From NCBI GenBank assembly GCA_963730935.1, contig CAVSTP010000004.1:1344001-1408000 (forward strand): a stretch of 64,000 nt of DNA, written 5' to 3'. Each line of letters begins with the position of its first letter. Within the stretch, counting starts at the first letter, position 1. The notes under the pieces are model-generated. The model was not told the DNA's origin. It worked only from the letters and a program-made list of their open reading frames with translations, and did not search any database. The translations under genes and the position numbers were made by a program. Shown in pieces: positions 1 to 64,000 of the stretch. The DNA is from an uncultured Nitrospiraceae bacterium. GTDB lineage: Bacteria > Nitrospirota > Nitrospiria > Nitrospirales > Nitrospiraceae.

Positions 1-611
1 TCGATGACATCCTTGCTGATGATGGTGTCGCGATTCATTCGCAACGAATGCCAATCGACCGGCTTGGGAGTAATGGCCGTCTCGCCCAGCACCGTCACTT
101 GGTCCCCAAGCACACGCACGACCTCCAGTTTCTTGGCCACCAGATCGACGATCGCAGCATAAAAATGCTGTTCGTCCTGCAGGCCGATAACGATTCCCCC
201 CTGTCCCACGCCTCCCTCCTCGGGATAACGCAGCCGCACGGTCACGTCCGGGTATTCGTATTGGAGTTTATCCGCGACCAGCAGTTGATAGCAGGAACCC
301 GTTTGGCACGAGGACTGCGCCTTGAGGATATTGGGCGGAGAAGGGGCTTCTTTTTCTGGTGCGATGGTCCAGATGGGGGCAGCGTCTCCGCCGACCACAA
401 ACTGGGAAAACCCGGAAAGAGCGTCCTCAGGAGTCTGCTGATCAAAGGTCCAGCGGTGAAACAACTCACCCAAGGCTTGCTGCTTGAAGTTCGCTTGTTT
501 CTCCGAGGAGGTTTCCATCTGGACCGCGGACACAGGCACCGGCGACAGCGGGCTCTGGGTGAGCACGAGTGCGAGCACGGCGAACAGTCGCAGTGGTGTG
601 ATTCGGCTCAT
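1..611 (-). CDS. Exported protein, partial (runs off left edge); possible beta-sandwich/lectin-like fold
   Basis: Manual translation MSRITPLRLFAVLALVLTQSPLSPVPVSA... gives a signal peptide and an open frame to the window edge; ATG overlaps the stop of 608..850 (ATGA). Confidence 0.7.
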   Translation of the reverse strand, partial: MSRITPLRLFAVLALVLTQSPLSPVPVSAVQMETSSEKQANFKQQALGELFHRWTFDQQTPEDALSGFSQFVVGGDAAPIWTIAPEKEAPSPPNILKAQSSCQTGSCYQLLVADKLQYEYPDVTVRLRYPEEGGVGQGGIVIGLQDEQHFYAAIVDLVAKKLEVVRVLGDQVTVLGETAITPKPVDWHSLRMNRDTIISKDVI

Positions 612-850
612 GCCTTCTTCATGTCGATGATCTCGCGCTGGAGCCGATCCCGCTCGGTCAAGATCTTTTTCCGACGTCGCCAGCGATCCAATGACCACCA
701 GCGGAGCTTTTCCTGAAACGTCACGGCCGGCAATTGAGCGCTCCCGCTTGGGGCATTCTGGAAATCATAGCCCTCATGCCGGTCACGGTTCGCGAAGAAC
801 CGCCGGTAGAGGTGATCATAAATGCCGCGGGAACTGTCGCCTATCGCCAT
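608..850 (-). CDS. Hypothetical 80-aa protein
   Basis: Fills the gap between co-oriented genes; ATGA coupling with the downstream gene. Confidence 0.6.
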   Translation of the reverse strand: MAIGDSSRGIYDHLYRRFFANRDRHEGYDFQNAPSGSAQLPAVTFQEKLRWWSLDRWRRRKKILTERDRLQREIIDMKKA

Positions 851-859
851 CGTGCTTCC

Positions 860-2914
860 TTAAAGCATCCCCTCGAGTTGTTGCGCGTCTATCACGGGAG
901 GGGAGCAGGTGCGGTGCTGGCACACGTATGCGGTGGGACGGCCATCGAGGCGCACTTTGCCTTTCGTCAGCGACAGATCGCTTGTACCGCAGGATGCCGC
1001 CTCCTCAACTGTCAGCACGACCCGATTGGGGATGTAGCGTTGGTGCACCATCGTCAGCATCGCTTGCGTCACGGAATGTTCGCGCGGACCGAGAATGACG
1101 ATTTCCTTTGGTCCGGTCAGCCACCAATCCAACGTACAGAGCAGTGCCGACGCACTGTACGGATTCTGCGCCATCACGGTCTGCAAGACCTTGAGGATCT
1201 GGCCGGCCCGCTCATAATACCGCTCCTCGCCCGTAAAAGAGAAGAGCCTTAACAGGACCGACGCCGCAACCGCATTGCCGGACGGAATCGCCCCGTCGGT
1301 CCCGGTCTTCATTCGCTGGATCAGCCGCTCGTGATCGTGACTGGTAAAAAAGCACCCGCCTTCGGCTTCGTCCCAAAAGTGTGACAACAGACTTTCCACA
1401 ACCGCATGGGCCTGATCGAGGTACCAGCGATGCGCGGTGGCTTCGAACGCATCAAGCAGCGCCGTCGCCAGCCATGCCGCATCATCAAGATATCCGTTGA
1501 GGCGCCCCTGCCCCCCCGCCACAGTGCGACAGACCCGCCCATGGGCAACCGCATAATCCAAGAGAAATGTGAGTGCCTTCTCCGCCGCCGCGCGATAGGC
1601 TGGGACACCGAAGGTCGCCGCCGCATCGAAGAGTGCGGAGATCATCATGGCGTTCCAACTGGTCAGAATATTTTCGTCACGCTGTGGCTTGGCGCGCTTG
1701 TCGCGAGTCGCCAGCAGCTTCATTCGGGCGGCTTTGAAGACTGATTCCTCCGTGTCCAGGCCTTCGGCCCGCTGCCCGCCGCCGAGACGGTGCAGCACGT
1801 TCTTGCTTTCAAAATTTCCTTCCGGCGTTGCACCATAGAGTCGACAGAACTCGCCGCCGAGGTCGCGTCCCAGCACCGCCTCGATTTCCTCCGGCGTCCA
1901 TACAAAAAACGCGCCCTCCTGTCCTTCACTATCGGCGTCCTGCGCGGCATAAAACGCTCCGTCCGGATGCGTCATTTCCCGCCTCACATACTCGAGGGTC
2001 TCTTCCACCACCTCGCGAAAGCGTTCTTCCTTGGTGAGACGCCATCCGTCGAGATACAGACGCACAAGTTGGGCATTGTCATAAAGCATTTTTTCGAAAT
2101 GTGGGATCTTCCATTCGGCGTCGACGGCATAGCGGTGAAATCCCCCTCCGACGTGATCGTAGATACCGCCCGCCGCCATGGTCCGCAGCTGTTGCAATAC
2201 CTTCTCGCGAAAGGAGGGATCGGCCTTCCTGACCGACTGCCGCAACATCACGTTCAATGGCGGGACCGTCGGAAATTTCTGACTATCGCCGAATCCTCCA
2301 TGCACCGGATCGAACCACCGCGCCAGCTCGGCGCCGGCCTGATCCAGGAGCCGGTCGGTGAGGGGCTCTGCCGAACTCTTCGGCGTCGAGACCCTCTGCA
2401 AGCCGGTTTTGACCTGCTCGATGTTCTTGCGCACCTCGTCTGGATGGTTGCGATACGCTTCGATGACGCCTCGCAGGACATCGGGAAAGGCCGGCAGGGA
2501 ATGGCGCGGTACGGGCGGGAAGTAGGTTCCTCCATAGAATGGTTCCTGATTGGGCGTCAGAAACATCGTCAGCGGCCAGCCCCCGCCGCGCCCGGTAAAC
2601 ACCTGCGCGGATTTCTGATAGATGTCGTCGAGATCGGGACGCTCTTCCCGATCAACCTTCACATTGATGAAATGCTGGTTCATCAGTGCCGCGATCTCGG
2701 GGTTATCAAATGACTCGTGCGCCATCACATGACACCAATGGCAGGCGGAGTAGCCGATGGACAGCAAGATGGGCTTGTCCTCCGATTGGGCGCGTGACAA
2801 CGCTTCCGGGCCCCACGGATACCACTCCACGGGATTGTCGGCATGTTGTCTGAGATAGGAGCTGGATTCGGTAATCAGACGGTTGGGAACGCGGTCGGTC
2901 GATGAAAGATCCAC
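860..2914 (-). CDS. Thioredoxin-domain YyaL/SPATA20-like (DUF255) protein
   Basis: [48 protein letters not shown] start at 2914 after AAGGA. Confidence 0.9.
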
Positions 2915-3010
2915 AGATCGTCCTTCCGTTCGGCGCTGGTCATCGTACCCTGCGGCCGGCGACCCTGCAATGAATCTCACAGTCCATGCTATAGTCGCCA
3001 ATCGAATCCT

Positions 3011-4540
3011 ATGAAACGCTGTGTGACGACCTGTTTCGCCTGCTGGTGCTTCGTCTGCCTGGCATTTCCTCTGTTCGCCGCCTCCTCGCTTGAATCAACC
3101 CTTTCCAGCGCAGGCTGGCTTTCGTCAGCGCTGGAGCAGATCTCCATCGAGGGCATGCTGGCCGACATCCGGACCTTGAGCGGACCGGCATACGGAGGCC
3201 GGCTCACCGGCAGCGCCCAAGACGAAGCCTCAGCGACGTTCATCGCCAATCGGTTCAGCGAACTGCGGCTCCACCGCTCCCCCGCCCTTCCCCCGGAAAA
3301 TCGAACGAATCCATTGCCACAGCGAGAATGGAAACAGACGGCGTCCGTGCCCACGCGAACGATCACCGAGCCGTCTCTCGTGGAATTCGTCACGCCGCAA
3401 CAGCGGCACGCGCTCCAGAGCGGCTCTCAGTTCCTGCCGATCCTCGATTCCCCCTCTGCCGACATCCGAGGCCCCGTGGTATTCGTCGGCTATGGCATCG
3501 TCGATCCGTCCTCCGGTATCGACGACTATGCCAATCTGGATGTTCGCAACGCGATCGTCCTCTTTCTCCGCGGGAAACCTGAGACGTATGCCACACTCGT
3601 CAGCCACGCCGAGAAAGAACGCCTCGCCAAACAGCGTGGCGCCGTCGGCTATCTCACAGCCACAGGACCGATTTTAAGTGCCTACGAACAGCGCCGAGGT
3701 GTTACAGGAGTGCCGAGCGCGTATTACTCCTCCACCGTGACCGACGACCAGTTGCCCGGAGCCTGGATCAGCACCGAAGCCGCCGAATGGATTGTGGCCC
3801 AAGCTACCACCGAAGTTGCGACGCTCCGCAACATTCAAGAGACACTGAACCGTCCCGGGGGCTCACGGTCGATGCGGACAGAGGCCACTGTGCAGATGAA
3901 ATGGACCAGCCAGGTCGAGACAGGTACGCTGTTCAACGTTATCTCCGTGATCCGTGGCTACGGGCCGAACAATGATGAGGCGGTGCTCATCGGCGCGCAC
4001 CGGGATCACTTCGGACAACAGGCCGGACACTTGTTTGCCGGGGCCGACGACAACGCGTCGGGCACCGCGGTCCTGCTGGAAGTCGCGCGAGTACTCGCGC
4101 TCGCCCCGGCGGCGCCGAAACGTTCGGTCCTCTTCCTTTCGTTTAGCGGAGAGGAGCAGGGACTGTTGGGGTCAAAGCTCTATGTGTCACAGCCGATCGT
4201 GCCTCTGGCGAAAACGATCGGCATGATCAACGTCGATCACGCCGGCGCGGGCAATGGACGGTTAACAGTGGGGGTGACCGGGTTCGAGCGGAGCACTGCG
4301 CAGCGCATCGGCGATCTGGCCGGTCTAGCAGACAAGCTCGACCTGTTCGGCTATTTCCCAGGAGGCGATCACGTACCGTTCAAAGAAGCGGGTGTCCCGA
4401 CCGTGACGGTCGTGAGCAGCGGCGCGCATCCGCATTTTCATCAGCCGAGCGATACGGCGGACACGGTCAATCCGGAGATTCTGCAGTCCGTCGCCCGCTA
4501 TGTGCTGACGCTCACATGGCAGCTGGCCAATCAGCCATAA
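3011..4540 (+). CDS. M28-family metallopeptidase with PA domain, exported
   Basis: Signal peptide; [34 protein letters not shown] motifs. Confidence 0.9.
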
Positions 4541-4597
4541 GTCACGAAACGCCGTTCTCGCAGATGTGAGAGAGGCAGAAACGTGGACCGATTCTGG

Positions 4598-5002
4598 CTA
4601 GGGAATGTCGTCGAGGATCGTGGACTGAATATCCACTAACGGAGGAGTCGTTCGCGGAGGACCGGGCAGCACGATAGCATTTCCCGGTTGGTTGGCTCCC
4701 TGGATGAGTCCGATCGAAAGTTGTGGACCGAGCGTCGTAACGGCCCCGCTCCAGGCCTGCCCGGTGGTGGGATTACGGAAGTTGTAGGATTCGAAATTGA
4801 GCCCGGGCGTGTACATAAATCCCTGCGTCCCCTGCCTGTCCACATACAAACTAGCCGGCCCGGTCAGATTGAAAAGCGGAGCCACACTCCCGTCGAATGA
4901 GCGGACGCTTGAAATGGTCTGCTGCGCACTCGCTGGTGCGTCGGACCAGATCCACAAGGAACAGAGAACCATTGCGCCGATCAGGTGGCACCCGAGTCTC
5001 AT
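4598..5002 (-). CDS. Hypothetical exported protein (start uncertain)
   Basis: ORF with signal-like segment ending APASA-QQ; occupies an otherwise empty gap. Confidence 0.6.
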   Translation of the reverse strand: MRLGCHLIGAMVLCSLWIWSDAPASAQQTISSVRSFDGSVAPLFNLTGPASLYVDRQGTQGFMYTPGLNFESYNFRNPTTGQAWSGAVTTLGPQLSIGLIQGANQPGNAIVLPGPPRTTPPLVDIQSTILDDIP

Positions 5003-5080
5003 CCCGGGAAGTTCATGACAGACTTGCATGAAGTCATTATAGTATGGGGGCATTCTCATGTCGACCAGAAAGGGGGGATT

Positions 5081-6640
5081 ATGGACCGAATCGCTGGACC
5101 GATCGCGCGCGCCCTACTTCTCGCTTTCGGCATCAATCTGATCTGCGCGGCAGGCTTCACCCGAGCGGCTGAGGACACGAAGAACCAGCAGGGGGAACGC
5201 CGTGAAACCATTGCTCTGGCTGACGCAGCGATCCGGGCGCTAAAGAGCAATCTTGACATCACCATCAGCCGTCAGACCAAGGAAAGCCGCCTGAGCGATA
5301 TCGTAGTCGAGCAGGCCAAGTTCGATCCGACCATGAGCGTCAACGGACAATATCTCCGGACCGTCAACCCGTTAAACCGGCCGGTCTTCGGTGGCACCGG
5401 CAACACCTTGACCGAGATTACGATCTTCGACCAACGCAACTCATCAGTCACTGTGGATGCACAAACGAACCTTCTGACCGGTGGTAATCTGGACTTGAAC
5501 TACAGTCCGGCCTATACGAATGTGAATCCGAGCGTCGCTCAAGGTTTCTTGTTCAACCCTGCCTGGACCGGAGGTCTGGCGATGACCTTGACTCAGCCGC
5601 TCCTACGCAATGCCGGCATTGATGTGAACAAGACCTTCATCCGGATCGCACAGAATAATGCTGCGGTCGAGGAGCACGTCTTCCGCGACAGAGTGCTAAC
5701 GGTACTGGCCACGGTGGAACAAACGTACTGGGAACTCGTGTTCGCCAATGAAAATTTAAAGGTCGCCGAAGCCGCCTTGAAGGCCGCTCAGAACCTTCTG
5801 GCCGAAAACAGGGCCAAATCCAAGGCTGGTGTCATGTCGATCGTGGACGTCCTACAGGCTGAAGCGGCTGTCGCCTCACGCGTGGAGCAAATCCTGATAG
5901 CCGAGAAATCCATTCGCGATCAGGAGGACCAGTTACGTCGGCTGCTGAATCCCGGCGAAAATGAGTTGAGGGAAGACCTGCGGTTGACGCCTCAAGATCC
6001 GCCGGCCGTGGCCTTACAGCCGATCAGCTTGCAAGAGGCGATCGATATTGCCATCGAGCGCCGCCCCGAGATTGTTCAGGCCAAGAAGAATGTGGATAGC
6101 AGCGAACTTAATACCAATTTCGCCAAGAACCAATTGCTGCCGACCCTTTCGTTCCAAGGCACCCTGGGATTGGCAGGCCTTGGCGGTAACCTTGGGAGTT
6201 CCGTCAACAGCAACTTTAGCGGTGATTTCTACAACTACGGTGCCGGTCTCGTGTTGAGTTACCCGCTCGGCAACCGCTCAGCCTGGAGTACCTATAACAA
6301 GCGGCAGATGGAAGGGAGGAATGCCCAGGTTTCGCTGGTCAGCGTCCGACAGCAGATTATCGTCGGCGTGCGTGAAGCAGTGCGCCGTGTTCAGACCGAC
6401 TTCAAGCGAATCGAGACGACCAAGTCGGCGCGCATCATGGCGGAAAAGCAATTACAGGCAGAACAGGAACGCCTGAAGGTCGGCTTGAGTACCACCCGCT
6501 TCGTGCTGGAATTCCAACGCGATCTGGCGACTGCACAGGGGAACGAGCTGCGTGCCATCGTTGATTACAACAAGTCGCTCTCGAATTTAGAGCGGCACAA
6601 GGCCACGACGCTCGATCGATACAGCCTAGAGCTTCACTGA
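5081..6640 (+). CDS. TolC-family outer membrane efflux protein
   Basis: Signal peptide; two OEP-like repeats (QPLLRN, LLPTLSF, ERLKVGLST); purine-rich RBS before ATG 5081. Confidence 0.9.
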   Translation: MDRIAGPIARALLLAFGINLICAAGFTRAAEDTKNQQGERRETIALADAAIRALKSNLDITISRQTKESRLSDIVVEQAKFDPTMSVNGQYLRTVNPLNRPVFGGTGNTLTEITIFDQRNSSVTVDAQTNLLTGGNLDLNYSPAYTNVNPSVAQGFLFNPAWTGGLAMTLTQPLLRNAGIDVNKTFIRIAQNNAAVEEHVFRDRVLTVLATVEQTYWELVFANENLKVAEAALKAAQNLLAENRAKSKAGVMSIVDVLQAEAAVASRVEQILIAEKSIRDQEDQLRRLLNPGENELREDLRLTPQDPPAVALQPISLQEAIDIAIERRPEIVQAKKNVDSSELNTNFAKNQLLPTLSFQGTLGLAGLGGNLGSSVNSNFSGDFYNYGAGLVLSYPLGNRSAWSTYNKRQMEGRNAQVSLVSVRQQIIVGVREAVRRVQTDFKRIETTKSARIMAEKQLQAEQERLKVGLSTTRFVLEFQRDLATAQGNELRAIVDYNKSLSNLERHKATTLDRYSLELH

Positions 6641-6644
6641 TCCG

Positions 6645-7358
6645 ATGGCGGAGCCTGAGCCGAACCCCCATCCCATTCCGGCTCAGGCAGAAGAACGGGG
6701 AGCGGCGCTGGCGCTGCTTCCAGTTGCTGCGACCCTGGACTACTACGCTCTGCCTGATTGGCTGCAGAGCCAGCCGCTCGTGCAATTCGCTCCTCAACTC
6801 ATCGGCTACCTTGGGTTTGCCTTATGGGCCGCTCACAACCGCTCAATCGGGACCCGCATCGGGTTGCAGATGTCGCACTGGAGCCGAGGAGCGAAGCTGG
6901 GCATCCTCACCGGAGTCCTACTCGGCTGCGTGAATACGTTGGTCATTCTGCGTCTGATTCCCTGGTTGGGGTGGGATATCACCTTCCTGAAAGAAACGCC
7001 GCATGCACAGGTGCCGGTGCTGATCATGGTCCCGTGGTTCATTTGTGTGATCGCCCTGTTGGTCGAGCTCAATTTTCGCGGGTTCTTGTTGGGAAGGCTC
7101 GCGGCGCTGGAATCGAGCATGTGGCGCCAGCCCATGCTCCGACGTCTGTCTCCGCTGGCCCTATTGACCAGCGCCCTGGTCTTCGCCTTCGACCCGTTCA
7201 TGGTCACCACCTTCCAACACCTCCATGGGATTGCGCTATGGGATGGTCTTGTCTGGGGACTTCTCTGGCTGTTCACGAGGAATCTCTATGCGACGATCGT
7301 CGCCCATGCGGTGGAAGTCATCCTCGTGTATAGTGCGGTGCGGGCGGCGTTGATGTAA
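6645..7358 (+). CDS. CPBP/CAAX-protease-like intramembrane protein
   Basis: Multiple TM segments; VELNFRG and AHAVE resemble degenerate CPBP motifs. Confidence 0.7.
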   Translation: MAEPEPNPHPIPAQAEERGAALALLPVAATLDYYALPDWLQSQPLVQFAPQLIGYLGFALWAAHNRSIGTRIGLQMSHWSRGAKLGILTGVLLGCVNTLVILRLIPWLGWDITFLKETPHAQVPVLIMVPWFICVIALLVELNFRGFLLGRLAALESSMWRQPMLRRLSPLALLTSALVFAFDPFMVTTFQHLHGIALWDGLVWGLLWLFTRNLYATIVAHAVEVILVYSAVRAALM

Positions 7359-7362
7359 GACG

Positions 7363-8382
7363 ATGACCCCTTCCTTCTCCAGCTACCTGGTGAACGACTG
7401 CTTCGGCGATCCGGGCGTCTATGTGGAAGTGCGCGGGTCGAAGCGGGCGCTGCTTTTCGACCTCGGGGAGAACGCTACGCTGGGCTCCACGCGTCTGCTT
7501 CGGGCCAGCGACCTCTTCGTGTCCCATACGCACATGGACCACTTCATCGGCTTCGACGCCGTCGTGCGAGTGGCTTTGGGACGTGGACAAACGCTTCGCC
7601 TCTATGGTCCGCCTGGACTGATCGAAAATGTGAGTGGTAAGCTCCGCGGGTACACCTGGAATCTGGTTGACGGCTCTCCATTGATTATTGAGGTCCGTGA
7701 ATTCGGCCGTCAGGAAGTCCGGCACGCGACATTCCAAGCCTCCAACGGTTTTCTGCAATCGGATCTCACGGTTCATCCGCTTCATATAGATCCGTGGACC
7801 GGGATCTTTACCGTCCTGGAAGATCCGATGTTTACCGTGCAAGCGGTGGCCTTGAACCATCGCATTCCCTCCTTCGCCTATGCGTTGGAGGAACGGTTCC
7901 ACATCAACGTCAACAAGCAGAAGCTGCACGATTCCGGACTTCCGGTCGGCGGCTGGTTGAAGGATGTGAAGCAGTATCTCTGGGAAGGGAAGCCGGAGGA
8001 GTTTCATTTCACCGCCGTCCTGTTCGATGAACATCGTCGTATGGAACGAGAGTTTGTGCTGGGTGACTTTGCACGTCAGTTCTTGACGATCACGCGAGGG
8101 CAAAAGCTGGCGTATGTCGTCGATACTCGCTACGACCAGGATAACGAAGCCAGAATCGTGGCGCTCGCCAAGCACGCAGACCTCTTCTACTGCGAATCGC
8201 CCTATCTCGATATCGATGCGGAAAAGGCCCTCGATCGCTATCACCTAACGGCCAGACAGGCCGGCATCATGGCACGGAAAGCTGAGGTGCGAGATCTCAT
8301 CGTGTTTCATTTCTCCCCACGATATATGGGACAGGGCGAAGTGATCGAGCGAGAGGCGCTGGAAGCCTTTCAAGAACATTGA
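7363..8382 (+). CDS. Ribonuclease Z-like metallo-beta-lactamase
   Basis: LFDLG, SHTHMDH, YVVDT, YHLTA, FHFSPRY. Confidence 0.8.
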   Translation: MTPSFSSYLVNDCFGDPGVYVEVRGSKRALLFDLGENATLGSTRLLRASDLFVSHTHMDHFIGFDAVVRVALGRGQTLRLYGPPGLIENVSGKLRGYTWNLVDGSPLIIEVREFGRQEVRHATFQASNGFLQSDLTVHPLHIDPWTGIFTVLEDPMFTVQAVALNHRIPSFAYALEERFHINVNKQKLHDSGLPVGGWLKDVKQYLWEGKPEEFHFTAVLFDEHRRMEREFVLGDFARQFLTITRGQKLAYVVDTRYDQDNEARIVALAKHADLFYCESPYLDIDAEKALDRYHLTARQAGIMARKAEVRDLIVFHFSPRYMGQGEVIEREALEAFQEH

Positions 8383-8388
8383 GGTGAC

Positions 8389-8727
8389 GTGAACGACCTG
8401 GGAAAGTATGCGGTTTATTTTCTGTTGGGAGGCACGATCGTCAGCCTCTCTACCTATCTGGGCGCCCAGGGCAGGCCGTATTTGGCCGCATTTGCGAGTA
8501 CCTTTCCCGCCATCACAGGCGCCACATTCGTCCTGCTGTACTTGAACGGCGGCAGCGACGCAATTGTCGCCTACGCGGAGAAGCTGTTCTGGTTCGTGCC
8601 CCCCTGGATCGTCTACGTCATGGCCATGATCTTTATTGTGCCCCGGGCGGGCTTCTGGCCGGCCATGGCACTTTCTCTGGCGCTCTACATGGGCTGCGTC
8701 TGGTTGGTTAAACTGGCGTTGCGCTGA
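8389..8727 (+). CDS. Small 4-TM membrane protein (DUF3147/GlpM-like)
   Basis: Four hydrophobic segments; GAGG RBS; operonic position. Confidence 0.7.
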   Translation: MNDLGKYAVYFLLGGTIVSLSTYLGAQGRPYLAAFASTFPAITGATFVLLYLNGGSDAIVAYAEKLFWFVPPWIVYVMAMIFIVPRAGFWPAMALSLALYMGCVWLVKLALR

Positions 8728-8908
8728 ACCATGCCACTCCTGTAGGGGACTCTACCGGCAGGGTGTGATCACGGAAGTGCGCTTTTCTGGCGGTGCTTTG
8801 CCGTCACCCCTTCTTAGGAACTACCTTGTTTGAATACCTACCGGAAGAACCAGGTGAGCGCTACAGTCAAGGCATGCACCCATAAGAACTACCTCAGGGG
8901 AGGCAGCC

Positions 8909-9433
8909 ATGATTAGCTTGATGGAGTTCGTGTCAATCTGCGGCGTGGCCAGTCTGACGGCTGCCGGAGCCTCCCAAGGGCTTCAGCTTTTACGGCGGTC
9001 GAGGGGACAGCGCGCAAACGAGCGAGTGAGCCTTCCCATCGAAGAGTCCTCCGGACGGCCGTCACCAGGGGCATGGCACGAACCCCGTCACGGGAAACGG
9101 CATACGGTGAGATGTCCGATCGAATATATCCTGAACAAGATCCGGTATGAAGGTATGCTCGTCGACATGTCACAACGGGGATGGTGCGCCCAAGGGAGGC
9201 ATCCGGTCGCCAAGGACACGGCGATGACGGTGGAGATCTTGTGCTCCAATCCCCCTCAGCGGATCACAATAGCGGAAGCCGTAGTTCGGTGGACAGACGG
9301 TCTGGAATTCGGCGTGGAAGTGACGGACATCAGCCCGGAGTCGGCCGCCAGGCTCAGCGAGTATCTGACCAAGCACTTTCCGCACGAAGAGCCCGCGCCA
9401 GTGTACGCCCTCTCGCCCTTTTCCTATAACTAG
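8909..9433 (+). CDS. PilZ-domain protein
   Basis: RHGKR and DMSQRG motifs, VVRW..GLEFGVE; GGAGG RBS. Confidence 0.8.
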   Translation: MISLMEFVSICGVASLTAAGASQGLQLLRRSRGQRANERVSLPIEESSGRPSPGAWHEPRHGKRHTVRCPIEYILNKIRYEGMLVDMSQRGWCAQGRHPVAKDTAMTVEILCSNPPQRITIAEAVVRWTDGLEFGVEVTDISPESAARLSEYLTKHFPHEEPAPVYALSPFSYN

Positions 9434-9458
9434 GCGCAGAATCCCGGCCGCGGCGTCA

Positions 9459-10037
9459 TCAGGCGGCCCGGCCGAAATGGAGCCGGCTCATTTCGATCAT
9501 CGCCGACACCAGCTGATCGACGGTCTCGGTGACGCAGGTGCTGGCCTTGTGCGACGGTCCCTTGCCGCCGGCCCAGATATCCGGCGGGCGCTCGATCTCA
9601 CGCACGTTTTGGCAAAACTGTGTGATGGATCGCTTCCAAAACACGCCGTCGCTGCCTTCGTCCAGGAAATGCTCGCGATCCTCGGTAAAGGGCCGGTCGA
9701 ACTGCTTGGCCCGCATCTGCCACATCTGTTCCATCGCATCCTGCCGCTCCCGGCTGAACTCAAGCCCCGTGGCCCGTTCATTCAACGCGGCAAACAGACC
9801 ACCGATCACGCGCTCCACCTCCTGGCCGGGAAACATGCCAACGCAAGTTTGCACGATCAGATACTTGTGGAAAAGAAAGACTTCCGCGCTGATGCGCGCC
9901 TCGTTGGCGGAGGGATCATAGGCGCGCGCCAACTCTTTGAGCGCTTCTCCCGAGGGTCCTTCCAGGCTGGAGCCCAGCAGCCTGGCTAGCTGACGTCCGA
10001 TTCCCAGATAATCTGTCGGCACAGCCGGCTGCGTCAT
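9459..10037 (-). CDS. Hypothetical protein
   Basis: 192-aa ORF with protein-like composition; fills the gap. Confidence 0.7.
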   Translation of the reverse strand: MTQPAVPTDYLGIGRQLARLLGSSLEGPSGEALKELARAYDPSANEARISAEVFLFHKYLIVQTCVGMFPGQEVERVIGGLFAALNERATGLEFSRERQDAMEQMWQMRAKQFDRPFTEDREHFLDEGSDGVFWKRSITQFCQNVREIERPPDIWAGGKGPSHKASTCVTETVDQLVSAMIEMSRLHFGRAA

Positions 10038-10229
10038 AGAAACATGGTTCCTTTGTCTGGTGGCGGATTGACGTCGCTGGATCGCGACCTGAGCCTTCCC
10101 ATCCTCTCATTCCCCCTCAGATTCCCCAAGACAAACCACGATTCCCGCCGCCAACGCGAATTCCAGTGCTGGCAGTAGCCCGCACAGCCTGCTAGGATGA
10201 CAGGTCATCCTCCGAAGGAACGAGTCGAC

Positions 10230-13028
10230 GTGCCCCACCCTACTGTAACGCCACCGCCCTCAGACACCCTCCTCGTGGAGGGGGCTAGGCAAAACAATCT
10301 GAAAAATATCTCTCTGGGCATCCCGCATAACAAAGTTACGGCGGTCACCGGCCTGTCGGGATCGGGGAAATCCTCCTTCGCCTTCGATACGCTCTTTGCC
10401 GAGGGTCAATGGCGGTACGTCGAGTCCCTCTCGACCTACGCCCGCATGTTTCTCGACAAGGTCGCGCGGCCGGACGTAGATCGGATTCTCAACGTCCGGC
10501 CGGCCATTGCCATCGAGCAAAAGAACCAGGTCAGGACGGCGCGTTCGACCGTGGGCACCGCGACAGAAATCGCCGACTTGCTGCGGCTGCTATTCGCCAA
10601 ACTTGGCAGACCGATCTGCCCCGACTGTCATGAAGAGGCCCGGGCATTTCACCCCGATACCGTCGCCTCCGACTTGCTCGAACGCTATTCCGACGCCAGA
10701 GCCATGCTCCTGTTTCCCGTGCCCTCTCCACCGGCTAAGGGCGAGCCGGCCCTTGTCCAGTCGCTCCTGACCAGAGGGTTCACCAAAGTCAGACTCGGGG
10801 AGGAGACCGTCGATCTCCACGAGGCCACAGTTCCTGCACTCCATCGTCAGCCTTCCTTCTATGTTGTCCTCGACCGCCTAGTCATTCGGGAAGACAATCG
10901 GTCGCGTCTCTGCGAAGCGATCGAGACGGCGTTCCGCGAAGGCGACGGCCGCTGCGCGGTGGACGTGATCGGCCAGGGATTGCAGACCTATCATTCAGGT
11001 TTTCGCTGCCAACGCTGTGGACGCACATTCGAACCGCTTCGTCCCGTACTGTTTTCGTTCAACCATCCGCTGGGCGCCTGCCCGGAATGCAAAGGCTTCG
11101 GCAACGTTCTGCGCTATGACCCGGCGCTCGTGATTCCCGACCAGAATAAGTCGCTCGTCCAGGGCGCCATCGAGCCATGGAGCAAGCCGGGCACGGACTG
11201 GTGGCAGAAACAGATGCTCCTCGCCATGAAGCGGAAAGGCGTGGACCTGACCGTTCCCTACAGACTTCTTGAGAAGAGCACGCAGCGACTGCTGTGGGAG
11301 GGCGACAAGACGTTCGACGGGATCAATGATTTTTTTGAATATCTCGAAGGTAAGCGCTACAAGCTCCATGTCCGCGTCCTCCTCAGCCGCTACCGTACGC
11401 CGTTCGAGTGCCCAAGCTGCCGGGGCAGCCGGCTGAAGCCCGATGCCGGTTTTGTGAAGGTCGCCGGCGCCGATATCCAGCAGGTGACGGCGATGACGAT
11501 CGAAGGCGCGATGGCGTGGCTCACGTCTCTGGCCTTGAGCCCCTACGAATATGCGGTTGGGGCGGACCTGTTGGTACAGCTCAAGGCCAAGCTCGGCTTT
11601 CTTCTACGGGTTGGCCTCGGCTATCTCACGCTCGGCCGTCAGACCAAGACGCTGTCGGGCGGGGAAGCGCAGCGCGTGTCCTTGGCGAATCAGTTGGGCG
11701 CTCGACTGGTCGGAACGCTGTATGTGTTGGACGAACCGACAATAGGCCTTCATCCCAGGGACACCGAACTCTTGGCTGGGATCTTGAAAGACCTGGCGGC
11801 CGCAGGAAACACCGTCGTCGTGGTCGAACACGATCGCCATATGATTGAGTCAGCCGACTATATCGTCGAACTCGGACCGCAATCCGGAGAAAAAGGCGGG
11901 GAGGTCGTGTGCGCTGCGCCAGCTGCAGACTTCGTGCAAGACCGCCGTGCGATTACCGCACGCTACTTGAGAGAGGAAGAGCAGATTCCGGTGCCTCGCT
12001 CCCGGCGCTCGGGCTCGGGAAAATTCCTCGTGATCGCCGGCGCCACGGAGCACAACTTGAAGGACTTGGTCGTGCGGTTTCCTCTGGGCATGCTGATTTG
12101 CGTCACGGGCGTGTCCGGATCCGGCAAGAGCACGCTTGTGGAAGACACGCTGTACGCCGCGCTCGCCCGGGCATTTCGCGTCGAGACCCTGCCCATGGGC
12201 CGCTTTACCGCCATCAAGGGAATCGAACATGTGAAGGGCGTCCGCTTGATTGATCAGCAACCCATCGGGCGGACACCCCGATCCAATCCGGTCACATACC
12301 TCAAAGTCTTTGACGAGATCAGACAGCTGTTTGCCGCAGAGCGGGAAGCCTTGCGGCAAGGATTCACGCCGAGCTATTTTTCGTTCAACGCCGAAGGCGG
12401 CCGATGTGAGCGTTGTGAAGGGGCCGGCGTCGAAAAACTTGAGATGTACTTTTTTGAAGATATGTATGCACCCTGCGAGCGCTGCGAAGGCCAACGGTTT
12501 AAGCCGGAGATCCTCGCGATTCGCCACCGCGGCAAGACGATCGCTGAGGTGCTGAACATGACGGTCGATGACGCACGTGCCTTTTTTTCTGGGACGCCGA
12601 GGCTCCAAGAGCGGCTGCATTTGCTGTCCTCTATCGGTCTTGGCTATTTGCGCCTCGGGCAATCCGCAACGACATTGTCCGGCGGCGAAGCCCAACGGCT
12701 CAAGATCGCGGCAGAGCTCAAGGACTCGAGCGCGAAGGATCTTCTATACATCATGGATGAGCCGACGACCGGGTTGCACATGGATGACGTGAACAAATTG
12801 CTGGCCGTGCTGCACAAACTGGTGAACGCGGGCAACACCCTCGTTGTCGTAGAGCACAATCTCGACGTGATCAAGTCGGCCGACTGGGTGATCGATTTAG
12901 GACCGGAAGGAGGAGATGCCGGAGGCCACCTCGTCGCCGAGGGCCGTCCGGAACAAGTGATGAAGAACCCTGCGTCCGTGACAGGCCGGTGTTTAGCGCG
13001 CCTCCTGACCGAGACAGGCGTCCACTAG
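10230..13028 (+). CDS. uvrA: Excinuclease ABC subunit A
   Basis: Two Walker A motifs (GLSGSGKS, GVSGSGKS), two LSGGEAQR, Zn-finger Cys pairs; GTG start after AAGGA preferred over ATG 10197. Confidence 0.95.
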   Translation: MPHPTVTPPPSDTLLVEGARQNNLKNISLGIPHNKVTAVTGLSGSGKSSFAFDTLFAEGQWRYVESLSTYARMFLDKVARPDVDRILNVRPAIAIEQKNQVRTARSTVGTATEIADLLRLLFAKLGRPICPDCHEEARAFHPDTVASDLLERYSDARAMLLFPVPSPPAKGEPALVQSLLTRGFTKVRLGEETVDLHEATVPALHRQPSFYVVLDRLVIREDNRSRLCEAIETAFREGDGRCAVDVIGQGLQTYHSGFRCQRCGRTFEPLRPVLFSFNHPLGACPECKGFGNVLRYDPALVIPDQNKSLVQGAIEPWSKPGTDWWQKQMLLAMKRKGVDLTVPYRLLEKSTQRLLWEGDKTFDGINDFFEYLEGKRYKLHVRVLLSRYRTPFECPSCRGSRLKPDAGFVKVAGADIQQVTAMTIEGAMAWLTSLALSPYEYAVGADLLVQLKAKLGFLLRVGLGYLTLGRQTKTLSGGEAQRVSLANQLGARLVGTLYVLDEPTIGLHPRDTELLAGILKDLAAAGNTVVVVEHDRHMIESADYIVELGPQSGEKGGEVVCAAPAADFVQDRRAITARYLREEEQIPVPRSRRSGSGKFLVIAGATEHNLKDLVVRFPLGMLICVTGVSGSGKSTLVEDTLYAALARAFRVETLPMGRFTAIKGIEHVKGVRLIDQQPIGRTPRSNPVTYLKVFDEIRQLFAAEREALRQGFTPSYFSFNAEGGRCERCEGAGVEKLEMYFFEDMYAPCERCEGQRFKPEILAIRHRGKTIAEVLNMTVDDARAFFSGTPRLQERLHLLSSIGLGYLRLGQSATTLSGGEAQRLKIAAELKDSSAKDLLYIMDEPTTGLHMDDVNKLLAVLHKLVNAGNTLVVVEHNLDVIKSADWVIDLGPEGGDAGGHLVAEGRPEQVMKNPASVTGRCLARLLTETGVH

Positions 13029-14396
13029 CTAGCTCTCAGTTGGCCTAGACTGTCTGGACGGACGTTCTCCCGACAGTTTCTTGTGCAGGTATTTCTTGCT
13101 GAAGGTGGTAATGGCGAAGGCAAGCCCGATGGCAATCGGCACAAAAATCGCCGACACGAGATTGGCGTTACTCAGCCACCCTATTTCCTGAAAGCCCTTG
13201 AAGAGATAGCCGCCTAAACCTGCCACGTAGTAGGCGATCACGATCACGGACAGTCCTTCGACGGTATGTTGCAGGAGCACCTGGCTCTTGGTGGTCTTGT
13301 CGACGCTCTGCAGAAGCGCAAGATTTTGTCCCTCCAAGATCAAATCGACCCTCGCACGAATGATCGAAATGATGCCCTCGAAGCCGGCCCGAAGAGTATC
13401 GATGCGCCTTAACAGTTGTTGATAGCCCTCCGCGACACCCGTAACCCCGCTGAGCACGTAATCGGAGACCGGCCGGTAGGCGTCGAGCGGCTTCTCGTTC
13501 AAGGAGCCCAGGGTCGTGTGCACGATCTTGTCATACGGGACGGAGGCCGACAGTTCAAAATGCAGTTTCCCCGCGATCCGGTTGGTTCTCAACAGATCCT
13601 GCGTGAGACTGTTGAGCCAGCGCTGCAGTGTCTGCGAATCGGCATGGGCGATGTGCCCGCTGATGATCTCGCGCTGTTTGAGGTGTACCTGCTCGAATTT
13701 GTGGACCTGATCGATCGCCGTCGAGAACAACGGTTTCTGCATCAGGAGGAGATGATAGTAGGTCTCGATCCGCACGATGGCATCGACAATTTCCTTCAAA
13801 CGCGACGCCTGCACATGCGTGGGACCAAGGGCAACCCAGTATCGCTCGCGGTCGAACTCGTCTGGGGTAAAGCTGGTCACCAGGCTCGTCTGCTCATCGA
13901 GAATGCGGCTGCCGTAGAGCACGGGGCCCGGGAGCATGGACTGCATCTGCTCGCGAGTCGGCAGTGGTTCGGACGAAAGCAGGATATCCAGCCGGCACAC
14001 TTCCGTCCCAAGCGGCTGAAGAGGGAACTTGTAGTTCGGAAAGGTCAACGGGCCGAACGCAACCGCGGAATTGGGCAAATACCAGATCTGGTAATTATAG
14101 TATTCTGTATGTGCCTGCCAGATGAGGAGCAGTCGCTCGCCGTTGTCGGTTTCCTTAACCCCGTAGCCGAAAGTTTCACGCAGCATAATGCTGTCCTGCG
14201 GCACGCTGAGCGCCGTCAGGCAGGATTGAAACTCTTCCCGGCTCAACCTGCGCTGCGCCGGCGGGTCCGCCATGCGGAAGGCTTTGTAATGCACGTGGGC
14301 GGGCGCCCGAAGCCAATCGGCGAGCGGCACGTGCGGACGATCATGCAGGTTCTTGATCAAGGCATCGGCTCCCGACTGCCGCGGATTCTGACTCAT
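13029..14396 (-). CDS. DUF3422-family membrane-anchored protein
   Basis: LHDRP, WQAHTEY, IETY, LQHTVEGLSV and two C-terminal TMs. Confidence 0.8.
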   Translation of the reverse strand: MSQNPRQSGADALIKNLHDRPHVPLADWLRAPAHVHYKAFRMADPPAQRRLSREEFQSCLTALSVPQDSIMLRETFGYGVKETDNGERLLLIWQAHTEYYNYQIWYLPNSAVAFGPLTFPNYKFPLQPLGTEVCRLDILLSSEPLPTREQMQSMLPGPVLYGSRILDEQTSLVTSFTPDEFDRERYWVALGPTHVQASRLKEIVDAIVRIETYYHLLLMQKPLFSTAIDQVHKFEQVHLKQREIISGHIAHADSQTLQRWLNSLTQDLLRTNRIAGKLHFELSASVPYDKIVHTTLGSLNEKPLDAYRPVSDYVLSGVTGVAEGYQQLLRRIDTLRAGFEGIISIIRARVDLILEGQNLALLQSVDKTTKSQVLLQHTVEGLSVIVIAYYVAGLGGYLFKGFQEIGWLSNANLVSAIFVPIAIGLAFAITTFSKKYLHKKLSGERPSRQSRPTES

Positions 14397-14419
14397 GCGC
14401 TCTATCCTTCCATCGTTGA

Positions 14420-15679
14420 CTACAAGCCCGGCCGCCTCTCCGCTGTCACGAACAACTCCATCGGGCTGTTGGCACGCCGGACTTGAAGCTGCAGCGTTTC
14501 TCCTGCTTCCACCCGGCAAAGCCGCTTGGCATCTCGGTCCGTCCTTGCCGCGTCCAACGAGACGCCGTTGCAGGCCAGAATGCGGTCGCCGACTTTGAGT
14601 CCGGCCTTCTCGGCGGGAAGCCCGCTGCGAAGCTCGCGGACCATGTAGAACCGTGTCCCCTGCTCTTCCAGCAAATCCCAGTTGACCCCGATACGTCCGG
14701 ACCCCAGCAGACCGGTCTGCGACCCGAAGCGGGCAAGGATGCGATGCACGATCAGATGCGCCGAGCCCTCGGGATCATCGGTGGTAAAGTCGGCCAGGTG
14801 GCCCTCACCGTTGAAGAGCAACTGTCCGGTTTCGACGTCGATCATCCGCAAGGACAGGGACACCTTGTTGCTGCGGCTCTGCTCTTGACGCTCCCATTGC
14901 TGCACATCGCCGACAATGATGGCCTGTGCGCCGACGAGTTTTCCCACTTTGAGCACGTTCGCGTCGTCTGCATGCGTCAATTGAATGACCTGTTCTTTGA
15001 GAACTTCGTCGAGCTTGGCACGCTCCACCATATTGATGTCGAGGTCCAGCAACAGCGTGGTCACGATCCCGGCCACACGTGAGCCGGAACCGGGCGCGCC
15101 GGGCGCATCTTCCAATAACATCACCGCCATCGTCTTGTAGCGGTCGATGCTGTCCCGGTTGATCGGTCCCAGTCCAGTCACCACCGGTTCGGGGCGTCCC
15201 GTGGTCCCCGACATGCGGCCGGGCTGATAGCCGACCGTTTCGCAGGCTCTGCGCCGTTGCAGGATCGCGGCCGGAGTACCCCACGCACACAGCTCGTCAT
15301 TGATGAGCACCACATGATGCGGATACTCGCGCTGATGCTCCATGGCCACGTTGGTGAAGGGATAGATGATGCACCCGCCGACCCAGACGGAGATTGGACA
15401 GAGTCCTAGTTCGTAGAGCCATTGTCTGCGCGCCGTCAGAGAATATTCCCACACCAATATGCGGCCGTCATCCCGGAGGACTCGATCTGGCCCGCCGATC
15501 TCCTCAACGACCTCTGCTTTGGTCATCGGCACGGCAAGCTTGTCGAACTTCGACTCAGACTTGATGATCGTATAGGCAACGCCGCAGCCGGTGAACAGCG
15601 CAGGAATGAGAATGAGAAGAGCAACAGTGAGGGGGGAGAACGCACAACCAAACGAGAACTCATCGGATGGCTCGATCAT
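14420..15679 (-). CDS. Lipoprotein with CsgG/HfaB-like and C-terminal PDZ domains
   Basis: Lipobox LFTGC; VERAKLDEVLKEQ and LRMIDVETG (CsgG-like); PAEKAGLKVGDRI (PDZ). Confidence 0.75.
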   Translation of the reverse strand: MIEPSDEFSFGCAFSPLTVALLILIPALFTGCGVAYTIIKSESKFDKLAVPMTKAEVVEEIGGPDRVLRDDGRILVWEYSLTARRQWLYELGLCPISVWVGGCIIYPFTNVAMEHQREYPHHVVLINDELCAWGTPAAILQRRRACETVGYQPGRMSGTTGRPEPVVTGLGPINRDSIDRYKTMAVMLLEDAPGAPGSGSRVAGIVTTLLLDLDINMVERAKLDEVLKEQVIQLTHADDANVLKVGKLVGAQAIIVGDVQQWERQEQSRSNKVSLSLRMIDVETGQLLFNGEGHLADFTTDDPEGSAHLIVHRILARFGSQTGLLGSGRIGVNWDLLEEQGTRFYMVRELRSGLPAEKAGLKVGDRILACNGVSLDAARTDRDAKRLCRVEAGETLQLQVRRANSPMELFVTAERRPGL

Positions 15680-15738
15680 CGCGTGGAGGGTAACACCCAA
15701 GCGCCGGAGTCGCAAGCAATGCACGAGGGGTCGAGGAG

Positions 15739-16311
15739 TTAGTTGAGGGAGGGATCGAATGGCATATCTGCATACAAGCGGAATTCTTCGCCTAACGCAC
15801 TGACAATCTCGGACCACACGCGTGTCGGGTCCATTTCAAACACCATCGCCGGATCGGCAGGGACCGTGATCCACGATCCGATCCTCATTTCCGATTCCAA
15901 TTGACCTGGCCCCCAGCCCGAGTAGCCGACATAGGCGCGAAAGGCCTCTTTTCCTTGGCTGGTCGTCAGAATTTTATCGACCAGTTCCATGTCTCCACCT
16001 AAGCACACGCCGTCGAAGACGTGGTGGGAGTTGTCCGGCAACTGATCCAACCGATAGAGCAGCATCACTTGATTCGGCTGTACCGGCCCACCCGTGAACA
16101 ACACATGGCGCTGACCCTCCAAGACCGGCACCTGCGGCAGCGCTTCAGACACAGACATCGCCGTCGGGCGATTGACCACCACGCCGAGCGCGCCTTCCGC
16201 GCCATGTTCACAGAGTAACACGACAGTCTGTCTGAAATTGGGATCTCGCAGATTGGGGGCGGCGACGAGGAAGATGCCTTTCCCGAGCTGAGCCTTCAAG
16301 GGAATCTGCAT
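15739..16311 (-). CDS. yqgE: YqgE/AlgH (UPF0301) family protein
   Basis: DPNFRQTVV, GVVVNRP, GGPV, GYSGWGPGQLESE. Confidence 0.9.
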   Translation of the reverse strand: MQIPLKAQLGKGIFLVAAPNLRDPNFRQTVVLLCEHGAEGALGVVVNRPTAMSVSEALPQVPVLEGQRHVLFTGGPVQPNQVMLLYRLDQLPDNSHHVFDGVCLGGDMELVDKILTTSQGKEAFRAYVGYSGWGPGQLESEMRIGSWITVPADPAMVFEMDPTRVWSEIVSALGEEFRLYADMPFDPSLN

Positions 16312-16377
16312 GGAATTATCCTATCCTGCCGGTGCTCCACACGCAAGACAGGAAAACAACCACGACGCGGCGGCTTG

Positions 16378-17166
16378 TCACGTATACAAGGATTCGCGGC
16401 GGTCTCTCAGCAGATCATTATAGGGAGTGACAGACTTGTTGCGTGCCTCGGCAGGATCGATTTCCACCACACACAGCGCTTCCACATCGCGCGGCGCCCG
16501 CTGAAGGATGGCGCCATGGGGGCTGACGATTTCGCTGCTGCCGATGTACGTGAGCCGGTCCTTCCCGTGGCGCGCCTCGCTGCCCGTCCGATTACAGGTC
16601 ACAGCAAAAACCCGATTTTCGAGACAGCGCACCGGCATGGAATCGGGACAGTTCGGCAGCACAAGATTCGAGGGATGACAAATGATGTCAGCGCCTTTCA
16701 GCGCCAGGGTTCTGGCCGCCTCTGGATAATACCAGTCGAAACAGATCATGACCCCGATCTTGGCAGGTCCGATGTCCCACACTTGAAATCCGGTGTCGCC
16801 GGGAGTGAAAAACAGCGTTTCCTCGAAAAAGAGATGCGTCTTCCGATAACACCCGATGAAGCCTTGCGGACCGACAGCCACGGCGGAGTTGTAGTAGGCG
16901 GTCCCCGCCTGCTCCGGCAGACCGGCGACGATCACCATCTGTCTGTGCTTGGCGAGATCGAGCAACCGCTTCGTCGTGCGCCCGGAGGGAACCGGCTCGG
17001 CTAAGCCGCGTACTTCGTCGGTCGACACGAATTGATATCCCGATGCGCAGAGTTCAGGCAGAACCAGAAGATCGGCTTCGGCCGTTTCGAGCGCGGCCGC
17101 AACGCGGTCGAGATTCTCGACCACTTTCCCAAACTCCGGATTGTTTTGGTAGTACCCGACTCGCAT
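16378..17166 (-). CDS. Carbon-nitrogen hydrolase (nitrilase superfamily)
   Basis: LPE, YRKTHL, ICFDW (Glu-Lys-Cys triad). Confidence 0.9.
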   Translation of the reverse strand: MRVGYYQNNPEFGKVVENLDRVAAALETAEADLLVLPELCASGYQFVSTDEVRGLAEPVPSGRTTKRLLDLAKHRQMVIVAGLPEQAGTAYYNSAVAVGPQGFIGCYRKTHLFFEETLFFTPGDTGFQVWDIGPAKIGVMICFDWYYPEAARTLALKGADIICHPSNLVLPNCPDSMPVRCLENRVFAVTCNRTGSEARHGKDRLTYIGSSEIVSPHGAILQRAPRDVEALCVVEIDPAEARNKSVTPYNDLLRDRRESLYT

Positions 17167-17273
17167 AAAGACCAGGGTCGCAGTGTGAGGTGAGAGGCTC
17201 TCGCACCAAACACAAAGGGCAAGAGGCACGGGCTCAGAACAGCCCCTCACCCCTTGCCCTTCGCCGTGAAACC

Positions 17274-17609
17274 TTACTTGACTTCGGAAAGGTGCATGAC
17301 GGCGGCTTCCGCATGTTGCGTGGCCACGTCGGCATGACCGGCCTTGCCGTGGGTAACGGCTTCCTTCAATTCCTTGATGCCCTCATCCAGATGAGGATTC
17401 TTCACGCCGGCAGCCTGCGCATGTTTCAGCGCCTCTTCCGCATGCTGCGCCACCGCATCGGCATGGCCCTGCTTGCCGTGATTCACCGCGCCCTTGGCAT
17501 GTTCAACAGCTTCACTCACGTGTTTGTTGTCAGCCTGGGCGACTACCGGCAGCGCCAGCAGTGCGACCGCCGCCAATGCCGCTGCTCCACGTCGGATGGT
17601 CATCGTCAT
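17274..17609 (-). CDS. smbP: Small periplasmic metal-binding protein SmbP
   Basis: Signal peptide; duplicated His-rich repeat A..HGK.GHAD.A.QHAE.A..H. Confidence 0.85.
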   Translation of the reverse strand: MTMTIRRGAAALAAVALLALPVVAQADNKHVSEAVEHAKGAVNHGKQGHADAVAQHAEEALKHAQAAGVKNPHLDEGIKELKEAVTHGKAGHADVATQHAEAAVMHLSEVK

Positions 17610-17700
17610 GGGATCCTCCTCATGGGTTTGAGTGCACGTCGGACAAATGGAATAGAAATCGTAACTAGACGAATCACCTTACACAGCCGTTTTTTGAGTG

Positions 17701-18579
17701 TCAAGAAGGCCGAGCCGGCGCCTCGATGCCCAACACCTTTTGCAGGCCTTGAAAATCTTTTTCAACAGGGCAAGCAAAATCACGGCTCCATTCCCACCAG
17801 GAGCCCGGATAGTTTCGGACCTTCTGATATCCCGCAAGCTTCAACACAAAATACAGCCATGACGACCGGACGCCTCCCGTACAGTAGCATACGATATCGT
17901 GATCCGGCTCCAATCCTTTTTCTTCCAGGGCGGACCTGATCGCGGCAAGATCCTTAACGGTCGCGTCCGTGTTCAAAAATCCGTTCCACGATACATGAAT
18001 CGCGGAGGGAATATGTCCCGGTCGCGGAATGCCCGAGACTTCCTTTCCCAGGTACTCTTCAAGACTTCTGGCGTCGAGAACCTTCGTGCCGGCCTGAGCA
18101 TGCTTGAGCAGCGCACGCAGCTCGTCCTTCGCGATGATGGTGTGGCCGGCCGGCCTGATCATGAAATTTCCTGGTTTTGGCGTCACACGTCCATACTCAA
18201 ACGGCCGCTGCTCCGCGATCCATTTGACCCAGCCGCCGTCAAGAACGCGCATCTTCGTGTGGCCGAAATATTCGAGCATCCAGTACATCCGCCCTTCGTC
18301 TCCCCAATTATCGAAGGGATTGGAATAGATGACGACCTCGCTGTCCTGATTGAGGCCGAGCGCCCGCATTTTCTGCTCCATGCGGTTCATGTCGGGGTCC
18401 AACAACCCCTTGGCCACCGCCTTGGGATCGCTATATTGGTGCCAGGTCGTGTGCACGGCGCCGGGAATGTGTCCGCCGTATTCATAGGCGGCATCCCCGC
18501 GCACGTCGATGACGACGAGTCCAGGCTTCCCCAATTGCTTCTGCAACGTGTCGGTGTCAATGAGTGACGGATGGTTCAT
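17701..18579 (-). CDS. Tandem-rhodanese sulfurtransferase
   Basis: GHIPGA, LDGG, active-site YCTGGVRS, YPGSWWEW. Confidence 0.9.
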   Translation of the reverse strand: MNHPSLIDTDTLQKQLGKPGLVVIDVRGDAAYEYGGHIPGAVHTTWHQYSDPKAVAKGLLDPDMNRMEQKMRALGLNQDSEVVIYSNPFDNWGDEGRMYWMLEYFGHTKMRVLDGGWVKWIAEQRPFEYGRVTPKPGNFMIRPAGHTIIAKDELRALLKHAQAGTKVLDARSLEEYLGKEVSGIPRPGHIPSAIHVSWNGFLNTDATVKDLAAIRSALEEKGLEPDHDIVCYCTGGVRSSWLYFVLKLAGYQKVRNYPGSWWEWSRDFACPVEKDFQGLQKVLGIEAPARPS

Positions 18580-18588
18580 GAATCTCCT

Positions 18589-19889
18589 TCAACCAGGCCT
18601 GACTTTCGGACTCTGTGATTCCACCGGACAGTTCCCCCCCTCTTGGGGCGACGCCGTAACAGGAAACTGATCGCTGTCCGCCAACGCCGTTTTCAACTGC
18701 TCCGACAGCGGGAACTCCCGCTCGTATACGAGGAACCGGTACGGGTCATTGCCCATCAGGCCGTACTTGTGTTGCAGTATCTCGTGCTGCTTATCGGTCA
18801 CAATGTGGTACTGCACGCGCGTCTTGACTTTCAAGCCCTCAGCCTTCTCGGGCAACCGATAGGTGAACTCATGTTCCCGGCTGGCCAAGGGCAGAAGGCG
18901 ATTATCATACAACTCCAGAATGGCCGGCTGCCACATGATCCAACGTCCCATGGTCGACTTCTGCTCCGCCAGAACCCGTCCCTGTGAATCCTCCACCACA
19001 AACTCGACGGTGAAGAAACGGTCGGGGTCGCCGGTCGGAATCTTGTGTCCGGCGCCGGCATTGACCAGGGTCAGCGTGAAGGACACACGATCCCCCGGCT
19101 TCGGCGACGTCGTATCCGCCTTGACCTGTATGGCCACCGCCCGCTTGACCATCTCCGGATCGTGCCCGCCCCGCCAAAGGTGCTGCCGACCCCGCCGGAT
19201 CGGACTGTTCGTGGCGACGGGCCGGTCGATTTCCGGCATATGGCAGCTCTGACAAATAAAGCCCCGCTGCTGCATGAAAAACTTCCCTTCATACTCGGCA
19301 TACGTGCCGCAGGGACCTACGCGATAGAACTGCGCCGGCCCGGAGACGACATTGTGGCAACGGTAGCAAACCTGCGTCGTCCGGAAATTTGGGTCGAATT
19401 TCGTGGGATGCGGCGCGGCGGAATCTTCGAATGGGCCGTAGATGATCCCGTCTCGGACGTGGCACGCGACGCAGGTAACCGATTCCTTTTGATACTCGGG
19501 ATCGTAGTTTGGATTCGGCGCCTGCACCGCTTTCTCGACGCGGCCGCGCGGAATGTCCTTGATGACCGTCGGTTGTTGGTTTTCCAGCGGCGTATGGCAG
19601 TTCAAACAGACCCAGATACGCTTGTCTTTGTTCCAGTACGCTTGGAAATACGGATCCTCATAGGCGCGGGCATGAATACTGGACTTCCATTCTTCATAGA
19701 TTTCCCGGTGGCACTGACCGCAAGACTCGGCCTTGAGGCTCGTCAGACCCTCAGGAATCTTCTGGAATGGAATGGCATGCGCATAATCCGAGCGAAGGCC
19801 GAAGATCACGACCGGCTTGATTTCGGTGTAATAGAGGTAGACGGCGCCCACCAGCGCCAAGAAAGCCACCGCAATGGTGCGCCAGCGCG

Positions 19890-19893
<4 letters not shown>
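18589..19893 (-). CDS. Membrane-anchored pentaheme c-type cytochrome
   Basis: N-terminal TM; five CxxCH (CGQCH, CLNCH, CVACH, CYRCH, CQSCH); GAGHKIPTGD. Confidence 0.9.
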
Positions 19894-20834
<941 letters not shown>

Positions 20835-20913
20835 CCGTGGGATCGTAGCACGCAGGAATCGGCGTAGACAACGCGCGTTCGGCGCTGCTATCGTCTAGCG
20901 TCGGAGGAGTTCT

Positions 20914-21225
20914 ATGCCGAACCCGAGAATCGAACCGCTCAAGAAAGTCCTGGCGATCGATCCGAACGACGAAGTGGCATGGTTCGGATTAGGCAAAGCC
21001 TACATGGAAGACGCAAACTTTGAGGAAGCCGCCACTGCGCTGCGTCAATGCATTACGGTGAAACCCGCGTACTCAGCCGCCTATTACGCGTTGGCGCAAT
21101 CGCTCAAAACATTAAACCGCCTCGACGAATGTCGGGTCGTCTGTGCCGCGGGGATCGACGTCTCAACCAAGAACGGCGATGCCATGGTGACGAAAAATCT
21201 CGAAGTGCTGAAAGGCACTCTCTAG
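20914..21225 (+). CDS. TPR-repeat protein
   Basis: TPR patterns AWFGLGKAY and AYYALAQ; GGAGGAG RBS. Confidence 0.85.
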   Translation: MPNPRIEPLKKVLAIDPNDEVAWFGLGKAYMEDANFEEAATALRQCITVKPAYSAAYYALAQSLKTLNRLDECRVVCAAGIDVSTKNGDAMVTKNLEVLKGTL

Positions 21226-22067
21226 AGCAGGTGACAGAAGGCGTCCTGCTGGCGTTCACTCAGATGAGCACTGGCGGCGGGATTCTTGATTAACATCCGC
21301 ACACGCGGATGCCCCCGCTGGCGCGTGCTTCGTTCGACCATCTCCACATTGGCTAATCTCGTACCGGCCTTCGCAGGCATCGGCACCACATCCCAGAACG
21401 AAATCAGGACGGCACTTACCGCGCGCAGTTTCGTGAGCAGGACCGTCACGGCTCCCGCCAGGGACTTGAGGTCGAGCCAAATGCCTTCCGATCGTGAAGT
21501 GCGTTCACCCCGCAGGTCGGCCCGCGGGATCGAGATACACAGGACCACGGGAGAGGAATAATCGGCCAGTTGTTTGGCCTTTTGTTGAATGCGAGCGAGG
21601 ATGCGATGCATCAAAATTACCCCGCGGTCTGTTTCATCGACTCCTTCCTCATCGGGCAGTAGGCCGCGCAACGGAAGCCGCTGACGCTCGGCGGACCCGA
21701 CCATGGCGGTGATCTCGACGAGGAAACGTTCGCGGCCCAGACGGCACTCGAGATCTGCCGTCCGCGCCTGAGATTCAGGCAGGAAGGTGACTCTGGCGCC
21801 GACTCGAATCAGCTGCACGGCCAGTTCAAGTTCGGCGAGTGCGGACTCGCGCACGCCATAGTCATAGTGAGTGATGCGCCGCAAGAGACGGGCAAGCCGC
21901 AGCTGACTCGATTGATCCGCGCAGTGCTGGCGGAGCGTCGTCCACCGATCCTCTAGATCCGGCGAAAGACCGAACTCCTCCCGCTTCCACGCCGGGATAG
22001 GCTCGCGATGCCCGTCATGCAGATGAGTTACGAGGCGGAATGTCCTTCGAGGACGAAAGCGCGGCAT
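21222..22067 (-). CDS. Hypothetical protein, possibly degenerate PD-(D/E)XK fold
   Basis: 281-aa ORF with RTADLEC...FLVEIT pattern. Confidence 0.6.
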   Translation of the reverse strand: MPRFRPRRTFRLVTHLHDGHREPIPAWKREEFGLSPDLEDRWTTLRQHCADQSSQLRLARLLRRITHYDYGVRESALAELELAVQLIRVGARVTFLPESQARTADLECRLGRERFLVEITAMVGSAERQRLPLRGLLPDEEGVDETDRGVILMHRILARIQQKAKQLADYSSPVVLCISIPRADLRGERTSRSEGIWLDLKSLAGAVTVLLTKLRAVSAVLISFWDVVPMPAKAGTRLANVEMVERSTRQRGHPRVRMLIKNPAASAHLSERQQDAFCHLL

Positions 22068-22100
22068 TGCTACACTCGAGAGGTTGGTAATGGTGACGAT

Positions 22101-22433
22101 TTACACCGGCTCGGCGTCTTCCTCATCATCAGGGGGAGGCAGACCCAGCGATTCCGGATGCCGTTTGGACACTTCCTCGTACACTTCATCGAGCCAGCGG
22201 CCGGCACACCCCAGCACTTCGCGAACAAGCGGTTCCGGTTGGCCCGTCCGTTTGATCGTCCATTGGGACACGTACTCCAATAAAGCGTCACGATCGAGTT
22301 GGCGTGTGGACTGCACCGCCAGCTCGCTCAGCTCTCCGAGTCCGGTCTTGAGGATATCGGCCACCGTTTCGCGGCCATAGGAGGTGCTGGCCGTGACATA
22401 CTGGACCGCACGATTGATTTCCTGATCGTTCAT
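22101..22433 (-). CDS. Hypothetical acidic 110-aa protein
   Basis: MNDQEINRAVQY...; the longer 5' extension in the ORF track overlaps pepF. Confidence 0.7.
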   Translation of the reverse strand: MNDQEINRAVQYVTASTSYGRETVADILKTGLGELSELAVQSTRQLDRDALLEYVSQWTIKRTGQPEPLVREVLGCAGRWLDEVYEEVSKRHPESLGLPPPDDEEDAEPV

Positions 22434-22589
22434 CACAAGACTCTCCAGCAGATTTTCACATCCCCTCACAGAGCTGTCAAACGGATCCGTCGCTGGGCGT
22501 CCTGCAATGGCGCAGATTTTTTTGCGCGCCGGCATATGACGGATGGTAAGATCGATTTGATATTCATCTTTGCCCATAAGGAGCCATGC

Positions 22590-24383
22590 ATGGCCGCCAC
22601 CCACAGTGATCGAAAATCCCGACGCACGGTGATCCCCGATCGATGGGATTTGACCGACCTGGTTAAAGACCCGCTTCGCCAACTCGAGGCGCATCTCTCG
22701 GCCATCGAGGTGCAAGTCACTCAGATCGAATCGGCACGCGCGACCCTCAGCCCTGCCTTGTCGGGCAATGACTTTGCCTCGATCCTGACCCTCAGTGAAT
22801 CCGTGGCCCAGAGCGCTTCCCGTCTCGGAGCCTATGCGTACCTTTGGTTTTCCGAAAACACCGGGGACAGCAAGGCGCGCTCCTTCAAAACCAAGGTGGA
22901 AGAGCGCCTGACCGTCTTGCAAAACCGTTTGCTGTTCTTCGAGTTGTGGTGGCAGGGCATCGAAGAGAAGAATGCGGCCCGCTTGTTGGACGGATCAGGT
23001 GATGTGCGATATCACCTGGAAACCATCCGCCGTTATACACCGCATACGCTGACCGAGCCCGAGGAAAAGATCATCAATGTCAAGAATGTGACTGGCCGAA
23101 GCGCCGTTAACACGCTCTACGACGTAGTGACGAACGGCTTGACATTCACGATGAAGGTCGGGAGGAAAAAGCAGGTCCTCAACCGCGAGGGGTTGATGAC
23201 GCATGTGCGCAGTCCGAAGGCTTCAGTGCGTCAAGCCGCCTACCAGGAGCTCTATCGAGTCTTCTCGGCCCAGCGCGATGTGCTCGGCGAAATGTACAAG
23301 ACGCTGGTCAACGACTGGAAATCAGAGAACCTGGGTCTGCGACGCTTCACATCCCCGATTGCCGCTCGGAATCTAGGCAACGATGTGCCCGATACAGCCG
23401 TTGACGTGCTGTTATCCGTCTGCGCAGAGAACGCCGATCTGTTCCAACAATATTTCAAACTCAAGGCCCGCATCTGCGGCATCAGGTCAATGAGCCGCTA
23501 CCATCTCTATGCCCCGCACCGCACCGACCTGAAAAAATACCGGTACCCGGACGCGGTCCACATGGTCTTGGAGGCCTATCGGGGCTTTTCTCCCCAGCTG
23601 GCCGACCTTGCCCGCCAGGTCTTTAGCGATCGCCACATCGACGCTCCCACCAGACCAGGAAAACTCGGCGGCGCCTTTTGCTACAGCGTCGTCCCGGAAC
23701 TTACGCCCTACGTCCTGTTGAACTATACGGGCGATGCCCGCGACATCGCCACGATGGCGCACGAACTCGGCCACGCGGTGCACGGCATGCTGGCGGCGCA
23801 CCATTCGGTCTTTACATTCCATTCAACCTTGCCGCTGGCTGAGACGGCTTCGGTCTTCGGCGAGCGGATCTTGTCGGATGCGCTCATGCAGCAGGAATCG
23901 AACAAGAAAATCCGGCAGGGCTTATTGCTCAGCCAGCTCGACGACATCTACGCGACCGTTCTGCGCCAGGCCTACTTTGTGCGATTTGAGCGCATCGCCC
24001 ACCAGATGATCGCCGAGGGAGCGACGGGGGACCAACTTGCGCAGACCTACTTGAGCGAGTTACGCCAGCAGTTCGGGAAGGCGGTGAAAGTGCCGGAAGA
24101 GTTCAAGTGGGAATGGCTGACGATCCCGCATATCTATGCGAGTCCCTTTTATTGCTATGCATACAGTTTCGGTAATCTGCTCGTGTTGGCCCTGTACCGT
24201 ACCTATCAGCAGGAAGGACCCACCTTCGTGCCGAAGTATCTCGATCTGCTCGCCACCGGCGGCTCGATGTCGCCTGAGCGCATTCTCGCTACCGTGAACG
24301 TCGATATGACCTCGAAGAGCTTTTGGCAATCGGGATTCACGACAATCAAGGACATGATCGACCAGCTCGAAGCCACCCTCTAA
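22590..24383 (+). CDS. pepF: Oligoendopeptidase F (M3B)
   Basis: AHELGHAVH, AETAS, HIY..PFYCYAY; AAGGAG RBS. Confidence 0.9.
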   Translation: MAATHSDRKSRRTVIPDRWDLTDLVKDPLRQLEAHLSAIEVQVTQIESARATLSPALSGNDFASILTLSESVAQSASRLGAYAYLWFSENTGDSKARSFKTKVEERLTVLQNRLLFFELWWQGIEEKNAARLLDGSGDVRYHLETIRRYTPHTLTEPEEKIINVKNVTGRSAVNTLYDVVTNGLTFTMKVGRKKQVLNREGLMTHVRSPKASVRQAAYQELYRVFSAQRDVLGEMYKTLVNDWKSENLGLRRFTSPIAARNLGNDVPDTAVDVLLSVCAENADLFQQYFKLKARICGIRSMSRYHLYAPHRTDLKKYRYPDAVHMVLEAYRGFSPQLADLARQVFSDRHIDAPTRPGKLGGAFCYSVVPELTPYVLLNYTGDARDIATMAHELGHAVHGMLAAHHSVFTFHSTLPLAETASVFGERILSDALMQQESNKKIRQGLLLSQLDDIYATVLRQAYFVRFERIAHQMIAEGATGDQLAQTYLSELRQQFGKAVKVPEEFKWEWLTIPHIYASPFYCYAYSFGNLLVLALYRTYQQEGPTFVPKYLDLLATGGSMSPERILATVNVDMTSKSFWQSGFTTIKDMIDQLEATL

Positions 24384-24436
24384 ATTGGTGGGAAACCAAG
24401 GGAAAACTGGCTCTCCCGCTAAAACATTGCAACCTG

Positions 24437-24479
24437 TTGACAGATCCCTCCAGTCGTGGCATACTGAGAATGCTTCTCA
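24437..24479 (+). promoter_or_regulatory. Sigma70-type promoter overlapped by a Fur-box-like palindrome upstream of bfd
   Basis: TTGACA(24437)-17 nt-CATACT with TG extension; TGAGAAT-G-CTTCTCA (24465-24479) 7-1-7 inverted repeat. Confidence 0.7.
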
Positions 24480-24505
24480 TAATCGTTCTTGCCGAGGGAG
24501 GCATT

Positions 24506-24706
24506 ATGTATCTGTGCTTGTGCAAGGGAATCACCGACTCGGATATCCGCGACGCGGCACGTGCGGGCATCGTGATGCCATGCCAGATCAAAGCCAAGTT
24601 CGGCTTGAAAGACTCCGGCTGTTGCGGCCGATGCTCCAAAAACATTCAGCACTTCGTGGAACTTGCCAAGAACGAACATCGTCTACTTAACCCCGTCAGC
24701 ACCTGA
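24506..24706 (+). CDS. bfd: Bacterioferritin-associated [2Fe-2S] ferredoxin
   Basis: MYLCLCKGITDSDI...CCGRC; GGAGG RBS. Confidence 0.85.
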   Translation: MYLCLCKGITDSDIRDAARAGIVMPCQIKAKFGLKDSGCCGRCSKNIQHFVELAKNEHRLLNPVST

Positions 24707-24810
24707 AGTACTCGCCCTTCCCGACACAACGCGCAGCGCTCGTCATCTTTCGAGGCTCAATGCCTTCGGTGTGATCTTCTCAACAGGATTCTAGATTGAA
24801 CCAGAACGGA

Positions 24811-25437
24811 CTAGTTGGAGGGGGTGGGTCTCAGCATGGCAGCGACTTCGGCCACTCGTCGTCCGAGCGCCTGAGCATCGGCCAATTCTTTCTTGTCGAT
24901 ACCGGGGCTGTCGCCCTCCGTCGTGGCGGAAGCGCCGAATGCACCGCCCCCGCTGACGACAATCATCTGGTTGCCAAGCATGGCCGCAAGAATCGTCAGC
25001 ATCGTCACTTCCTTGCCGCTGGAGATCTGTCCTCCGGTAGCAAAGGCGGCCCCAATCTTATTCTTCATTTTGAATTCCGGAAAAACACCGAATTTGAACT
25101 GCCAGTTATCAAAGAAGGTTTTCACCTCGCCGGACATGTTGGACCAATACACCGGCGAGCCGATGACAATCGCGTCGGAGGAAAACAAATCGTCCGCCGT
25201 CACCTGTCCCACCCGCTTGAGCACGACAATCGTGCCGGCTAAACTCTTAGCGCCCTCGACGACGGCCTCCGCCATGCGTTCCGTATTGCCAGACTGCGAA
25301 TGATATGCGACCAGCACCTTGACGGCGGTCGGAGCCGATTCAGCCGCAGAAACGAGATTGGAGTCGAGTGCAACGTGGGATACAATCAGGCAGAAAACGA
25401 GGCGAGAGAAGAACTGGTGCCAGTTGCCCCGGATCAC
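24811..25437 (-). CDS. Flavodoxin-like WrbA-family NAD(P)H:quinone oxidoreductase with N-terminal hydrophobic extension
   Basis: YHSQSGNTERMA, GSPVYW, GAAFATGG; GTGA coupling with the upstream gene. Confidence 0.8.
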   Translation of the reverse strand: MIRGNWHQFFSRLVFCLIVSHVALDSNLVSAAESAPTAVKVLVAYHSQSGNTERMAEAVVEGAKSLAGTIVVLKRVGQVTADDLFSSDAIVIGSPVYWSNMSGEVKTFFDNWQFKFGVFPEFKMKNKIGAAFATGGQISSGKEVTMLTILAAMLGNQMIVVSGGGAFGASATTEGDSPGIDKKELADAQALGRRVAEVAAMLRPTPSN

Positions 25438-25619
25438 CGACGAAACGTTTCCTCTTCCATGCGCTCCTCGACAGAGACATCGGTCAAGGCGCCGCGATAG
25501 TCGCATCGATGGCACCGGACGCGCCAGGATTCGATCCACTTTTCCTGAACATAAGACTGGCGGCATTTGGGGCAGACGAACACACCTTTCACATAGTGCA
25601 CTTTCCTGACTTCCTTCAT
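25434..25619 (-). CDS. Small Zn-ribbon protein (61 aa)
   Basis: CPKC...CHRC; GGAGG RBS. Confidence 0.7.
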   Translation of the reverse strand: MKEVRKVHYVKGVFVCPKCRQSYVQEKWIESWRVRCHRCDYRGALTDVSVEERMEEETFRR

Positions 25620-25690
25620 GCGGCCTCCAGTGGTTGCCGTTGAGAATCGCACAGGTCGTGGCGGGATTGCAAGGCAAGTGGGGCAGTCAA

Positions 25691-25857
25691 GGCTGTTCGA
25701 GAAGACCGTCGGCCGAGCAGATACATACCAAGCTTCGCTTGAACAGCTCGCTTCGATCAAACGCGAGCAGATATTTACTTTGCCTTCAGTTAGCTCGTAC
25801 GTTGAGGGCTTGCGCGAGGCGAGAACACCTGGGTGACCACGGTTCTTTTCAACAGCC
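25691..25857. mobile_element. Putative MITE-like element with imperfect terminal inverted repeats
   Basis: GGCTGTTCGAGAAGACCGT ... ACGGTTCTTTTCAACAGCC; intergenic with no credible ORF. Confidence 0.5.
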
Positions 25858-25903
25858 GCCCGTTTGCCTTGACTCGTGAAGTGTCCGCCGATAGGATCGC
25901 CAC

Positions 25904-26356
25904 GTGCACATCCGATGGCTCATCGTCTTTGCAGTAGCGCTGCTGACGGCGCTTCCTTCCTGCATCCAAGCCGATGACGGTCTTATTCCTATTCAGCTTC
26001 CCGGGGGCGTGATCATCCAAGCCGAGATCGCCAACACGATGAAGAAGCGTGCCGAAGGGTTGATGTACCGAGAATACCTGGCCAAGGACCGCGGGATGCT
26101 GTTCACGTTCGATCAAGCGCAGCCCTGGACCTTTTGGATGAAGAACACGAAGATCCCGCTCGATATCATCTGGATGAACGAAAAAAAGCAGATCATCCAC
26201 ATCGCACGGAACGTTCCGATCTGCACGAGGAACGACGACGGCTGTCCACAGTATCAGCCGAATGATCCGGCGATGTATGTCTTGGAGCTTAGCGGAGGCG
26301 AGGCGGAGCGACTCAAGCTCGAGAAAGGTTCGAAGTTGCAGTTCCGACTACCATAA
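25904..26356 (+). CDS. DUF192-family exported protein
   Basis: GLMYR, GMLF, FWMKNTKIPLDI, YVLEL. Confidence 0.9.
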   Translation: MHIRWLIVFAVALLTALPSCIQADDGLIPIQLPGGVIIQAEIANTMKKRAEGLMYREYLAKDRGMLFTFDQAQPWTFWMKNTKIPLDIIWMNEKKQIIHIARNVPICTRNDDGCPQYQPNDPAMYVLELSGGEAERLKLEKGSKLQFRLP

Positions 26357-26394
26357 CAAGAACGAACCTACGATCCTTTTGAACAGCCTCGGGC

Positions 26395-28566
26395 TTATTT
26401 TTCCTGCCAGGCCCTGACGCGCCGTGCCGTAATGACGCCATCCACCCGTTCAATCGCTTTCAACACTTGATCCAGGTGCTCGGTCCCTGAAATTTCGACA
26501 ATGAAATCGAGCACGGCCTTACGGTCTTCTCTGGTGCCGATCTCAGCCCGGCTGATGTTGGCATGGCATTCGGCAATGGCAGAAGAAACATTCGCCAGCA
26601 CGCCCGTTTTGTCTACCGCCATCACGGAAACTTTTACGGCATGCGTGCTGGGCGTCGCACTGTCCCACTCCACCTCGACCAAGCGTTCCCTGTCATAATC
26701 GAGCGCTTCCAGGTTTGGACAATCGACCGCGTGGATCGTCAATCCCCGTCCCCGGGTAATGTAGCCAAGGATCCTGTCTCCTGGAACCGGATTGCAGCAC
26801 CGGGACAACTGCATCAAGACGTCTCGCGCCCCCTTTACCTTTACACCTTTATCATCGGATTTACCGGCGACCGCCTTGCGCGGGGCCGGTCGCGTTTCCA
26901 GAGGCGCATTCGCGGAGGATGTCAGTTTTTCCAGCACGTTCGCCGCGGGTAGGTGCCCAAAGCCGACTGAGGCGATCAGATCGTCGGTGCTGTCGTAGCC
27001 AGATTGTCTCGCTGCCGCGGCCAGTTCGGGCGATTTGAGCATCTGTGCCGGCGCCATACCATGACGGCGGAATTCCGATTCCAGGAGGCGGCGGCCGATT
27101 TCTATGCTGCGCTTCTGTTCTTCGACCTTGATCCAATGCTTGATCTTGGTTTTGGCCCGCGAGGTGCGGACGAATTTCAGCCAGTCTTTGTGCGGTGTTT
27201 GAGTGGGCGACGTGAGAATCTCGACCGTGTCGCCGCTTTCGACCTGATGCTTCAACGGAACAATCTTGCCATTTACCTTCGCCCCGACACAGTGGTCGCC
27301 GACCTCGGTATGGATGGCGTAGGCAAAATCGACCGGCGTCGAGCCGCGCGGAAGTTCCTTCACGATACCTTTGGGGGTGAACACGTAGACCACGTCGTGG
27401 AAGAGGTCCAGTTTCACCGAATCCATGAATTGGCGGTTGTCCGGCAGATCGCGATGCCACTCAACGAACTGATGCAGCCAACCGAAGGTTTTGCTGTCGC
27501 GGTCCGTCACGCGGCCCTGCTCCTTGTACTTCCAATGTGCCGCGATGCCGCATTCCGCCACCCGATGCATCTCGTCCGTGCGGATCTGAAATTCGACGTG
27601 CTCGCCCTTGGGACCGACCACAGTCGTATGGATCGATTGATAGAGATTGGATTTCGGGATGGCGATGTAGTCTTTGAATCGGCCGGGCACCGGGCGCCAC
27701 AACGAATGAATCACGCCTACGAGCGCGTAGCAGTTCATTTTCGTATCGGTCACGATGCGTAGGGCGGTCAGATCGTACACCTCCTCGAACGAGATCGACT
27801 GCTTGTTCATCTTCTGATAAATGCCGTAGAGATGCTTGGGGCGACCGTAGACCTGCCCGGTCAAACCGTGATCTTGTAGCGCCTTCGTGACCAACTCGAT
27901 GACTTCCTGAATGTACTGCTGCCGGTCCTCATCGCGTTTGGCCACGCGGGTGCGCATCAGTTCATACACGTCAGGCTTGAGGTGCTTGAGACAGAGGTCT
28001 TCCAGCTCGTTCTTGATCCAACCGATGCCCAGCCGGTTGGCCAACGGCGCGTAAATTTCCAGCGTTTCCTCCGCAATGGCCTGCCGTTTCGCAGGGCTCA
28101 AATGCTCGAGGGTGCGCATGTTGTGCAGGCGGTCGGCCAGCTTGATGAGCACGACGCGAATGTCGTCCGCCATCGAGAGCAGCATCTTGCGGAAATTTTC
28201 CGCCTGCTTTTCCTCATGGCTCTTGAACGTGATCTTGCCGATCTTCGTGACACCGTCGACGAGATGCACCACGTCCTTCCCGAACTCGCTCTCGAGTTCT
28301 TCGGGCGTGGCCATCGTGTCCTCAAGCGTGTCATGGAGCAATGCGGCAACGATGGCAGTCACGTCCGTCTTCAAGGACGTCAGCACACCGGCGACCGCGA
28401 TGGGATGTTGCAAATAGGGCTCGCCCGAACGGCGCCGTTGCCCTTCGTGCACCTTCGCTGAAAACTCGTACGCTTTTCGCACGACGCCGAGGTCCGCCTC
28501 CGCGTTATAGCTCTTTAGGCGGTCGAGCAGTTGGTCGATGTCCATGACCGTTTGATTCGGCATCAC
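26395..28566 (-). CDS. spoT: Bifunctional (p)ppGpp synthetase/hydrolase
   Basis: HD domain (LLHDT, KLADRLHN), synthetase (YQSIHT, EFQIRT), TGS and ACT domains. Confidence 0.95.
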   Translation of the reverse strand: MMPNQTVMDIDQLLDRLKSYNAEADLGVVRKAYEFSAKVHEGQRRRSGEPYLQHPIAVAGVLTSLKTDVTAIVAALLHDTLEDTMATPEELESEFGKDVVHLVDGVTKIGKITFKSHEEKQAENFRKMLLSMADDIRVVLIKLADRLHNMRTLEHLSPAKRQAIAEETLEIYAPLANRLGIGWIKNELEDLCLKHLKPDVYELMRTRVAKRDEDRQQYIQEVIELVTKALQDHGLTGQVYGRPKHLYGIYQKMNKQSISFEEVYDLTALRIVTDTKMNCYALVGVIHSLWRPVPGRFKDYIAIPKSNLYQSIHTTVVGPKGEHVEFQIRTDEMHRVAECGIAAHWKYKEQGRVTDRDSKTFGWLHQFVEWHRDLPDNRQFMDSVKLDLFHDVVYVFTPKGIVKELPRGSTPVDFAYAIHTEVGDHCVGAKVNGKIVPLKHQVESGDTVEILTSPTQTPHKDWLKFVRTSRAKTKIKHWIKVEEQKRSIEIGRRLLESEFRRHGMAPAQMLKSPELAAAARQSGYDSTDDLIASVGFGHLPAANVLEKLTSSANAPLETRPAPRKAVAGKSDDKGVKVKGARDVLMQLSRCCNPVPGDRILGYITRGRGLTIHAVDCPNLEALDYDRERLVEVEWDSATPSTHAVKVSVMAVDKTGVLANVSSAIAECHANISRAEIGTREDRKAVLDFIVEISGTEHLDQVLKAIERVDGVITARRVRAWQEK

Positions 28567-30266
28567 GCGGTTCCCTGATCGCTGATGCGGAGATCGCGGA
28601 TACGCAACTGAATCCGGTCATAGCCGTTCCAGCGGTTCAATTCCGGCAGGAAAGCCAGGTCGACCGGCGTGCGCGCGGGGATGCCGCGATCGAGCAGCGA
28701 CTTCATGCCGAAACCGATGCTGTCGAACAGCATTGAGCGTCCCTGCCGCACCGTCATCTTCAAGTGCTTCTCCCCCACCGTACGCGACTCCATCACTTCC
28801 AAACCTTTGACAGCGAAGGTCGGCTCGGGATTGCCGGCGCCGAACGGATGGAAGGCGCCGATTTCCTTAATGAGCGTTGCCGTCACCTCGGATAATTGTA
28901 CCTCCGCATCCACATGCAATGTCGGTACGGCAGGGACTCCGCAGGTCCACTCCGCGACAGCGGCCGTAAACCGGTCCCGAAATTCATCCAGACGCGATTC
29001 CTGCACCGTGACTCCGGCCGCGGCGGGATGTCCCCCGAAGGCGTCCAAGAGGTCCTCGCAGGCTGCAAGCCCTTGATACAAATCGAATCCTCCAACTGTC
29101 CGCGCCGAGCCTTTGCCGATCCCACCTTCATCGATAGCAATGACAATCGTCGGCCGGTGGAACCGTTCCACGAGACGGGCGGCGGCGATCCCCACCACCC
29201 CCACATGCCAGCGCCGGGCCGCGAGAACCAGCGCGGCCGGCAACTCCTGCTCGTTCACCGCCTCGACAGCCTCCGACACGACGTCGGCTTCGATTTTCTG
29301 CCGCTCGCGATTGAGCCCCTCCAACCGCTCGGCCAACCGCTGCGCTTCGGCCGGCGACTCGGTCGTCAGCAGCTGCACACCCAACATCGCATGGTCCAGC
29401 CGTCCAGCGGCATTGAGTCTTGGAGCGAGCTTGAACGCAATCGTCTCAGGCGAGCAATCCCGCACGACACCGGCCACTTGCTTCAAGGCTCTGATCCCGC
29501 AGCGCGCTCCGCGGGAGATCTGCACGAGCCCCTGCTGAACAAACCCGCGATTCTCATCCTGTAACGGCACCACATCGGCGATCGTCGCCAGCGCCACGAG
29601 ATCCAGCAGCGATTCCAAGGGCACGCCCGCCTCGCCGTAGCGCAGTTGATAAGCCTGCACGACTTTGTAGGCCAGTCCCGCGGAACAGAGCCCTCGAAAG
29701 GGATACTGTGCGCCGGCCCGATGAGGATTCATCACGGCGACCGCCGGAGGGATGGCCTCACCGGTTTGGTGATGGTCCGTCACAATAACGTCCATGCCCA
29801 GCTGCTTGGCCAGTCCGATTTCATGATGCGACGTCGTCCCGCAATCGGAGGTGACCAACAGCGAGACGCCCTCATCGTGCAGCCGCTGCACCGCCCCGGC
29901 GTTCAATCCATACCCTTCCCGTTTGCGATGCGGCACATAGGCCCGCACATTGGCTCCGAGTGATCCAAAAAACGACAGGTACAGCGCAGTGGCCGACATA
30001 CCGTCGACATCGTAATCGCCGTAAAAACAGACCGGCTCCTGGACGGACACGGCGCGGTGCAAGCGTTCGACCGCTACCTCGATGTCAGGAATCAGAAAGG
30101 GATCGTGCGGAAGTTGATGGGACATCCAACTCGTCGCTTCATGAGGCGTGGTAACGCCCCGGGCCAGGAGCAAGGAGGCAGTCGCAGAAGAAATTGAGAG
30201 GGCCTGCGCCAGAGAGGCACAATGGAAGGGATTGAACTCACGGAAGACCCAGAGCTTGGACTTCAT
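28563..30266 (-). CDS. recJ: ssDNA-specific exonuclease RecJ
   Basis: GDYDVDG, TDHH, TIADVV, PRLNAAGR, KGSAR, GGHPAAAG, PFGAGNPEP. Confidence 0.95.
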   Translation of the reverse strand: MKSKLWVFREFNPFHCASLAQALSISSATASLLLARGVTTPHEATSWMSHQLPHDPFLIPDIEVAVERLHRAVSVQEPVCFYGDYDVDGMSATALYLSFFGSLGANVRAYVPHRKREGYGLNAGAVQRLHDEGVSLLVTSDCGTTSHHEIGLAKQLGMDVIVTDHHQTGEAIPPAVAVMNPHRAGAQYPFRGLCSAGLAYKVVQAYQLRYGEAGVPLESLLDLVALATIADVVPLQDENRGFVQQGLVQISRGARCGIRALKQVAGVVRDCSPETIAFKLAPRLNAAGRLDHAMLGVQLLTTESPAEAQRLAERLEGLNRERQKIEADVVSEAVEAVNEQELPAALVLAARRWHVGVVGIAAARLVERFHRPTIVIAIDEGGIGKGSARTVGGFDLYQGLAACEDLLDAFGGHPAAAGVTVQESRLDEFRDRFTAAVAEWTCGVPAVPTLHVDAEVQLSEVTATLIKEIGAFHPFGAGNPEPTFAVKGLEVMESRTVGEKHLKMTVRQGRSMLFDSIGFGMKSLLDRGIPARTPVDLAFLPELNRWNGYDRIQLRIRDLRISDQGTA

Positions 30267-30453
30267 GCCACCTCGAACGAGCCTGAGCCTGTGATGGCCG
30301 TAAGATGCTGAGATTTCAGCGGATACGACCGTCGAGGCGGATACTATAAGCTCGTTCCATCTTTGTCAAACTAGTCTGATTAGGGTCTTTACGACTGGGA
30401 AGGTGCAGTGTGAGCGGCGCGGCGGGGGAAATGCAGTGTCGAGGGAGAGTGCG

Positions 30454-30651
30454 TTACTCTCCCCCTTTTTGCACGTAATTCTTGACGAATTCTTCAGCGT
30501 TTTTTTCGAGCACGTCGTCGATTTCATCGACCAGCTTGTCGATGTCTTCCTTGAGTTTTTTGCCGGTCTCGACGACCTTAGGGTTGGCTTTGACTTCTTC
30601 TTTACCCTGCGGTTCTCGTCTGACTTCTTGCTTGCGTTCCTGTTTTTCCAT
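30454..30651 (-). CDS. pup: Prokaryotic ubiquitin-like protein Pup
   Basis: C-terminus DEIDDVLEKNAEEFVKNYVQKGGE matches the Pup signature; GGAGG RBS. Confidence 0.9.
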   Translation of the reverse strand: MEKQERKQEVRREPQGKEEVKANPKVVETGKKLKEDIDKLVDEIDDVLEKNAEEFVKNYVQKGGE

Positions 30652-30698
30652 CGCATACCTCCCAGATGGAATCGTGGATCCGCCCTGAGCCTAAGATC

Positions 30699-30727
30699 AC
30701 GATACTCTAGGAGGTCCCTACCGTCAA
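30699..30727 (-). promoter_or_regulatory. Sigma70-type promoter for pup
   Basis: TTGACG-17 nt-TATCGT on the minus strand; CTAGG-N5-CCTAC palindrome in the spacer. Confidence 0.55.
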
Positions 30728-30790
30728 GCTTCGGAGCCGAACCGGCACATTACCTAGTGCTTTGCCGAGGTTCCTCCTCGACGTCCTCTA

Positions 30791-32845
30791 CTACACGATC
30801 AGGGAGACGATCAGTAGCGCCACAATGTTGATGACTTTAATCATCGGGTTCACCGCCGGACCTGCTGTATCTTTATAAGGATCGCCCACGGTGTCGCCGG
30901 TGACGGCGGCCTTGTGCGTCTCACTGCCCTTCTTGCCCTGCTCCTCGATGAATTTCTTCGCATTGTCCCACGCGCCGCCGCCGCTCGTCATCGAGATCGC
31001 GACAAACAGGCCAGTGACAATGCTGCCGACCAGCACCCCGCCGAGCGCTTGGGGTCCGAGGACCACGCCGACGATCACGGGCGACAGGACAGGGATCAAT
31101 CCGGGGATCATCATTTTTTGGATGGCGGCCTGGGTGACGATATCGACGCACGTAGCGTAATCCGGTTTGCCCGTGCCTTCCATGATGCCCTTGATCGTAC
31201 GGAACTGCCGCCGCACTTCTTCGACGATCAATCCCCCCGCTTCACCAACCGCTTTCATGCAGAGGGCACCGAAAATAAACGGCAGCATGCCGCCCAGAAA
31301 CAGTCCCACCAGCACCTTCGGATTAGACAAGTCGAAGGCCGCTAATGCCGGATTGTGCGCGGCCACTTCACGGGAATACTCCGCAAAGAGCACGACGGCC
31401 GCAAGACCGGCGGAGCCGATGGCATATCCCTTCGTCACCGCCTTGGTGGTATTGCCGACCGCATCGAGCGGATCGGTAATATCTCTGACCGCCTTGCCCA
31501 GATGGGCCATCTCTGCGATGCCGCCGGCATTGTCCGTGATTGGACCGAACGCATCGATTGCCACGACGATTCCCGCCATCGACAACATCGATACGGCCGC
31601 CACGGCCACGCCATAGAGTCCCCCGGATTCGGCACCGCCGCAGATCCAAAAACTGCCGAGGATCGACGACGCGATGACCACGACAGGAGCCGCCGTGGCC
31701 TGCATGCCGACCGCGAGCCCGGCGATGATATTGGTCGCATGACCCGTCTCACTCGCTTTGGCAATGTATTGGACCGGCCAGTAGCTCTTTGACGTGTAAT
31801 AGTCGGTAATGAACACCAGTGCCAAGGTCACGACCAGGCCAACTAAAGCAGCAAGGTAATAGTCGAGCCCGCTTACGCCACCCACGCCATCCATGATTCG
31901 CGTGGTCACCGGATAGAACGCAACAGCCGCGATGCCGCCCGCTACGAACAGTCCTTTATAGAGTGCTGGCATGATTCCGCCGCCCGGACTCACCTTCACA
32001 AACAGGATACCGATGATGGTCGCAAAAATGGTCACGCCGCCCAGCGCCAGCGGATAGAGGATCGGCGCGCTCGCGCCTTTGAACATGGTGTAGGCCAGCA
32101 CCATGGCGGCCACGGTGGTCACGGCATAGGTTTCAAATAAGTCCGCGGCCATGCCTGCGCAATCGCCGACGTTGTCGCCGACGTTGTCGGCAATGACGGC
32201 GGGGTTACGAGGGTCGTCTTCAGGAATGCCGGCTTCGACTTTGCCCACGAGATCGGCGCCGACATCGGCCGCTTTCGTATAAATGCCGCCGCCGACGCGC
32301 GCGAAGACCGAAATCAGGCTGCCTCCGAATCCCAGACTCAGCAACGCGTGAACGGCTTTCTCCTGCCCCGAGATCGATTGCGCGATCATATAGAATCCCG
32401 TAATGGCGAGGAGTCCCAACCCGATCAATAACAGCCCCGTGACAGCACCGCCGCGGAAGGCGACCGTCAAGGCGGCATTCATCCCCTGATGCGCCGCCTG
32501 CGCCGTACGCACGTTGGCGCGTACCGCGATGATCATGCCGACGTATCCGGCGAGCGCCGACGCGCTGGCACCCACGAGAAAACCCACAGCGGTCAGAATG
32601 CCGAACTTATCGGAAAAGGTTCCGGCGCCGGCCAGCAGCACGAACAGCACTGCCGCCACGACCCCGACCGTCTTGTACTGCCGATTCATATAGGCACCGG
32701 CGCCTTCTTGAATGGCCTTCGCAATTTCCTGCATTTTCGCGTTCCCGGCGTCCAATCTGAACACCCACATCGCAAGGTACAGACCGTAGGCGATGCCGGT
32801 AACGGCGGCAATCAACGCAAACGTGACAATCGCCGAATCACTCAC
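30791..32845 (-). CDS. hppA: Membrane H+-translocating pyrophosphatase, K+-independent type
   Basis: [36 protein letters not shown] has Lys at the K+-dependence site. Confidence 0.95.
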
Positions 32846-33111
32846 TGGATGCCCTCCTCAAGGTTAACTGCGACTTTTTTATGTCACACGGTTCCCGCTG
32901 GCTTCACCGTCTACCGTTCATGAATCAAGGGGGGAACAGAAGGTGGTGCAGAATCAGCTGAGGCAACTCCACCGGAAAGCGGCGCCATTCTATACGCATG
33001 CCCACAAGGGATCAAGCGCAAAGGCATAGCCGCGAATCCATATCGGGCCTGACCTCTAAGGTGAATGCCCAGCTTGCCATTTGTGTTCAAATCGCTATAA
33101 TAGCGCCGCAG

Positions 33112-33537
33112 ATGACAGGCAAAACCCTAGTTCACACCTCTCGCCGACCCTTGCTTCACCTCTCAAGTTGGATGGTTTTCGGATTGGTCTCCCTGCTTCT
33201 CACGACGGCACCGGCTGCGGCGGAGCTGCTCGAGGTGGCGGACGTGATCGCTCGTCCGCAACACTACGATCGAAAAGAAGTGGTGGTCATGGGACAGGTC
33301 AGCGGGGTCCAGGCGATAACAGACAAACAGGGTCAGGCGGCGTTTCAGTTCCTGCTCAAGGACAACGCCGGGACACTGAAAGTGACCAGCCGCGTGCCAG
33401 TGCTGGATGGTGATCAGGTCATCGTCGAAGGTACCTTTACCCGTCGACGCCAAGGCGGCCGCATTGCCGTGTTCAACGAAGTGAGTGCCGTTCTCGTCCG
33501 CCCGCTCAACCGGTTCGATGCCGACCTCGTAGGATAG
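33112..33537 (+). CDS. Exported OB-fold protein
   Basis: Signal peptide; P..YD.K.V.V.G.V, F.LKD..G, GDQVIVEG; resembles 51342..51749. Confidence 0.7.
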   Translation: MTGKTLVHTSRRPLLHLSSWMVFGLVSLLLTTAPAAAELLEVADVIARPQHYDRKEVVVMGQVSGVQAITDKQGQAAFQFLLKDNAGTLKVTSRVPVLDGDQVIVEGTFTRRRQGGRIAVFNEVSAVLVRPLNRFDADLVG

Positions 33538-33663
33538 CTGCTCCGGTTTCCTAGGCCCTTTCCTAGTATTCAGTCCTCCCCACCCATATGAGAGTGAATA
33601 GAGGGAGTTGTCGTGTGCCCAGCTGGGCCCGCCCCCTATGAAACTCACAACAAGGAGGATTCC

Positions 33664-33975
33664 ATGAAATCAGTCATGATGTCATTTCTCGCTGCTGGAC
33701 TTTTGTGCTTCGGATTCGGGGCTGCACAGGCTGCGAATCCGATGTCGGAGAAGGAAGCTTCGCCCACCATCAAAGAGCGCGTCACGAAAGACACCGTCAA
33801 GGGCACCTTGATGAAAACGGAAGGTGAGTACTATTGGATCAAGGACGACGACGGGAAAGAAGTGAAGATCCATGTCGACAAGAGCACCAAGATGGACAAG
33901 GTAGTTGTTGGAGACATGGTCAAGGCCTACATTACGGACAAGGGCCACACCACCACGCTACAACGCGCGGACTAG
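33664..33975 (+). CDS. Small exported beta-barrel/OB-like protein
   Basis: AAGGAGG RBS; signal peptide AQA; VKGTL...VGDMVKA. Confidence 0.75.
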   Translation: MKSVMMSFLAAGLLCFGFGAAQAANPMSEKEASPTIKERVTKDTVKGTLMKTEGEYYWIKDDDGKEVKIHVDKSTKMDKVVVGDMVKAYITDKGHTTTLQRAD

Positions 33976-34063
33976 TGCTCAGAGACCTTGCAGACGCCGG
34001 TGACACCGCCGGCGTCTGCTGGTTGTCTACCAGACAGCTGTCTGGTCGGAAGGGGGTGTGTGT

Positions 34064-34246
34064 ATGGCACGCTACGGCAAGGGTGCCCAGAAATCCGTCA
34101 AGCGGGCAATGCATAAGCGGAAAAAGGGCACGCTGACCAGCGGCAAAAGCCGCAAGCGGGTCAAGAATCGCAAGCAGGCGATCGCGATCGGCTTGTCGGA
34201 GGCCCGGCGCAAGGGCGCCAAGGTCCCGAGAAAGAAAGCCGCCTAG
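34064..34246 (+). CDS. Small basic protein (DUF6496-like)
   Basis: GTLTSGKS..VKNRKQAIAIGLSEAR. Confidence 0.8.
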   Translation: MARYGKGAQKSVKRAMHKRKKGTLTSGKSRKRVKNRKQAIAIGLSEARRKGAKVPRKKAA

Positions 34247-34380
34247 CCATCCGGCTTGGCCCCGGTTCTTCAGTGGCCATCCTGACCTCATTTCAAGGGT
34301 GGCCACTGCTCCTGTCAACATCCTCATTTCTCCTCTCGCACTAACGGCCTGAGATATTCATTGCGCAGGCAGGAGGACCT

Positions 34381-34755
34381 ATGCGGAAGCCGCACACGAC
34401 ATTGACCGATGCCTTTCACAATTTTGCGAAGCAGCTGGCTGCTGACGTCGGCTCGCCGTGGGTATTTCTCGCGGCGCTCTTGGTTGTCGTGGTCTGGTCG
34501 GCGACAGGTCCGTTGTTCAGGTACTCCGACACGTGGCAGCTGGTCATCAACACCGGGACGACCATTGTGACCTTTCTCATGGTGTTTCTGATCCAGAACA
34601 CCCAGAACCGCGACGCCAAGGCCATCCATCTCAAACTCGACGAATTGATCCGCAGCGTCAAAGGCGCGCGGAACACACTGATCGATCTCGAGGAACTGTC
34701 GGAAGAAGAACTCGACGACCTGCAGCGCCAATTCGTGAAACTTCGACGCCGTTGA
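34381..34755 (+). CDS. Low-affinity iron permease (Fet4-like) family protein
   Basis: YSDTWQLVINTGTTIVTFLMVFLIQNTQNRD, LKLDELI. Confidence 0.9.
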   Translation: MRKPHTTLTDAFHNFAKQLAADVGSPWVFLAALLVVVVWSATGPLFRYSDTWQLVINTGTTIVTFLMVFLIQNTQNRDAKAIHLKLDELIRSVKGARNTLIDLEELSEEELDDLQRQFVKLRRR

Positions 34756-34841
34756 GAGAAGCTGAGGAGTCAGGGTCCTCCCCAGTTCAGGGGTTTACTG
34801 GAGTGTTGTACAAGCGGAATATCGATCGAAAGGAGCGCTTC

Positions 34842-35231
34842 ATGCCGAACACCAATGCCTCGTTTTCACCAAAGATGCGCAGTGATGAATTGAAGCAGCA
34901 GATCGGCAAGCTCGAACAGCTGGATCATCGGACGCCGGTCCTGCCGACCCTCGATGGATTCGATGCCGAAACCGAAGCGTTGCTCGGGCGGCTGTATGGC
35001 ACGGGTCATAAATATGTCGAAACATACAAGTACGCCACGGTCGCTGAAGCCGAAGCGCTGGTCAATCTGCCGGAATCGGCCCAGGAGCCCCTGGCCAAGG
35101 ACCTCCCGAAAACTGCCGTCCAGCAGCGTCGGCAAGTGCTGCTCAGTATCCTCACGGAAATGCAGGACATGGAAGGCCGTGAAGTGTCCATGCTGACGGG
35201 GGAAGACCACGAAGATCCCCCTCAGGTCTAG
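34842..35231 (+). CDS. Hypothetical 129-aa protein
   Basis: AAGGAG RBS before ATG 34842; helical composition. Confidence 0.7.
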   Translation: MPNTNASFSPKMRSDELKQQIGKLEQLDHRTPVLPTLDGFDAETEALLGRLYGTGHKYVETYKYATVAEAEALVNLPESAQEPLAKDLPKTAVQQRRQVLLSILTEMQDMEGREVSMLTGEDHEDPPQV

Positions 35232-35346
35232 TCCCCGCCTAGGATTCTCTTCCCTCTATCTAGTCGCCTCTTGACGGCGTACGCGGGATGATTATTTCTA
35301 ACAAGGCGTTCATGAAGATTTTGTACCACGCTCGGGGAGCGTCAAC

Positions 35347-35565
35347 ATGAACAACGTACGTAAAGAAATCCGCGATCTCATTAGCATCAACGAAAAAATT
35401 CAAAGCGCGTTGCTGCACGGTGATCGCATCACCGACGACGAGGCCGTGCTCATCCGCCAATGCGCGAGCGAGCTGCTGGAGAAAATCCCGGCGCCGTCTA
35501 AGACCTGGACACGAGTGGCCCCGACGATCGATGCTCACGACCGACCCGATGGGCATGAGAGATAA
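35347..35565 (+). CDS. Small hypothetical protein
   Basis: GGAG RBS; amphipathic 72-aa ORF. Confidence 0.55.
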   Translation: MNNVRKEIRDLISINEKIQSALLHGDRITDDEAVLIRQCASELLEKIPAPSKTWTRVAPTIDAHDRPDGHER

Positions 35566-35805
35566 AGGAACGGGATGAAAGACTCTGCGCCGACCGCGAG
35601 GTCACAGCGAGCCGTCCCAGCTCTCACAGACCTTCGAGCGACAAAAAACGCGACTCCTGTACAAACACCGCACGCCAAGTGCTGAGTGAGCCCAGCCGTT
35701 TGAGGGCCATCGCTACAGGGTGTTCTTCCAAAAACCTGCACGATTCTCCCAAGATCTTCGCGGTCAATCTCGGCACGAGTGCACACCCGGCCATACATGA
35801 CACAA

Positions 35806-35821
35806 TGGCATCTCACTTGCT
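35806..35821 (+). promoter_or_regulatory. Sigma54 -24/-12 promoter upstream of the Pal-like gene
   Basis: TGGCAT-CTCAC-TTGCT matches TGGCAC-N5-TTGC. Confidence 0.65.
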
Positions 35822-35863
35822 TACCAAAGAGTTGAATAACTCACTGTGTGGCAAGGAGGCAGC

Positions 35864-36424
35864 ATGAACAAGCCAGCGGAACTCATACTTTTGGGCGCTT
35901 TGGGTCTGGGATGCTTGCTGCCGCAAGGCTGCGCCACCCAATCCGGCTCGGTCGGCGGAGACGAGTACGCCGAGGAGCAGATTGACGAACCCGTGATCAA
36001 GCACATTCTTCCTCCGGAATACAGCATCAACGCTTCTCGACCGCGTCCCTCGAGGGCGGAACTATCGGCGCTGAATGCAACCGGACTTCCTGCAGGCGCC
36101 CTCTCGGATGTGTTGTTTGATTTTGACGAGGCCGTACTACGGCGGGACGCGCTGCCCCTGTTGGAAACCAACGCAAAGCGGCTCATGGATGACGGCGTCT
36201 CTCGCCTCACGCTCGAGGGTCGGGGCGATGAAATCGGTACCTCCGCCTACAACCTTGTCCTGGGGGAGCGCCGTGCAAAGAGCGTCAAGTCGTATCTGCA
36301 GGAACTCGGGCTATCGGTTCAACTCAGAACCACGAGTTACGGCAAGGATCGACCCCTCTGCTTCAAGCACAGTGAGGCCTGCATGCAGAAAAACCGCAGT
36401 GTGCACTTCGTCGTGAAGGAATAG
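35864..36424 (+). CDS. OmpA/Pal-like peptidoglycan-associated lipoprotein
   Basis: Lipobox-like PQGC; FDFDE, EGRGDEIG, YNLVLGERRA, SYGKDRP, KNRSVH. Confidence 0.9.
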   Translation: MNKPAELILLGALGLGCLLPQGCATQSGSVGGDEYAEEQIDEPVIKHILPPEYSINASRPRPSRAELSALNATGLPAGALSDVLFDFDEAVLRRDALPLLETNAKRLMDDGVSRLTLEGRGDEIGTSAYNLVLGERRAKSVKSYLQELGLSVQLRTTSYGKDRPLCFKHSEACMQKNRSVHFVVKE

Positions 36425-36461
36425 TTCCCTCAATCCCCACGTTCAGGGTTGTCTAGCCCAT

Positions 36462-36497
36462 AAAGCCCGCTTCCTTTTTTCGGGAAGCGGACTTTTG
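36462..36497. terminator. Intrinsic terminator-like hairpin after the Pal-like gene (possibly bidirectional)
   Basis: AAAGCCCGCTTCC/GGAAGCGGACTTT stem with T-rich flank. Confidence 0.65.
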
Positions 36498-36794
36498 CAT
36501 TTGGATCAGGCATTTCCCGATCTTCCTCAGCCGCTGTTATCCTAATTGAGACGACTGGGGAGATGCCCCAGATTTTCCGTCGTCGGTTGCCGCTTTTCTA
36601 ATCCAGGAACATCTCGAGCGGTTCCGCTCAGAAATACATGTAATATCAGCTCCAAATGATAGCACTTGTGACGATTGGATGGTCGGAATCCCACCGGACA
36701 CATCTAGGGGAGTTCCTAGTACGCTGATCCAATGAGCCATCCTATGATCCCCATCGATAGCATCACTGTGATCGCTCCACACCGGGAGGGTGCC

Positions 36795-36983
36795 ATGACC
36801 CGTCAATGTGCGTGGTGTGCAACGTACCTCGACTTCGTTTCATCCGAAACCTGCGTGACCCATGGGATCTGCGAGAGTTGCGTGGAACGGATTCGCCACG
36901 CCACACTTGAAGAGCTTGCACCTCCACCTGAAAAAATTCTCGTCGGCGATGGCCACCTGGCGCCTTCGCTGATGAGGACCTGA
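36795..36983 (+). CDS. Small Cys-rich protein
   Basis: CAWC...THGICESC; GGAGG RBS. Confidence 0.65.
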   Translation: MTRQCAWCATYLDFVSSETCVTHGICESCVERIRHATLEELAPPPEKILVGDGHLAPSLMRT

Positions 36984-37005
36984 TATCGCGACCGGTCCGA
37001 GAGCC

Positions 37006-37644
37006 TCACTGACGTTCCCGGCTGAGCAGTTCGCGTTGAAAGTCTTCCAACTGTTTGGTCAGTCGGTCCAATTCATTGCGCGTCTCCTCCAGCCGGTGTT
37101 CCGCTGAAAGCACTTTCCCCTCCTCGAACTGACCGAATTGTTCCTGCAAGCGCCGACTTTCCACGACGAGAACGTTGGTCAGATGACGGCCCAGCTCCTG
37201 ATCCGTCAGTGGCAAGACGTCCCGACTCTTGATGGCCATTTCGGCTTTAAGAACTCTGACGGTGCGGCCTAGATCCTGCGTCCGCTCGAACAGTTCCTGC
37301 CTCAACTGATCCGTTAGAAGCGACAGTCGGCGTGCCAACAGCTTGTACGCCACAATGAGCCCGGCGATTGCCAGGAAGGTCACTGTTCCAAAGAGCCGGT
37401 TGGTCAAGGCAATGGGTGGAGGCACCAACGGCGGAGAGAGTGCATACCCGACGAACATGAGGGCAATGCACACTGCGGCAACCATCAGCGGGGAATAGAC
37501 AGACGCGATCCAATAGGTAAGTCCAAGGGGGATGACATAGAGCAGCCAAGGAGTGAAACCCAGACCGGTGCGGACGTCGATGAAGAAGACCGCGGCAAGA
37601 AGCACCGCGATGGCGACTGAAACGCCCAATTGTTGAAATTTCAT
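37006..37644 (-). CDS. Membrane protein with 4 TM and C-terminal coiled coil
   Basis: TM block resembling histidine kinase input regions (LYVIP, TNRLFG); no kinase domain. Confidence 0.75.
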   Translation of the reverse strand: MKFQQLGVSVAIAVLLAAVFFIDVRTGLGFTPWLLYVIPLGLTYWIASVYSPLMVAAVCIALMFVGYALSPPLVPPPIALTNRLFGTVTFLAIAGLIVAYKLLARRLSLLTDQLRQELFERTQDLGRTVRVLKAEMAIKSRDVLPLTDQELGRHLTNVLVVESRRLQEQFGQFEEGKVLSAEHRLEETRNELDRLTKQLEDFQRELLSRERQ

Positions 37645-37833
37645 TTACGGGGACTCGAGCGACAGACAGAGGTCAAGCGCCTCCTGTAAGAGCGCCTGAC
37701 GTGTGATCGCCAGATTGCACGTCGGACAGGTCAAAAATCCTCCATTCGGAACCAGCGCTGAATCCTTGCAGTGCGGACAGGCCGGCGTCCCGAGCACGCA
37801 TGATGGACGTGTGATGGTCGGCAAAATATCCAT
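37645..37833 (-). CDS. Small Zn-ribbon protein
   Basis: CPHC...CPTC; abuts the downstream start. Confidence 0.55.
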   Translation of the reverse strand: MDILPTITRPSCVLGTPACPHCKDSALVPNGGFLTCPTCNLAITRQALLQEALDLCLSLESP

Positions 37834-37980
37834 AGAAGCCGCCTTTCAGCTAGGTGAACTGCTGGTGACGTCGTCCGAAGAAACGAGAAACGATGCAGGA
37901 TGAATGAGGAATGAGAACTGAGGAAAAATTTTCGGCTATTCTACAGACTTGGAAAAATTTGTAAAGGGCGGGCGGTGAAA

Positions 37981-38212
37981 GGATGGTGGGCCTGTTGCTC
38001 CGACGACGGGTAAAGCCGCACGCCCTGTCGTTGCTTGGCTCCGCAACTTGTTCCGTCCATGGTCTTCGTCCGAACGGAACTTCAACAATGCTCGCCATCG
38101 CCGCCTGGGAAAAGGGAGCGTCTTGGCGCCGCCCAGGGTTGGGCGGGTGAGAATGCAACCCCAGCGACAGGGCCATGCGACCCGTCGCAAGTCGCTTCCA
38201 GCCCCACCATCC
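37981..38212 (+). repeat. Structured intergenic repeat, copy A
   Basis: GGATGGTGGGCCTG/CAGCCCCACCATCC closing stem; core shared with 49445, 50227, 63450. Confidence 0.85.
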
Positions 38213-38350
38213 TCCCACTCATGGGGAACAAGCAGAGAGACCGGTCCCACGATGTGCCATGCACTATCGCTTCCAATCCGCTATCCTCACTCTAATGGCT
38301 GGTACCCAGCGGGAAATTGAGCATGCAGGGATCAGATGTAGAAATTGAGG

Positions 38351-38389
38351 AAATTAAAAGAGCCCGCCTCCCTTTCGGAAAGCGGGCTC
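38351..38389 (-). terminator. Intrinsic terminator downstream of the SIMPL gene
   Basis: GAGCCCGC/GCGGGCTC stem followed by TTTTAATTT on the minus strand. Confidence 0.7.
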
Positions 38390-38511
38390 CTCTCTTGGAT
38401 TTTGGCAATGTTTCCATTGCCGTTTTCTAAGATGACCTCATCGTATCAAACAACTCAAAAAGGGGGCCTGGGAAAATGACCAGAACGTCCTCGAAAAACC
38501 TCCAGCAGCCC

Positions 38512-39261
38512 TTACTCTTGGCCGATCTCATAGACCAGGGTCACCGTCGCCTCGACCTTGATTTCGCCGGAGAAGACCGGCGCCTCGCCACCGCCGCCTT
38601 CCATAGCCATCATTGACCGGGTCATCCTGGGCACGGGGTGCACAACGTGGCTTTCCTCGGTCGCGTTGAGCAGACGAATCAGCCTCACCTTCAAGGCCTC
38701 ACTGAGCGCCGACGCCTTCTCGCGGGCTTTTGCCGCCGCCTGTTTGAGAACCCCGAGCTTCGCCTGCTGCTCGTCACGAAGCGCCCAATGCAGGCCCTGG
38801 AACTGATTCGCACCCGCGGCGAGCGATTCTTCGATCGCCGGACCGACCTTGTCCAGATTGCGTAGTTCGACCGCTATGGTATTGCTGATGATGTAGCCGA
38901 TGATCTCCGGCGGCTCGGCCAGGCCTTCGGAGCGTTTGCGCGGCGGCCTGTATTGAGGTGAAACCGCAAATGACGCGGTCTGGATACGTTCATTCTCGAT
39001 CTGCAAGGCACGTAGGCGCTCCACGACCTTGTTCATTACTAGTCGGTTTTGCCGCTGAGCTTCCCCGACGGTCTTGCCCGTCGTCTCCATCCCCAGGGTC
39101 ACGAATGCGGTATCAGGCGCGAGCGAGATCTGAGCGTGGCCCGTGACCGTGATCGCCGACCTTTCTGGAACATCCTCGTGTGCCAGCGCCGCCCACGGCA
39201 CGACCAGCCACGTCATGAGCAACAAGACTATCATGATGGACCTCCCCTTCTGCGCTGCCAT
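38512..39261 (-). CDS. SIMPL (DUF541/YggE-like) periplasmic protein
   Basis: Signal peptide; ITVTG...PDTA, IQT..F.VSPQY, GAN, GEIKVEATV. Confidence 0.9.
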   Translation of the reverse strand: MAAQKGRSIMIVLLLMTWLVVPWAALAHEDVPERSAITVTGHAQISLAPDTAFVTLGMETTGKTVGEAQRQNRLVMNKVVERLRALQIENERIQTASFAVSPQYRPPRKRSEGLAEPPEIIGYIISNTIAVELRNLDKVGPAIEESLAAGANQFQGLHWALRDEQQAKLGVLKQAAAKAREKASALSEALKVRLIRLLNATEESHVVHPVPRMTRSMMAMEGGGGEAPVFSGEIKVEATVTLVYEIGQE

Positions 39262-39271
39262 GAAACCTCGT

Positions 39272-39769
39272 TTAACACTTCATGCGCGTCCATCGCCGGC
39301 TCAAAACCAGCATGGTCACGCCCGTGATGCCGCCGAAGAGCCAGGTTAAGAGCCGGAAAGGAAACCAGAAGAAGGCGATCGCGGCCTCGATCGTTGGAAA
39401 TCGCAGGCCTTCAACCATGTATTGAAGACCATCGCTTTGAAAGATGGGATATAGCACCATGGCAACCAGTCCGGCAACGTACCCGGCAAGAACCGAGTAC
39501 ATGATGGTCGAGAGGATGGGAAGCTGCCCGTGATGGCGACGGCTCGTCCACCAGAGCAGCAAGAGCGCCAGCGTTGTGACAAAGACGAAGAGATAAGGCA
39601 GAAAGTACGCGCCCCGCATCCAAAAGCGAATCCAGCGAACCATGAATGTCACAAGGGCGATGCCATAGGCCAGGAGGAGACTCGTCGCCACTAGTAAAAG
39701 GCGTTTCCCCGGTCCCAGCCGAAAGAGAATGGTCTCGGAAGCGTGACGTCTGTGTGACTCATGGCTCAT
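39272..39769 (-). CDS. Hypothetical 4-TM membrane protein
   Basis: Hydrophobic segments; longer ORF-track start overlaps DUF72. Confidence 0.65.
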   Translation of the reverse strand: MSHESHRRHASETILFRLGPGKRLLLVATSLLLAYGIALVTFMVRWIRFWMRGAYFLPYLFVFVTTLALLLLWWTSRRHHGQLPILSTIMYSVLAGYVAGLVAMVLYPIFQSDGLQYMVEGLRFPTIEAAIAFFWFPFRLLTWLFGGITGVTMLVLSRRWTRMKC

Positions 39770-39856
39770 CAGCAACCTACTGTATAAGGAGGATGCAGAG
39801 AGGTTGCAATGTCGCTGAGCATGTTCCTGACGCCGGCCGTCAGAGTACAATGTCGC

Positions 39857-40768
39857 ATGGCATTGTCTTCCTTGGTGCGATTTGGCACCTCCACCTGGAC
39901 GTACGAAGGTTGGAAGGGAGAGGTCTATAAACAGACCTATCCGAAAGGCCGGTTCAAGCAGGACTGCCTCGCGGAATACGCACGCTACGAGCACGAAGGG
40001 GCACCGCTCTTTCGCACGGTCGGCTTCGACTTCAGCTTCTACGGTCCCCCAAGTACGAAACAGCTCGAGCATTATGCGTCATTGCTTCCGGAAGGATTTG
40101 AAGCCTGCGCCAAGGTGTGGGAAGAAATCACGATTCCTGTGTTTCCTCCCGGGCTCCGCTATCGCAGCAAGGCGGGACCAAATCCGCACTTTTTGGACGC
40201 GGACTACTTTCTCGAGCAGGTGCTGCCGCCCTTCGAGCAGGCATTTGGACCCTATACGGGACCTTTCATCTTCGAATTTCAACGGACGGGGCTCGAGCCG
40301 GCGACGTTTCTGCCTAAGCTCGAGGCGTTCCTTGCCCGCCTGCCGACGAAATTCAAGTATGCCATCGAGGTCAGAAATCCCGCCGTCCTCGGCTCCGAGT
40401 ATCGCCGCGTGCTCGAAGCGCACGGCGTGAGTCACGTTTACAACCATCTCTACGGAATGCCAACGATCGCCCAGCAGCACGAAAAGCTTGAGCGGCAGTT
40501 CACGGCCTCCTTCATCCTCCTGCGCCTGCTCACGCCCCGCGACAAGAAGTATCACGAGGCCGTGAAGGCTTATGAGCCATACGACAAACTGGTCCGACCA
40601 CTCCCCGAGATGCGTGAAGCTGCGGTCCGGCTCGTGACGCAGGCGGTGGAAGAACGCCGGCGCGCATATGCTCTCGTGAACAATCGCAGCGAAGGCCACG
40701 CGCCCGGCACGGTGAAAGCCATTCACGACATGTTAGTGCACCACGAGACCGTCCCTGACGCCATGTGA
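39857..40768 (+). CDS. DUF72-family protein
   Basis: RFGTSTWTYEGW, FSFYGPP, YAIEVRN, VNNRSEGHAP; alternative start 39809. Confidence 0.9.
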   Translation: MALSSLVRFGTSTWTYEGWKGEVYKQTYPKGRFKQDCLAEYARYEHEGAPLFRTVGFDFSFYGPPSTKQLEHYASLLPEGFEACAKVWEEITIPVFPPGLRYRSKAGPNPHFLDADYFLEQVLPPFEQAFGPYTGPFIFEFQRTGLEPATFLPKLEAFLARLPTKFKYAIEVRNPAVLGSEYRRVLEAHGVSHVYNHLYGMPTIAQQHEKLERQFTASFILLRLLTPRDKKYHEAVKAYEPYDKLVRPLPEMREAAVRLVTQAVEERRRAYALVNNRSEGHAPGTVKAIHDMLVHHETVPDAM

Positions 40769-40873
40769 GCAGATTGCACTGGGGAATTCCCGGGCGCCAG
40801 ACATCTTGTTCCAGGCCAAGGGACAATCGCTTCTTCCGCCGGCACTACTCACCATCCATCGCGTACTTAGAAT

Positions 40874-40889
40874 AGGCACCTCGTTTGCA
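40874..40889 (+). promoter_or_regulatory. Sigma54-type promoter
   Basis: AGGCAC-CTCGT-TTGCA about 130 nt before ATG 41019. Confidence 0.55.
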
Positions 40890-41018
40890 CGATCTCCTGT
40901 TGAGGTTACCGCACCTTTGTCATCCGACCAAGAGGCCGCACCATGGCGGGTGCCTCACTCCTCGTTGGGATCCACGCCTCGATTGCCGAGGCAAACAGCA
41001 TACAAGGAGATACGCACG

Positions 41019-41237
41019 ATGGAAGAGTTCATCGAAACAGTCTTTGACAATCGATTTTTCCAACTGCCTTTCTTGGAAGCTTTGCCTTATGTCGCCGGGG
41101 TCTTGTTAGTCGGCGCGATCATCGTAGGCCTTACGCGACGCGCGCTGGGCATCGCCTCGCCGCCGCCAGTCGCGACGACGTACGAAGAACGGCCATCGTA
41201 TGAAGAAGAGTGGAGGGAATGGAAAAAAGCAGCGTAG
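41019..41237 (+). CDS. Single-TM microprotein ending KKAA
   Basis: AAGGAG RBS; one TM; 72 aa. Confidence 0.7.
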   Translation: MEEFIETVFDNRFFQLPFLEALPYVAGVLLVGAIIVGLTRRALGIASPPPVATTYEERPSYEEEWREWKKAA

Positions 41238-41274
41238 TGGGATGGTGCGCCCTCGCTCCGGCGAAGGGCGCTGC

Positions 41275-42435
41275 TTAAAATGCGAAGAAGGGGCCGGTGC
41301 CGAGGCTGCTCGACTGCCCTTCGATGCCGACGAACACGGTGCGGCCGAGAAAGAATGGCAGTCCCCAATCGAATGTCGAGAAATCCCCACCCAGGTTGTT
41401 GAAGGCGGAGTTCCGCGTGTTCACGAGGCCTTGCGTATTGCCCACCTGAAAAGACACAACCGCCTGGCCGCCGCTCGCGCCGGAGAGGGTTGCCGAAAGA
41501 TTGACAGGGTTGGGTGGACAATAAAAAGGGTCCAAGGGCATCGCACAGTCGGCGAAACTTGTATCGGGGAAAAATAACGCATTGGAGCCAGAATCGATAA
41601 TGCTTTGCGCAAAGGTGCTTCCCTTGTAGACGGTCGTGACAAACCCATGCGCATTGGTCCGCAGGACGGCAGACGGCGGCGTGCTGCTCGCCGCCGGATC
41701 GATGCCGAGGATCAGCGAGCCTGTGACCGATGCAGCGCCGGAGGCAGGAACGTTGGGCAATGTGATCACCACGCCGTTATTCCCGGAGGGCAGCAGCCAC
41801 ACTGGATTTTGCACCTGATCGACCACTGAGACCACGGCACCGGCACAGGAGCCGGCCTGGCAAGAAAAATATAAGGTATTATTGCTGTTCACCGCACATA
41901 CCGATCCGCAATCCTGCCGAAAGAGGCCGATGCCGAGAATTCCGTTCAGGTTGGCGTCGACCGGATCGCTGTCCACCGTATCATTGCAGGGATTGCTCGA
42001 GACCGACTGTCCTCCGAAGGTCGGGGTAATCACTTGGATGGGGACACGAACGGCAGGCGCCCCGCCAAGCACCACATCGGCGATTTGCACCGGACCCCAG
42101 CTCGTACTACCGTCCGCAAAGAAGGCACACTCTCCAAGCGCGCGACCTTGGGCATCCACCGTTTGCGTGAGTGGCATCGACAACCGGGAACCAAACACGC
42201 GCAGACCGACGGATCCGACGTCCACAAGCACGTCTGATATCGTTTGACAGTTGCTCGTACCGGGTTGGCAGATCGTGACGGAGGCACATAGCTCGTTGAT
42301 CGTCACGCACACATCGGACGTACCGACCGAGATCGGTAGCGAGCCAGCGCTCGGGGTGGAACCTTTCTTGTCATCGCCGCTGCCGCATCCGGCAAGTAGG
42401 CATAGGGAGACCACGGCCACGCCCATCCGTTTCAT
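41275..42435 (-). CDS. DUF3443-family lipoprotein with pepsin-like aspartic protease motifs
   Basis: Lipobox LAGC; LVDVGSVGLR, NGILGIG, IIDSGSN, FDWGLPFF. Confidence 0.85.
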   Translation of the reverse strand: MKRMGVAVVSLCLLAGCGSGDDKKGSTPSAGSLPISVGTSDVCVTINELCASVTICQPGTSNCQTISDVLVDVGSVGLRVFGSRLSMPLTQTVDAQGRALGECAFFADGSTSWGPVQIADVVLGGAPAVRVPIQVITPTFGGQSVSSNPCNDTVDSDPVDANLNGILGIGLFRQDCGSVCAVNSNNTLYFSCQAGSCAGAVVSVVDQVQNPVWLLPSGNNGVVITLPNVPASGAASVTGSLILGIDPAASSTPPSAVLRTNAHGFVTTVYKGSTFAQSIIDSGSNALFFPDTSFADCAMPLDPFYCPPNPVNLSATLSGASGGQAVVSFQVGNTQGLVNTRNSAFNNLGGDFSTFDWGLPFFLGRTVFVGIEGQSSSLGTGPFFAF

Positions 42436-42911
42436 TGAATGTCCTCTGGCCTGATTCCGGGTGGCAATTGAGATGGAAGGTACGCGCGTCCCCAGAGCGA
42501 GCGGGAATGGCCGGCCCGTTCGACAACCAAGCGGTCGCTCTTCATCTTGAAGGGCTCTCGAGCTCGCGGCGTGCGGCTGCGAGAAGCGGCAACTTCCTCC
42601 CGATACTCTTCGAAATACTCCCCCAATAGAAGCTTCAAATCGGGGACGCCGGTGCCTTTCCAGACGACCGCAAAGACCACGCCGTCTGAGGAGACATATT
42701 CGTTGATCTCCATCCCGGCGGCTGTGATCGTGTCAACGGAATAGCCGGTTCCGCCCCGACGCTGGCGCTGCCCGTTCAGCTTCGCCCGATCATCTTCAAC
42801 CGTGGTAGCTGATTGCCCCAGGGCGCCCCACACTGGTGGCAGTATGACGGGCGCCAATACCATCACGAGCGTAGCCGCGCAGATGAGAACCCTCACAGCC
42901 CCACCTCGCAT
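42432..42911 (-). CDS. DUF2844-family exported protein
   Basis: Signal peptide; EYVSSDGVVFAVVWKG..PDL..LLGEYF, GRAYLP; ATGA-coupled to DUF3443. Confidence 0.85.
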   Translation of the reverse strand: MRGGAVRVLICAATLVMVLAPVILPPVWGALGQSATTVEDDRAKLNGQRQRRGGTGYSVDTITAAGMEINEYVSSDGVVFAVVWKGTGVPDLKLLLGEYFEEYREEVAASRSRTPRAREPFKMKSDRLVVERAGHSRSLWGRAYLPSQLPPGIRPEDIQ

Positions 42912-43065
42912 AGGATCGGGACCACTGTACCTAAGCTGAGGTCCCGGGGGAAACCCCTACTTTAGTTCTCCCCCCCGGCTTTGACGATTCCCACCGAGTG
43001 CGCGGCTCCAAGGAGAGAAGGGGAGCGCATGTTGGGGAGATGCGCCCCTGACGAATCATTTTTTT

Positions 43066-43623
43066 CTAGGGAAAGAAGGAGCGTAGGCCGGGGAAGGATT
43101 TGTTGATGACGTCTTCGGTCGGACCCAAGAGCGTGAGGGCTGGATAGTACCGTTCGCTCCACAGTTTGCTCAGATAGACGGGAAGGAAATACAGTGCAAG
43201 CCCAAGCGAGAAGAACACCACGCTGGTCGCCAAATCCTCGGAAAAGAATTGCTTCCCGGCAATTCCACACAAGACACCGGCCGCGACCAGGATCTCCAAC
43301 ATCCAGACCAATTGCCTCAACGTCAGCTTCACCGGCAGACACAGCCGTCTCGAGAGATGAATCCTTTGCGGCGCCTGCGACAGCGGCATCAGTAAGCGAT
43401 GCCCCATGCAGTGGATCGTCCAGCTCATCCCGAAGCCGAGCAGGCTATTCAGCGCGATGAGGACCAGTGGATGGTTCGTCGCGATCGCCGCCGGTCCGAT
43501 CATGAACAGCATCGGCGGCCCATAGACGGTGCAAGCCAGAATCGCTTCGTACGTCAGCGAGCGAATGAAGTCGCGGCAGCCTTGGGTAACTGCGTCGGTG
43601 CGCGGCGTACTGTTGAATGCCAT
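43066..43623 (-). CDS. Hypothetical membrane protein
   Basis: About 4 TM segments. Confidence 0.65.
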   Translation of the reverse strand: MAFNSTPRTDAVTQGCRDFIRSLTYEAILACTVYGPPMLFMIGPAAIATNHPLVLIALNSLLGFGMSWTIHCMGHRLLMPLSQAPQRIHLSRRLCLPVKLTLRQLVWMLEILVAAGVLCGIAGKQFFSEDLATSVVFFSLGLALYFLPVYLSKLWSERYYPALTLLGPTEDVINKSFPGLRSFFP

Positions 43624-43821
43624 GGGATCGTCTGAGGATTCGTTCCGGTTAAAGTGGAGAAGAATGACCTAAGGCGGAGGGCATGAGCGGTGCAGCGACC
43701 TGTTCCTCTAATGCCAACGCCACTGCGGACGGTGGCTTTGTAATTGAAACGTGGAGTCTTGTCAAGGTGTGAACGATGATGATCGAATGACTTCGGCGAC
43801 TAGGATGTCGTGGATGACCGT

Positions 43822-44445
43822 TTAGTAATCAGGTACGAGGATGAAGCCTTCGGCGGCATCGCCGAACACTTTGAAGCTGCCAGCAAGGACATGCCGAGCG
43901 GCCAACGCGCAAAGCGCGGCATCGATCTCGTCGATGCTCGTCAGGGCGTCGGTAATCAGGGCAGCTTGGTCCAGCAACCGTCGGCGCTCTACCTGTTTGT
44001 TCTTCGCCGAGAGCATCTTGCTGGCCAAGCAGCACGCGATGGCCTGCGGGAATGTCTCGAAGCACAACGGCTCGAGCAACGGCGTCCGACCGTCATAGAG
44101 CCGGTAATGCGGCGCCAACAGTCGAAACAGTTCTGCGCCATTGACCATCCACCGATAGAACAGATGGACCTCTCCGACTACCTTGCTGGGAGTGGAGAAA
44201 CACGACATGCCAAGGCCGGCTAATTCCCGTTCGCACAACCTCGCTCGCCCGGTCTGACTCCATCGGCAGGGTGCATCAATGCCGACAGCTGACACGTGGA
44301 GCTCGCGGCACCACGCCACCACATGCCCAGGGGTGGAGGTGGCCAGTTTGGCCACAACTGTTTCTTCCCGCAGGGCGACTGCATGAAAGCCCTTCTTCGT
44401 GCCGCCGACATCGATGCCGGCGACCATGTGACTTGTCGCCTTCAT
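43822..44445 (-). CDS. DUF429-family predicted RNase H-fold nuclease
   Basis: GIDVG, GIDAP, R.CEREL, ETFP, DEIDAALCA; ATGA coupling. Confidence 0.85.
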   Translation of the reverse strand: MKATSHMVAGIDVGGTKKGFHAVALREETVVAKLATSTPGHVVAWCRELHVSAVGIDAPCRWSQTGRARLCERELAGLGMSCFSTPSKVVGEVHLFYRWMVNGAELFRLLAPHYRLYDGRTPLLEPLCFETFPQAIACCLASKMLSAKNKQVERRRLLDQAALITDALTSIDEIDAALCALAARHVLAGSFKVFGDAAEGFILVPDY

Positions 44446-45059
44446 GCCCTGTGTTTCCTGTGTCGACGATAGTGAGCAGCGACCTTGCTGCGGTTGCCGC
44501 AAAGATCCATGCTGCACCAGTGGCGCGCGTGATTCTTGGTCGTATCGTAGAAAAACAACACGCAAGCCGGGTTTTGGCATTTCTTGACCAACGAGAGGTC
44601 ACACGCGCACAAGAGATCGCTCGCGGCCTCGGCCAGCAGCCCCAGCACCTGGTTGGCGTCTTCGAACCCCGCCTCATACCTCCGCTCGAACGTGCTGCTC
44701 CGACGGGTGACCTGAGCATAGCCGACCCGATGACGTAGCAGTTGGTTGATGAGGTCAAGCGCGGCTTGTGGCACCGGCTTGTGAGCAGCAAGGCGTTCGG
44801 CCATATCCCTCATGGTTTTGCGAAACGCCTTCGCCAGATTCAGCGTCTCCAGCTCGTCGCGGCTCCCTTTACCTTCAATCCCCTTGGCGTCCTTCTCGGT
44901 CAGGAGCCCCGCCTGAACGAGCCAGGCGACCAAATCCTGAAACGACGATAGCAAATCGCTCGGCTGCCCGTTCATGACCAGGTCGGTATTGATGAAATCC
45001 AAACAGGCTTGGTTGGCGATGAAGAAAAACGGGGCTCGGTGTTGCACCGGTAAACTCAT
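44442..45059 (-). CDS. ABATE/CGNR zinc-finger putative transcription regulator
   Basis: LDFINT; C..PAC..FYDTTKNHARHWCSMDLCGNRSKVAAHY. Confidence 0.9.
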   Translation of the reverse strand: MSLPVQHRAPFFFIANQACLDFINTDLVMNGQPSDLLSSFQDLVAWLVQAGLLTEKDAKGIEGKGSRDELETLNLAKAFRKTMRDMAERLAAHKPVPQAALDLINQLLRHRVGYAQVTRRSSTFERRYEAGFEDANQVLGLLAEAASDLLCACDLSLVKKCQNPACVLFFYDTTKNHARHWCSMDLCGNRSKVAAHYRRHRKHRA

Positions 45060-45061
45060 AC

Positions 45062-45118
45062 TTGACAGGTTAGCCGATAGTTGATATAACCGTCAATATA
45101 CTAATTAGATGGTTATAT
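45062..45118. promoter_or_regulatory. Palindromic operator in the divergent promoter region
   Basis: ATATAACCGTC-N13-GATGGTTATAT plus a related half-site TTGACAGGTTA. Confidence 0.6.
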
Positions 45119-45187
45119 ACGACATGACTTCAACCCCCTTCACCAGGCTGCGGCCGGTGATTCCGGCAGCACAACAAGGAGCTCAGC

Positions 45188-46084
45188 ATGACCGTTCATG
45201 ACGCATCGATCCGCTACCAGAGGCACGCTGTAGATGGACTCAACATCTTTTACCGGGAAGCAGGTTCGCCCACCGCGCCTGCCGTCCTGTTGCTGCATGG
45301 CTTTCCCACGTCGTCGCACATGTTCCGCGACCTGATTCCCCTGCTGGCGCCGCATGTCCATGTTGTCGCTCCCGATCTTCCGGGATTCGGATTCTCGGAT
45401 GCGCCCAGCCGATCCGGCTTTGCCTACACCTTCGATCATCTGGCCGACGTAATCGAGCGCTTCACGGAAGCGATTGGCCTCACACGCTATGCGCTCTATA
45501 TCTTCGATTACGGCGCTCCAGTCGGTCTTCGCCTGGCCCTAAGGCATCCGGACCGCGTGACGGCGATAGTCTCTCAGAACGGGAATGCCTATGAGGAAGG
45601 TCTGAGCGCCGGATGGAATCCGATTCAACGGTACTGGGCCGACCCTACACTCGAGAACCGAAACGCATTGAAGACGTTTCTTTCGCCGGACTCGACCAAG
45701 TGGCAGTACACGAAGGGTGCTGACGAATCACGCATCGCACCAGAATCCTATGCGCTCGATAGCGCCCTGCTCGCACGCCCCGGCAACGAGGAGATCCAAC
45801 TGGATTTGTTTCTCGATTATGGAAACAATGTAAAGCTCTATCCCCGCTTTCAGCAGTATTTCCGGGATCGCCGGCCGCCGACGCTTCTTGTCTGGGGCAA
45901 CGGCGATCCCTTTTTCCTACAGGCTGGAGCGCACGCCTTCACAAGGGATAATCCCGACGCGCAAGTAACGTTCTTCGACACGGGCCATTTCGCGCTCGAA
46001 ACGCACAGTGCTGAAATCGGCGCCAGAATTGTGGAGTTTTTACATGCGTTGGAGCCGGCCGAAGTCGTCGCCCGGGTGCAGTGA
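45188..46084 (+). CDS. Alpha/beta hydrolase (epoxide hydrolase/dehalogenase-like)
   Basis: LLHGFP, PDLPGFGFS, FDYGAP nucleophile elbow, GHFALE. Confidence 0.9.
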   Translation: MTVHDASIRYQRHAVDGLNIFYREAGSPTAPAVLLLHGFPTSSHMFRDLIPLLAPHVHVVAPDLPGFGFSDAPSRSGFAYTFDHLADVIERFTEAIGLTRYALYIFDYGAPVGLRLALRHPDRVTAIVSQNGNAYEEGLSAGWNPIQRYWADPTLENRNALKTFLSPDSTKWQYTKGADESRIAPESYALDSALLARPGNEEIQLDLFLDYGNNVKLYPRFQQYFRDRRPPTLLVWGNGDPFFLQAGAHAFTRDNPDAQVTFFDTGHFALETHSAEIGARIVEFLHALEPAEVVARVQ

Positions 46085-46102
46085 GGGAGGATTCAAGCGC
46101 AC

Positions 46103-46660
46103 ATGATGAAACTTCTCTCCATTCAAGTGGGTCGTCCGCGCAAGGTGAACTGGCGACGAAGAACAGTAACTACCGGCATCTTCAAAGATCCGGTGGAAGG
46201 CCGCATCATGCTGCGCCGCTCCAATCTGGAGGGCGACGAGCAAGCTGACCTCAGAGTGCATGGTGGATGGGACAAGGCCGTCTATGTGTACCCATCAGAG
46301 CATTATGCATTCTGGCGCACGGAACTCCCTGGTATGCCCTTGCCATACGGCATGTTCGGTGAAAATTTCACGACGGAAGGGTTAGACGAAACCTCCGTCC
46401 GAATCGGCGACCGATTCCGCATCGGCAGCACAGTAGTCGAGGTCACGCAGCCCCGCGTGCCGTGCTACAAACTCGGCGTGCGTTTTGGGCGCCCCGACAT
46501 GCCTCAACGCTTTCATGCGAGCGGCCGGTGCGGCTTTTATCTGGCGGCGCTGGAGGAAGGCGACGTCGGCGCAGGAGATGTCTGGGAACGCATCGGCGGA
46601 GATCCGAACGCGATGTCCGTGCTCGAGAGCTACGGTACTTATTTTCGGGAAGGCGGGTGA
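46103..46660 (+). CDS. MOSC-domain protein (YiiM-like)
   Basis: GDEQAD..VHGG.DKAV, FGENF, QPRVPCYKL. Confidence 0.9.
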   Translation: MMKLLSIQVGRPRKVNWRRRTVTTGIFKDPVEGRIMLRRSNLEGDEQADLRVHGGWDKAVYVYPSEHYAFWRTELPGMPLPYGMFGENFTTEGLDETSVRIGDRFRIGSTVVEVTQPRVPCYKLGVRFGRPDMPQRFHASGRCGFYLAALEEGDVGAGDVWERIGGDPNAMSVLESYGTYFREGG

Positions 46661-47652
46661 GCGTCGTCTCGAGCACCCGGCGGCGAATAGACTTCATTCA
46701 GATTGCTGAAGCTCCCGCCCGGAGTCGGTCCGCCGCTGATCACGTGAACGCGCCCATCGATCACCGCCGATCCAAGGCCGTGACGCGCGGTGAGCATCGG
46801 CGCCATGGCCAGCCAGGCGCCTCGCGCTGGATCGTAGGCTTCGTTTTCGCGGAATGTTCCGTCCGCGCCCTCTCCGCCGAACACGTACACGCGACCGCCG
46901 GCTTCCGCAGCAGTGATACCGCTGCGGGCGGTCGGCAGATCTGGCGCCTTACTCCACTTGTCCGAGAGAGGATCGTAAACCTCGGTAACTGAGAGGTTGC
47001 GATGATAGTCCCCTTTGAGCCTTCCGCCGATGGCGTACAATTTTCCGGCCGCCGTCGTCGTCGCCAGATGATCGCGCGGGGTCGGCAGTGGAGCGCGAGC
47101 GCTCCAACTGTTCCGGACCGGATCATAGGCTTCGACCGCCGCGCTATTCGCCCTGCCTTCGTAGCCGCCGATCGCATACAGCTTCCCATCGTACACGGTG
47201 ACGGACAACGCGCCGCGAGCGGTCAGCATCGGCGCGCGTTCGCTCCAGGCGTCGGTCGCCGGATCATACGTATAGACTGTGGCAACGGGCCCCCAGACGC
47301 TCAATCCCGATTGTTTGTAGCCGCCGATGATGTACAGGCGTCCACCGACCACGCCAATGCCTACGTGGTGCAGACCGACCGGCATGGAAGCTTTGGTGGA
47401 CCAGCGGTCCACGGCGGGATCGTATTCTTCGACCGCCGGAGTGATCGCAAAATTCAGCACATTGCCCAAACTCGGCTGTTCGAAGCCGCCCACGACATAG
47501 ATCTTGTCTCCAACCGTAGCGGCCGCGACTTCCGTCCGCTTCATCGGCGCCGGCGCGGCGGTGCGCCAGACGCCGCCATCCTGTTGTAACTGCTCCGCGA
47601 AGACAGGCAGTACCGTTAACACCAGACACGCAAGCATGACACGATATCTCAT
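46639..47652 (-). CDS. Exported Kelch-repeat protein
   Basis: Six GG...YDP..W repeats; signal peptide. Confidence 0.9.
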   Translation of the reverse strand: MRYRVMLACLVLTVLPVFAEQLQQDGGVWRTAAPAPMKRTEVAAATVGDKIYVVGGFEQPSLGNVLNFAITPAVEEYDPAVDRWSTKASMPVGLHHVGIGVVGGRLYIIGGYKQSGLSVWGPVATVYTYDPATDAWSERAPMLTARGALSVTVYDGKLYAIGGYEGRANSAAVEAYDPVRNSWSARAPLPTPRDHLATTTAAGKLYAIGGRLKGDYHRNLSVTEVYDPLSDKWSKAPDLPTARSGITAAEAGGRVYVFGGEGADGTFRENEAYDPARGAWLAMAPMLTARHGLGSAVIDGRVHVISGGPTPGGSFSNLNEVYSPPGARDDAHPPSRK

Positions 47653-48728
47653 AGTGTTCCCTTTGCCGGCTCCTCGGTCTCTTCCCACAACCAGGCCTCA
47701 AACAGCATGTAACTGACCCCCAGGACGACCGGGCCGACGAAAATTCCCACGACACCGAACGAAATCAGGCCGCCGATGACGCCGGCGACGACGAGCAGAA
47801 GCGGAAGTTGCGCGCCCTTTTGGATCAGTATCGGACGTATCACATTGTCGATTGTGCCGACGAAGATCGTCCAGACCAAGAGCGCGGTCGCCCAGCCACT
47901 GCTTCCCTGCCAATAGAGCCACGCCACGGCGAGCACGAGCACCGGCACCACGCCAACCTGCACCACCCCGCACAGGAACATCAACGCCGTGAGCAACACG
48001 GCAAACGGCACGCCCGCAACGGCAAGTCCGATCCCTGCAAGGACGGCTTGCCCAAGGGCCACGAGCACGATGCCGAGCGCAACGCCGCGGATCGCCTGTC
48101 CGGCAAGGTGCACCGCCCGCTCCCCGCGCGCACCGGCCAGCCGTCGCCCAAACCGGCACAAGTCCGTCACTGCCACGTCTCCTCGAGCAAACAACACGGC
48201 TGCAATCAATAGCGTCAGGAGAAACTGCCCTGTCATGGCGCCGAGACTCCCCAGCTGTTCGAGCAGCCAGCCCCCGGTGACCCGGGCATAGGGAGCCGCA
48301 TAGCGGGCCAGTTCTTCTGGACCGGACGAGGCGAACCCGCGCCAGGCCGAGGCGATCTTTGGGCCAAGAAATGGAACGCTTTCCACCCACCCCGGCAGCG
48401 CAGGCAACGTGAGCGATTTGAGCGATTGCGCCCAATCCACGATCTCATCGAGATGGGCGACGAGCGTCCCCACCGCCAGGGAAAACGGCACCGCAAAGAC
48501 GAGCACCAGCGCCACCGTCATGACGGTGACGGCCAACGCCCGGCGCCCCCGGAGCAGGGCTTCGACCTGCAGCATCAGGGGCCACGCCGCGACCACGATC
48601 ATGGTCGCCCATAGCACGGCGGGAAGGAACGGCCGCAGGATCCAGAACGAGGCGGCGATGAGGCCGACCATGAAGAGCACGGACAGACTCGACCGTGCCA
48701 GGTCCTGCGGTGTGGTCGGCGCACGCAT
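47649..48728 (-). CDS. AI-2E-family transporter (YdiK-like)
   Basis: Multi-TM; DNVIRPILI, GVIGGL..FG..GIFVGPV. Confidence 0.9.
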   Translation of the reverse strand: MRAPTTPQDLARSSLSVLFMVGLIAASFWILRPFLPAVLWATMIVVAAWPLMLQVEALLRGRRALAVTVMTVALVLVFAVPFSLAVGTLVAHLDEIVDWAQSLKSLTLPALPGWVESVPFLGPKIASAWRGFASSGPEELARYAAPYARVTGGWLLEQLGSLGAMTGQFLLTLLIAAVLFARGDVAVTDLCRFGRRLAGARGERAVHLAGQAIRGVALGIVLVALGQAVLAGIGLAVAGVPFAVLLTALMFLCGVVQVGVVPVLVLAVAWLYWQGSSGWATALLVWTIFVGTIDNVIRPILIQKGAQLPLLLVVAGVIGGLISFGVVGIFVGPVVLGVSYMLFEAWLWEETEEPAKGTL

Positions 48729-48740
48729 CGACCCGCTCCT

Positions 48741-48890
48741 TTACGGCTCTTCTTCTTCGACCTGTTCGATCGAGTGCTTGATCGCCGCCACAAACGCCGG
48801 CGGATCACTCAAATCGCGCTCGGTCACCTGGAATTCGGACACCAACACGCCGTCGCGATCGACGAGGATCAAGCGATATCCGGGTTTCAC
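48741..48890 (-). CDS. 49-aa microprotein (below the ORF-track cutoff)
   Basis: GTG start, (M)KPGYRLILVDRDGVLVSEFQVTERDLSDPPAFVAAIKHSIEQVEEEEP; stop is followed by the AGGAG RBS of the next gene. Confidence 0.6.
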   Translation of the reverse strand: MKPGYRLILVDRDGVLVSEFQVTERDLSDPPAFVAAIKHSIEQVEEEEP

Positions 48891-49038
48891 GGCACGAGCC
48901 TACACTAATCTGCTAAGACAAAACACCTATCATCGGGGCGCTGGGGCGGTGAAGGGACACAGGGGGAGGTCAAACGCACGCCGCCGTTCGGCGTTCAAAT
49001 CGGCCAATACTATTCAGAGCCCTGTGCTGTGTTGCGTG

Positions 49039-49269
49039 CTATGCCGCGTTATATGGTTTATCGGATTCCGGCCGACGGCCATGGAACATGAAGGTGATGC
49101 CATCAGACTTGAGATCCTGGAGATGGCCGGCCTCGGTATCAAGGATATGCAGTTGTTCTCGAAGCGCGACCAAGTCCAAATCGGAGAGCTCCTCACCGCG
49201 GCTCCGGAGTTTCCGGTAGAGATTCTTACTGTCGGAAATGAATTGTTTGACCAGGTGCTGCATATCCAT
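49039..49269 (-). CDS. Small helical protein (76 aa) ending NAA
   Basis: GGAGG RBS before ATG 49269. Confidence 0.6.
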   Translation of the reverse strand: MDMQHLVKQFISDSKNLYRKLRSRGEELSDLDLVALREQLHILDTEAGHLQDLKSDGITFMFHGRRPESDKPYNAA

Positions 49270-49444
49270 AACAAGTCCTCCCTCTCCTCTCGTGGAAATC
49301 GGATGAGCGACCAAACTGGTTCTACTATGTGCTGCTTTCGACATGAGACGACCTGGTGAAAACCCTGGTTGGAAGGCTGGGATATGGCCCTGGCTGTGAC
49401 GACAGTGCTCGCCCAACGCGCACCACCGGAAAGGGAGATCGAAA

Positions 49445-49630
49445 GCGGATGGTCGTTCCTGCTCAAGCGAGGGGAAACCGCGTGGCCCAGTTGCTGGCTT
49501 GGCTGCGCAACTTGGTCCGTCCTGGACTCGTCCGAACGGACCTTCGAAACAGTGCGTCTCGCCATAGCCAAAGGCGACCGCAGTGCCAGGGCCCTGCACC
49601 CCTCGCAAGTCGCAGGTCACGACGATCCGC
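49445..49630 (+). repeat. Structured intergenic repeat, copy B (short form)
   Basis: GCGGATGGTCGT/ACGACGATCCGC closing stem; shared core. Confidence 0.85.
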
Positions 49631-49650
49631 CTTATGCGGGGCATGGAAAC

Positions 49651-49825
49651 GAGGAGGGGCGGTGCTTTTGCGCAGAGGGTGCGTCCCGGGTAATCGATTG
49701 CGAAGCAATCGGTGGGTCGGTGGGGGAAAATGGACCGCCGAGGGCGGGAGGGTGAGAAGATCGGGCGCAGTTGGAGGCCAATCAGCCCCCACCCTTAAAA
49801 GAATACGAGCGAGCTTGGAAGGACC
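49651..49825 (+). repeat. Repeat piece B' (internal module plus 3' tail)
   Basis: GCGTCCCGGGTA..CGATTGC-GAA-GCAATCGGTGGGTCGGTGGG and CGAGCGAGCTTGGAAGGACC shared with copies C/D. Confidence 0.8.
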
Positions 49826-49913
49826 AGGAGGGCCATGCTTGTTACGGCCTGGGAAGAGGCCTACAATTTGGCGCAAACACTTCGTTGTACACATCTCACC
49901 CAGGAGGGCCGCT

Positions 49914-50222
49914 ATGCAGACCTACGTCAGTCTCGTGAAGTTCACGCAGCATGGTCTCCAAACCATGAAGGATAAAGGCATCGAGAGAGCTGAAATGGTG
50001 AAGCAGAACGCCAAGTCGCTCGGCGGTAAGCTCGTTCAGGCCTACTACTGCCTCGGCGAATACGACGTCGTGGCTATCTGGGAATTCCCCGACAACAAGA
50101 CCGCCATGAAAGCCGCCGTACTCAACGCCTCGCTCGGGCACATTCAGATCACCACCCTACCCGCGGTCAACCGCGAGGAATGGAAAGGGTTGTTGCAGCA
50201 GTCACTCGGCAAAAAGAGGTAG
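49914..50222 (+). CDS. GYD-domain protein
   Basis: YVSLVKFTQHG, GGKL..YYCLGEYDVV, GHIQITTLPA; AGGAGG RBS. Confidence 0.9.
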   Translation: MQTYVSLVKFTQHGLQTMKDKGIERAEMVKQNAKSLGGKLVQAYYCLGEYDVVAIWEFPDNKTAMKAAVLNASLGHIQITTLPAVNREEWKGLLQQSLGKKR

Positions 50223-50226
50223 GACA

Positions 50227-50508
50227 TGACGTCCGTATCCCTCCCCTGTTCCAGCGCGGGTGAAACTGAATGGTCCTGTCGTCGTTTGGCTCCGCAGCCT
50301 GCTCCGTCCTGGACTTCGTCCGAACGGACCTTCGAACAATGCTCGCCATCGCCGCCTGGGAAAAGGGCGCGTCCCGGGTAAACGATTGCCAAGCAATCGG
50401 TGGGTCGGTGGGTGAAAGGATTGCCCAGGGTGGGGAGAGTGAGAATGCGACCACACCGACAGGATCATGCATCCCTCGCAAGTCTCAGCGAGGAGCATAT
50501 CGACGTCA
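50227..50508 (+). repeat. Structured intergenic repeat, copy C (long form)
   Basis: TGACGTC.../...GACGTCA closing stem; long near-identical stretches with copy D. Confidence 0.9.
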
Positions 50509-50564
50509 CTGATATGCTCTCAACGCACTCTGAAGGAAGACGCAGACGCCATGTAGAGGGGGAA

Positions 50565-51245
50565 GTGAAGAGGAGACTTAACTGGATCTTCTTCGCAGGT
50601 CTTGCACTGTCGACGCTTGTCCTGCTGTGGGGTGGCCCAGCGCCGGCGCAGGAGGGGCATCAGCATGAGCGGATGCCCAACGTCTTGGAGTACCTCGATC
50701 GCCTCGATCGTCCCGAGCGCGATCAGGACCAGAAACCGGCGCAGGTCATCGAGGCCTTGGCACTCAAACCGGGCATGTACGTCGCCGACCTTGGCGCCGG
50801 TTCCGGATACTTTACCCGGCGGTTCGTGGAAGCGGTCGGCGACACGGGCAAAGTGTACGTGATCGACATCGAACCCGAGGCGTTGAAATATGTAGAAGAG
50901 AGCCTCATCCACATGCACCGGTCATTTGAGGCGGAATTCATCCTGGCCAGGCCGGACAACCCCAAGATTCCATTCGAATCGGTCGAACTGATCTTCGTCT
51001 GCGATACTTACCACCACCTCGCAGACCGCACGGACTATTTTCGCAACGTCAAATCATCCCTCAAGCCTGGCGGCCACATCGCGATCATCGATTTCTATCA
51101 CGATGAGCGTTCAGGCGAGTTGGGCTTTCCAAAGCGGCATCTGGTGCCAAGGGAGAAGGTCATAGAGGAAATGACGGAGGCCGGCTATCGGCTGGCGAAG
51201 GAGCACACCTTCCTGCCCAAACAATATTTCCTAGAATTCGAATAA
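50565..51245 (+). CDS. Class I SAM-dependent methyltransferase with signal peptide
   Basis: VADLGAGSGYF, YHH, LKPGG; N-terminal APA-Q signal. Confidence 0.85.
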   Translation: MKRRLNWIFFAGLALSTLVLLWGGPAPAQEGHQHERMPNVLEYLDRLDRPERDQDQKPAQVIEALALKPGMYVADLGAGSGYFTRRFVEAVGDTGKVYVIDIEPEALKYVEESLIHMHRSFEAEFILARPDNPKIPFESVELIFVCDTYHHLADRTDYFRNVKSSLKPGGHIAIIDFYHDERSGELGFPKRHLVPREKVIEEMTEAGYRLAKEHTFLPKQYFLEFE

Positions 51246-51285
51246 GGGTAGCCTGACTGATAATGGACTATGGCTTCGGGGCTCC

Positions 51286-51338
51286 GGCCACCATCCGCCT
51301 TCTGCTGAGGAGGAAAAACGAGCAATCTCGGAACGACC
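51286..51338 (+). repeat. Degenerate 3' remnant (G) of the repeat family
   Basis: GGCCACCATCCGCC then ACGAGCAATCTCGGAACGACC, resembling the end and tail of copy D. Confidence 0.5.
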
Positions 51339-51341
51339 ACT

Positions 51342-51749
51342 TTATTGTGCGGAGGGGGCCACTTTGCTCAGGATCGATCTCACCTTGAGCATGCCTGAGT
51401 CACTGGAGGTCCGTTGGAAGTGTGCCTCGACGGTGACGACATCACGGTCGCGAAGCGAGTTCCTTGCCCCGGAACAGTTGGCTTTGTATACAGCATCGAT
51501 AGAGCCCGTTTCATCCTCCAGAGTGAACAACTGAAAACACTTGTTCATCCCACGTCGGATCTTGTGGTTGTACACGGTTCCCGTGACACGCACGACCTGA
51601 GACTGATAGGAGTCAGGATTCTCGAGCAATGAGGCAACATCCGAAACGGTGCCGGCCCATGTAAGCGGAGCGACGAGGCTGAGAGCCAGGACCATGACGA
51701 TGGATGATCGAAAATACACCCTCATACTGAAAATATAGCACCTGTTCAT
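51342..51749 (-). CDS. Exported OB-fold protein
   Basis: P.SYQSQVVRVTGTV, FTLEDETG; resembles 33112..33537. Confidence 0.7.
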   Translation of the reverse strand: MNRCYIFSMRVYFRSSIVMVLALSLVAPLTWAGTVSDVASLLENPDSYQSQVVRVTGTVYNHKIRRGMNKCFQLFTLEDETGSIDAVYKANCSGARNSLRDRDVVTVEAHFQRTSSDSGMLKVRSILSKVAPSAQ

Positions 51750-53011
51750 AACTTGGCAATCAGCAGGGCTGTCCCGTACAGTAAAAGTCCTACAAAACCG
51801 CCCACAACCGCCCCATTGATGCGGATAAACTGCAGATCCGTCCCGACCTCCCGCTCGATCGTGTCCACCATATGAACGACGGACCAGTCACGGACCGTGG
51901 CGGTGACCAGCTCCCCGATCCGGTCGCCATGCCTTGTGGCCAGATCGATCACAAAATCTTGTAATCCGCGCTGCAACAGCGACACGAATTCTGGATCCGT
52001 TCTTAGCGTCTCGCCGAGCCCGGCCAAGGCCTCGCCGAGATAGGCGCGGATCTCCGACTCCTCGTGCCTCAGATCCGCCAGCAGCCACTGTTTCAAACTG
52101 TCCCAGGAATCGTTGATGAATTGCAGCAAGACCTCATAGCCCAACAGCTTCTCCTTCATGGACGCTTCCCGCTGCAAGGCCTGTTCGGAATGCATCAGCC
52201 ATTGCGCCGCCGCCTCGAGACGCTCGATCAACCGCTGCCTGAATGGATCATTGGCATCATCTTGCATATCCCTTAACAGCGAGAGAAACCAGTCGACGAG
52301 CTTCTCAGCTACCTTCTCATCAAGCCGGACGAGACTGAGCAGCCGGGACCAGGGCAGTTTGTCGGCGATGAGACTGGACAACTGACCTCGATGGGCTTCC
52401 ACCGACTCGCTCACGAGGGTCAGGGCGTCGTTCAGCAACCGGTCTCGTTGAGTGCTTTGCAGAAAACCGGACAGCATCTGTCCGATCACCGGCGAGAGGT
52501 GGAGTCCGCGCAGCGTGTTGGTCGCGAGATGCCGGATGAACTGCTGCATCGCGCGATCTTCCGACGCCGCGACCATGCGGCCCAGGAGGCGTGCCGCTTC
52601 CTGAGTCAGCGCCTGCCTCCGGCTCGGATCGAGTAGCACCGTTGTCAACTCGTCCGGAATGCGCCACGACTCGATCAGCTTCCCGATGGCGTCAGGGGTC
52701 AGAAGCTGGCGCTGCGTCAGGCTGCCGAGTCGGGAGGCGATACGCTCCTTGTTTCGGGGAATGATCTGCGTGTGTGGAATCGGCAGACCGAGCGGCCGCC
52801 GAAACAGCGCCGTGACGGCATACCAGTCGGCGAGCGCACCGACCATGGCCGCCTCCGCAAAGGCCCGGACCCACCCTAGCGCCGGATACTTCTGCTCCCA
52901 GACCAGCGAAGCCACAAACAGGACGGCCATGCATACTAGCAATCCTGTCGCGATCACACGGGCTCGCAGGTACTGACGTTCAAAAGCATCACGCGGGATA
53001 TCGCTGATCAT
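51746..53011 (-). CDS. DUF445-family membrane-anchored protein
   Basis: EAAMVGALADWYAVTALFR.PLGLPIPHT; DLQFIRINGAVVGG. Confidence 0.9.
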   Translation of the reverse strand: MISDIPRDAFERQYLRARVIATGLLVCMAVLFVASLVWEQKYPALGWVRAFAEAAMVGALADWYAVTALFRRPLGLPIPHTQIIPRNKERIASRLGSLTQRQLLTPDAIGKLIESWRIPDELTTVLLDPSRRQALTQEAARLLGRMVAASEDRAMQQFIRHLATNTLRGLHLSPVIGQMLSGFLQSTQRDRLLNDALTLVSESVEAHRGQLSSLIADKLPWSRLLSLVRLDEKVAEKLVDWFLSLLRDMQDDANDPFRQRLIERLEAAAQWLMHSEQALQREASMKEKLLGYEVLLQFINDSWDSLKQWLLADLRHEESEIRAYLGEALAGLGETLRTDPEFVSLLQRGLQDFVIDLATRHGDRIGELVTATVRDWSVVHMVDTIEREVGTDLQFIRINGAVVGGFVGLLLYGTALLIAKL

Positions 53012-53201
53012 GAAACACCTCTCTCCTGTTTTCGCATAAGGTGAATGTTCTCCCTTGTGTCCCTCTGGAGCCTCATGTAAGTTACGCCCGCTGTTGAACG
53101 TAGAGCGTCTGTTGTAGCAGTCTTTCCATGTCCCGCCGATCGACCCCCTCAGATTCTGATCATTCGACGTTGAGTGTTGGTTCGCCCGCGAGGAACGCTA
53201 G

Positions 53202-53597
53202 ATGATCAGCACATTCGATTTGACGCTACTGGGTAGCCTGGTCTCCGCCGGCGGGCTCGTGTTTCTCAGGCATGGTACATGGCCCTACCCGAGCTGGTCT
53301 TTACTTGGAATCGGCAAGCGGCCGTTCGAACTCTCGGCGGAAAGCAGCCACCAACATGCACGGTCGACGGCGCTCGCCGGCGTCCGATGGCTGACGGTCG
53401 GCGTCCTGACTCTCTTCATCGCCTACGTCCGCGGCGCGGAGGAAGGCTACCTGTTCAGTCCATGGAGCGACGTCATGTTCCACCTCATCTTCGTGTCTAC
53501 TTGCTGGGCCACAACGGCGTTTCGCATGAAACACGCAGCCGAACGGGCGAGCGCGGTCGTCCTCACCCATACCTCGCCCAGCCAAGCCAGCAGCTGA
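53202..53597 (+). CDS. Hypothetical membrane protein
   Basis: Three hydrophobic segments; GAGG RBS. Confidence 0.6.
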   Translation: MISTFDLTLLGSLVSAGGLVFLRHGTWPYPSWSLLGIGKRPFELSAESSHQHARSTALAGVRWLTVGVLTLFIAYVRGAEEGYLFSPWSDVMFHLIFVSTCWATTAFRMKHAAERASAVVLTHTSPSQASS

Positions 53598-53619
53598 CAG
53601 CAGACGGCAGATCGAGGCG

Positions 53620-54765
53620 TCACGACGGCGACTTCGTCAACACCCGCTGAAATTCCTGAATCGCTGTGACGACTCCCAGCTGGTTCTGTTGTACCCGGCT
53701 GCCAAGCATGAATACGATGTCCTGACCTAATACTGTGGTCAGCTCGCCAATCCGATCAACTCCTATTCTGCCGCCGACCGCCGGCATCATGGGCACGACA
53801 TGCGCCCAGGGCTGCCGACAGTTCACCGCCACGGAGATGCAGTCTTCCTTCGACATGGTATAGCCGGCATCAAAGCTGGGATAAATGGCCATGTCCGCCC
53901 CGGCCAATCGAGGCAGCAGCGCATACGCCACGGCCGGGGCAAGCCCTCCCCCTTCTCGAGACACGCTGGTCCCGAGAAAGGTCGGATGACTTGCAATAGG
54001 AACCGCCAGCGCCTCATCGACTGCGAGCGCACGCAGCCCATCGAAGCCGGTCACCCCTGGAGCGACCAACAGACCAGTCGCTCCCAACCGCTTCGCTTCG
54101 CCGGCACGCTGCCGCATCGAATCCCACGCTCCGCTTACATGCGCAAAATAAAGACAGGGCCGCCCTCTCTGCACACTCGCGTCGGAAATCGCTTCGGCAC
54201 AACGAGCGACTCGCTCGTTGAATGGACAGAAGGGTTGATCGAGTAGGGCTTGATCGTCCTTGATCAGATCGGCACCACCAAGCACGAACTGCGCCCCGAG
54301 CTCCGCCAATTTCTTCGGCGAACGCCCCAAGGGCTTGAGGACCGCACAGACCAGCGGCCGATTCGACACGCCGACGGCCTGTCGAAGGCCGGCCAAACCG
54401 TACCGAGGCCCGCGCCAAGACGAGAGAAGCCCGTGTGTCAGCGAAAAAGACAGTAGCCGTACATCCGAGCGCAGACTGCTCGTTCCGAATAACAGATTCA
54501 GGAGATCACTAAGCTCCTTCCCGACGAGGTCGCCTGCATATCGAATCGTGGCTTCGTGGCGACCTGCGGTAAGCGGCCGAAGCTGTTCGAGACGACCGAA
54601 AATCCTGGCGCAAAGCGGAGGCGCAAGGAGATCTGCGTCCGCTTCGATGGTTTGATCAAGACAAATGCGCTCGGCCCGCGCTCGAGCTTCGGTCTCCGGC
54701 CCCGGCACTTCATAGACTGCTGTCAGGAACTCTGTTCCCAACGGATCACGTTCTTCAATATTCAT
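53620..54765 (-). CDS. RuBisCO-like protein (form IV)
   Basis: GPRYGLAGLR, RPLVCAVLKP, GGADLIKDDQ, SHP, RLAGAD; lacks the KPK and HR motifs of carboxylating RuBisCO. Confidence 0.9.
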   Translation of the reverse strand: MNIEERDPLGTEFLTAVYEVPGPETEARARAERICLDQTIEADADLLAPPLCARIFGRLEQLRPLTAGRHEATIRYAGDLVGKELSDLLNLLFGTSSLRSDVRLLSFSLTHGLLSSWRGPRYGLAGLRQAVGVSNRPLVCAVLKPLGRSPKKLAELGAQFVLGGADLIKDDQALLDQPFCPFNERVARCAEAISDASVQRGRPCLYFAHVSGAWDSMRQRAGEAKRLGATGLLVAPGVTGFDGLRALAVDEALAVPIASHPTFLGTSVSREGGGLAPAVAYALLPRLAGADMAIYPSFDAGYTMSKEDCISVAVNCRQPWAHVVPMMPAVGGRIGVDRIGELTTVLGQDIVFMLGSRVQQNQLGVVTAIQEFQRVLTKSPS

Positions 54766-54847
54766 GGAAGAACCCTTCTCGTCCTCTCAACCCTATAGCA
54801 GGAATCAAATGCTCTCTCCAAGCTGGCTCACTCTTCCTCCCCTGCAG

Positions 54848-55084
54848 GGTGGATGGTGGAGCTAGCTGCGACTTGGGAGGAGGCGGTTTCCTCACTTGCG
54901 ATTTGCGTGAAGGCTCGGGCACCACACTTGTTGATCAGATGCGACCAGCCGAGGGCTGGCGACGTCGATGTTCGCTGTTCCGTTCATGCGCAGCAACGAA
55001 CGGAACGAGTTTCGGCGTCGAGCAGATGAGCAACTTAGTGTGGTCGAGTCGAAGCGCCTGTGCAGGTGGAACACCGTCTCCTCC
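54848..55084 (-). repeat. Divergent inverted copy E of the structured repeat
   Basis: Minus strand reads AACTCGTTCCGT...GAACGGAAC..AACA..TCGCCA...CAAGTCGC..CCACCATCCACC. Confidence 0.65.
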
Positions 55085-55124
55085 TCGCTTCCCGCCTCTC
55101 TTTCAGTTATCATGCGCCACCTCA

Positions 55125-57131
55125 ATGTTGACGCACGACGACCAGCCCGTCGTCCCAGCCGCCGTCACGCTTCCTGAAATCACCGTCAAAGCGGTCGTCC
55201 TGTCCGTGATTCTGGCGGCAGTTCTGGCTGCCGCCAACGCTTACCTGGGTCTCTTCGCCGGCATGACCGTGTCCGCGTCCATTCCGGCCGCGGTCGCCTC
55301 GATGGCGATTCTTCGCCTCTTCAAACGGTCCAACATTCTCGAAAACAACATCATCCAGACGGCTGCCTCCTCAGGCGAAGCGCTGGCCGCCGGCGTGATC
55401 TTCACGATTCCAGCGTTACTGCTCGTCGGCTATTGGTCCGCCTTCGACTACTGGCAGACCGCTTCGATTGCGACGGTCGGCGGCTTGCTGGGCGTGCTCT
55501 TCACGATTCCGTTACGGCGCGCGCTGATTGTCACGGCGCGCCTGAGATTCCCCGAAGGCGTGGCAACCGCCGAAGTCCTCAAGGTCGCGGCCCCCGCTGA
55601 AACTGAGGTCGTCGAGCGAATCCACGCGGCGCCAACTCAAGCGGCCGGCGATTTCAGGACGCTACTTTCCGCCGCCCTCTTGGGCGGTGCGGTGAAGTTC
55701 GGCGAGAGCGGATTGCGCCTCTGGGCGGAATCCCTCGAAGGCGCAGCCAACATCAGCCGCACTGTACTCTATGCCGGGCTCAACCTCTCGCCTGCCCTGC
55801 TCGCCGTCGGATTCATCATCGGCTTGAATACGGCTGTCGTGGTCTTCCTCGGCGGCCTCATCGGATGGGTGATGCTGATGCCGGTCTATGGGCTCATCGA
55901 CGGCCTGCCGCCGGGTAAGACCGGCCTGGCCGCGGCGATGACGATCTGGAGCGGCCAGATCCGCTACGTCGGCATCGGCGCCATGCTCACCGGTGGCCTT
56001 TGGACGTTGACGAAACTCCGCGAGCCGGTGTGGAAAAGTCTCGAAACGCTGCGTGACAGCTATCGCGCAGCTGGATCATCCACCCCAGCCGCCATACCGA
56101 GGACGGAACAGGATGCGCCGCTTCCCTGGATCGTCGTTCCGTTTGTCTTGGCGCTGCTCCCGATGGCCTGGATCTATACGACGGTCGTCAGCAGCGTGCC
56201 CATCGGCCTCATGATGACGGCCATCATGGCGCTTGCGGCCTTCCTCTTCTCTTCGGTCGCCGCCTACATGGCCGGGCTGGTGGGCAGCTCCAGCAATCCG
56301 GTGTCCGGCGTGACCATTGCGACCATTATGGTCGCCTCGCTCCTTCTCGTGCTGTTCATGGGCGCCGGGCATCCGGCCGGGCCGGCGGCCACGCTCGTGA
56401 TTGGCGCGGTTGTCTGCTGCGCTGCGGCCATGGGAGGCGACAATCTGCAGGATCTCAAGACGGGTCACTTGGTCGGGGCAACGCCCTGGAAGCAGCAAAT
56501 CATGCAAGTGGTCGGCGTGCTGACCGGTGCGGTCGTCCTTGTCCCCGTACTGTCTCTGTTGCAAGCCAAGTACGGGATCGGCGAGCCCACGGCCGGCCAT
56601 CTGCATCCCTTGAGCGCCCCCCAGGCCACGTTGATGGCGAGCCTCACGCGCAGCGTTTTCGGCGCAGGCCTGCCTTGGTCGCTCGTCGGCTTGGGGATGC
56701 TGATCGGCATCCTCGTGATTCTCGCGGATCGTCGTCTGGAAGCACGCGGCAGCGAATTCCGACTGCCCGTTCTCGGTGTGGCGCTCGGTATCTACCTGCC
56801 GCTCAAGCTATCGGCGACGATTTTCTTGGGCGGCATGATCGCCGCCCTGGCCAACAGAGCGGCAGCAAGAAGCGACGAGCCGCCGCGGCGCGGTCTGCTG
56901 TTCGCGGCAGGACTGATCACTGGGGAAGCGCTCATGGGTATCGTATTGGCGATCCCCATCGCACTCGGGGCCTTCTGGCCTGGCCTCAGTCCCGATCCGT
57001 TCCTGCTGTTCGAGGCGCCTCCGCTCGGCGGCTGGCCCGGCATTGTGATCGTGGCGGTGGTGGGGTGGCTGCTCTACGTGACAGCCAGGGAACCTTCCAG
57101 GAGGACAAAACGCGGTGTGGGTGTAGGATGA
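55125..57131 (+). CDS. OPT-family oligopeptide transporter
   Basis: NAYLGL.AGMTVSASIPAAV, ENNIIQT, FPEG, SSNPVSG, LQDLKTG, APQATLM. Confidence 0.95.
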   Translation: MLTHDDQPVVPAAVTLPEITVKAVVLSVILAAVLAAANAYLGLFAGMTVSASIPAAVASMAILRLFKRSNILENNIIQTAASSGEALAAGVIFTIPALLLVGYWSAFDYWQTASIATVGGLLGVLFTIPLRRALIVTARLRFPEGVATAEVLKVAAPAETEVVERIHAAPTQAAGDFRTLLSAALLGGAVKFGESGLRLWAESLEGAANISRTVLYAGLNLSPALLAVGFIIGLNTAVVVFLGGLIGWVMLMPVYGLIDGLPPGKTGLAAAMTIWSGQIRYVGIGAMLTGGLWTLTKLREPVWKSLETLRDSYRAAGSSTPAAIPRTEQDAPLPWIVVPFVLALLPMAWIYTTVVSSVPIGLMMTAIMALAAFLFSSVAAYMAGLVGSSSNPVSGVTIATIMVASLLLVLFMGAGHPAGPAATLVIGAVVCCAAAMGGDNLQDLKTGHLVGATPWKQQIMQVVGVLTGAVVLVPVLSLLQAKYGIGEPTAGHLHPLSAPQATLMASLTRSVFGAGLPWSLVGLGMLIGILVILADRRLEARGSEFRLPVLGVALGIYLPLKLSATIFLGGMIAALANRAAARSDEPPRRGLLFAAGLITGEALMGIVLAIPIALGAFWPGLSPDPFLLFEAPPLGGWPGIVIVAVVGWLLYVTAREPSRRTKRGVGVG

Positions 57132-57164
57132 AGGAAGAGTGATCTTTCCATTGTGAGGTGGCTT

Positions 57165-57344
57165 ATGTTCGACACTCTGCTCGGCAGCCTTATCATCCTT
57201 TCCTCCACCCTGGCGATTATTGTCGTCTTGGCCCTCTTCCTGACGGCGCTGCTCAGGTGGATGTTCCTGACAGATGAGGAGGCGGCTGAAACGACAACGG
57301 TATATGAGCCGTCAACGGACTATCCGTTACGGAAGGCAGCCTAA
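57165..57344 (+). CDS. Single-TM microprotein ending RKAA
   Basis: GAGGTG RBS; one long TM; 59 aa. Confidence 0.65.
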   Translation: MFDTLLGSLIILSSTLAIIVVLALFLTALLRWMFLTDEEAAETTTVYEPSTDYPLRKAA

Positions 57345-57476
57345 CTTCGTCGCGACATATCGATTCCAGTCCAATTTTCTGGACTGCTCCGAGTAGGACC
57401 TTTTCCTAAGGAAGCCCCTAGCGTGACAGGTTCGGACGGAGAACTGTGCAGACGAAGCCTGGGAAACAGAAAGAGG

Positions 57477-57869
57477 TCAGACCGGCGCGAATTGGGGATC
57501 CTGAACGTTGAGGATCTCGAAGGCTTCTTCCGCCGTTCGCACGACGCGCAGGTTTGGACGACTGTCCGCCCCCTCCAACTCGAACAACCGCCCCATCCCG
57601 AAGAGATCAGGTGTCGGCGCGATGAAGATGACCGGCCGGCTCGGATCCGGCATAATGGGCTTGGTGCGGGCGAGAGCGCGCATCGTTTGCGGAGAGAAGG
57701 CCACCGCCGTCGCCTCGGAAAAGTCGGTGATGCCGGAGAGCGGGTCGAACCGGGCAACGTTCTCTTGGCCGAAGCGATACATGTTCCTGAGATCGTCATC
57801 CGTCACCCGTCCTAAGAAACGGGCGCGCAGAATCCGATTGGTTGTATCGAAGTCGATCAGGTAGGGCAT
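57477..57869 (-). CDS. STAS/SpoIIAA-like small protein
   Basis: G.VTDDD, ITDFS, FGMGRLFE, VVRTAEEA pattern. Confidence 0.7.
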   Translation of the reverse strand: MPYLIDFDTTNRILRARFLGRVTDDDLRNMYRFGQENVARFDPLSGITDFSEATAVAFSPQTMRALARTKPIMPDPSRPVIFIAPTPDLFGMGRLFELEGADSRPNLRVVRTAEEAFEILNVQDPQFAPV

Positions 57870-58027
57870 CCAGCTGCTTAATTCCTAGTTCCCAGTATGA
57901 GAAGCTTTCGACACAATAGCTGACATCGAATGTAGAATAACACGTTGTGCGTGGATTACTGAAGATATATAGAACTAAGGTAATGTCCTACACGAAGTGG
58001 TGTTGATCACGAGGCAACGAGGAACGT

Positions 58028-58594
58028 ATGGCAGTTGAATCGGTCATGCTCCCCCTGGGAACCACCGCTCCGCCGTTTTTTTTGCCCGACGTCGTGAGCG
58101 GGCAGGTCTATTCGCTCGACTCGTTTCATGGCAAGGACGCCTTGCTGGTCATGTTCATCTGCCGCCATTGTCCGTACGTCAAGCACGTCGAGCAGGAACT
58201 CGCCAAGATCGGCAAGGACTATCAGGAGAAAAAGCTTGGCATCATCGGCATCAGCAGCAATGATCCGGCGACCCATCCGGACGACGCCCCGCACCGGCTC
58301 AAAGAGATGGCCAAACAACTCGACTTTCGTTTTCCATTCTGCTTCGACGAGACGCAAGAGGTCGCCAAGGCCTACAAGGCCGGCTGCACGCCTGACTTTT
58401 ACCTGTTTGATGTCCAGCGGCGATTGGTCTATCGCGGGCAGCTCGACGAGAGCCGTCCCGGCAACAACAAACCGGTGACCGGCCGCGATTTGCGTGGCGC
58501 CATCGACAATGTGCTCGCCGGGAAACCGGTCGATTCCGACCAAAAACCCAGCATCGGCTGCTCTATCAAGTGGAAAGAGGGGCGCGCGGGCTGA
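58028..58594 (+). CDS. Thioredoxin/AhpC-TSA family protein
   Basis: FICRHCPYV, SSND, CTPDFYLFD, SIGCSIKWK. Confidence 0.9.
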   Translation: MAVESVMLPLGTTAPPFFLPDVVSGQVYSLDSFHGKDALLVMFICRHCPYVKHVEQELAKIGKDYQEKKLGIIGISSNDPATHPDDAPHRLKEMAKQLDFRFPFCFDETQEVAKAYKAGCTPDFYLFDVQRRLVYRGQLDESRPGNNKPVTGRDLRGAIDNVLAGKPVDSDQKPSIGCSIKWKEGRAG

Positions 58595-58727
58595 TGATCT
58601 CCCGTGCTCGCCCAACGCGCACACCAGACCAATCGTATTGTTTAGAAAGTCGCTGCTCGTCGAAGCGCGCAGTAGGAGATCATCCAACCCACGCCAAGAA
58701 GAGTGAGTGAGCGAGCAGGCTTGGAAG
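58593..58727 (+). repeat. Related repeat element F (different interior, similar frame and tail)
   Basis: Perfect GATGATCTCC/GGAGATCATC stem; GTGCTCGCCCAACGCGCAC identical at 49405; GAGCGAGC..CTTGGAAG tail. Confidence 0.65.
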
Positions 58728-58755
58728 TTTTATTTATAAGGGCGTGCTCGCTAGG

Positions 58756-59142
58756 TCAGTGTCCGGGAGAAGCAGGCGGCGCGTGTGGTTTTTTTTGACC
58801 CAGTTCGGCCTCAATCTGCGCTATCCTCTCAGCGGCTTGCTGATGTCCCTTCCCCGCAGCCAACCGGTAGTACGTCACCGCCTTATTGAGATCCCTCACA
58901 CCCGCCAGACGGCCCGATTCAAACGCTTCACCCATGCGGTACGCAGCTTCGGGATCTCCGCGATCGGCTTTCTCTGAATCAGACGCATACTGCTGGGCGG
59001 CTTGAGGATCGAGCGGTCGGGGTGCCTGTGCCTCCACTTCATTCGGACTGCCGACCATTGAAACATAGAGTGCCGCGACCATGATTGTGCGAACGTGTCC
59101 CATGGGAGCCTCTGCAGCTGCGCCTAAAATCTGAACATACAT
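58756..59142 (-). CDS. Sel1-like repeat exported protein (start uncertain)
   Basis: GDPEAAYRMG..G..VRDLNKAVTYYRLAAGKGH. Confidence 0.75.
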   Translation of the reverse strand: MYVQILGAAAEAPMGHVRTIMVAALYVSMVGSPNEVEAQAPRPLDPQAAQQYASDSEKADRGDPEAAYRMGEAFESGRLAGVRDLNKAVTYYRLAAGKGHQQAAERIAQIEAELGQKKPHAPPASPGH

Positions 59143-59242
59143 TGGTGTATAGGTTCAAGCTTAGCGAAGCGCAGGCCATGCAGAGCCAGGGTTTATCGAT
59201 CTTGACCAGTGAAGGTGCTAAGCGTACAGTGATGGTCATTCG

Positions 59243-59328
59243 GGCCGCCTTAAGTCTGCGAGGTGGTGGCCATGATCCTCCGTGGAGCACCAATCCATCG
59301 TGATGGACATGGCGAGTGCGGCCTCCTC
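59243..59328. repeat. 86-nt structured direct repeat, copy 1
   Basis: 78/86 identical to 59782..59867. Confidence 0.9.
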
Positions 59329-59513
59329 TCTCCCGCCTTTCATCACAGTCTAACTCCTTTCATTGCTTCTCCGTTGGCTCAACAGTTGCGTCCGCCATAT
59401 GCCGCTTTCCGTCAACCCCGCGTGGCCGTGCGTCATACGGCAGAATCCCATCGGCTGGTCACATGGCTTGTGGAAGAAAGGACTCGCATGTGTGTCATGC
59501 GAGAGAGTGCCTT

Positions 59514-59681
59514 ATGTCATGGATGGACTGGGGAATAGTGGCAGGAATCATCTCGCTGGTCGCCGTGTTGCTGTTTTCTATTCTGACGCTTTATGCGAGA
59601 CCTCAAGGACCTTCGCCCACAGGTAAACGACTAGGGGTCCAGGTGAAGCCCGAACCGCTTGTCCAGCAGCGAGCCGCATAG
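59514..59681 (+). CDS. Single-TM microprotein ending QRAA
   Basis: One TM; 55 aa. Confidence 0.55.
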   Translation: MSWMDWGIVAGIISLVAVLLFSILTLYARPQGPSPTGKRLGVQVKPEPLVQQRAA

Positions 59682-59781
59682 GACGGAACGACAGGGCAGA
59701 TCGGCGGGCGGGCCCAAGTGGTAACACGTTCTGACGTTCAATAGATTGCGGGAAGCCCAATCGTAGCGTACCTACGGTTCT

Positions 59782-59867
59782 GGCCGCCTCGAGTCTAAGA
59801 GGTGGTGGCCATGATCCTCCGTGGAGCAGCGATCCATCGTGATGGACATGGCCAGTGCGGTCTCCTC
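59782..59867. repeat. 86-nt structured direct repeat, copy 2
   Basis: 78/86 identical to 59243..59328. Confidence 0.9.
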
Positions 59868-60001
59868 CCCACGGAAACGTTCTTCCGCAGTGTAGCTGAG
59901 GTAGCCCGTCCGCACCTCGCCGAGATCGCTTCGATCACACCTCATTCCCGCGTACAACCGAATATTTCCTGCCCTGCAGGAACACAAGAAAGGAGGGGCT
60001 T

Positions 60002-60379
60002 ATGAAAGCTCTGATGGGTGCATTCCTTATCGGCACCGCCCTCTGCGGGCTGGCCGTCGTCAGCATGGCCGTGCAAACCAGCTGGGTCGACGAGATCAAC
60101 AATTCGCTGTCGTTCACCGCGGCGAACTATCCCGGCTCCAACTGGGAACCCTATAAACAGAAGTTAGGGATCGTGCATGACGCCGTCGACCGGGGCGACA
60201 ATCAGGCCGTAAAGAAAGAAATGGGGAAATGGTTCAAGATGCTTCGCCAGCGAGACCACGGCATCAATGAAGTCGCTGCGGACGAACTCTACAACTTTTC
60301 GCTGGCGGTGACCCCCATCCAGGAATATGGGATTTCGGTGCCGGCTGGTGGTCCAATTGGTCTTGGTGAAACCTATTAA
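60002..60379 (+). CDS. Exported hypothetical protein
   Basis: AAGGAGG RBS; signal peptide. Confidence 0.75.
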   Translation: MKALMGAFLIGTALCGLAVVSMAVQTSWVDEINNSLSFTAANYPGSNWEPYKQKLGIVHDAVDRGDNQAVKKEMGKWFKMLRQRDHGINEVAADELYNFSLAVTPIQEYGISVPAGGPIGLGETY

Positions 60380-60426
60380 CATCATTCCGTTCAAGAGAAT
60401 GATGCGACGACACTGGAGGTGTTCGT

Positions 60427-60942
60427 ATGAAACGATATCGCGGAAAAGCACTGGTCGGTGTGGCTGTGATGTTCGTATTACTGCTCGCGCCGGTGGGGGC
60501 GGCACAATCGGAGGACATTGTGCTTAATTCGCATTATGGCTTCAGCGGGGTGATCACCAAGATCGAGTCCGGGATGTTGTTCGTCAAGACAGATTCGAGC
60601 TTGCAGCCGAGACCGATCAGCCCCAATAAAGCCGATCGAGTGGGGCTGTACAATGCGAAAGTCGGCGACCCGGTCAACATGCTGGTGGATTCAGGCAATG
60701 TCCTGATCGATGCCTCTGCGACCGATCAGTCTCCCGATCATGTGTTCGTCGTCGGCACAGTCCGCTATTCCGATCCATTCTGGCACGAAATTCAGCTCTC
60801 GACTCCGGAGGGAACGACTACTTATGAGGTGGACTCGTTGGCAGGCAACAAGCTGTCTACCCTTCCGGACGGTGCACCGGTCACGCTGGAACTGGACGCG
60901 GATAACGTGATGATCGACATCCAACGCGGCCAGTCACGCTGA
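60427..60942 (+). CDS. Exported protein with two small beta-barrel-like repeats
   Basis: GGAGGT RBS; signal peptide; two G.PV...D..NV.ID repeats. Confidence 0.75.
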   Translation: MKRYRGKALVGVAVMFVLLLAPVGAAQSEDIVLNSHYGFSGVITKIESGMLFVKTDSSLQPRPISPNKADRVGLYNAKVGDPVNMLVDSGNVLIDASATDQSPDHVFVVGTVRYSDPFWHEIQLSTPEGTTTYEVDSLAGNKLSTLPDGAPVTLELDADNVMIDIQRGQSR

Positions 60943-60965
60943 ATGTCGGCTGACGCGACAGTGGC

Positions 60966-61039
60966 TTGACTTGAGCGGAACGCGTCCGTACGATTTTCTT
61001 GAATCGGTGTTCGCCGGCATCCGGATGCCGGCGAACACC
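60966..61039 (+). promoter_or_regulatory. Sigma70-type promoter followed by a perfect 34-bp palindrome
   Basis: TTGACT-17 nt-TACGAT; GGTGTTCGCCGGCATCC|GGATGCCGGCGAACACC (61006-61039). Confidence 0.65.
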
Positions 61040-61073
61040 ATCAAGCACGTCTCTTCACTCAGGGGACGATCGC

Positions 61074-61847
61074 ATGGTGAGCCGTCTACGCTGGGTCGCC
61101 GGAGTTGTATTCCTGGCTGCCATCCAGGGGGAAGCGGCGACCACGGAGCGGGCTCGACCCGAGGACGGGATTGCGTTCCAGACCATCATCGATCTGGAAC
61201 AGAGCGCCCGTCTCATCGCCATCCTGCTGGACTCCGGGCGCTCCGTCATCAACGAAAACCAACCTCTGTTCGATGATCCGGCCAAAGCCGACAAAGGCTT
61301 TACGCCCGACCTATTCGAGCGACAACTCGCACGCATGTTTCGCGACCGTTCGGGACTCGACCTTGCTGAGTTAGACTCGGCTCGGGTTCCGCCCGCGGCC
61401 AAGAAATGGCTCAAGGACCTGCTGACCGTGAGCAAGCAGGTCGTGAAGGACGCTCAACCAGAAATTAACCAGCCGGCCGCCCGCTCCAAGCTGATCCCAG
61501 CGGTGTTTGGCTCGCGCGTAGCCGGGCGTTTCACGGAGCGGACCGGTGTCCAGCTGAAGCAAACAGCCCTGGCTCCCCGAAATCCTGCCAATGCCCCCGA
61601 TGCGGTCGAACGATCGGCGCTGGAAATGTTTGCGGCTTCCGATTACCCGCGCGAAAAGACGATCAGTGAAGCCACGGCCAAAACCGGCATGGTGAGGCTC
61701 ATATATCCGTTGTACGTGACCAGGCAATGTCTCGATTGCCATGGTGAACCGAAGGGGACACTGGACAAGACGGGCTATCCCCGGGAAGGATTGCGGCTCG
61801 GACAGAATGCCGGCGCCATCAGCGTGGCGATCCGTATGTCACCATGA
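61074..61847 (+). CDS. Tll0287-like (DUF3365) monoheme c protein
   Basis: PRNPANAPD..E, CLDCHG, G..AGAISV; signal peptide. Confidence 0.85.
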   Translation: MVSRLRWVAGVVFLAAIQGEAATTERARPEDGIAFQTIIDLEQSARLIAILLDSGRSVINENQPLFDDPAKADKGFTPDLFERQLARMFRDRSGLDLAELDSARVPPAAKKWLKDLLTVSKQVVKDAQPEINQPAARSKLIPAVFGSRVAGRFTERTGVQLKQTALAPRNPANAPDAVERSALEMFAASDYPREKTISEATAKTGMVRLIYPLYVTRQCLDCHGEPKGTLDKTGYPREGLRLGQNAGAISVAIRMSP

Positions 61848-63448
61848 AACAGACGACACTCGTCATCGTCGCCGTACTAGTCTGGACAGGCGCTGCCTGG
61901 GCCGCTGACCGTCCGGCTCCTCCGACCGAACGGCCGTCAGGGACCGGCGTCATCGTCCATTCCGATGGGTATGTGCTCACCGCGCATCATGTCATTGCCA
62001 ACGCGCGCCGGGTAGTCGTCGTGACGCCGGGCGAAGTGCGAACCTCGGCGATCGTGGTCAGCACCGATCCGGAACACGATCTGGCCCTTCTCAAGGCAGA
62101 GACAGTCGGCCTCTCCGAAACCTCGATCGCTCATGCAGGAACCGTCAGGCTGGATCAGGAAGTCATCGCCGTCGGGTTTCCGTTCGGGTTGCGGGAAGTG
62201 TCCGTGACACGAGGGCGGATCGCAGCCGTGCGGACCAAGGGCGTGCAGCGCGTCTTTCAAGTCGATGCGGCCGTCAATCCCGGAAACAGCGGGGGACCTT
62301 TGTATAACGCGGACGGGGAACTGATTGGGATTCTGACGACCAAATTTTCTCATCCCTCCGGCATTGTTCCGGAAGGAATGGCCTTTGCCGTTCCGGTCAG
62401 TTATGCCACGCCTCTCCTCGCCAACATTGAGGGATTCGACTTCAGCGTGATCGGCAAAAGCCGCAACGGGAAGAAGGCCAAAAAAGGCAAGGCGGCCAGC
62501 GACGACCGGCTTGCGGGCATGCTGCGCACGACCGTCAGAATTGAGACGGCCAGAGGCGCGGAAGCTTCCCCTCCTCCAGCCACACCCGCTCCGGCTGAAT
62601 CCATCAAACGACAGGATCCCGTGCCCCCCATCGCTCAGGGACAAGGGGAAACCCGGAATCCAACCTCTCGCGCGCCGGACACTGATGTCATCCAACAAGT
62701 AAACGAACAGCTGCGGAAGACTCAACAGGAACAGCTCCTGGCGCTGACACAGCAGGGTGTCCCCGTCCCCGACGGGATGGTGTTGATCCCAGCCGGGGAA
62801 TTCTGGATGGGCGCGGAGGACGGCTTGCCCGACATGCGTCCCATGCATCGCGTCTACATGAGCACCTACTGGCTCGACCAGCATGAAGTGACCAACCGGC
62901 AATACCGGCAATGCATGGAAAGCGGAGGATGCGCTCCGCCAAAAGATCACTCAGCGTACGACGATGAAACGCGAGCCGATCATCCCGTCACGAATGTGAC
63001 ATGGACGCAGGCCAGAAATTATTGCCGCTGGCGTGGAAGGCGCCTGCCCACGGAAGCCGAGTGGGAAAAAGCGGCTCGCGGGATCGATGCGCGGCTCTAC
63101 CCATGGGGAAATTCCGACGACATGGTCAAGACCCGATCACGTCTCAGCGAATCGGCCAAGAACGGGACGGTGCCGGTGGGGAGCATCGAGTTCGCGCGCT
63201 CGCCGTATGGGGTTGCGGATCTCGTCATGAATGCCTCCGAGTGGGTCAACGACTGGTATGCAGAAGATTTTTATCGGTCCTCGCCAAGCCGGGATCCGCA
63301 GGGCCCCGCGCGTGGTGGATTCAAGGTGCTGCGCGGGGGTGAACCCAGCGACCGTCCGCTCGAGCTTCGGGTCAGCTATCGAGGATGGGATGACATGAGC
63401 TATTGGGGACCGGCGGTCGGCTTCCGCTGCGCACAAGACGGATCGTAG
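61844..63448 (+). CDS. Exported trypsin-like serine protease fused to an FGE-sulfatase (SUMF1-like) domain
   Basis: TAHHV, HDLAL, GNSGGP triad; FWMG, HEVTN, RLPTEAEWEKAARG, GFRCA. Confidence 0.9.
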   Translation: MKQTTLVIVAVLVWTGAAWAADRPAPPTERPSGTGVIVHSDGYVLTAHHVIANARRVVVVTPGEVRTSAIVVSTDPEHDLALLKAETVGLSETSIAHAGTVRLDQEVIAVGFPFGLREVSVTRGRIAAVRTKGVQRVFQVDAAVNPGNSGGPLYNADGELIGILTTKFSHPSGIVPEGMAFAVPVSYATPLLANIEGFDFSVIGKSRNGKKAKKGKAASDDRLAGMLRTTVRIETARGAEASPPPATPAPAESIKRQDPVPPIAQGQGETRNPTSRAPDTDVIQQVNEQLRKTQQEQLLALTQQGVPVPDGMVLIPAGEFWMGAEDGLPDMRPMHRVYMSTYWLDQHEVTNRQYRQCMESGGCAPPKDHSAYDDETRADHPVTNVTWTQARNYCRWRGRRLPTEAEWEKAARGIDARLYPWGNSDDMVKTRSRLSESAKNGTVPVGSIEFARSPYGVADLVMNASEWVNDWYAEDFYRSSPSRDPQGPARGGFKVLRGGEPSDRPLELRVSYRGWDDMSYWGPAVGFRCAQDGS

Positions 63449-63449
63449 A

Positions 63450-63759
63450 GGTGGATGACGGCCTTCTGCTTCAGCGACAGGTAAAACCGCAGTGTGCATG
63501 GCTCTGTAACTTGGTCCGTCCCGGACTTCGTCCGAGCTGACATTTTAACAGTGCGTCTCGCCATCGCCATCTGGGAAAAGGGCGCGTCCCGGGTACACGA
63601 TTGCAAAGCAATCGGTGGGTCGGTGGGTGAAAAGGATTGCCCAGGGTTGGGCGGGTGAGAATGTCGACCGCAGCGACAGGCCCTGCACCCCGCGCAAGTC
63701 ACACTGAGGCCACCATCCACCCCGATTGGGAAGAGTAAGCGAGCGAGCTTGGATGGACC
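63450..63759 (+). repeat. Structured intergenic repeat, copy D (long form plus 3' tail)
   Basis: GGTGGATGACGGCCTT/GAGGCCACCATCCACC closing stem (to 63721); tail GCGAGCGAGCTTGGATGGACC. Confidence 0.9.
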
Positions 63760-63920
63760 ATCATTGGCTGTACAACATTGTACGAAGTTGTACGTATAAG
63801 TAAGTTTATTGCTGACAAGCCTCCCTAATAACTCATTGAAAACATTCGATTGAGTGAAAGGAGCGAAAATTGCTCTACCCCCAACAGCTTTGCATCGCTA
63901 CCACTTAGGAGGAGGAAAAG

Positions 63921-64000
63921 ATGGATTGTCCGAAGTGCAAAGGGTTCATGGAGTTGGAGCGCTTCTCGGATTTCTTCTTGGTCTTCTATGCGTGGAAATG
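63921..64000 (+). CDS. Small Cys-containing protein, partial
   Basis: AGGAGGAGG RBS; MDCPKCKGFMELERFSDFFLVFYAWK... Confidence 0.7.
   Translation, partial: MDCPKCKGFMELERFSDFFLVFYAWK

Follow-up and report, generated by a model that had tools for sequence, protein, structure and literature searches.

A modular family of branched hairpin repeats in nitrite-oxidising Nitrospira, possibly mobile as folded single-stranded DNA

The hairpin repeats scattered through the 64,000-nt stretch of an uncultured Nitrospiraceae genome analyzed here (the window) belong to a family of the nitrite-oxidising Nitrospira that is apparently new to description. Its unit is a modular, branched hairpin of 190-280 nt, typically about 200 nt, which occurs at about 70 loci of the source genome (G000), the window copies A-E included, and in dozens of copies in some Nitrospira genomes. 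We posit, with a probability of roughly 0.55, that it is non-autonomous and that an enzyme yet to be found moves or rewrites it in the form of folded single-stranded DNA. A covariance model built from copy B and 42 copies of other genomes has exactly five matches in the window, and these, along with the associated parts, are disposed as follows (bit scores of A-E are those of this model):

37938..37965, minus strand: sigma-70-like promoter of a divergent gene (10/12 consensus matches; 0.5 expected in shuffles), a host feature that copy A abuts, 16 nt from its closing-stem end
37981..38212, plus strand: copy A, an M1 rod with module M2 in the P5 loop and without a tail (128 bits)
49406..49432, plus strand: left arm of the shell element M4, interrupted by copy B (motif d1 at C4:1393406)
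49445..49630, plus strand: copy B, a plain M1 rod (163 bits; minus-strand DNA z -5.3)
49650..49826, plus strand: B', comprising modules M2 and M3, the right arm of M4 and a conserved tail (49807-49823)
49914..50222, plus strand: GYD-domain gene between B/B' and C, direct orientation (PF08734, E 1.7e-25)
50227..50508, plus strand: copy C, M1 with M2 and M3, 5 nt past the GYD stop codon (136 bits)
51246..51340, plus strand: remnant with a 3' closing arm, purine linker and degenerate tail, directly 3' of a methyltransferase stop codon
54848..55084, minus strand: copy E, a divergent subtype inverted relative to A-D (59 bits)
58581..58738, plus strand: uninterrupted M4 with tail, over the stop codon of an AhpC/TSA gene (159 bits under a model whose seed included this copy)
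63450..63721, plus strand: copy D, M1 with M2 and M3, 1 nt past a stop codon (101 bits)
63722..63763, plus strand: purine-rich linker and conserved tail after D

Copies A-D and the closing arms quoted for them in the original prediction are present in the sequence, and E is the divergent inverted copy it was taken for. The CGATTGC hairpin occurs, as had been described, in C, D and B' and is absent from A and B, but it is not free-standing in B'; both B and B' lie within a second element, the shell M4, the left arm of which begins at 49406. Two further pieces, mentioned earlier only as F and G, are probably the remnant and the intact M4 copy. The tail reported after B' and D lies at 49807 and 63741, with a degenerate third at 51320, which the search pattern was written to admit (4/100 shuffles gave three matches). 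The z-scores for RNA folding of the plus strand are -4.4 for A, -5.3 for B, -1.6 for C and -0.9 for D, while D as minus-strand DNA reaches -2.4. At orthologous sites, A has different family members as its counterparts (L068 and G047), C a copy with a wholly different, self-complementary closing stem (L059) and D one lacking M2/M3 (L019). A Pfam search of 28 window proteins returned nothing linked to the element. Derivation from a decayed protein family was rejected: the frame starting at an ATG in D meets a stop after eight codons, and the aligned copies differ by frame-breaking indels.

Covariation and strand asymmetry together support the view that a single-stranded fold is selected for or maintained, as originally surmised from arms that pair despite sequence change. 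Paired columns change on both sides in 48 of 73 cases, and 205 cells covary against 78±7 after shuffling, a value reached in 0/500 shuffles, though the copies are related by descent and these counts are not independent. The swap of G and T reported for the inner stem is real: the column pair 86/115 is GC in 25 copies and UA in eight. Conservation is lowest in the terminal arms, which pair within a copy and differ between copies, whereas the core, with its invariant unpaired junction in a multibranched fold, does not vary; in 54/60 cases the closing arms of one copy match each other better than they match those of other copies on average (0/20,000 permutations). With default settings, RNAalifold returned a covariation term of just -0.33 and did not recover the closing stem. 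Every test run upheld the contention that this is no known riboswitch, ribozyme, attC or IS. Among these, Rfam covariance models gave no match at the gathering threshold on the element loci, only chance matches with E 0.19 or worse; identity with 6S RNA was also discarded, the 6S gene of the source genome being located elsewhere.

The fold is polar. The minus (antisense) strand, which is the reverse complement of the one quoted in the original prediction, folds better in 60 of 63 copies and, among distant copies, in 36/39 with RNA and 38/39 with DNA parameters. Copy E is again more stable on the family's antisense strand (-121.9 versus -97.9 kcal/mol). At 70 strand-neutral pairs, the minus strand has 145 G·T and 88 G·A against 83 and 38 on the plus strand. 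It also carries cGNAg triloops in 30/59 P4 loops and 14/60 P5 loops; in module M3 such loops lie instead on the plus strand (15/49). Its internal loops include tandem G·A pairs, which, together with the invariant junction, presumably resemble kink-turn and T-loop motifs. In one account, GNA is the sole triloop to form an extra-stable DNA mini-hairpin, its RNA counterparts being much less stable (PMC13037366). Better antisense folding, often with such DNA-type loops, argues against a 3'-UTR RNA; a sense transcript of this kind is weakened further because 17/50 loci (hand count) have no same-strand gene upstream. Summed depth in RNA runs was higher over B in two of four, a depth that pools other copies and is strandless, and that was therefore given no weight.

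Single-stranded DNA and RNA motifs are described as hard to distinguish computationally (PMC5737381), and a structured RNA of another kind, either an antisense minus-strand transcript or one that is retro-mobilised, with its cDNA begun at the tail, has to be weighed. RNA parameters likewise favor the minus strand, the presumed kink-turn and T-loop resemblance speaks for an RNA, and arrays of a tail followed by a truncated copy with short A/T-rich fillers seem to us reminiscent of a reverse transcriptase (RT) that jumps between templates. We nevertheless regard this account as unlikely in view of the cGNAg loops, the lack of an Rfam match, the loci devoid of a same-strand upstream gene and the distribution of RTs: none exceeds the cut-off in the source genome, only 2/11 element-rich genomes have one, and those RT loci that turned up belong to group II introns or to other RTs, none with an element in the vicinity.

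The family is found in 100 of 141 Nitrospiraceae genomes versus none of 88 from other Nitrospirota. Outside that phylum, one match (L051) was a chance pattern match, and another (L151) has the gene neighborhood of B-C and is probably mis-binned. BLAST of phages and plasmids with the element gave no match, and viral contigs yielded one pattern match, unconfirmed by the model, and none for two further patterns. A separate, true TIR MITE family is also present in the source genome. The original prediction had confined the repeats to accessory DNA; this does not hold, as elsewhere the family also lies 3' of the core genes glnE and secA, and most copies follow core genes. Copies adjoin stop codons or promoters. 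By a hand count lacking a null, 26/50 loci lie within 60 nt after a stop codon, while the tail end is comparably near an opposite-strand stop at only about 4/50; among distant copies, 24/39 fall within -16..+40 nt of a stop codon. Promoter adjacency rests on one scan, at copy A, and on -35-like hexamers judged by eye; a scan at a second locus of the divergent class found nothing. Orientation along the chromosome is mixed.

Comparison of orthologous loci, as had been proposed, revealed empty sites (L017, L030, L034, L038 and L049), filled ones, and ones where subtypes are swapped (L029, L053). Of the earlier alternatives of non-coding RNA or mobile element, this supports the non-autonomous mobile one. 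In the comparison with G047, a motif of this family or of a sister hairpin family is present at 37 of 51 alignment breaks (a hand count over regions picked for holding elements, with flanks 86-97% identical). The element ends in the fixed tail, outside the hairpin, and copies stack with 5'-truncated older copies: family sequence follows within 30 nt 3' of 65/215 tails versus 1/215 control windows, and 49 of these 65 sequences are 5'-truncated, at many points. At one glnE locus (L267), the order runs glnE, element, tail, diverged glnE 3' end, element, tail, diverged glnE 3' end, element, tail. Such duplications of a gene end are uncommon at tails (2/215 tails, one clear locus), and they are not specific to the element, since glnE 3' ends are also duplicated with a Fic gene and no element (4/72 loci). 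No target-site duplication was visible in the empty/filled pairs, where flanks have diverged, target DNA is often deleted and 2 bp could hide. Joints in DNA runs lay within repeats and are accounted for by other copies; neither an intermediate nor a transposition event was observed.

For the mobile single-stranded element that we favor, the minus strand would be released from the fixed tail end and fold into a rod, whose invariant junction and G·A-rich loops the enzyme would read, the stems needing only to pair. The tail end would then join the target at a variable point with some loss of target DNA, and the other end might be resolved through homology to an older copy, a neighboring gene end or a promoter. 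Mosaic copies, stacks separated by tails, duplication of gene ends and the occasional capture of small cargo genes could all result, and selection would retain only those insertions that leave the stop codon or promoter intact. It is improbable, in our estimation, that no dedicated enzyme is involved at all and that these are old palindromes whose self-complementarity is preserved through gene conversion and template-switch correction, while one-sided homologous integration of DNA from related strains reshuffles them. The failure to find a partner would fit this, as would the insertion sites reused across genera (glnE, secA and two others), the glnE 3' ends duplicated around Fic alone, and the integration described in competent bacteria, where homology guides one end and the other is joined illegitimately (PMC3240628). 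However, symmetric correction leaves the G·T and G·A strand bias, the unpaired junction and the cGNAg loops unexplained, and passive reshuffling explains neither the clustering of junctions at the tail end nor how about 50 unrelated loci in a genome came to be occupied.

No partner enzyme for the family emerged from any search. The original prediction had pointed to a RAYT, IS110 or RT gene beside the motif; when the element models were run on 29 RAYT, IS91, IS110 or RT loci (the RAYT search covering 41 relatives, the others 33 genus genomes), no element lay near any of them (best E 0.066). None adjoins the 15 Nitrospiraceae RAYT loci, RAYT is present in only 3/11 element-rich genomes, and its flanks differ from the element. 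In the source genome, IS110, TnpB, DDE_Tnp_1 and DDE_Tnp_1_6 all gave nothing over the cut-off; a Y2 transposase search was likewise empty, its positive control also going unmatched. Pfam on 148 of 371 neighbor ORF clusters found nothing linked, with one IS3-type rve ORF.

The cargo between copies raises another possibility, namely an attC-like single-strand site at which a dedicated recombinase, acting on the folded antisense strand, shuffles small cassettes such as toxin-antitoxin genes at gene ends. Like attC, the element sits after stop codons, keeps its structure as the sequence drifts and is stabler on the antisense strand; and near-identical direct copies enclose RelE with an HTH gene (L282, 95% identical), DUF4160 with DUF2442 (L281, 97%) and a ParE gene preceded by a small ORF (L286, 100%, which could be an assembly artefact). 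At L283 the glnE ends, elements, Fic and DUF2442 alternate, and in the window B and C enclose the GYD gene. These four bracket cases outside the window were, however, picked by eye. Moreover, the ends of 43 aligned copies lack the RYYYAAC/GTTRRRY core, the best integron integrase match in the source genome (TIGR02249) scores 86 bits against a cut-off of 265, junctions vary with no fixed crossover, and orientations are mixed with most copies beside core genes, so that we consider this doubtful. A bolder proposal, to which we give as little credence, is a new Nitrospiraceae ssDNA recombination system, with a branched attC-like site and fixed tail and an unrecognised enzyme, which, with neither an integron integrase nor a known transposase, would capture toxin-antitoxin and Fic cassettes and exchange the 3' ends of genes among lineages.

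For the question of how tag-less hairpin repeats spread in bacteria without a neighboring transposase, this family offers a testable case, with its active strand defined, its core unvarying, one end fixed and site histories available at many orthologous loci. Its copies also flag the intergenic sites that vary most in a key group of nitrifiers, places where small toxin-antitoxin cargo accumulates and short-read contigs often break off.

Several known systems offer parallels. First, REP/BIME/REPIN sequences with RAYT are described as non-autonomous, imperfectly palindromic sequences that lie between genes in many copies, form mosaics, have functional bulges and persist long in lineages, and as strand-specific single-stranded substrates (PMC8266576), the strand asymmetry being computed from the fold in our case. 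REP, though, is a 20-50-nt palindrome in that account, as opposed to a branched unit of 190-280 nt; the 43 aligned copies have no GTAG or other conserved tag at the stem foot, and the family neither flanks nor co-occurs with RAYT. Second, ERIC, Correia, RUP and other MITEs share the size range, long stem-loop, location at gene 3' ends, internal inserts and empty and filled orthologous sites (PMC3184786). Unlike them, the family has no conserved terminal inverted repeats, its arms being the least conserved part around an invariant core; its conserved tail is external to the hairpin, the diverged flanks show no visible target duplication, and no DDE_Tnp_1 or DDE_Tnp_1_6 gene of the source genome could serve as an autonomous relative. 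Third, IS91 moves by one-ended transfer. Along with IS200/IS605 and ISCR, it shares a polar, strand-specific design, a conserved motif 5' of the hairpin on the active strand and, as far as the diverged flanks show, the lack of target duplication, as these are described in PMC8266576; in contrast, no TnpA, TnpB or Y2 gene lies between element ends at the loci examined (genus-level and local searches). The fixed tail end is only suggestive of guide-directed cleavage at a fixed short site of the IS200/IS605 or IS91 kind. Fourth, the DUF1874 motif, to which no Rfam match was obtained, likewise covaries beyond a simple hairpin and was proposed as a possible ssDNA recombination site; it alternates with ORFs in cassette arrays, at least as reported in PMC5737381, whereas our family is dispersed. 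Finally, integron attC sites share the position right after stop codons, structure conserved over sequence and a bottom strand stabilized by G·T and purine skew, in the terms of PMC5027507, and the family sometimes brackets small cassette-like genes as they do; its multibranched fold and the absence of the core and of IntI set it apart. The family thus works like REP and attC, yet on the features that define membership it belongs with neither.

The window spans positions 1344001-1408000 of contig C4 in the source genome. The copies that the original prediction had reported in the window, four direct and one inverted and divergent, are all present in the sequence together with the closing arms quoted for them. 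A covariance model of 43 copies gives five matches in the window on the expected strands, and two further pieces of the family also lie there:

37981-38212, plus strand, copy A
49445-49630, plus strand, copy B
50227-50508, plus strand, copy C
54848-55084, minus strand, divergent copy E
63450-63721, plus strand, copy D
51246-51340, remnant piece of the family
58581-58738, shell element

Rfam yields no match at the gathering score and chance matches only at loose thresholds. The tail-bearing remnant forms the left edge of a 6.8-kb block (51238-58027) that is absent from the orthologous position in another locus, L059. Copy E adjoins a RuBisCO-large-chain-like gene (PF00016, E 6e-20; 53620-54765, minus strand), and a 90-nt direct repeat (59239-59328 and 59778-59867; 90% identity, spacing 539 nt), unrelated to the family, lies in a long non-coding stretch.

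The basic element, M1, is a rod of ~195 nt comprising, in order, a variable closing stem (P1), the stems P2 and P3 with fixed bulges between them, an invariant junction, and the hairpins P4 and P5. The P5 loop houses module M2, inside which M3 is nested; a second element, M4, encloses or interrupts M1, and the E subtype retains the junction with different stems. A common tail, GAGCRAGCTTGGARGGANCATT, can come after a purine-rich linker behind M1, E and M4 alike. With a structure derived from the same alignment, two-sided changes occur in 48 of 73 pairs, giving 205 such cells as opposed to 78±7 on shuffling (0 of 500 shuffles), and slid controls lower the pairing to 31-42%. Because of that shared origin we added an alignment-free test, in which the closing arms of a copy out-pair the mean of the other copies' arms in 54/60 (DNA) or 55/60 (RNA) cases, equalled in 0 of 20,000 permutations. 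Copy C and its ortholog in L059 have wholly different P1 stems, each self-complementary. Default RNAalifold gives a far weaker result (covariation term -0.33) and does not recover P1, since the P1 alignment is ragged.

The element is a real and family-wide repeat, apparently an undescribed one. The 243 BLAST matches in the source genome (G000) merge into 69 loci, profile searches giving 70, with clusters at 1.38-1.57 Mb and 775-795 kb of contig C4 and 754-798 kb of contig C3. Within the genus, BLAST detects it in 17 of 24 genomes, and among 16 genomes of other families in none. The covariance model recovers it in 100 of 141 Nitrospiraceae genomes (three unpublished ones among the positives) and in 34 of the family's 39 genera; elsewhere in the phylum, 88 genomes representing 17 families contain no match. 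Three patterns scanned over 185,579 species genomes returned 58, 63 and 89 loci, labelled Nitrospira, Nitrospiraceae, Nitrospirales or Nitrospirota in 57/58, 62/63 and, among those listed of the 89, 80/80 cases. Phage, plasmid and viral collections gave zero confirmed matches. The literature consulted, largely outside subscription papers, describes no comparable Nitrospira repeat; motif-discovery supplements could list one. A contig labelled Actinomycetota (L151), with a GYD/methyltransferase/AI-2E neighborhood and M4 elements, is probably a mis-binned Nitrospira contig.

Other repeat families occur alongside. A TIR-bounded hairpin MITE family (C4 ~775713-776076, 782407-782644 and 793194-793364; L282:8066-8182; about 46 intergenic loci in its cluster) acquires the same M2/M3 modules and at times sits at M1 sites. 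Hairpin family F (C3:599040-599232 and about 35 loci) has M2 in common and at times precedes the same tail, and a further intergenic multi-copy palindrome family (C4:800684-802050; L001:170-270 and 2700-2810) has about 43 loci in its cluster. Another structured repeat of ~200 nt replaces or neighbors M1 at several sites in the source genome and the related genome G047:

C4:55758-58447, ~200-nt structured repeat, compared with locus L203
C4:661009-661408, ~200-nt structured repeat
C4:663947-664181, ~200-nt structured repeat
C4:1560796-1561299, ~200-nt structured repeat

The minus strand, the reverse complement of the one quoted in the original prediction, is the better folder in 60 of 63 full-length matches (one copy being counted in both orientations), under RNA and DNA parameters alike. 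In a set of 39 mostly distant copies it is so for 36 or 38; all these counts are of copies that share kinship. At the 70 pairs shared by both folds, the minus strand has 145 G·T and 88 G·A against 83 and 38 on the plus strand. It bears cGNAg loops in 30/59 P4 and 14/60 P5 hairpins; counter to this bias, M3 has cGNAg on the plus strand (15/49). One study presents GNA as the sole triloop forming an extra-stable DNA mini-hairpin, with RNA versions much less stable (PMC13037366), and another indicates that computation separates ssDNA from RNA motifs poorly (PMC5737381). In hand counts of 50 oriented loci, based on our own gene calls, 26 have the P1 end no more than 60 nt from a stop codon on the same strand and 33 have a same-strand gene upstream, the remaining 17 facing the start of a divergent gene; the tail end is equally near an opposite-strand stop at about 4. 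In a separate set, 24 of 39 copies begin -16 to +40 nt from a stop codon. Copy A has a promoter-like site 16 nt off, and a scan of a second divergent-gene locus found none. We regard an RNA, structured or retro-mobilised, as an unlikely explanation. The locus positions place the folded strand antisense to the upstream gene, which a third of the loci also lack, and this disagrees with a 3'-UTR RNA.

Among the matches listed, five loci (L017, L030, L034, L038, L049) have empty orthologous sites in the source genome, and two (L029, L053) have M1 where it has the E subtype. Between the source genome and G047, in regions selected because they contain elements, 37 of 51 alignment breaks (hand count) bear a motif of the element or a sister hairpin family. 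Orthologous-site comparisons reveal no visible target duplication, and target DNA is frequently lost at insertion sites. Family sequence follows within 30 nt of 65/215 tails as against 1/215 random control windows, 49 of the 65 being 5'-truncated at many different points.

Sites shared across distant genera lie behind secA, glnE and two other genes; of 80 glnE loci fetched, 72 have a readable end and 7 of these have the element no further than 120 nt from the stop. At locus L267 the order is glnE, element, tail, a diverged glnE 3' end that stays in frame, element, tail, second diverged glnE 3' end, element, tail; no other tail shows a clear gene-end duplication. At four loci, glnE is followed by a Fic-domain gene (DUF4172+Fic) and then by a second copy of its own 3' end, which is near-identical in L354 and diverged in L319, L335 and L347; the hairpin element is missing from all four. 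Integration has a hot spot at the 3' end of glnE, and because these element-free loci duplicate likewise, one-sided homologous integration operates there as a general process. Passive reshuffling of the element we consider unlikely. In four cases chosen by eye, toxin-antitoxin genes are bracketed by near-identical direct copies (L281, L282, L286), and glnE ends, elements, Fic and DUF2442 alternate (L283). Genes of a defence-like or toxin-antitoxin kind lie near element arrays: the start of a DUF262-like ORF (L267:1950-2400, by our reading), an HsdM fragment (L219:13196-13750) and a BrnA antitoxin (L043:3218-3550). That the element is an attC-like cassette site is unlikely. IntI is absent from the source genome, as are IS110, RT, TnpB and two DDE families.

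The original prediction had proposed looking for a RAYT, IS110 or RT gene flanked by the element, and no such partner turned up. The single RAYT of the source genome has its own flanking repeats, unlike the element, and RAYT occurs in 3 of 11 genomes having at least 19 BLAST matches. This Y1 transposase gene (L001:1200-1950) has inverted GGGGACAGGCTAC-type repeats on either side, solo copies of which lie just past element tails at C4:1464290 and C4:1506540. A Y2 search of the source genome was empty, as was its positive control. Across 33 genomes of the genus, IS91 is found in 1, IS110 in 5 and RT in 9, and the covariance model finds zero elements near 29 RAYT, IS91, IS110 or RT loci.

Alongside the demonstrated copy number, covariation, polarity, turnover and fixed tail end with variable partners, we favor, at a probability of roughly 0.55 for the whole, a mechanism in which the minus strand would be released from the tail end, the folded core recognised, the tail end joined to a variable target point and the other end resolved via homology. 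The element may resemble kink-turns, T-loops, one-ended IS91 transfer and RT template jumping. Like REP/REPIN and attC, it would work as strand-specific folded DNA, but it fails tests that help to define either. It is akin to ERIC-type MITEs in size and position and fails tests that help to define them too, the conservation pattern of MITEs being reversed: the core of the element is invariant and its ends drift.
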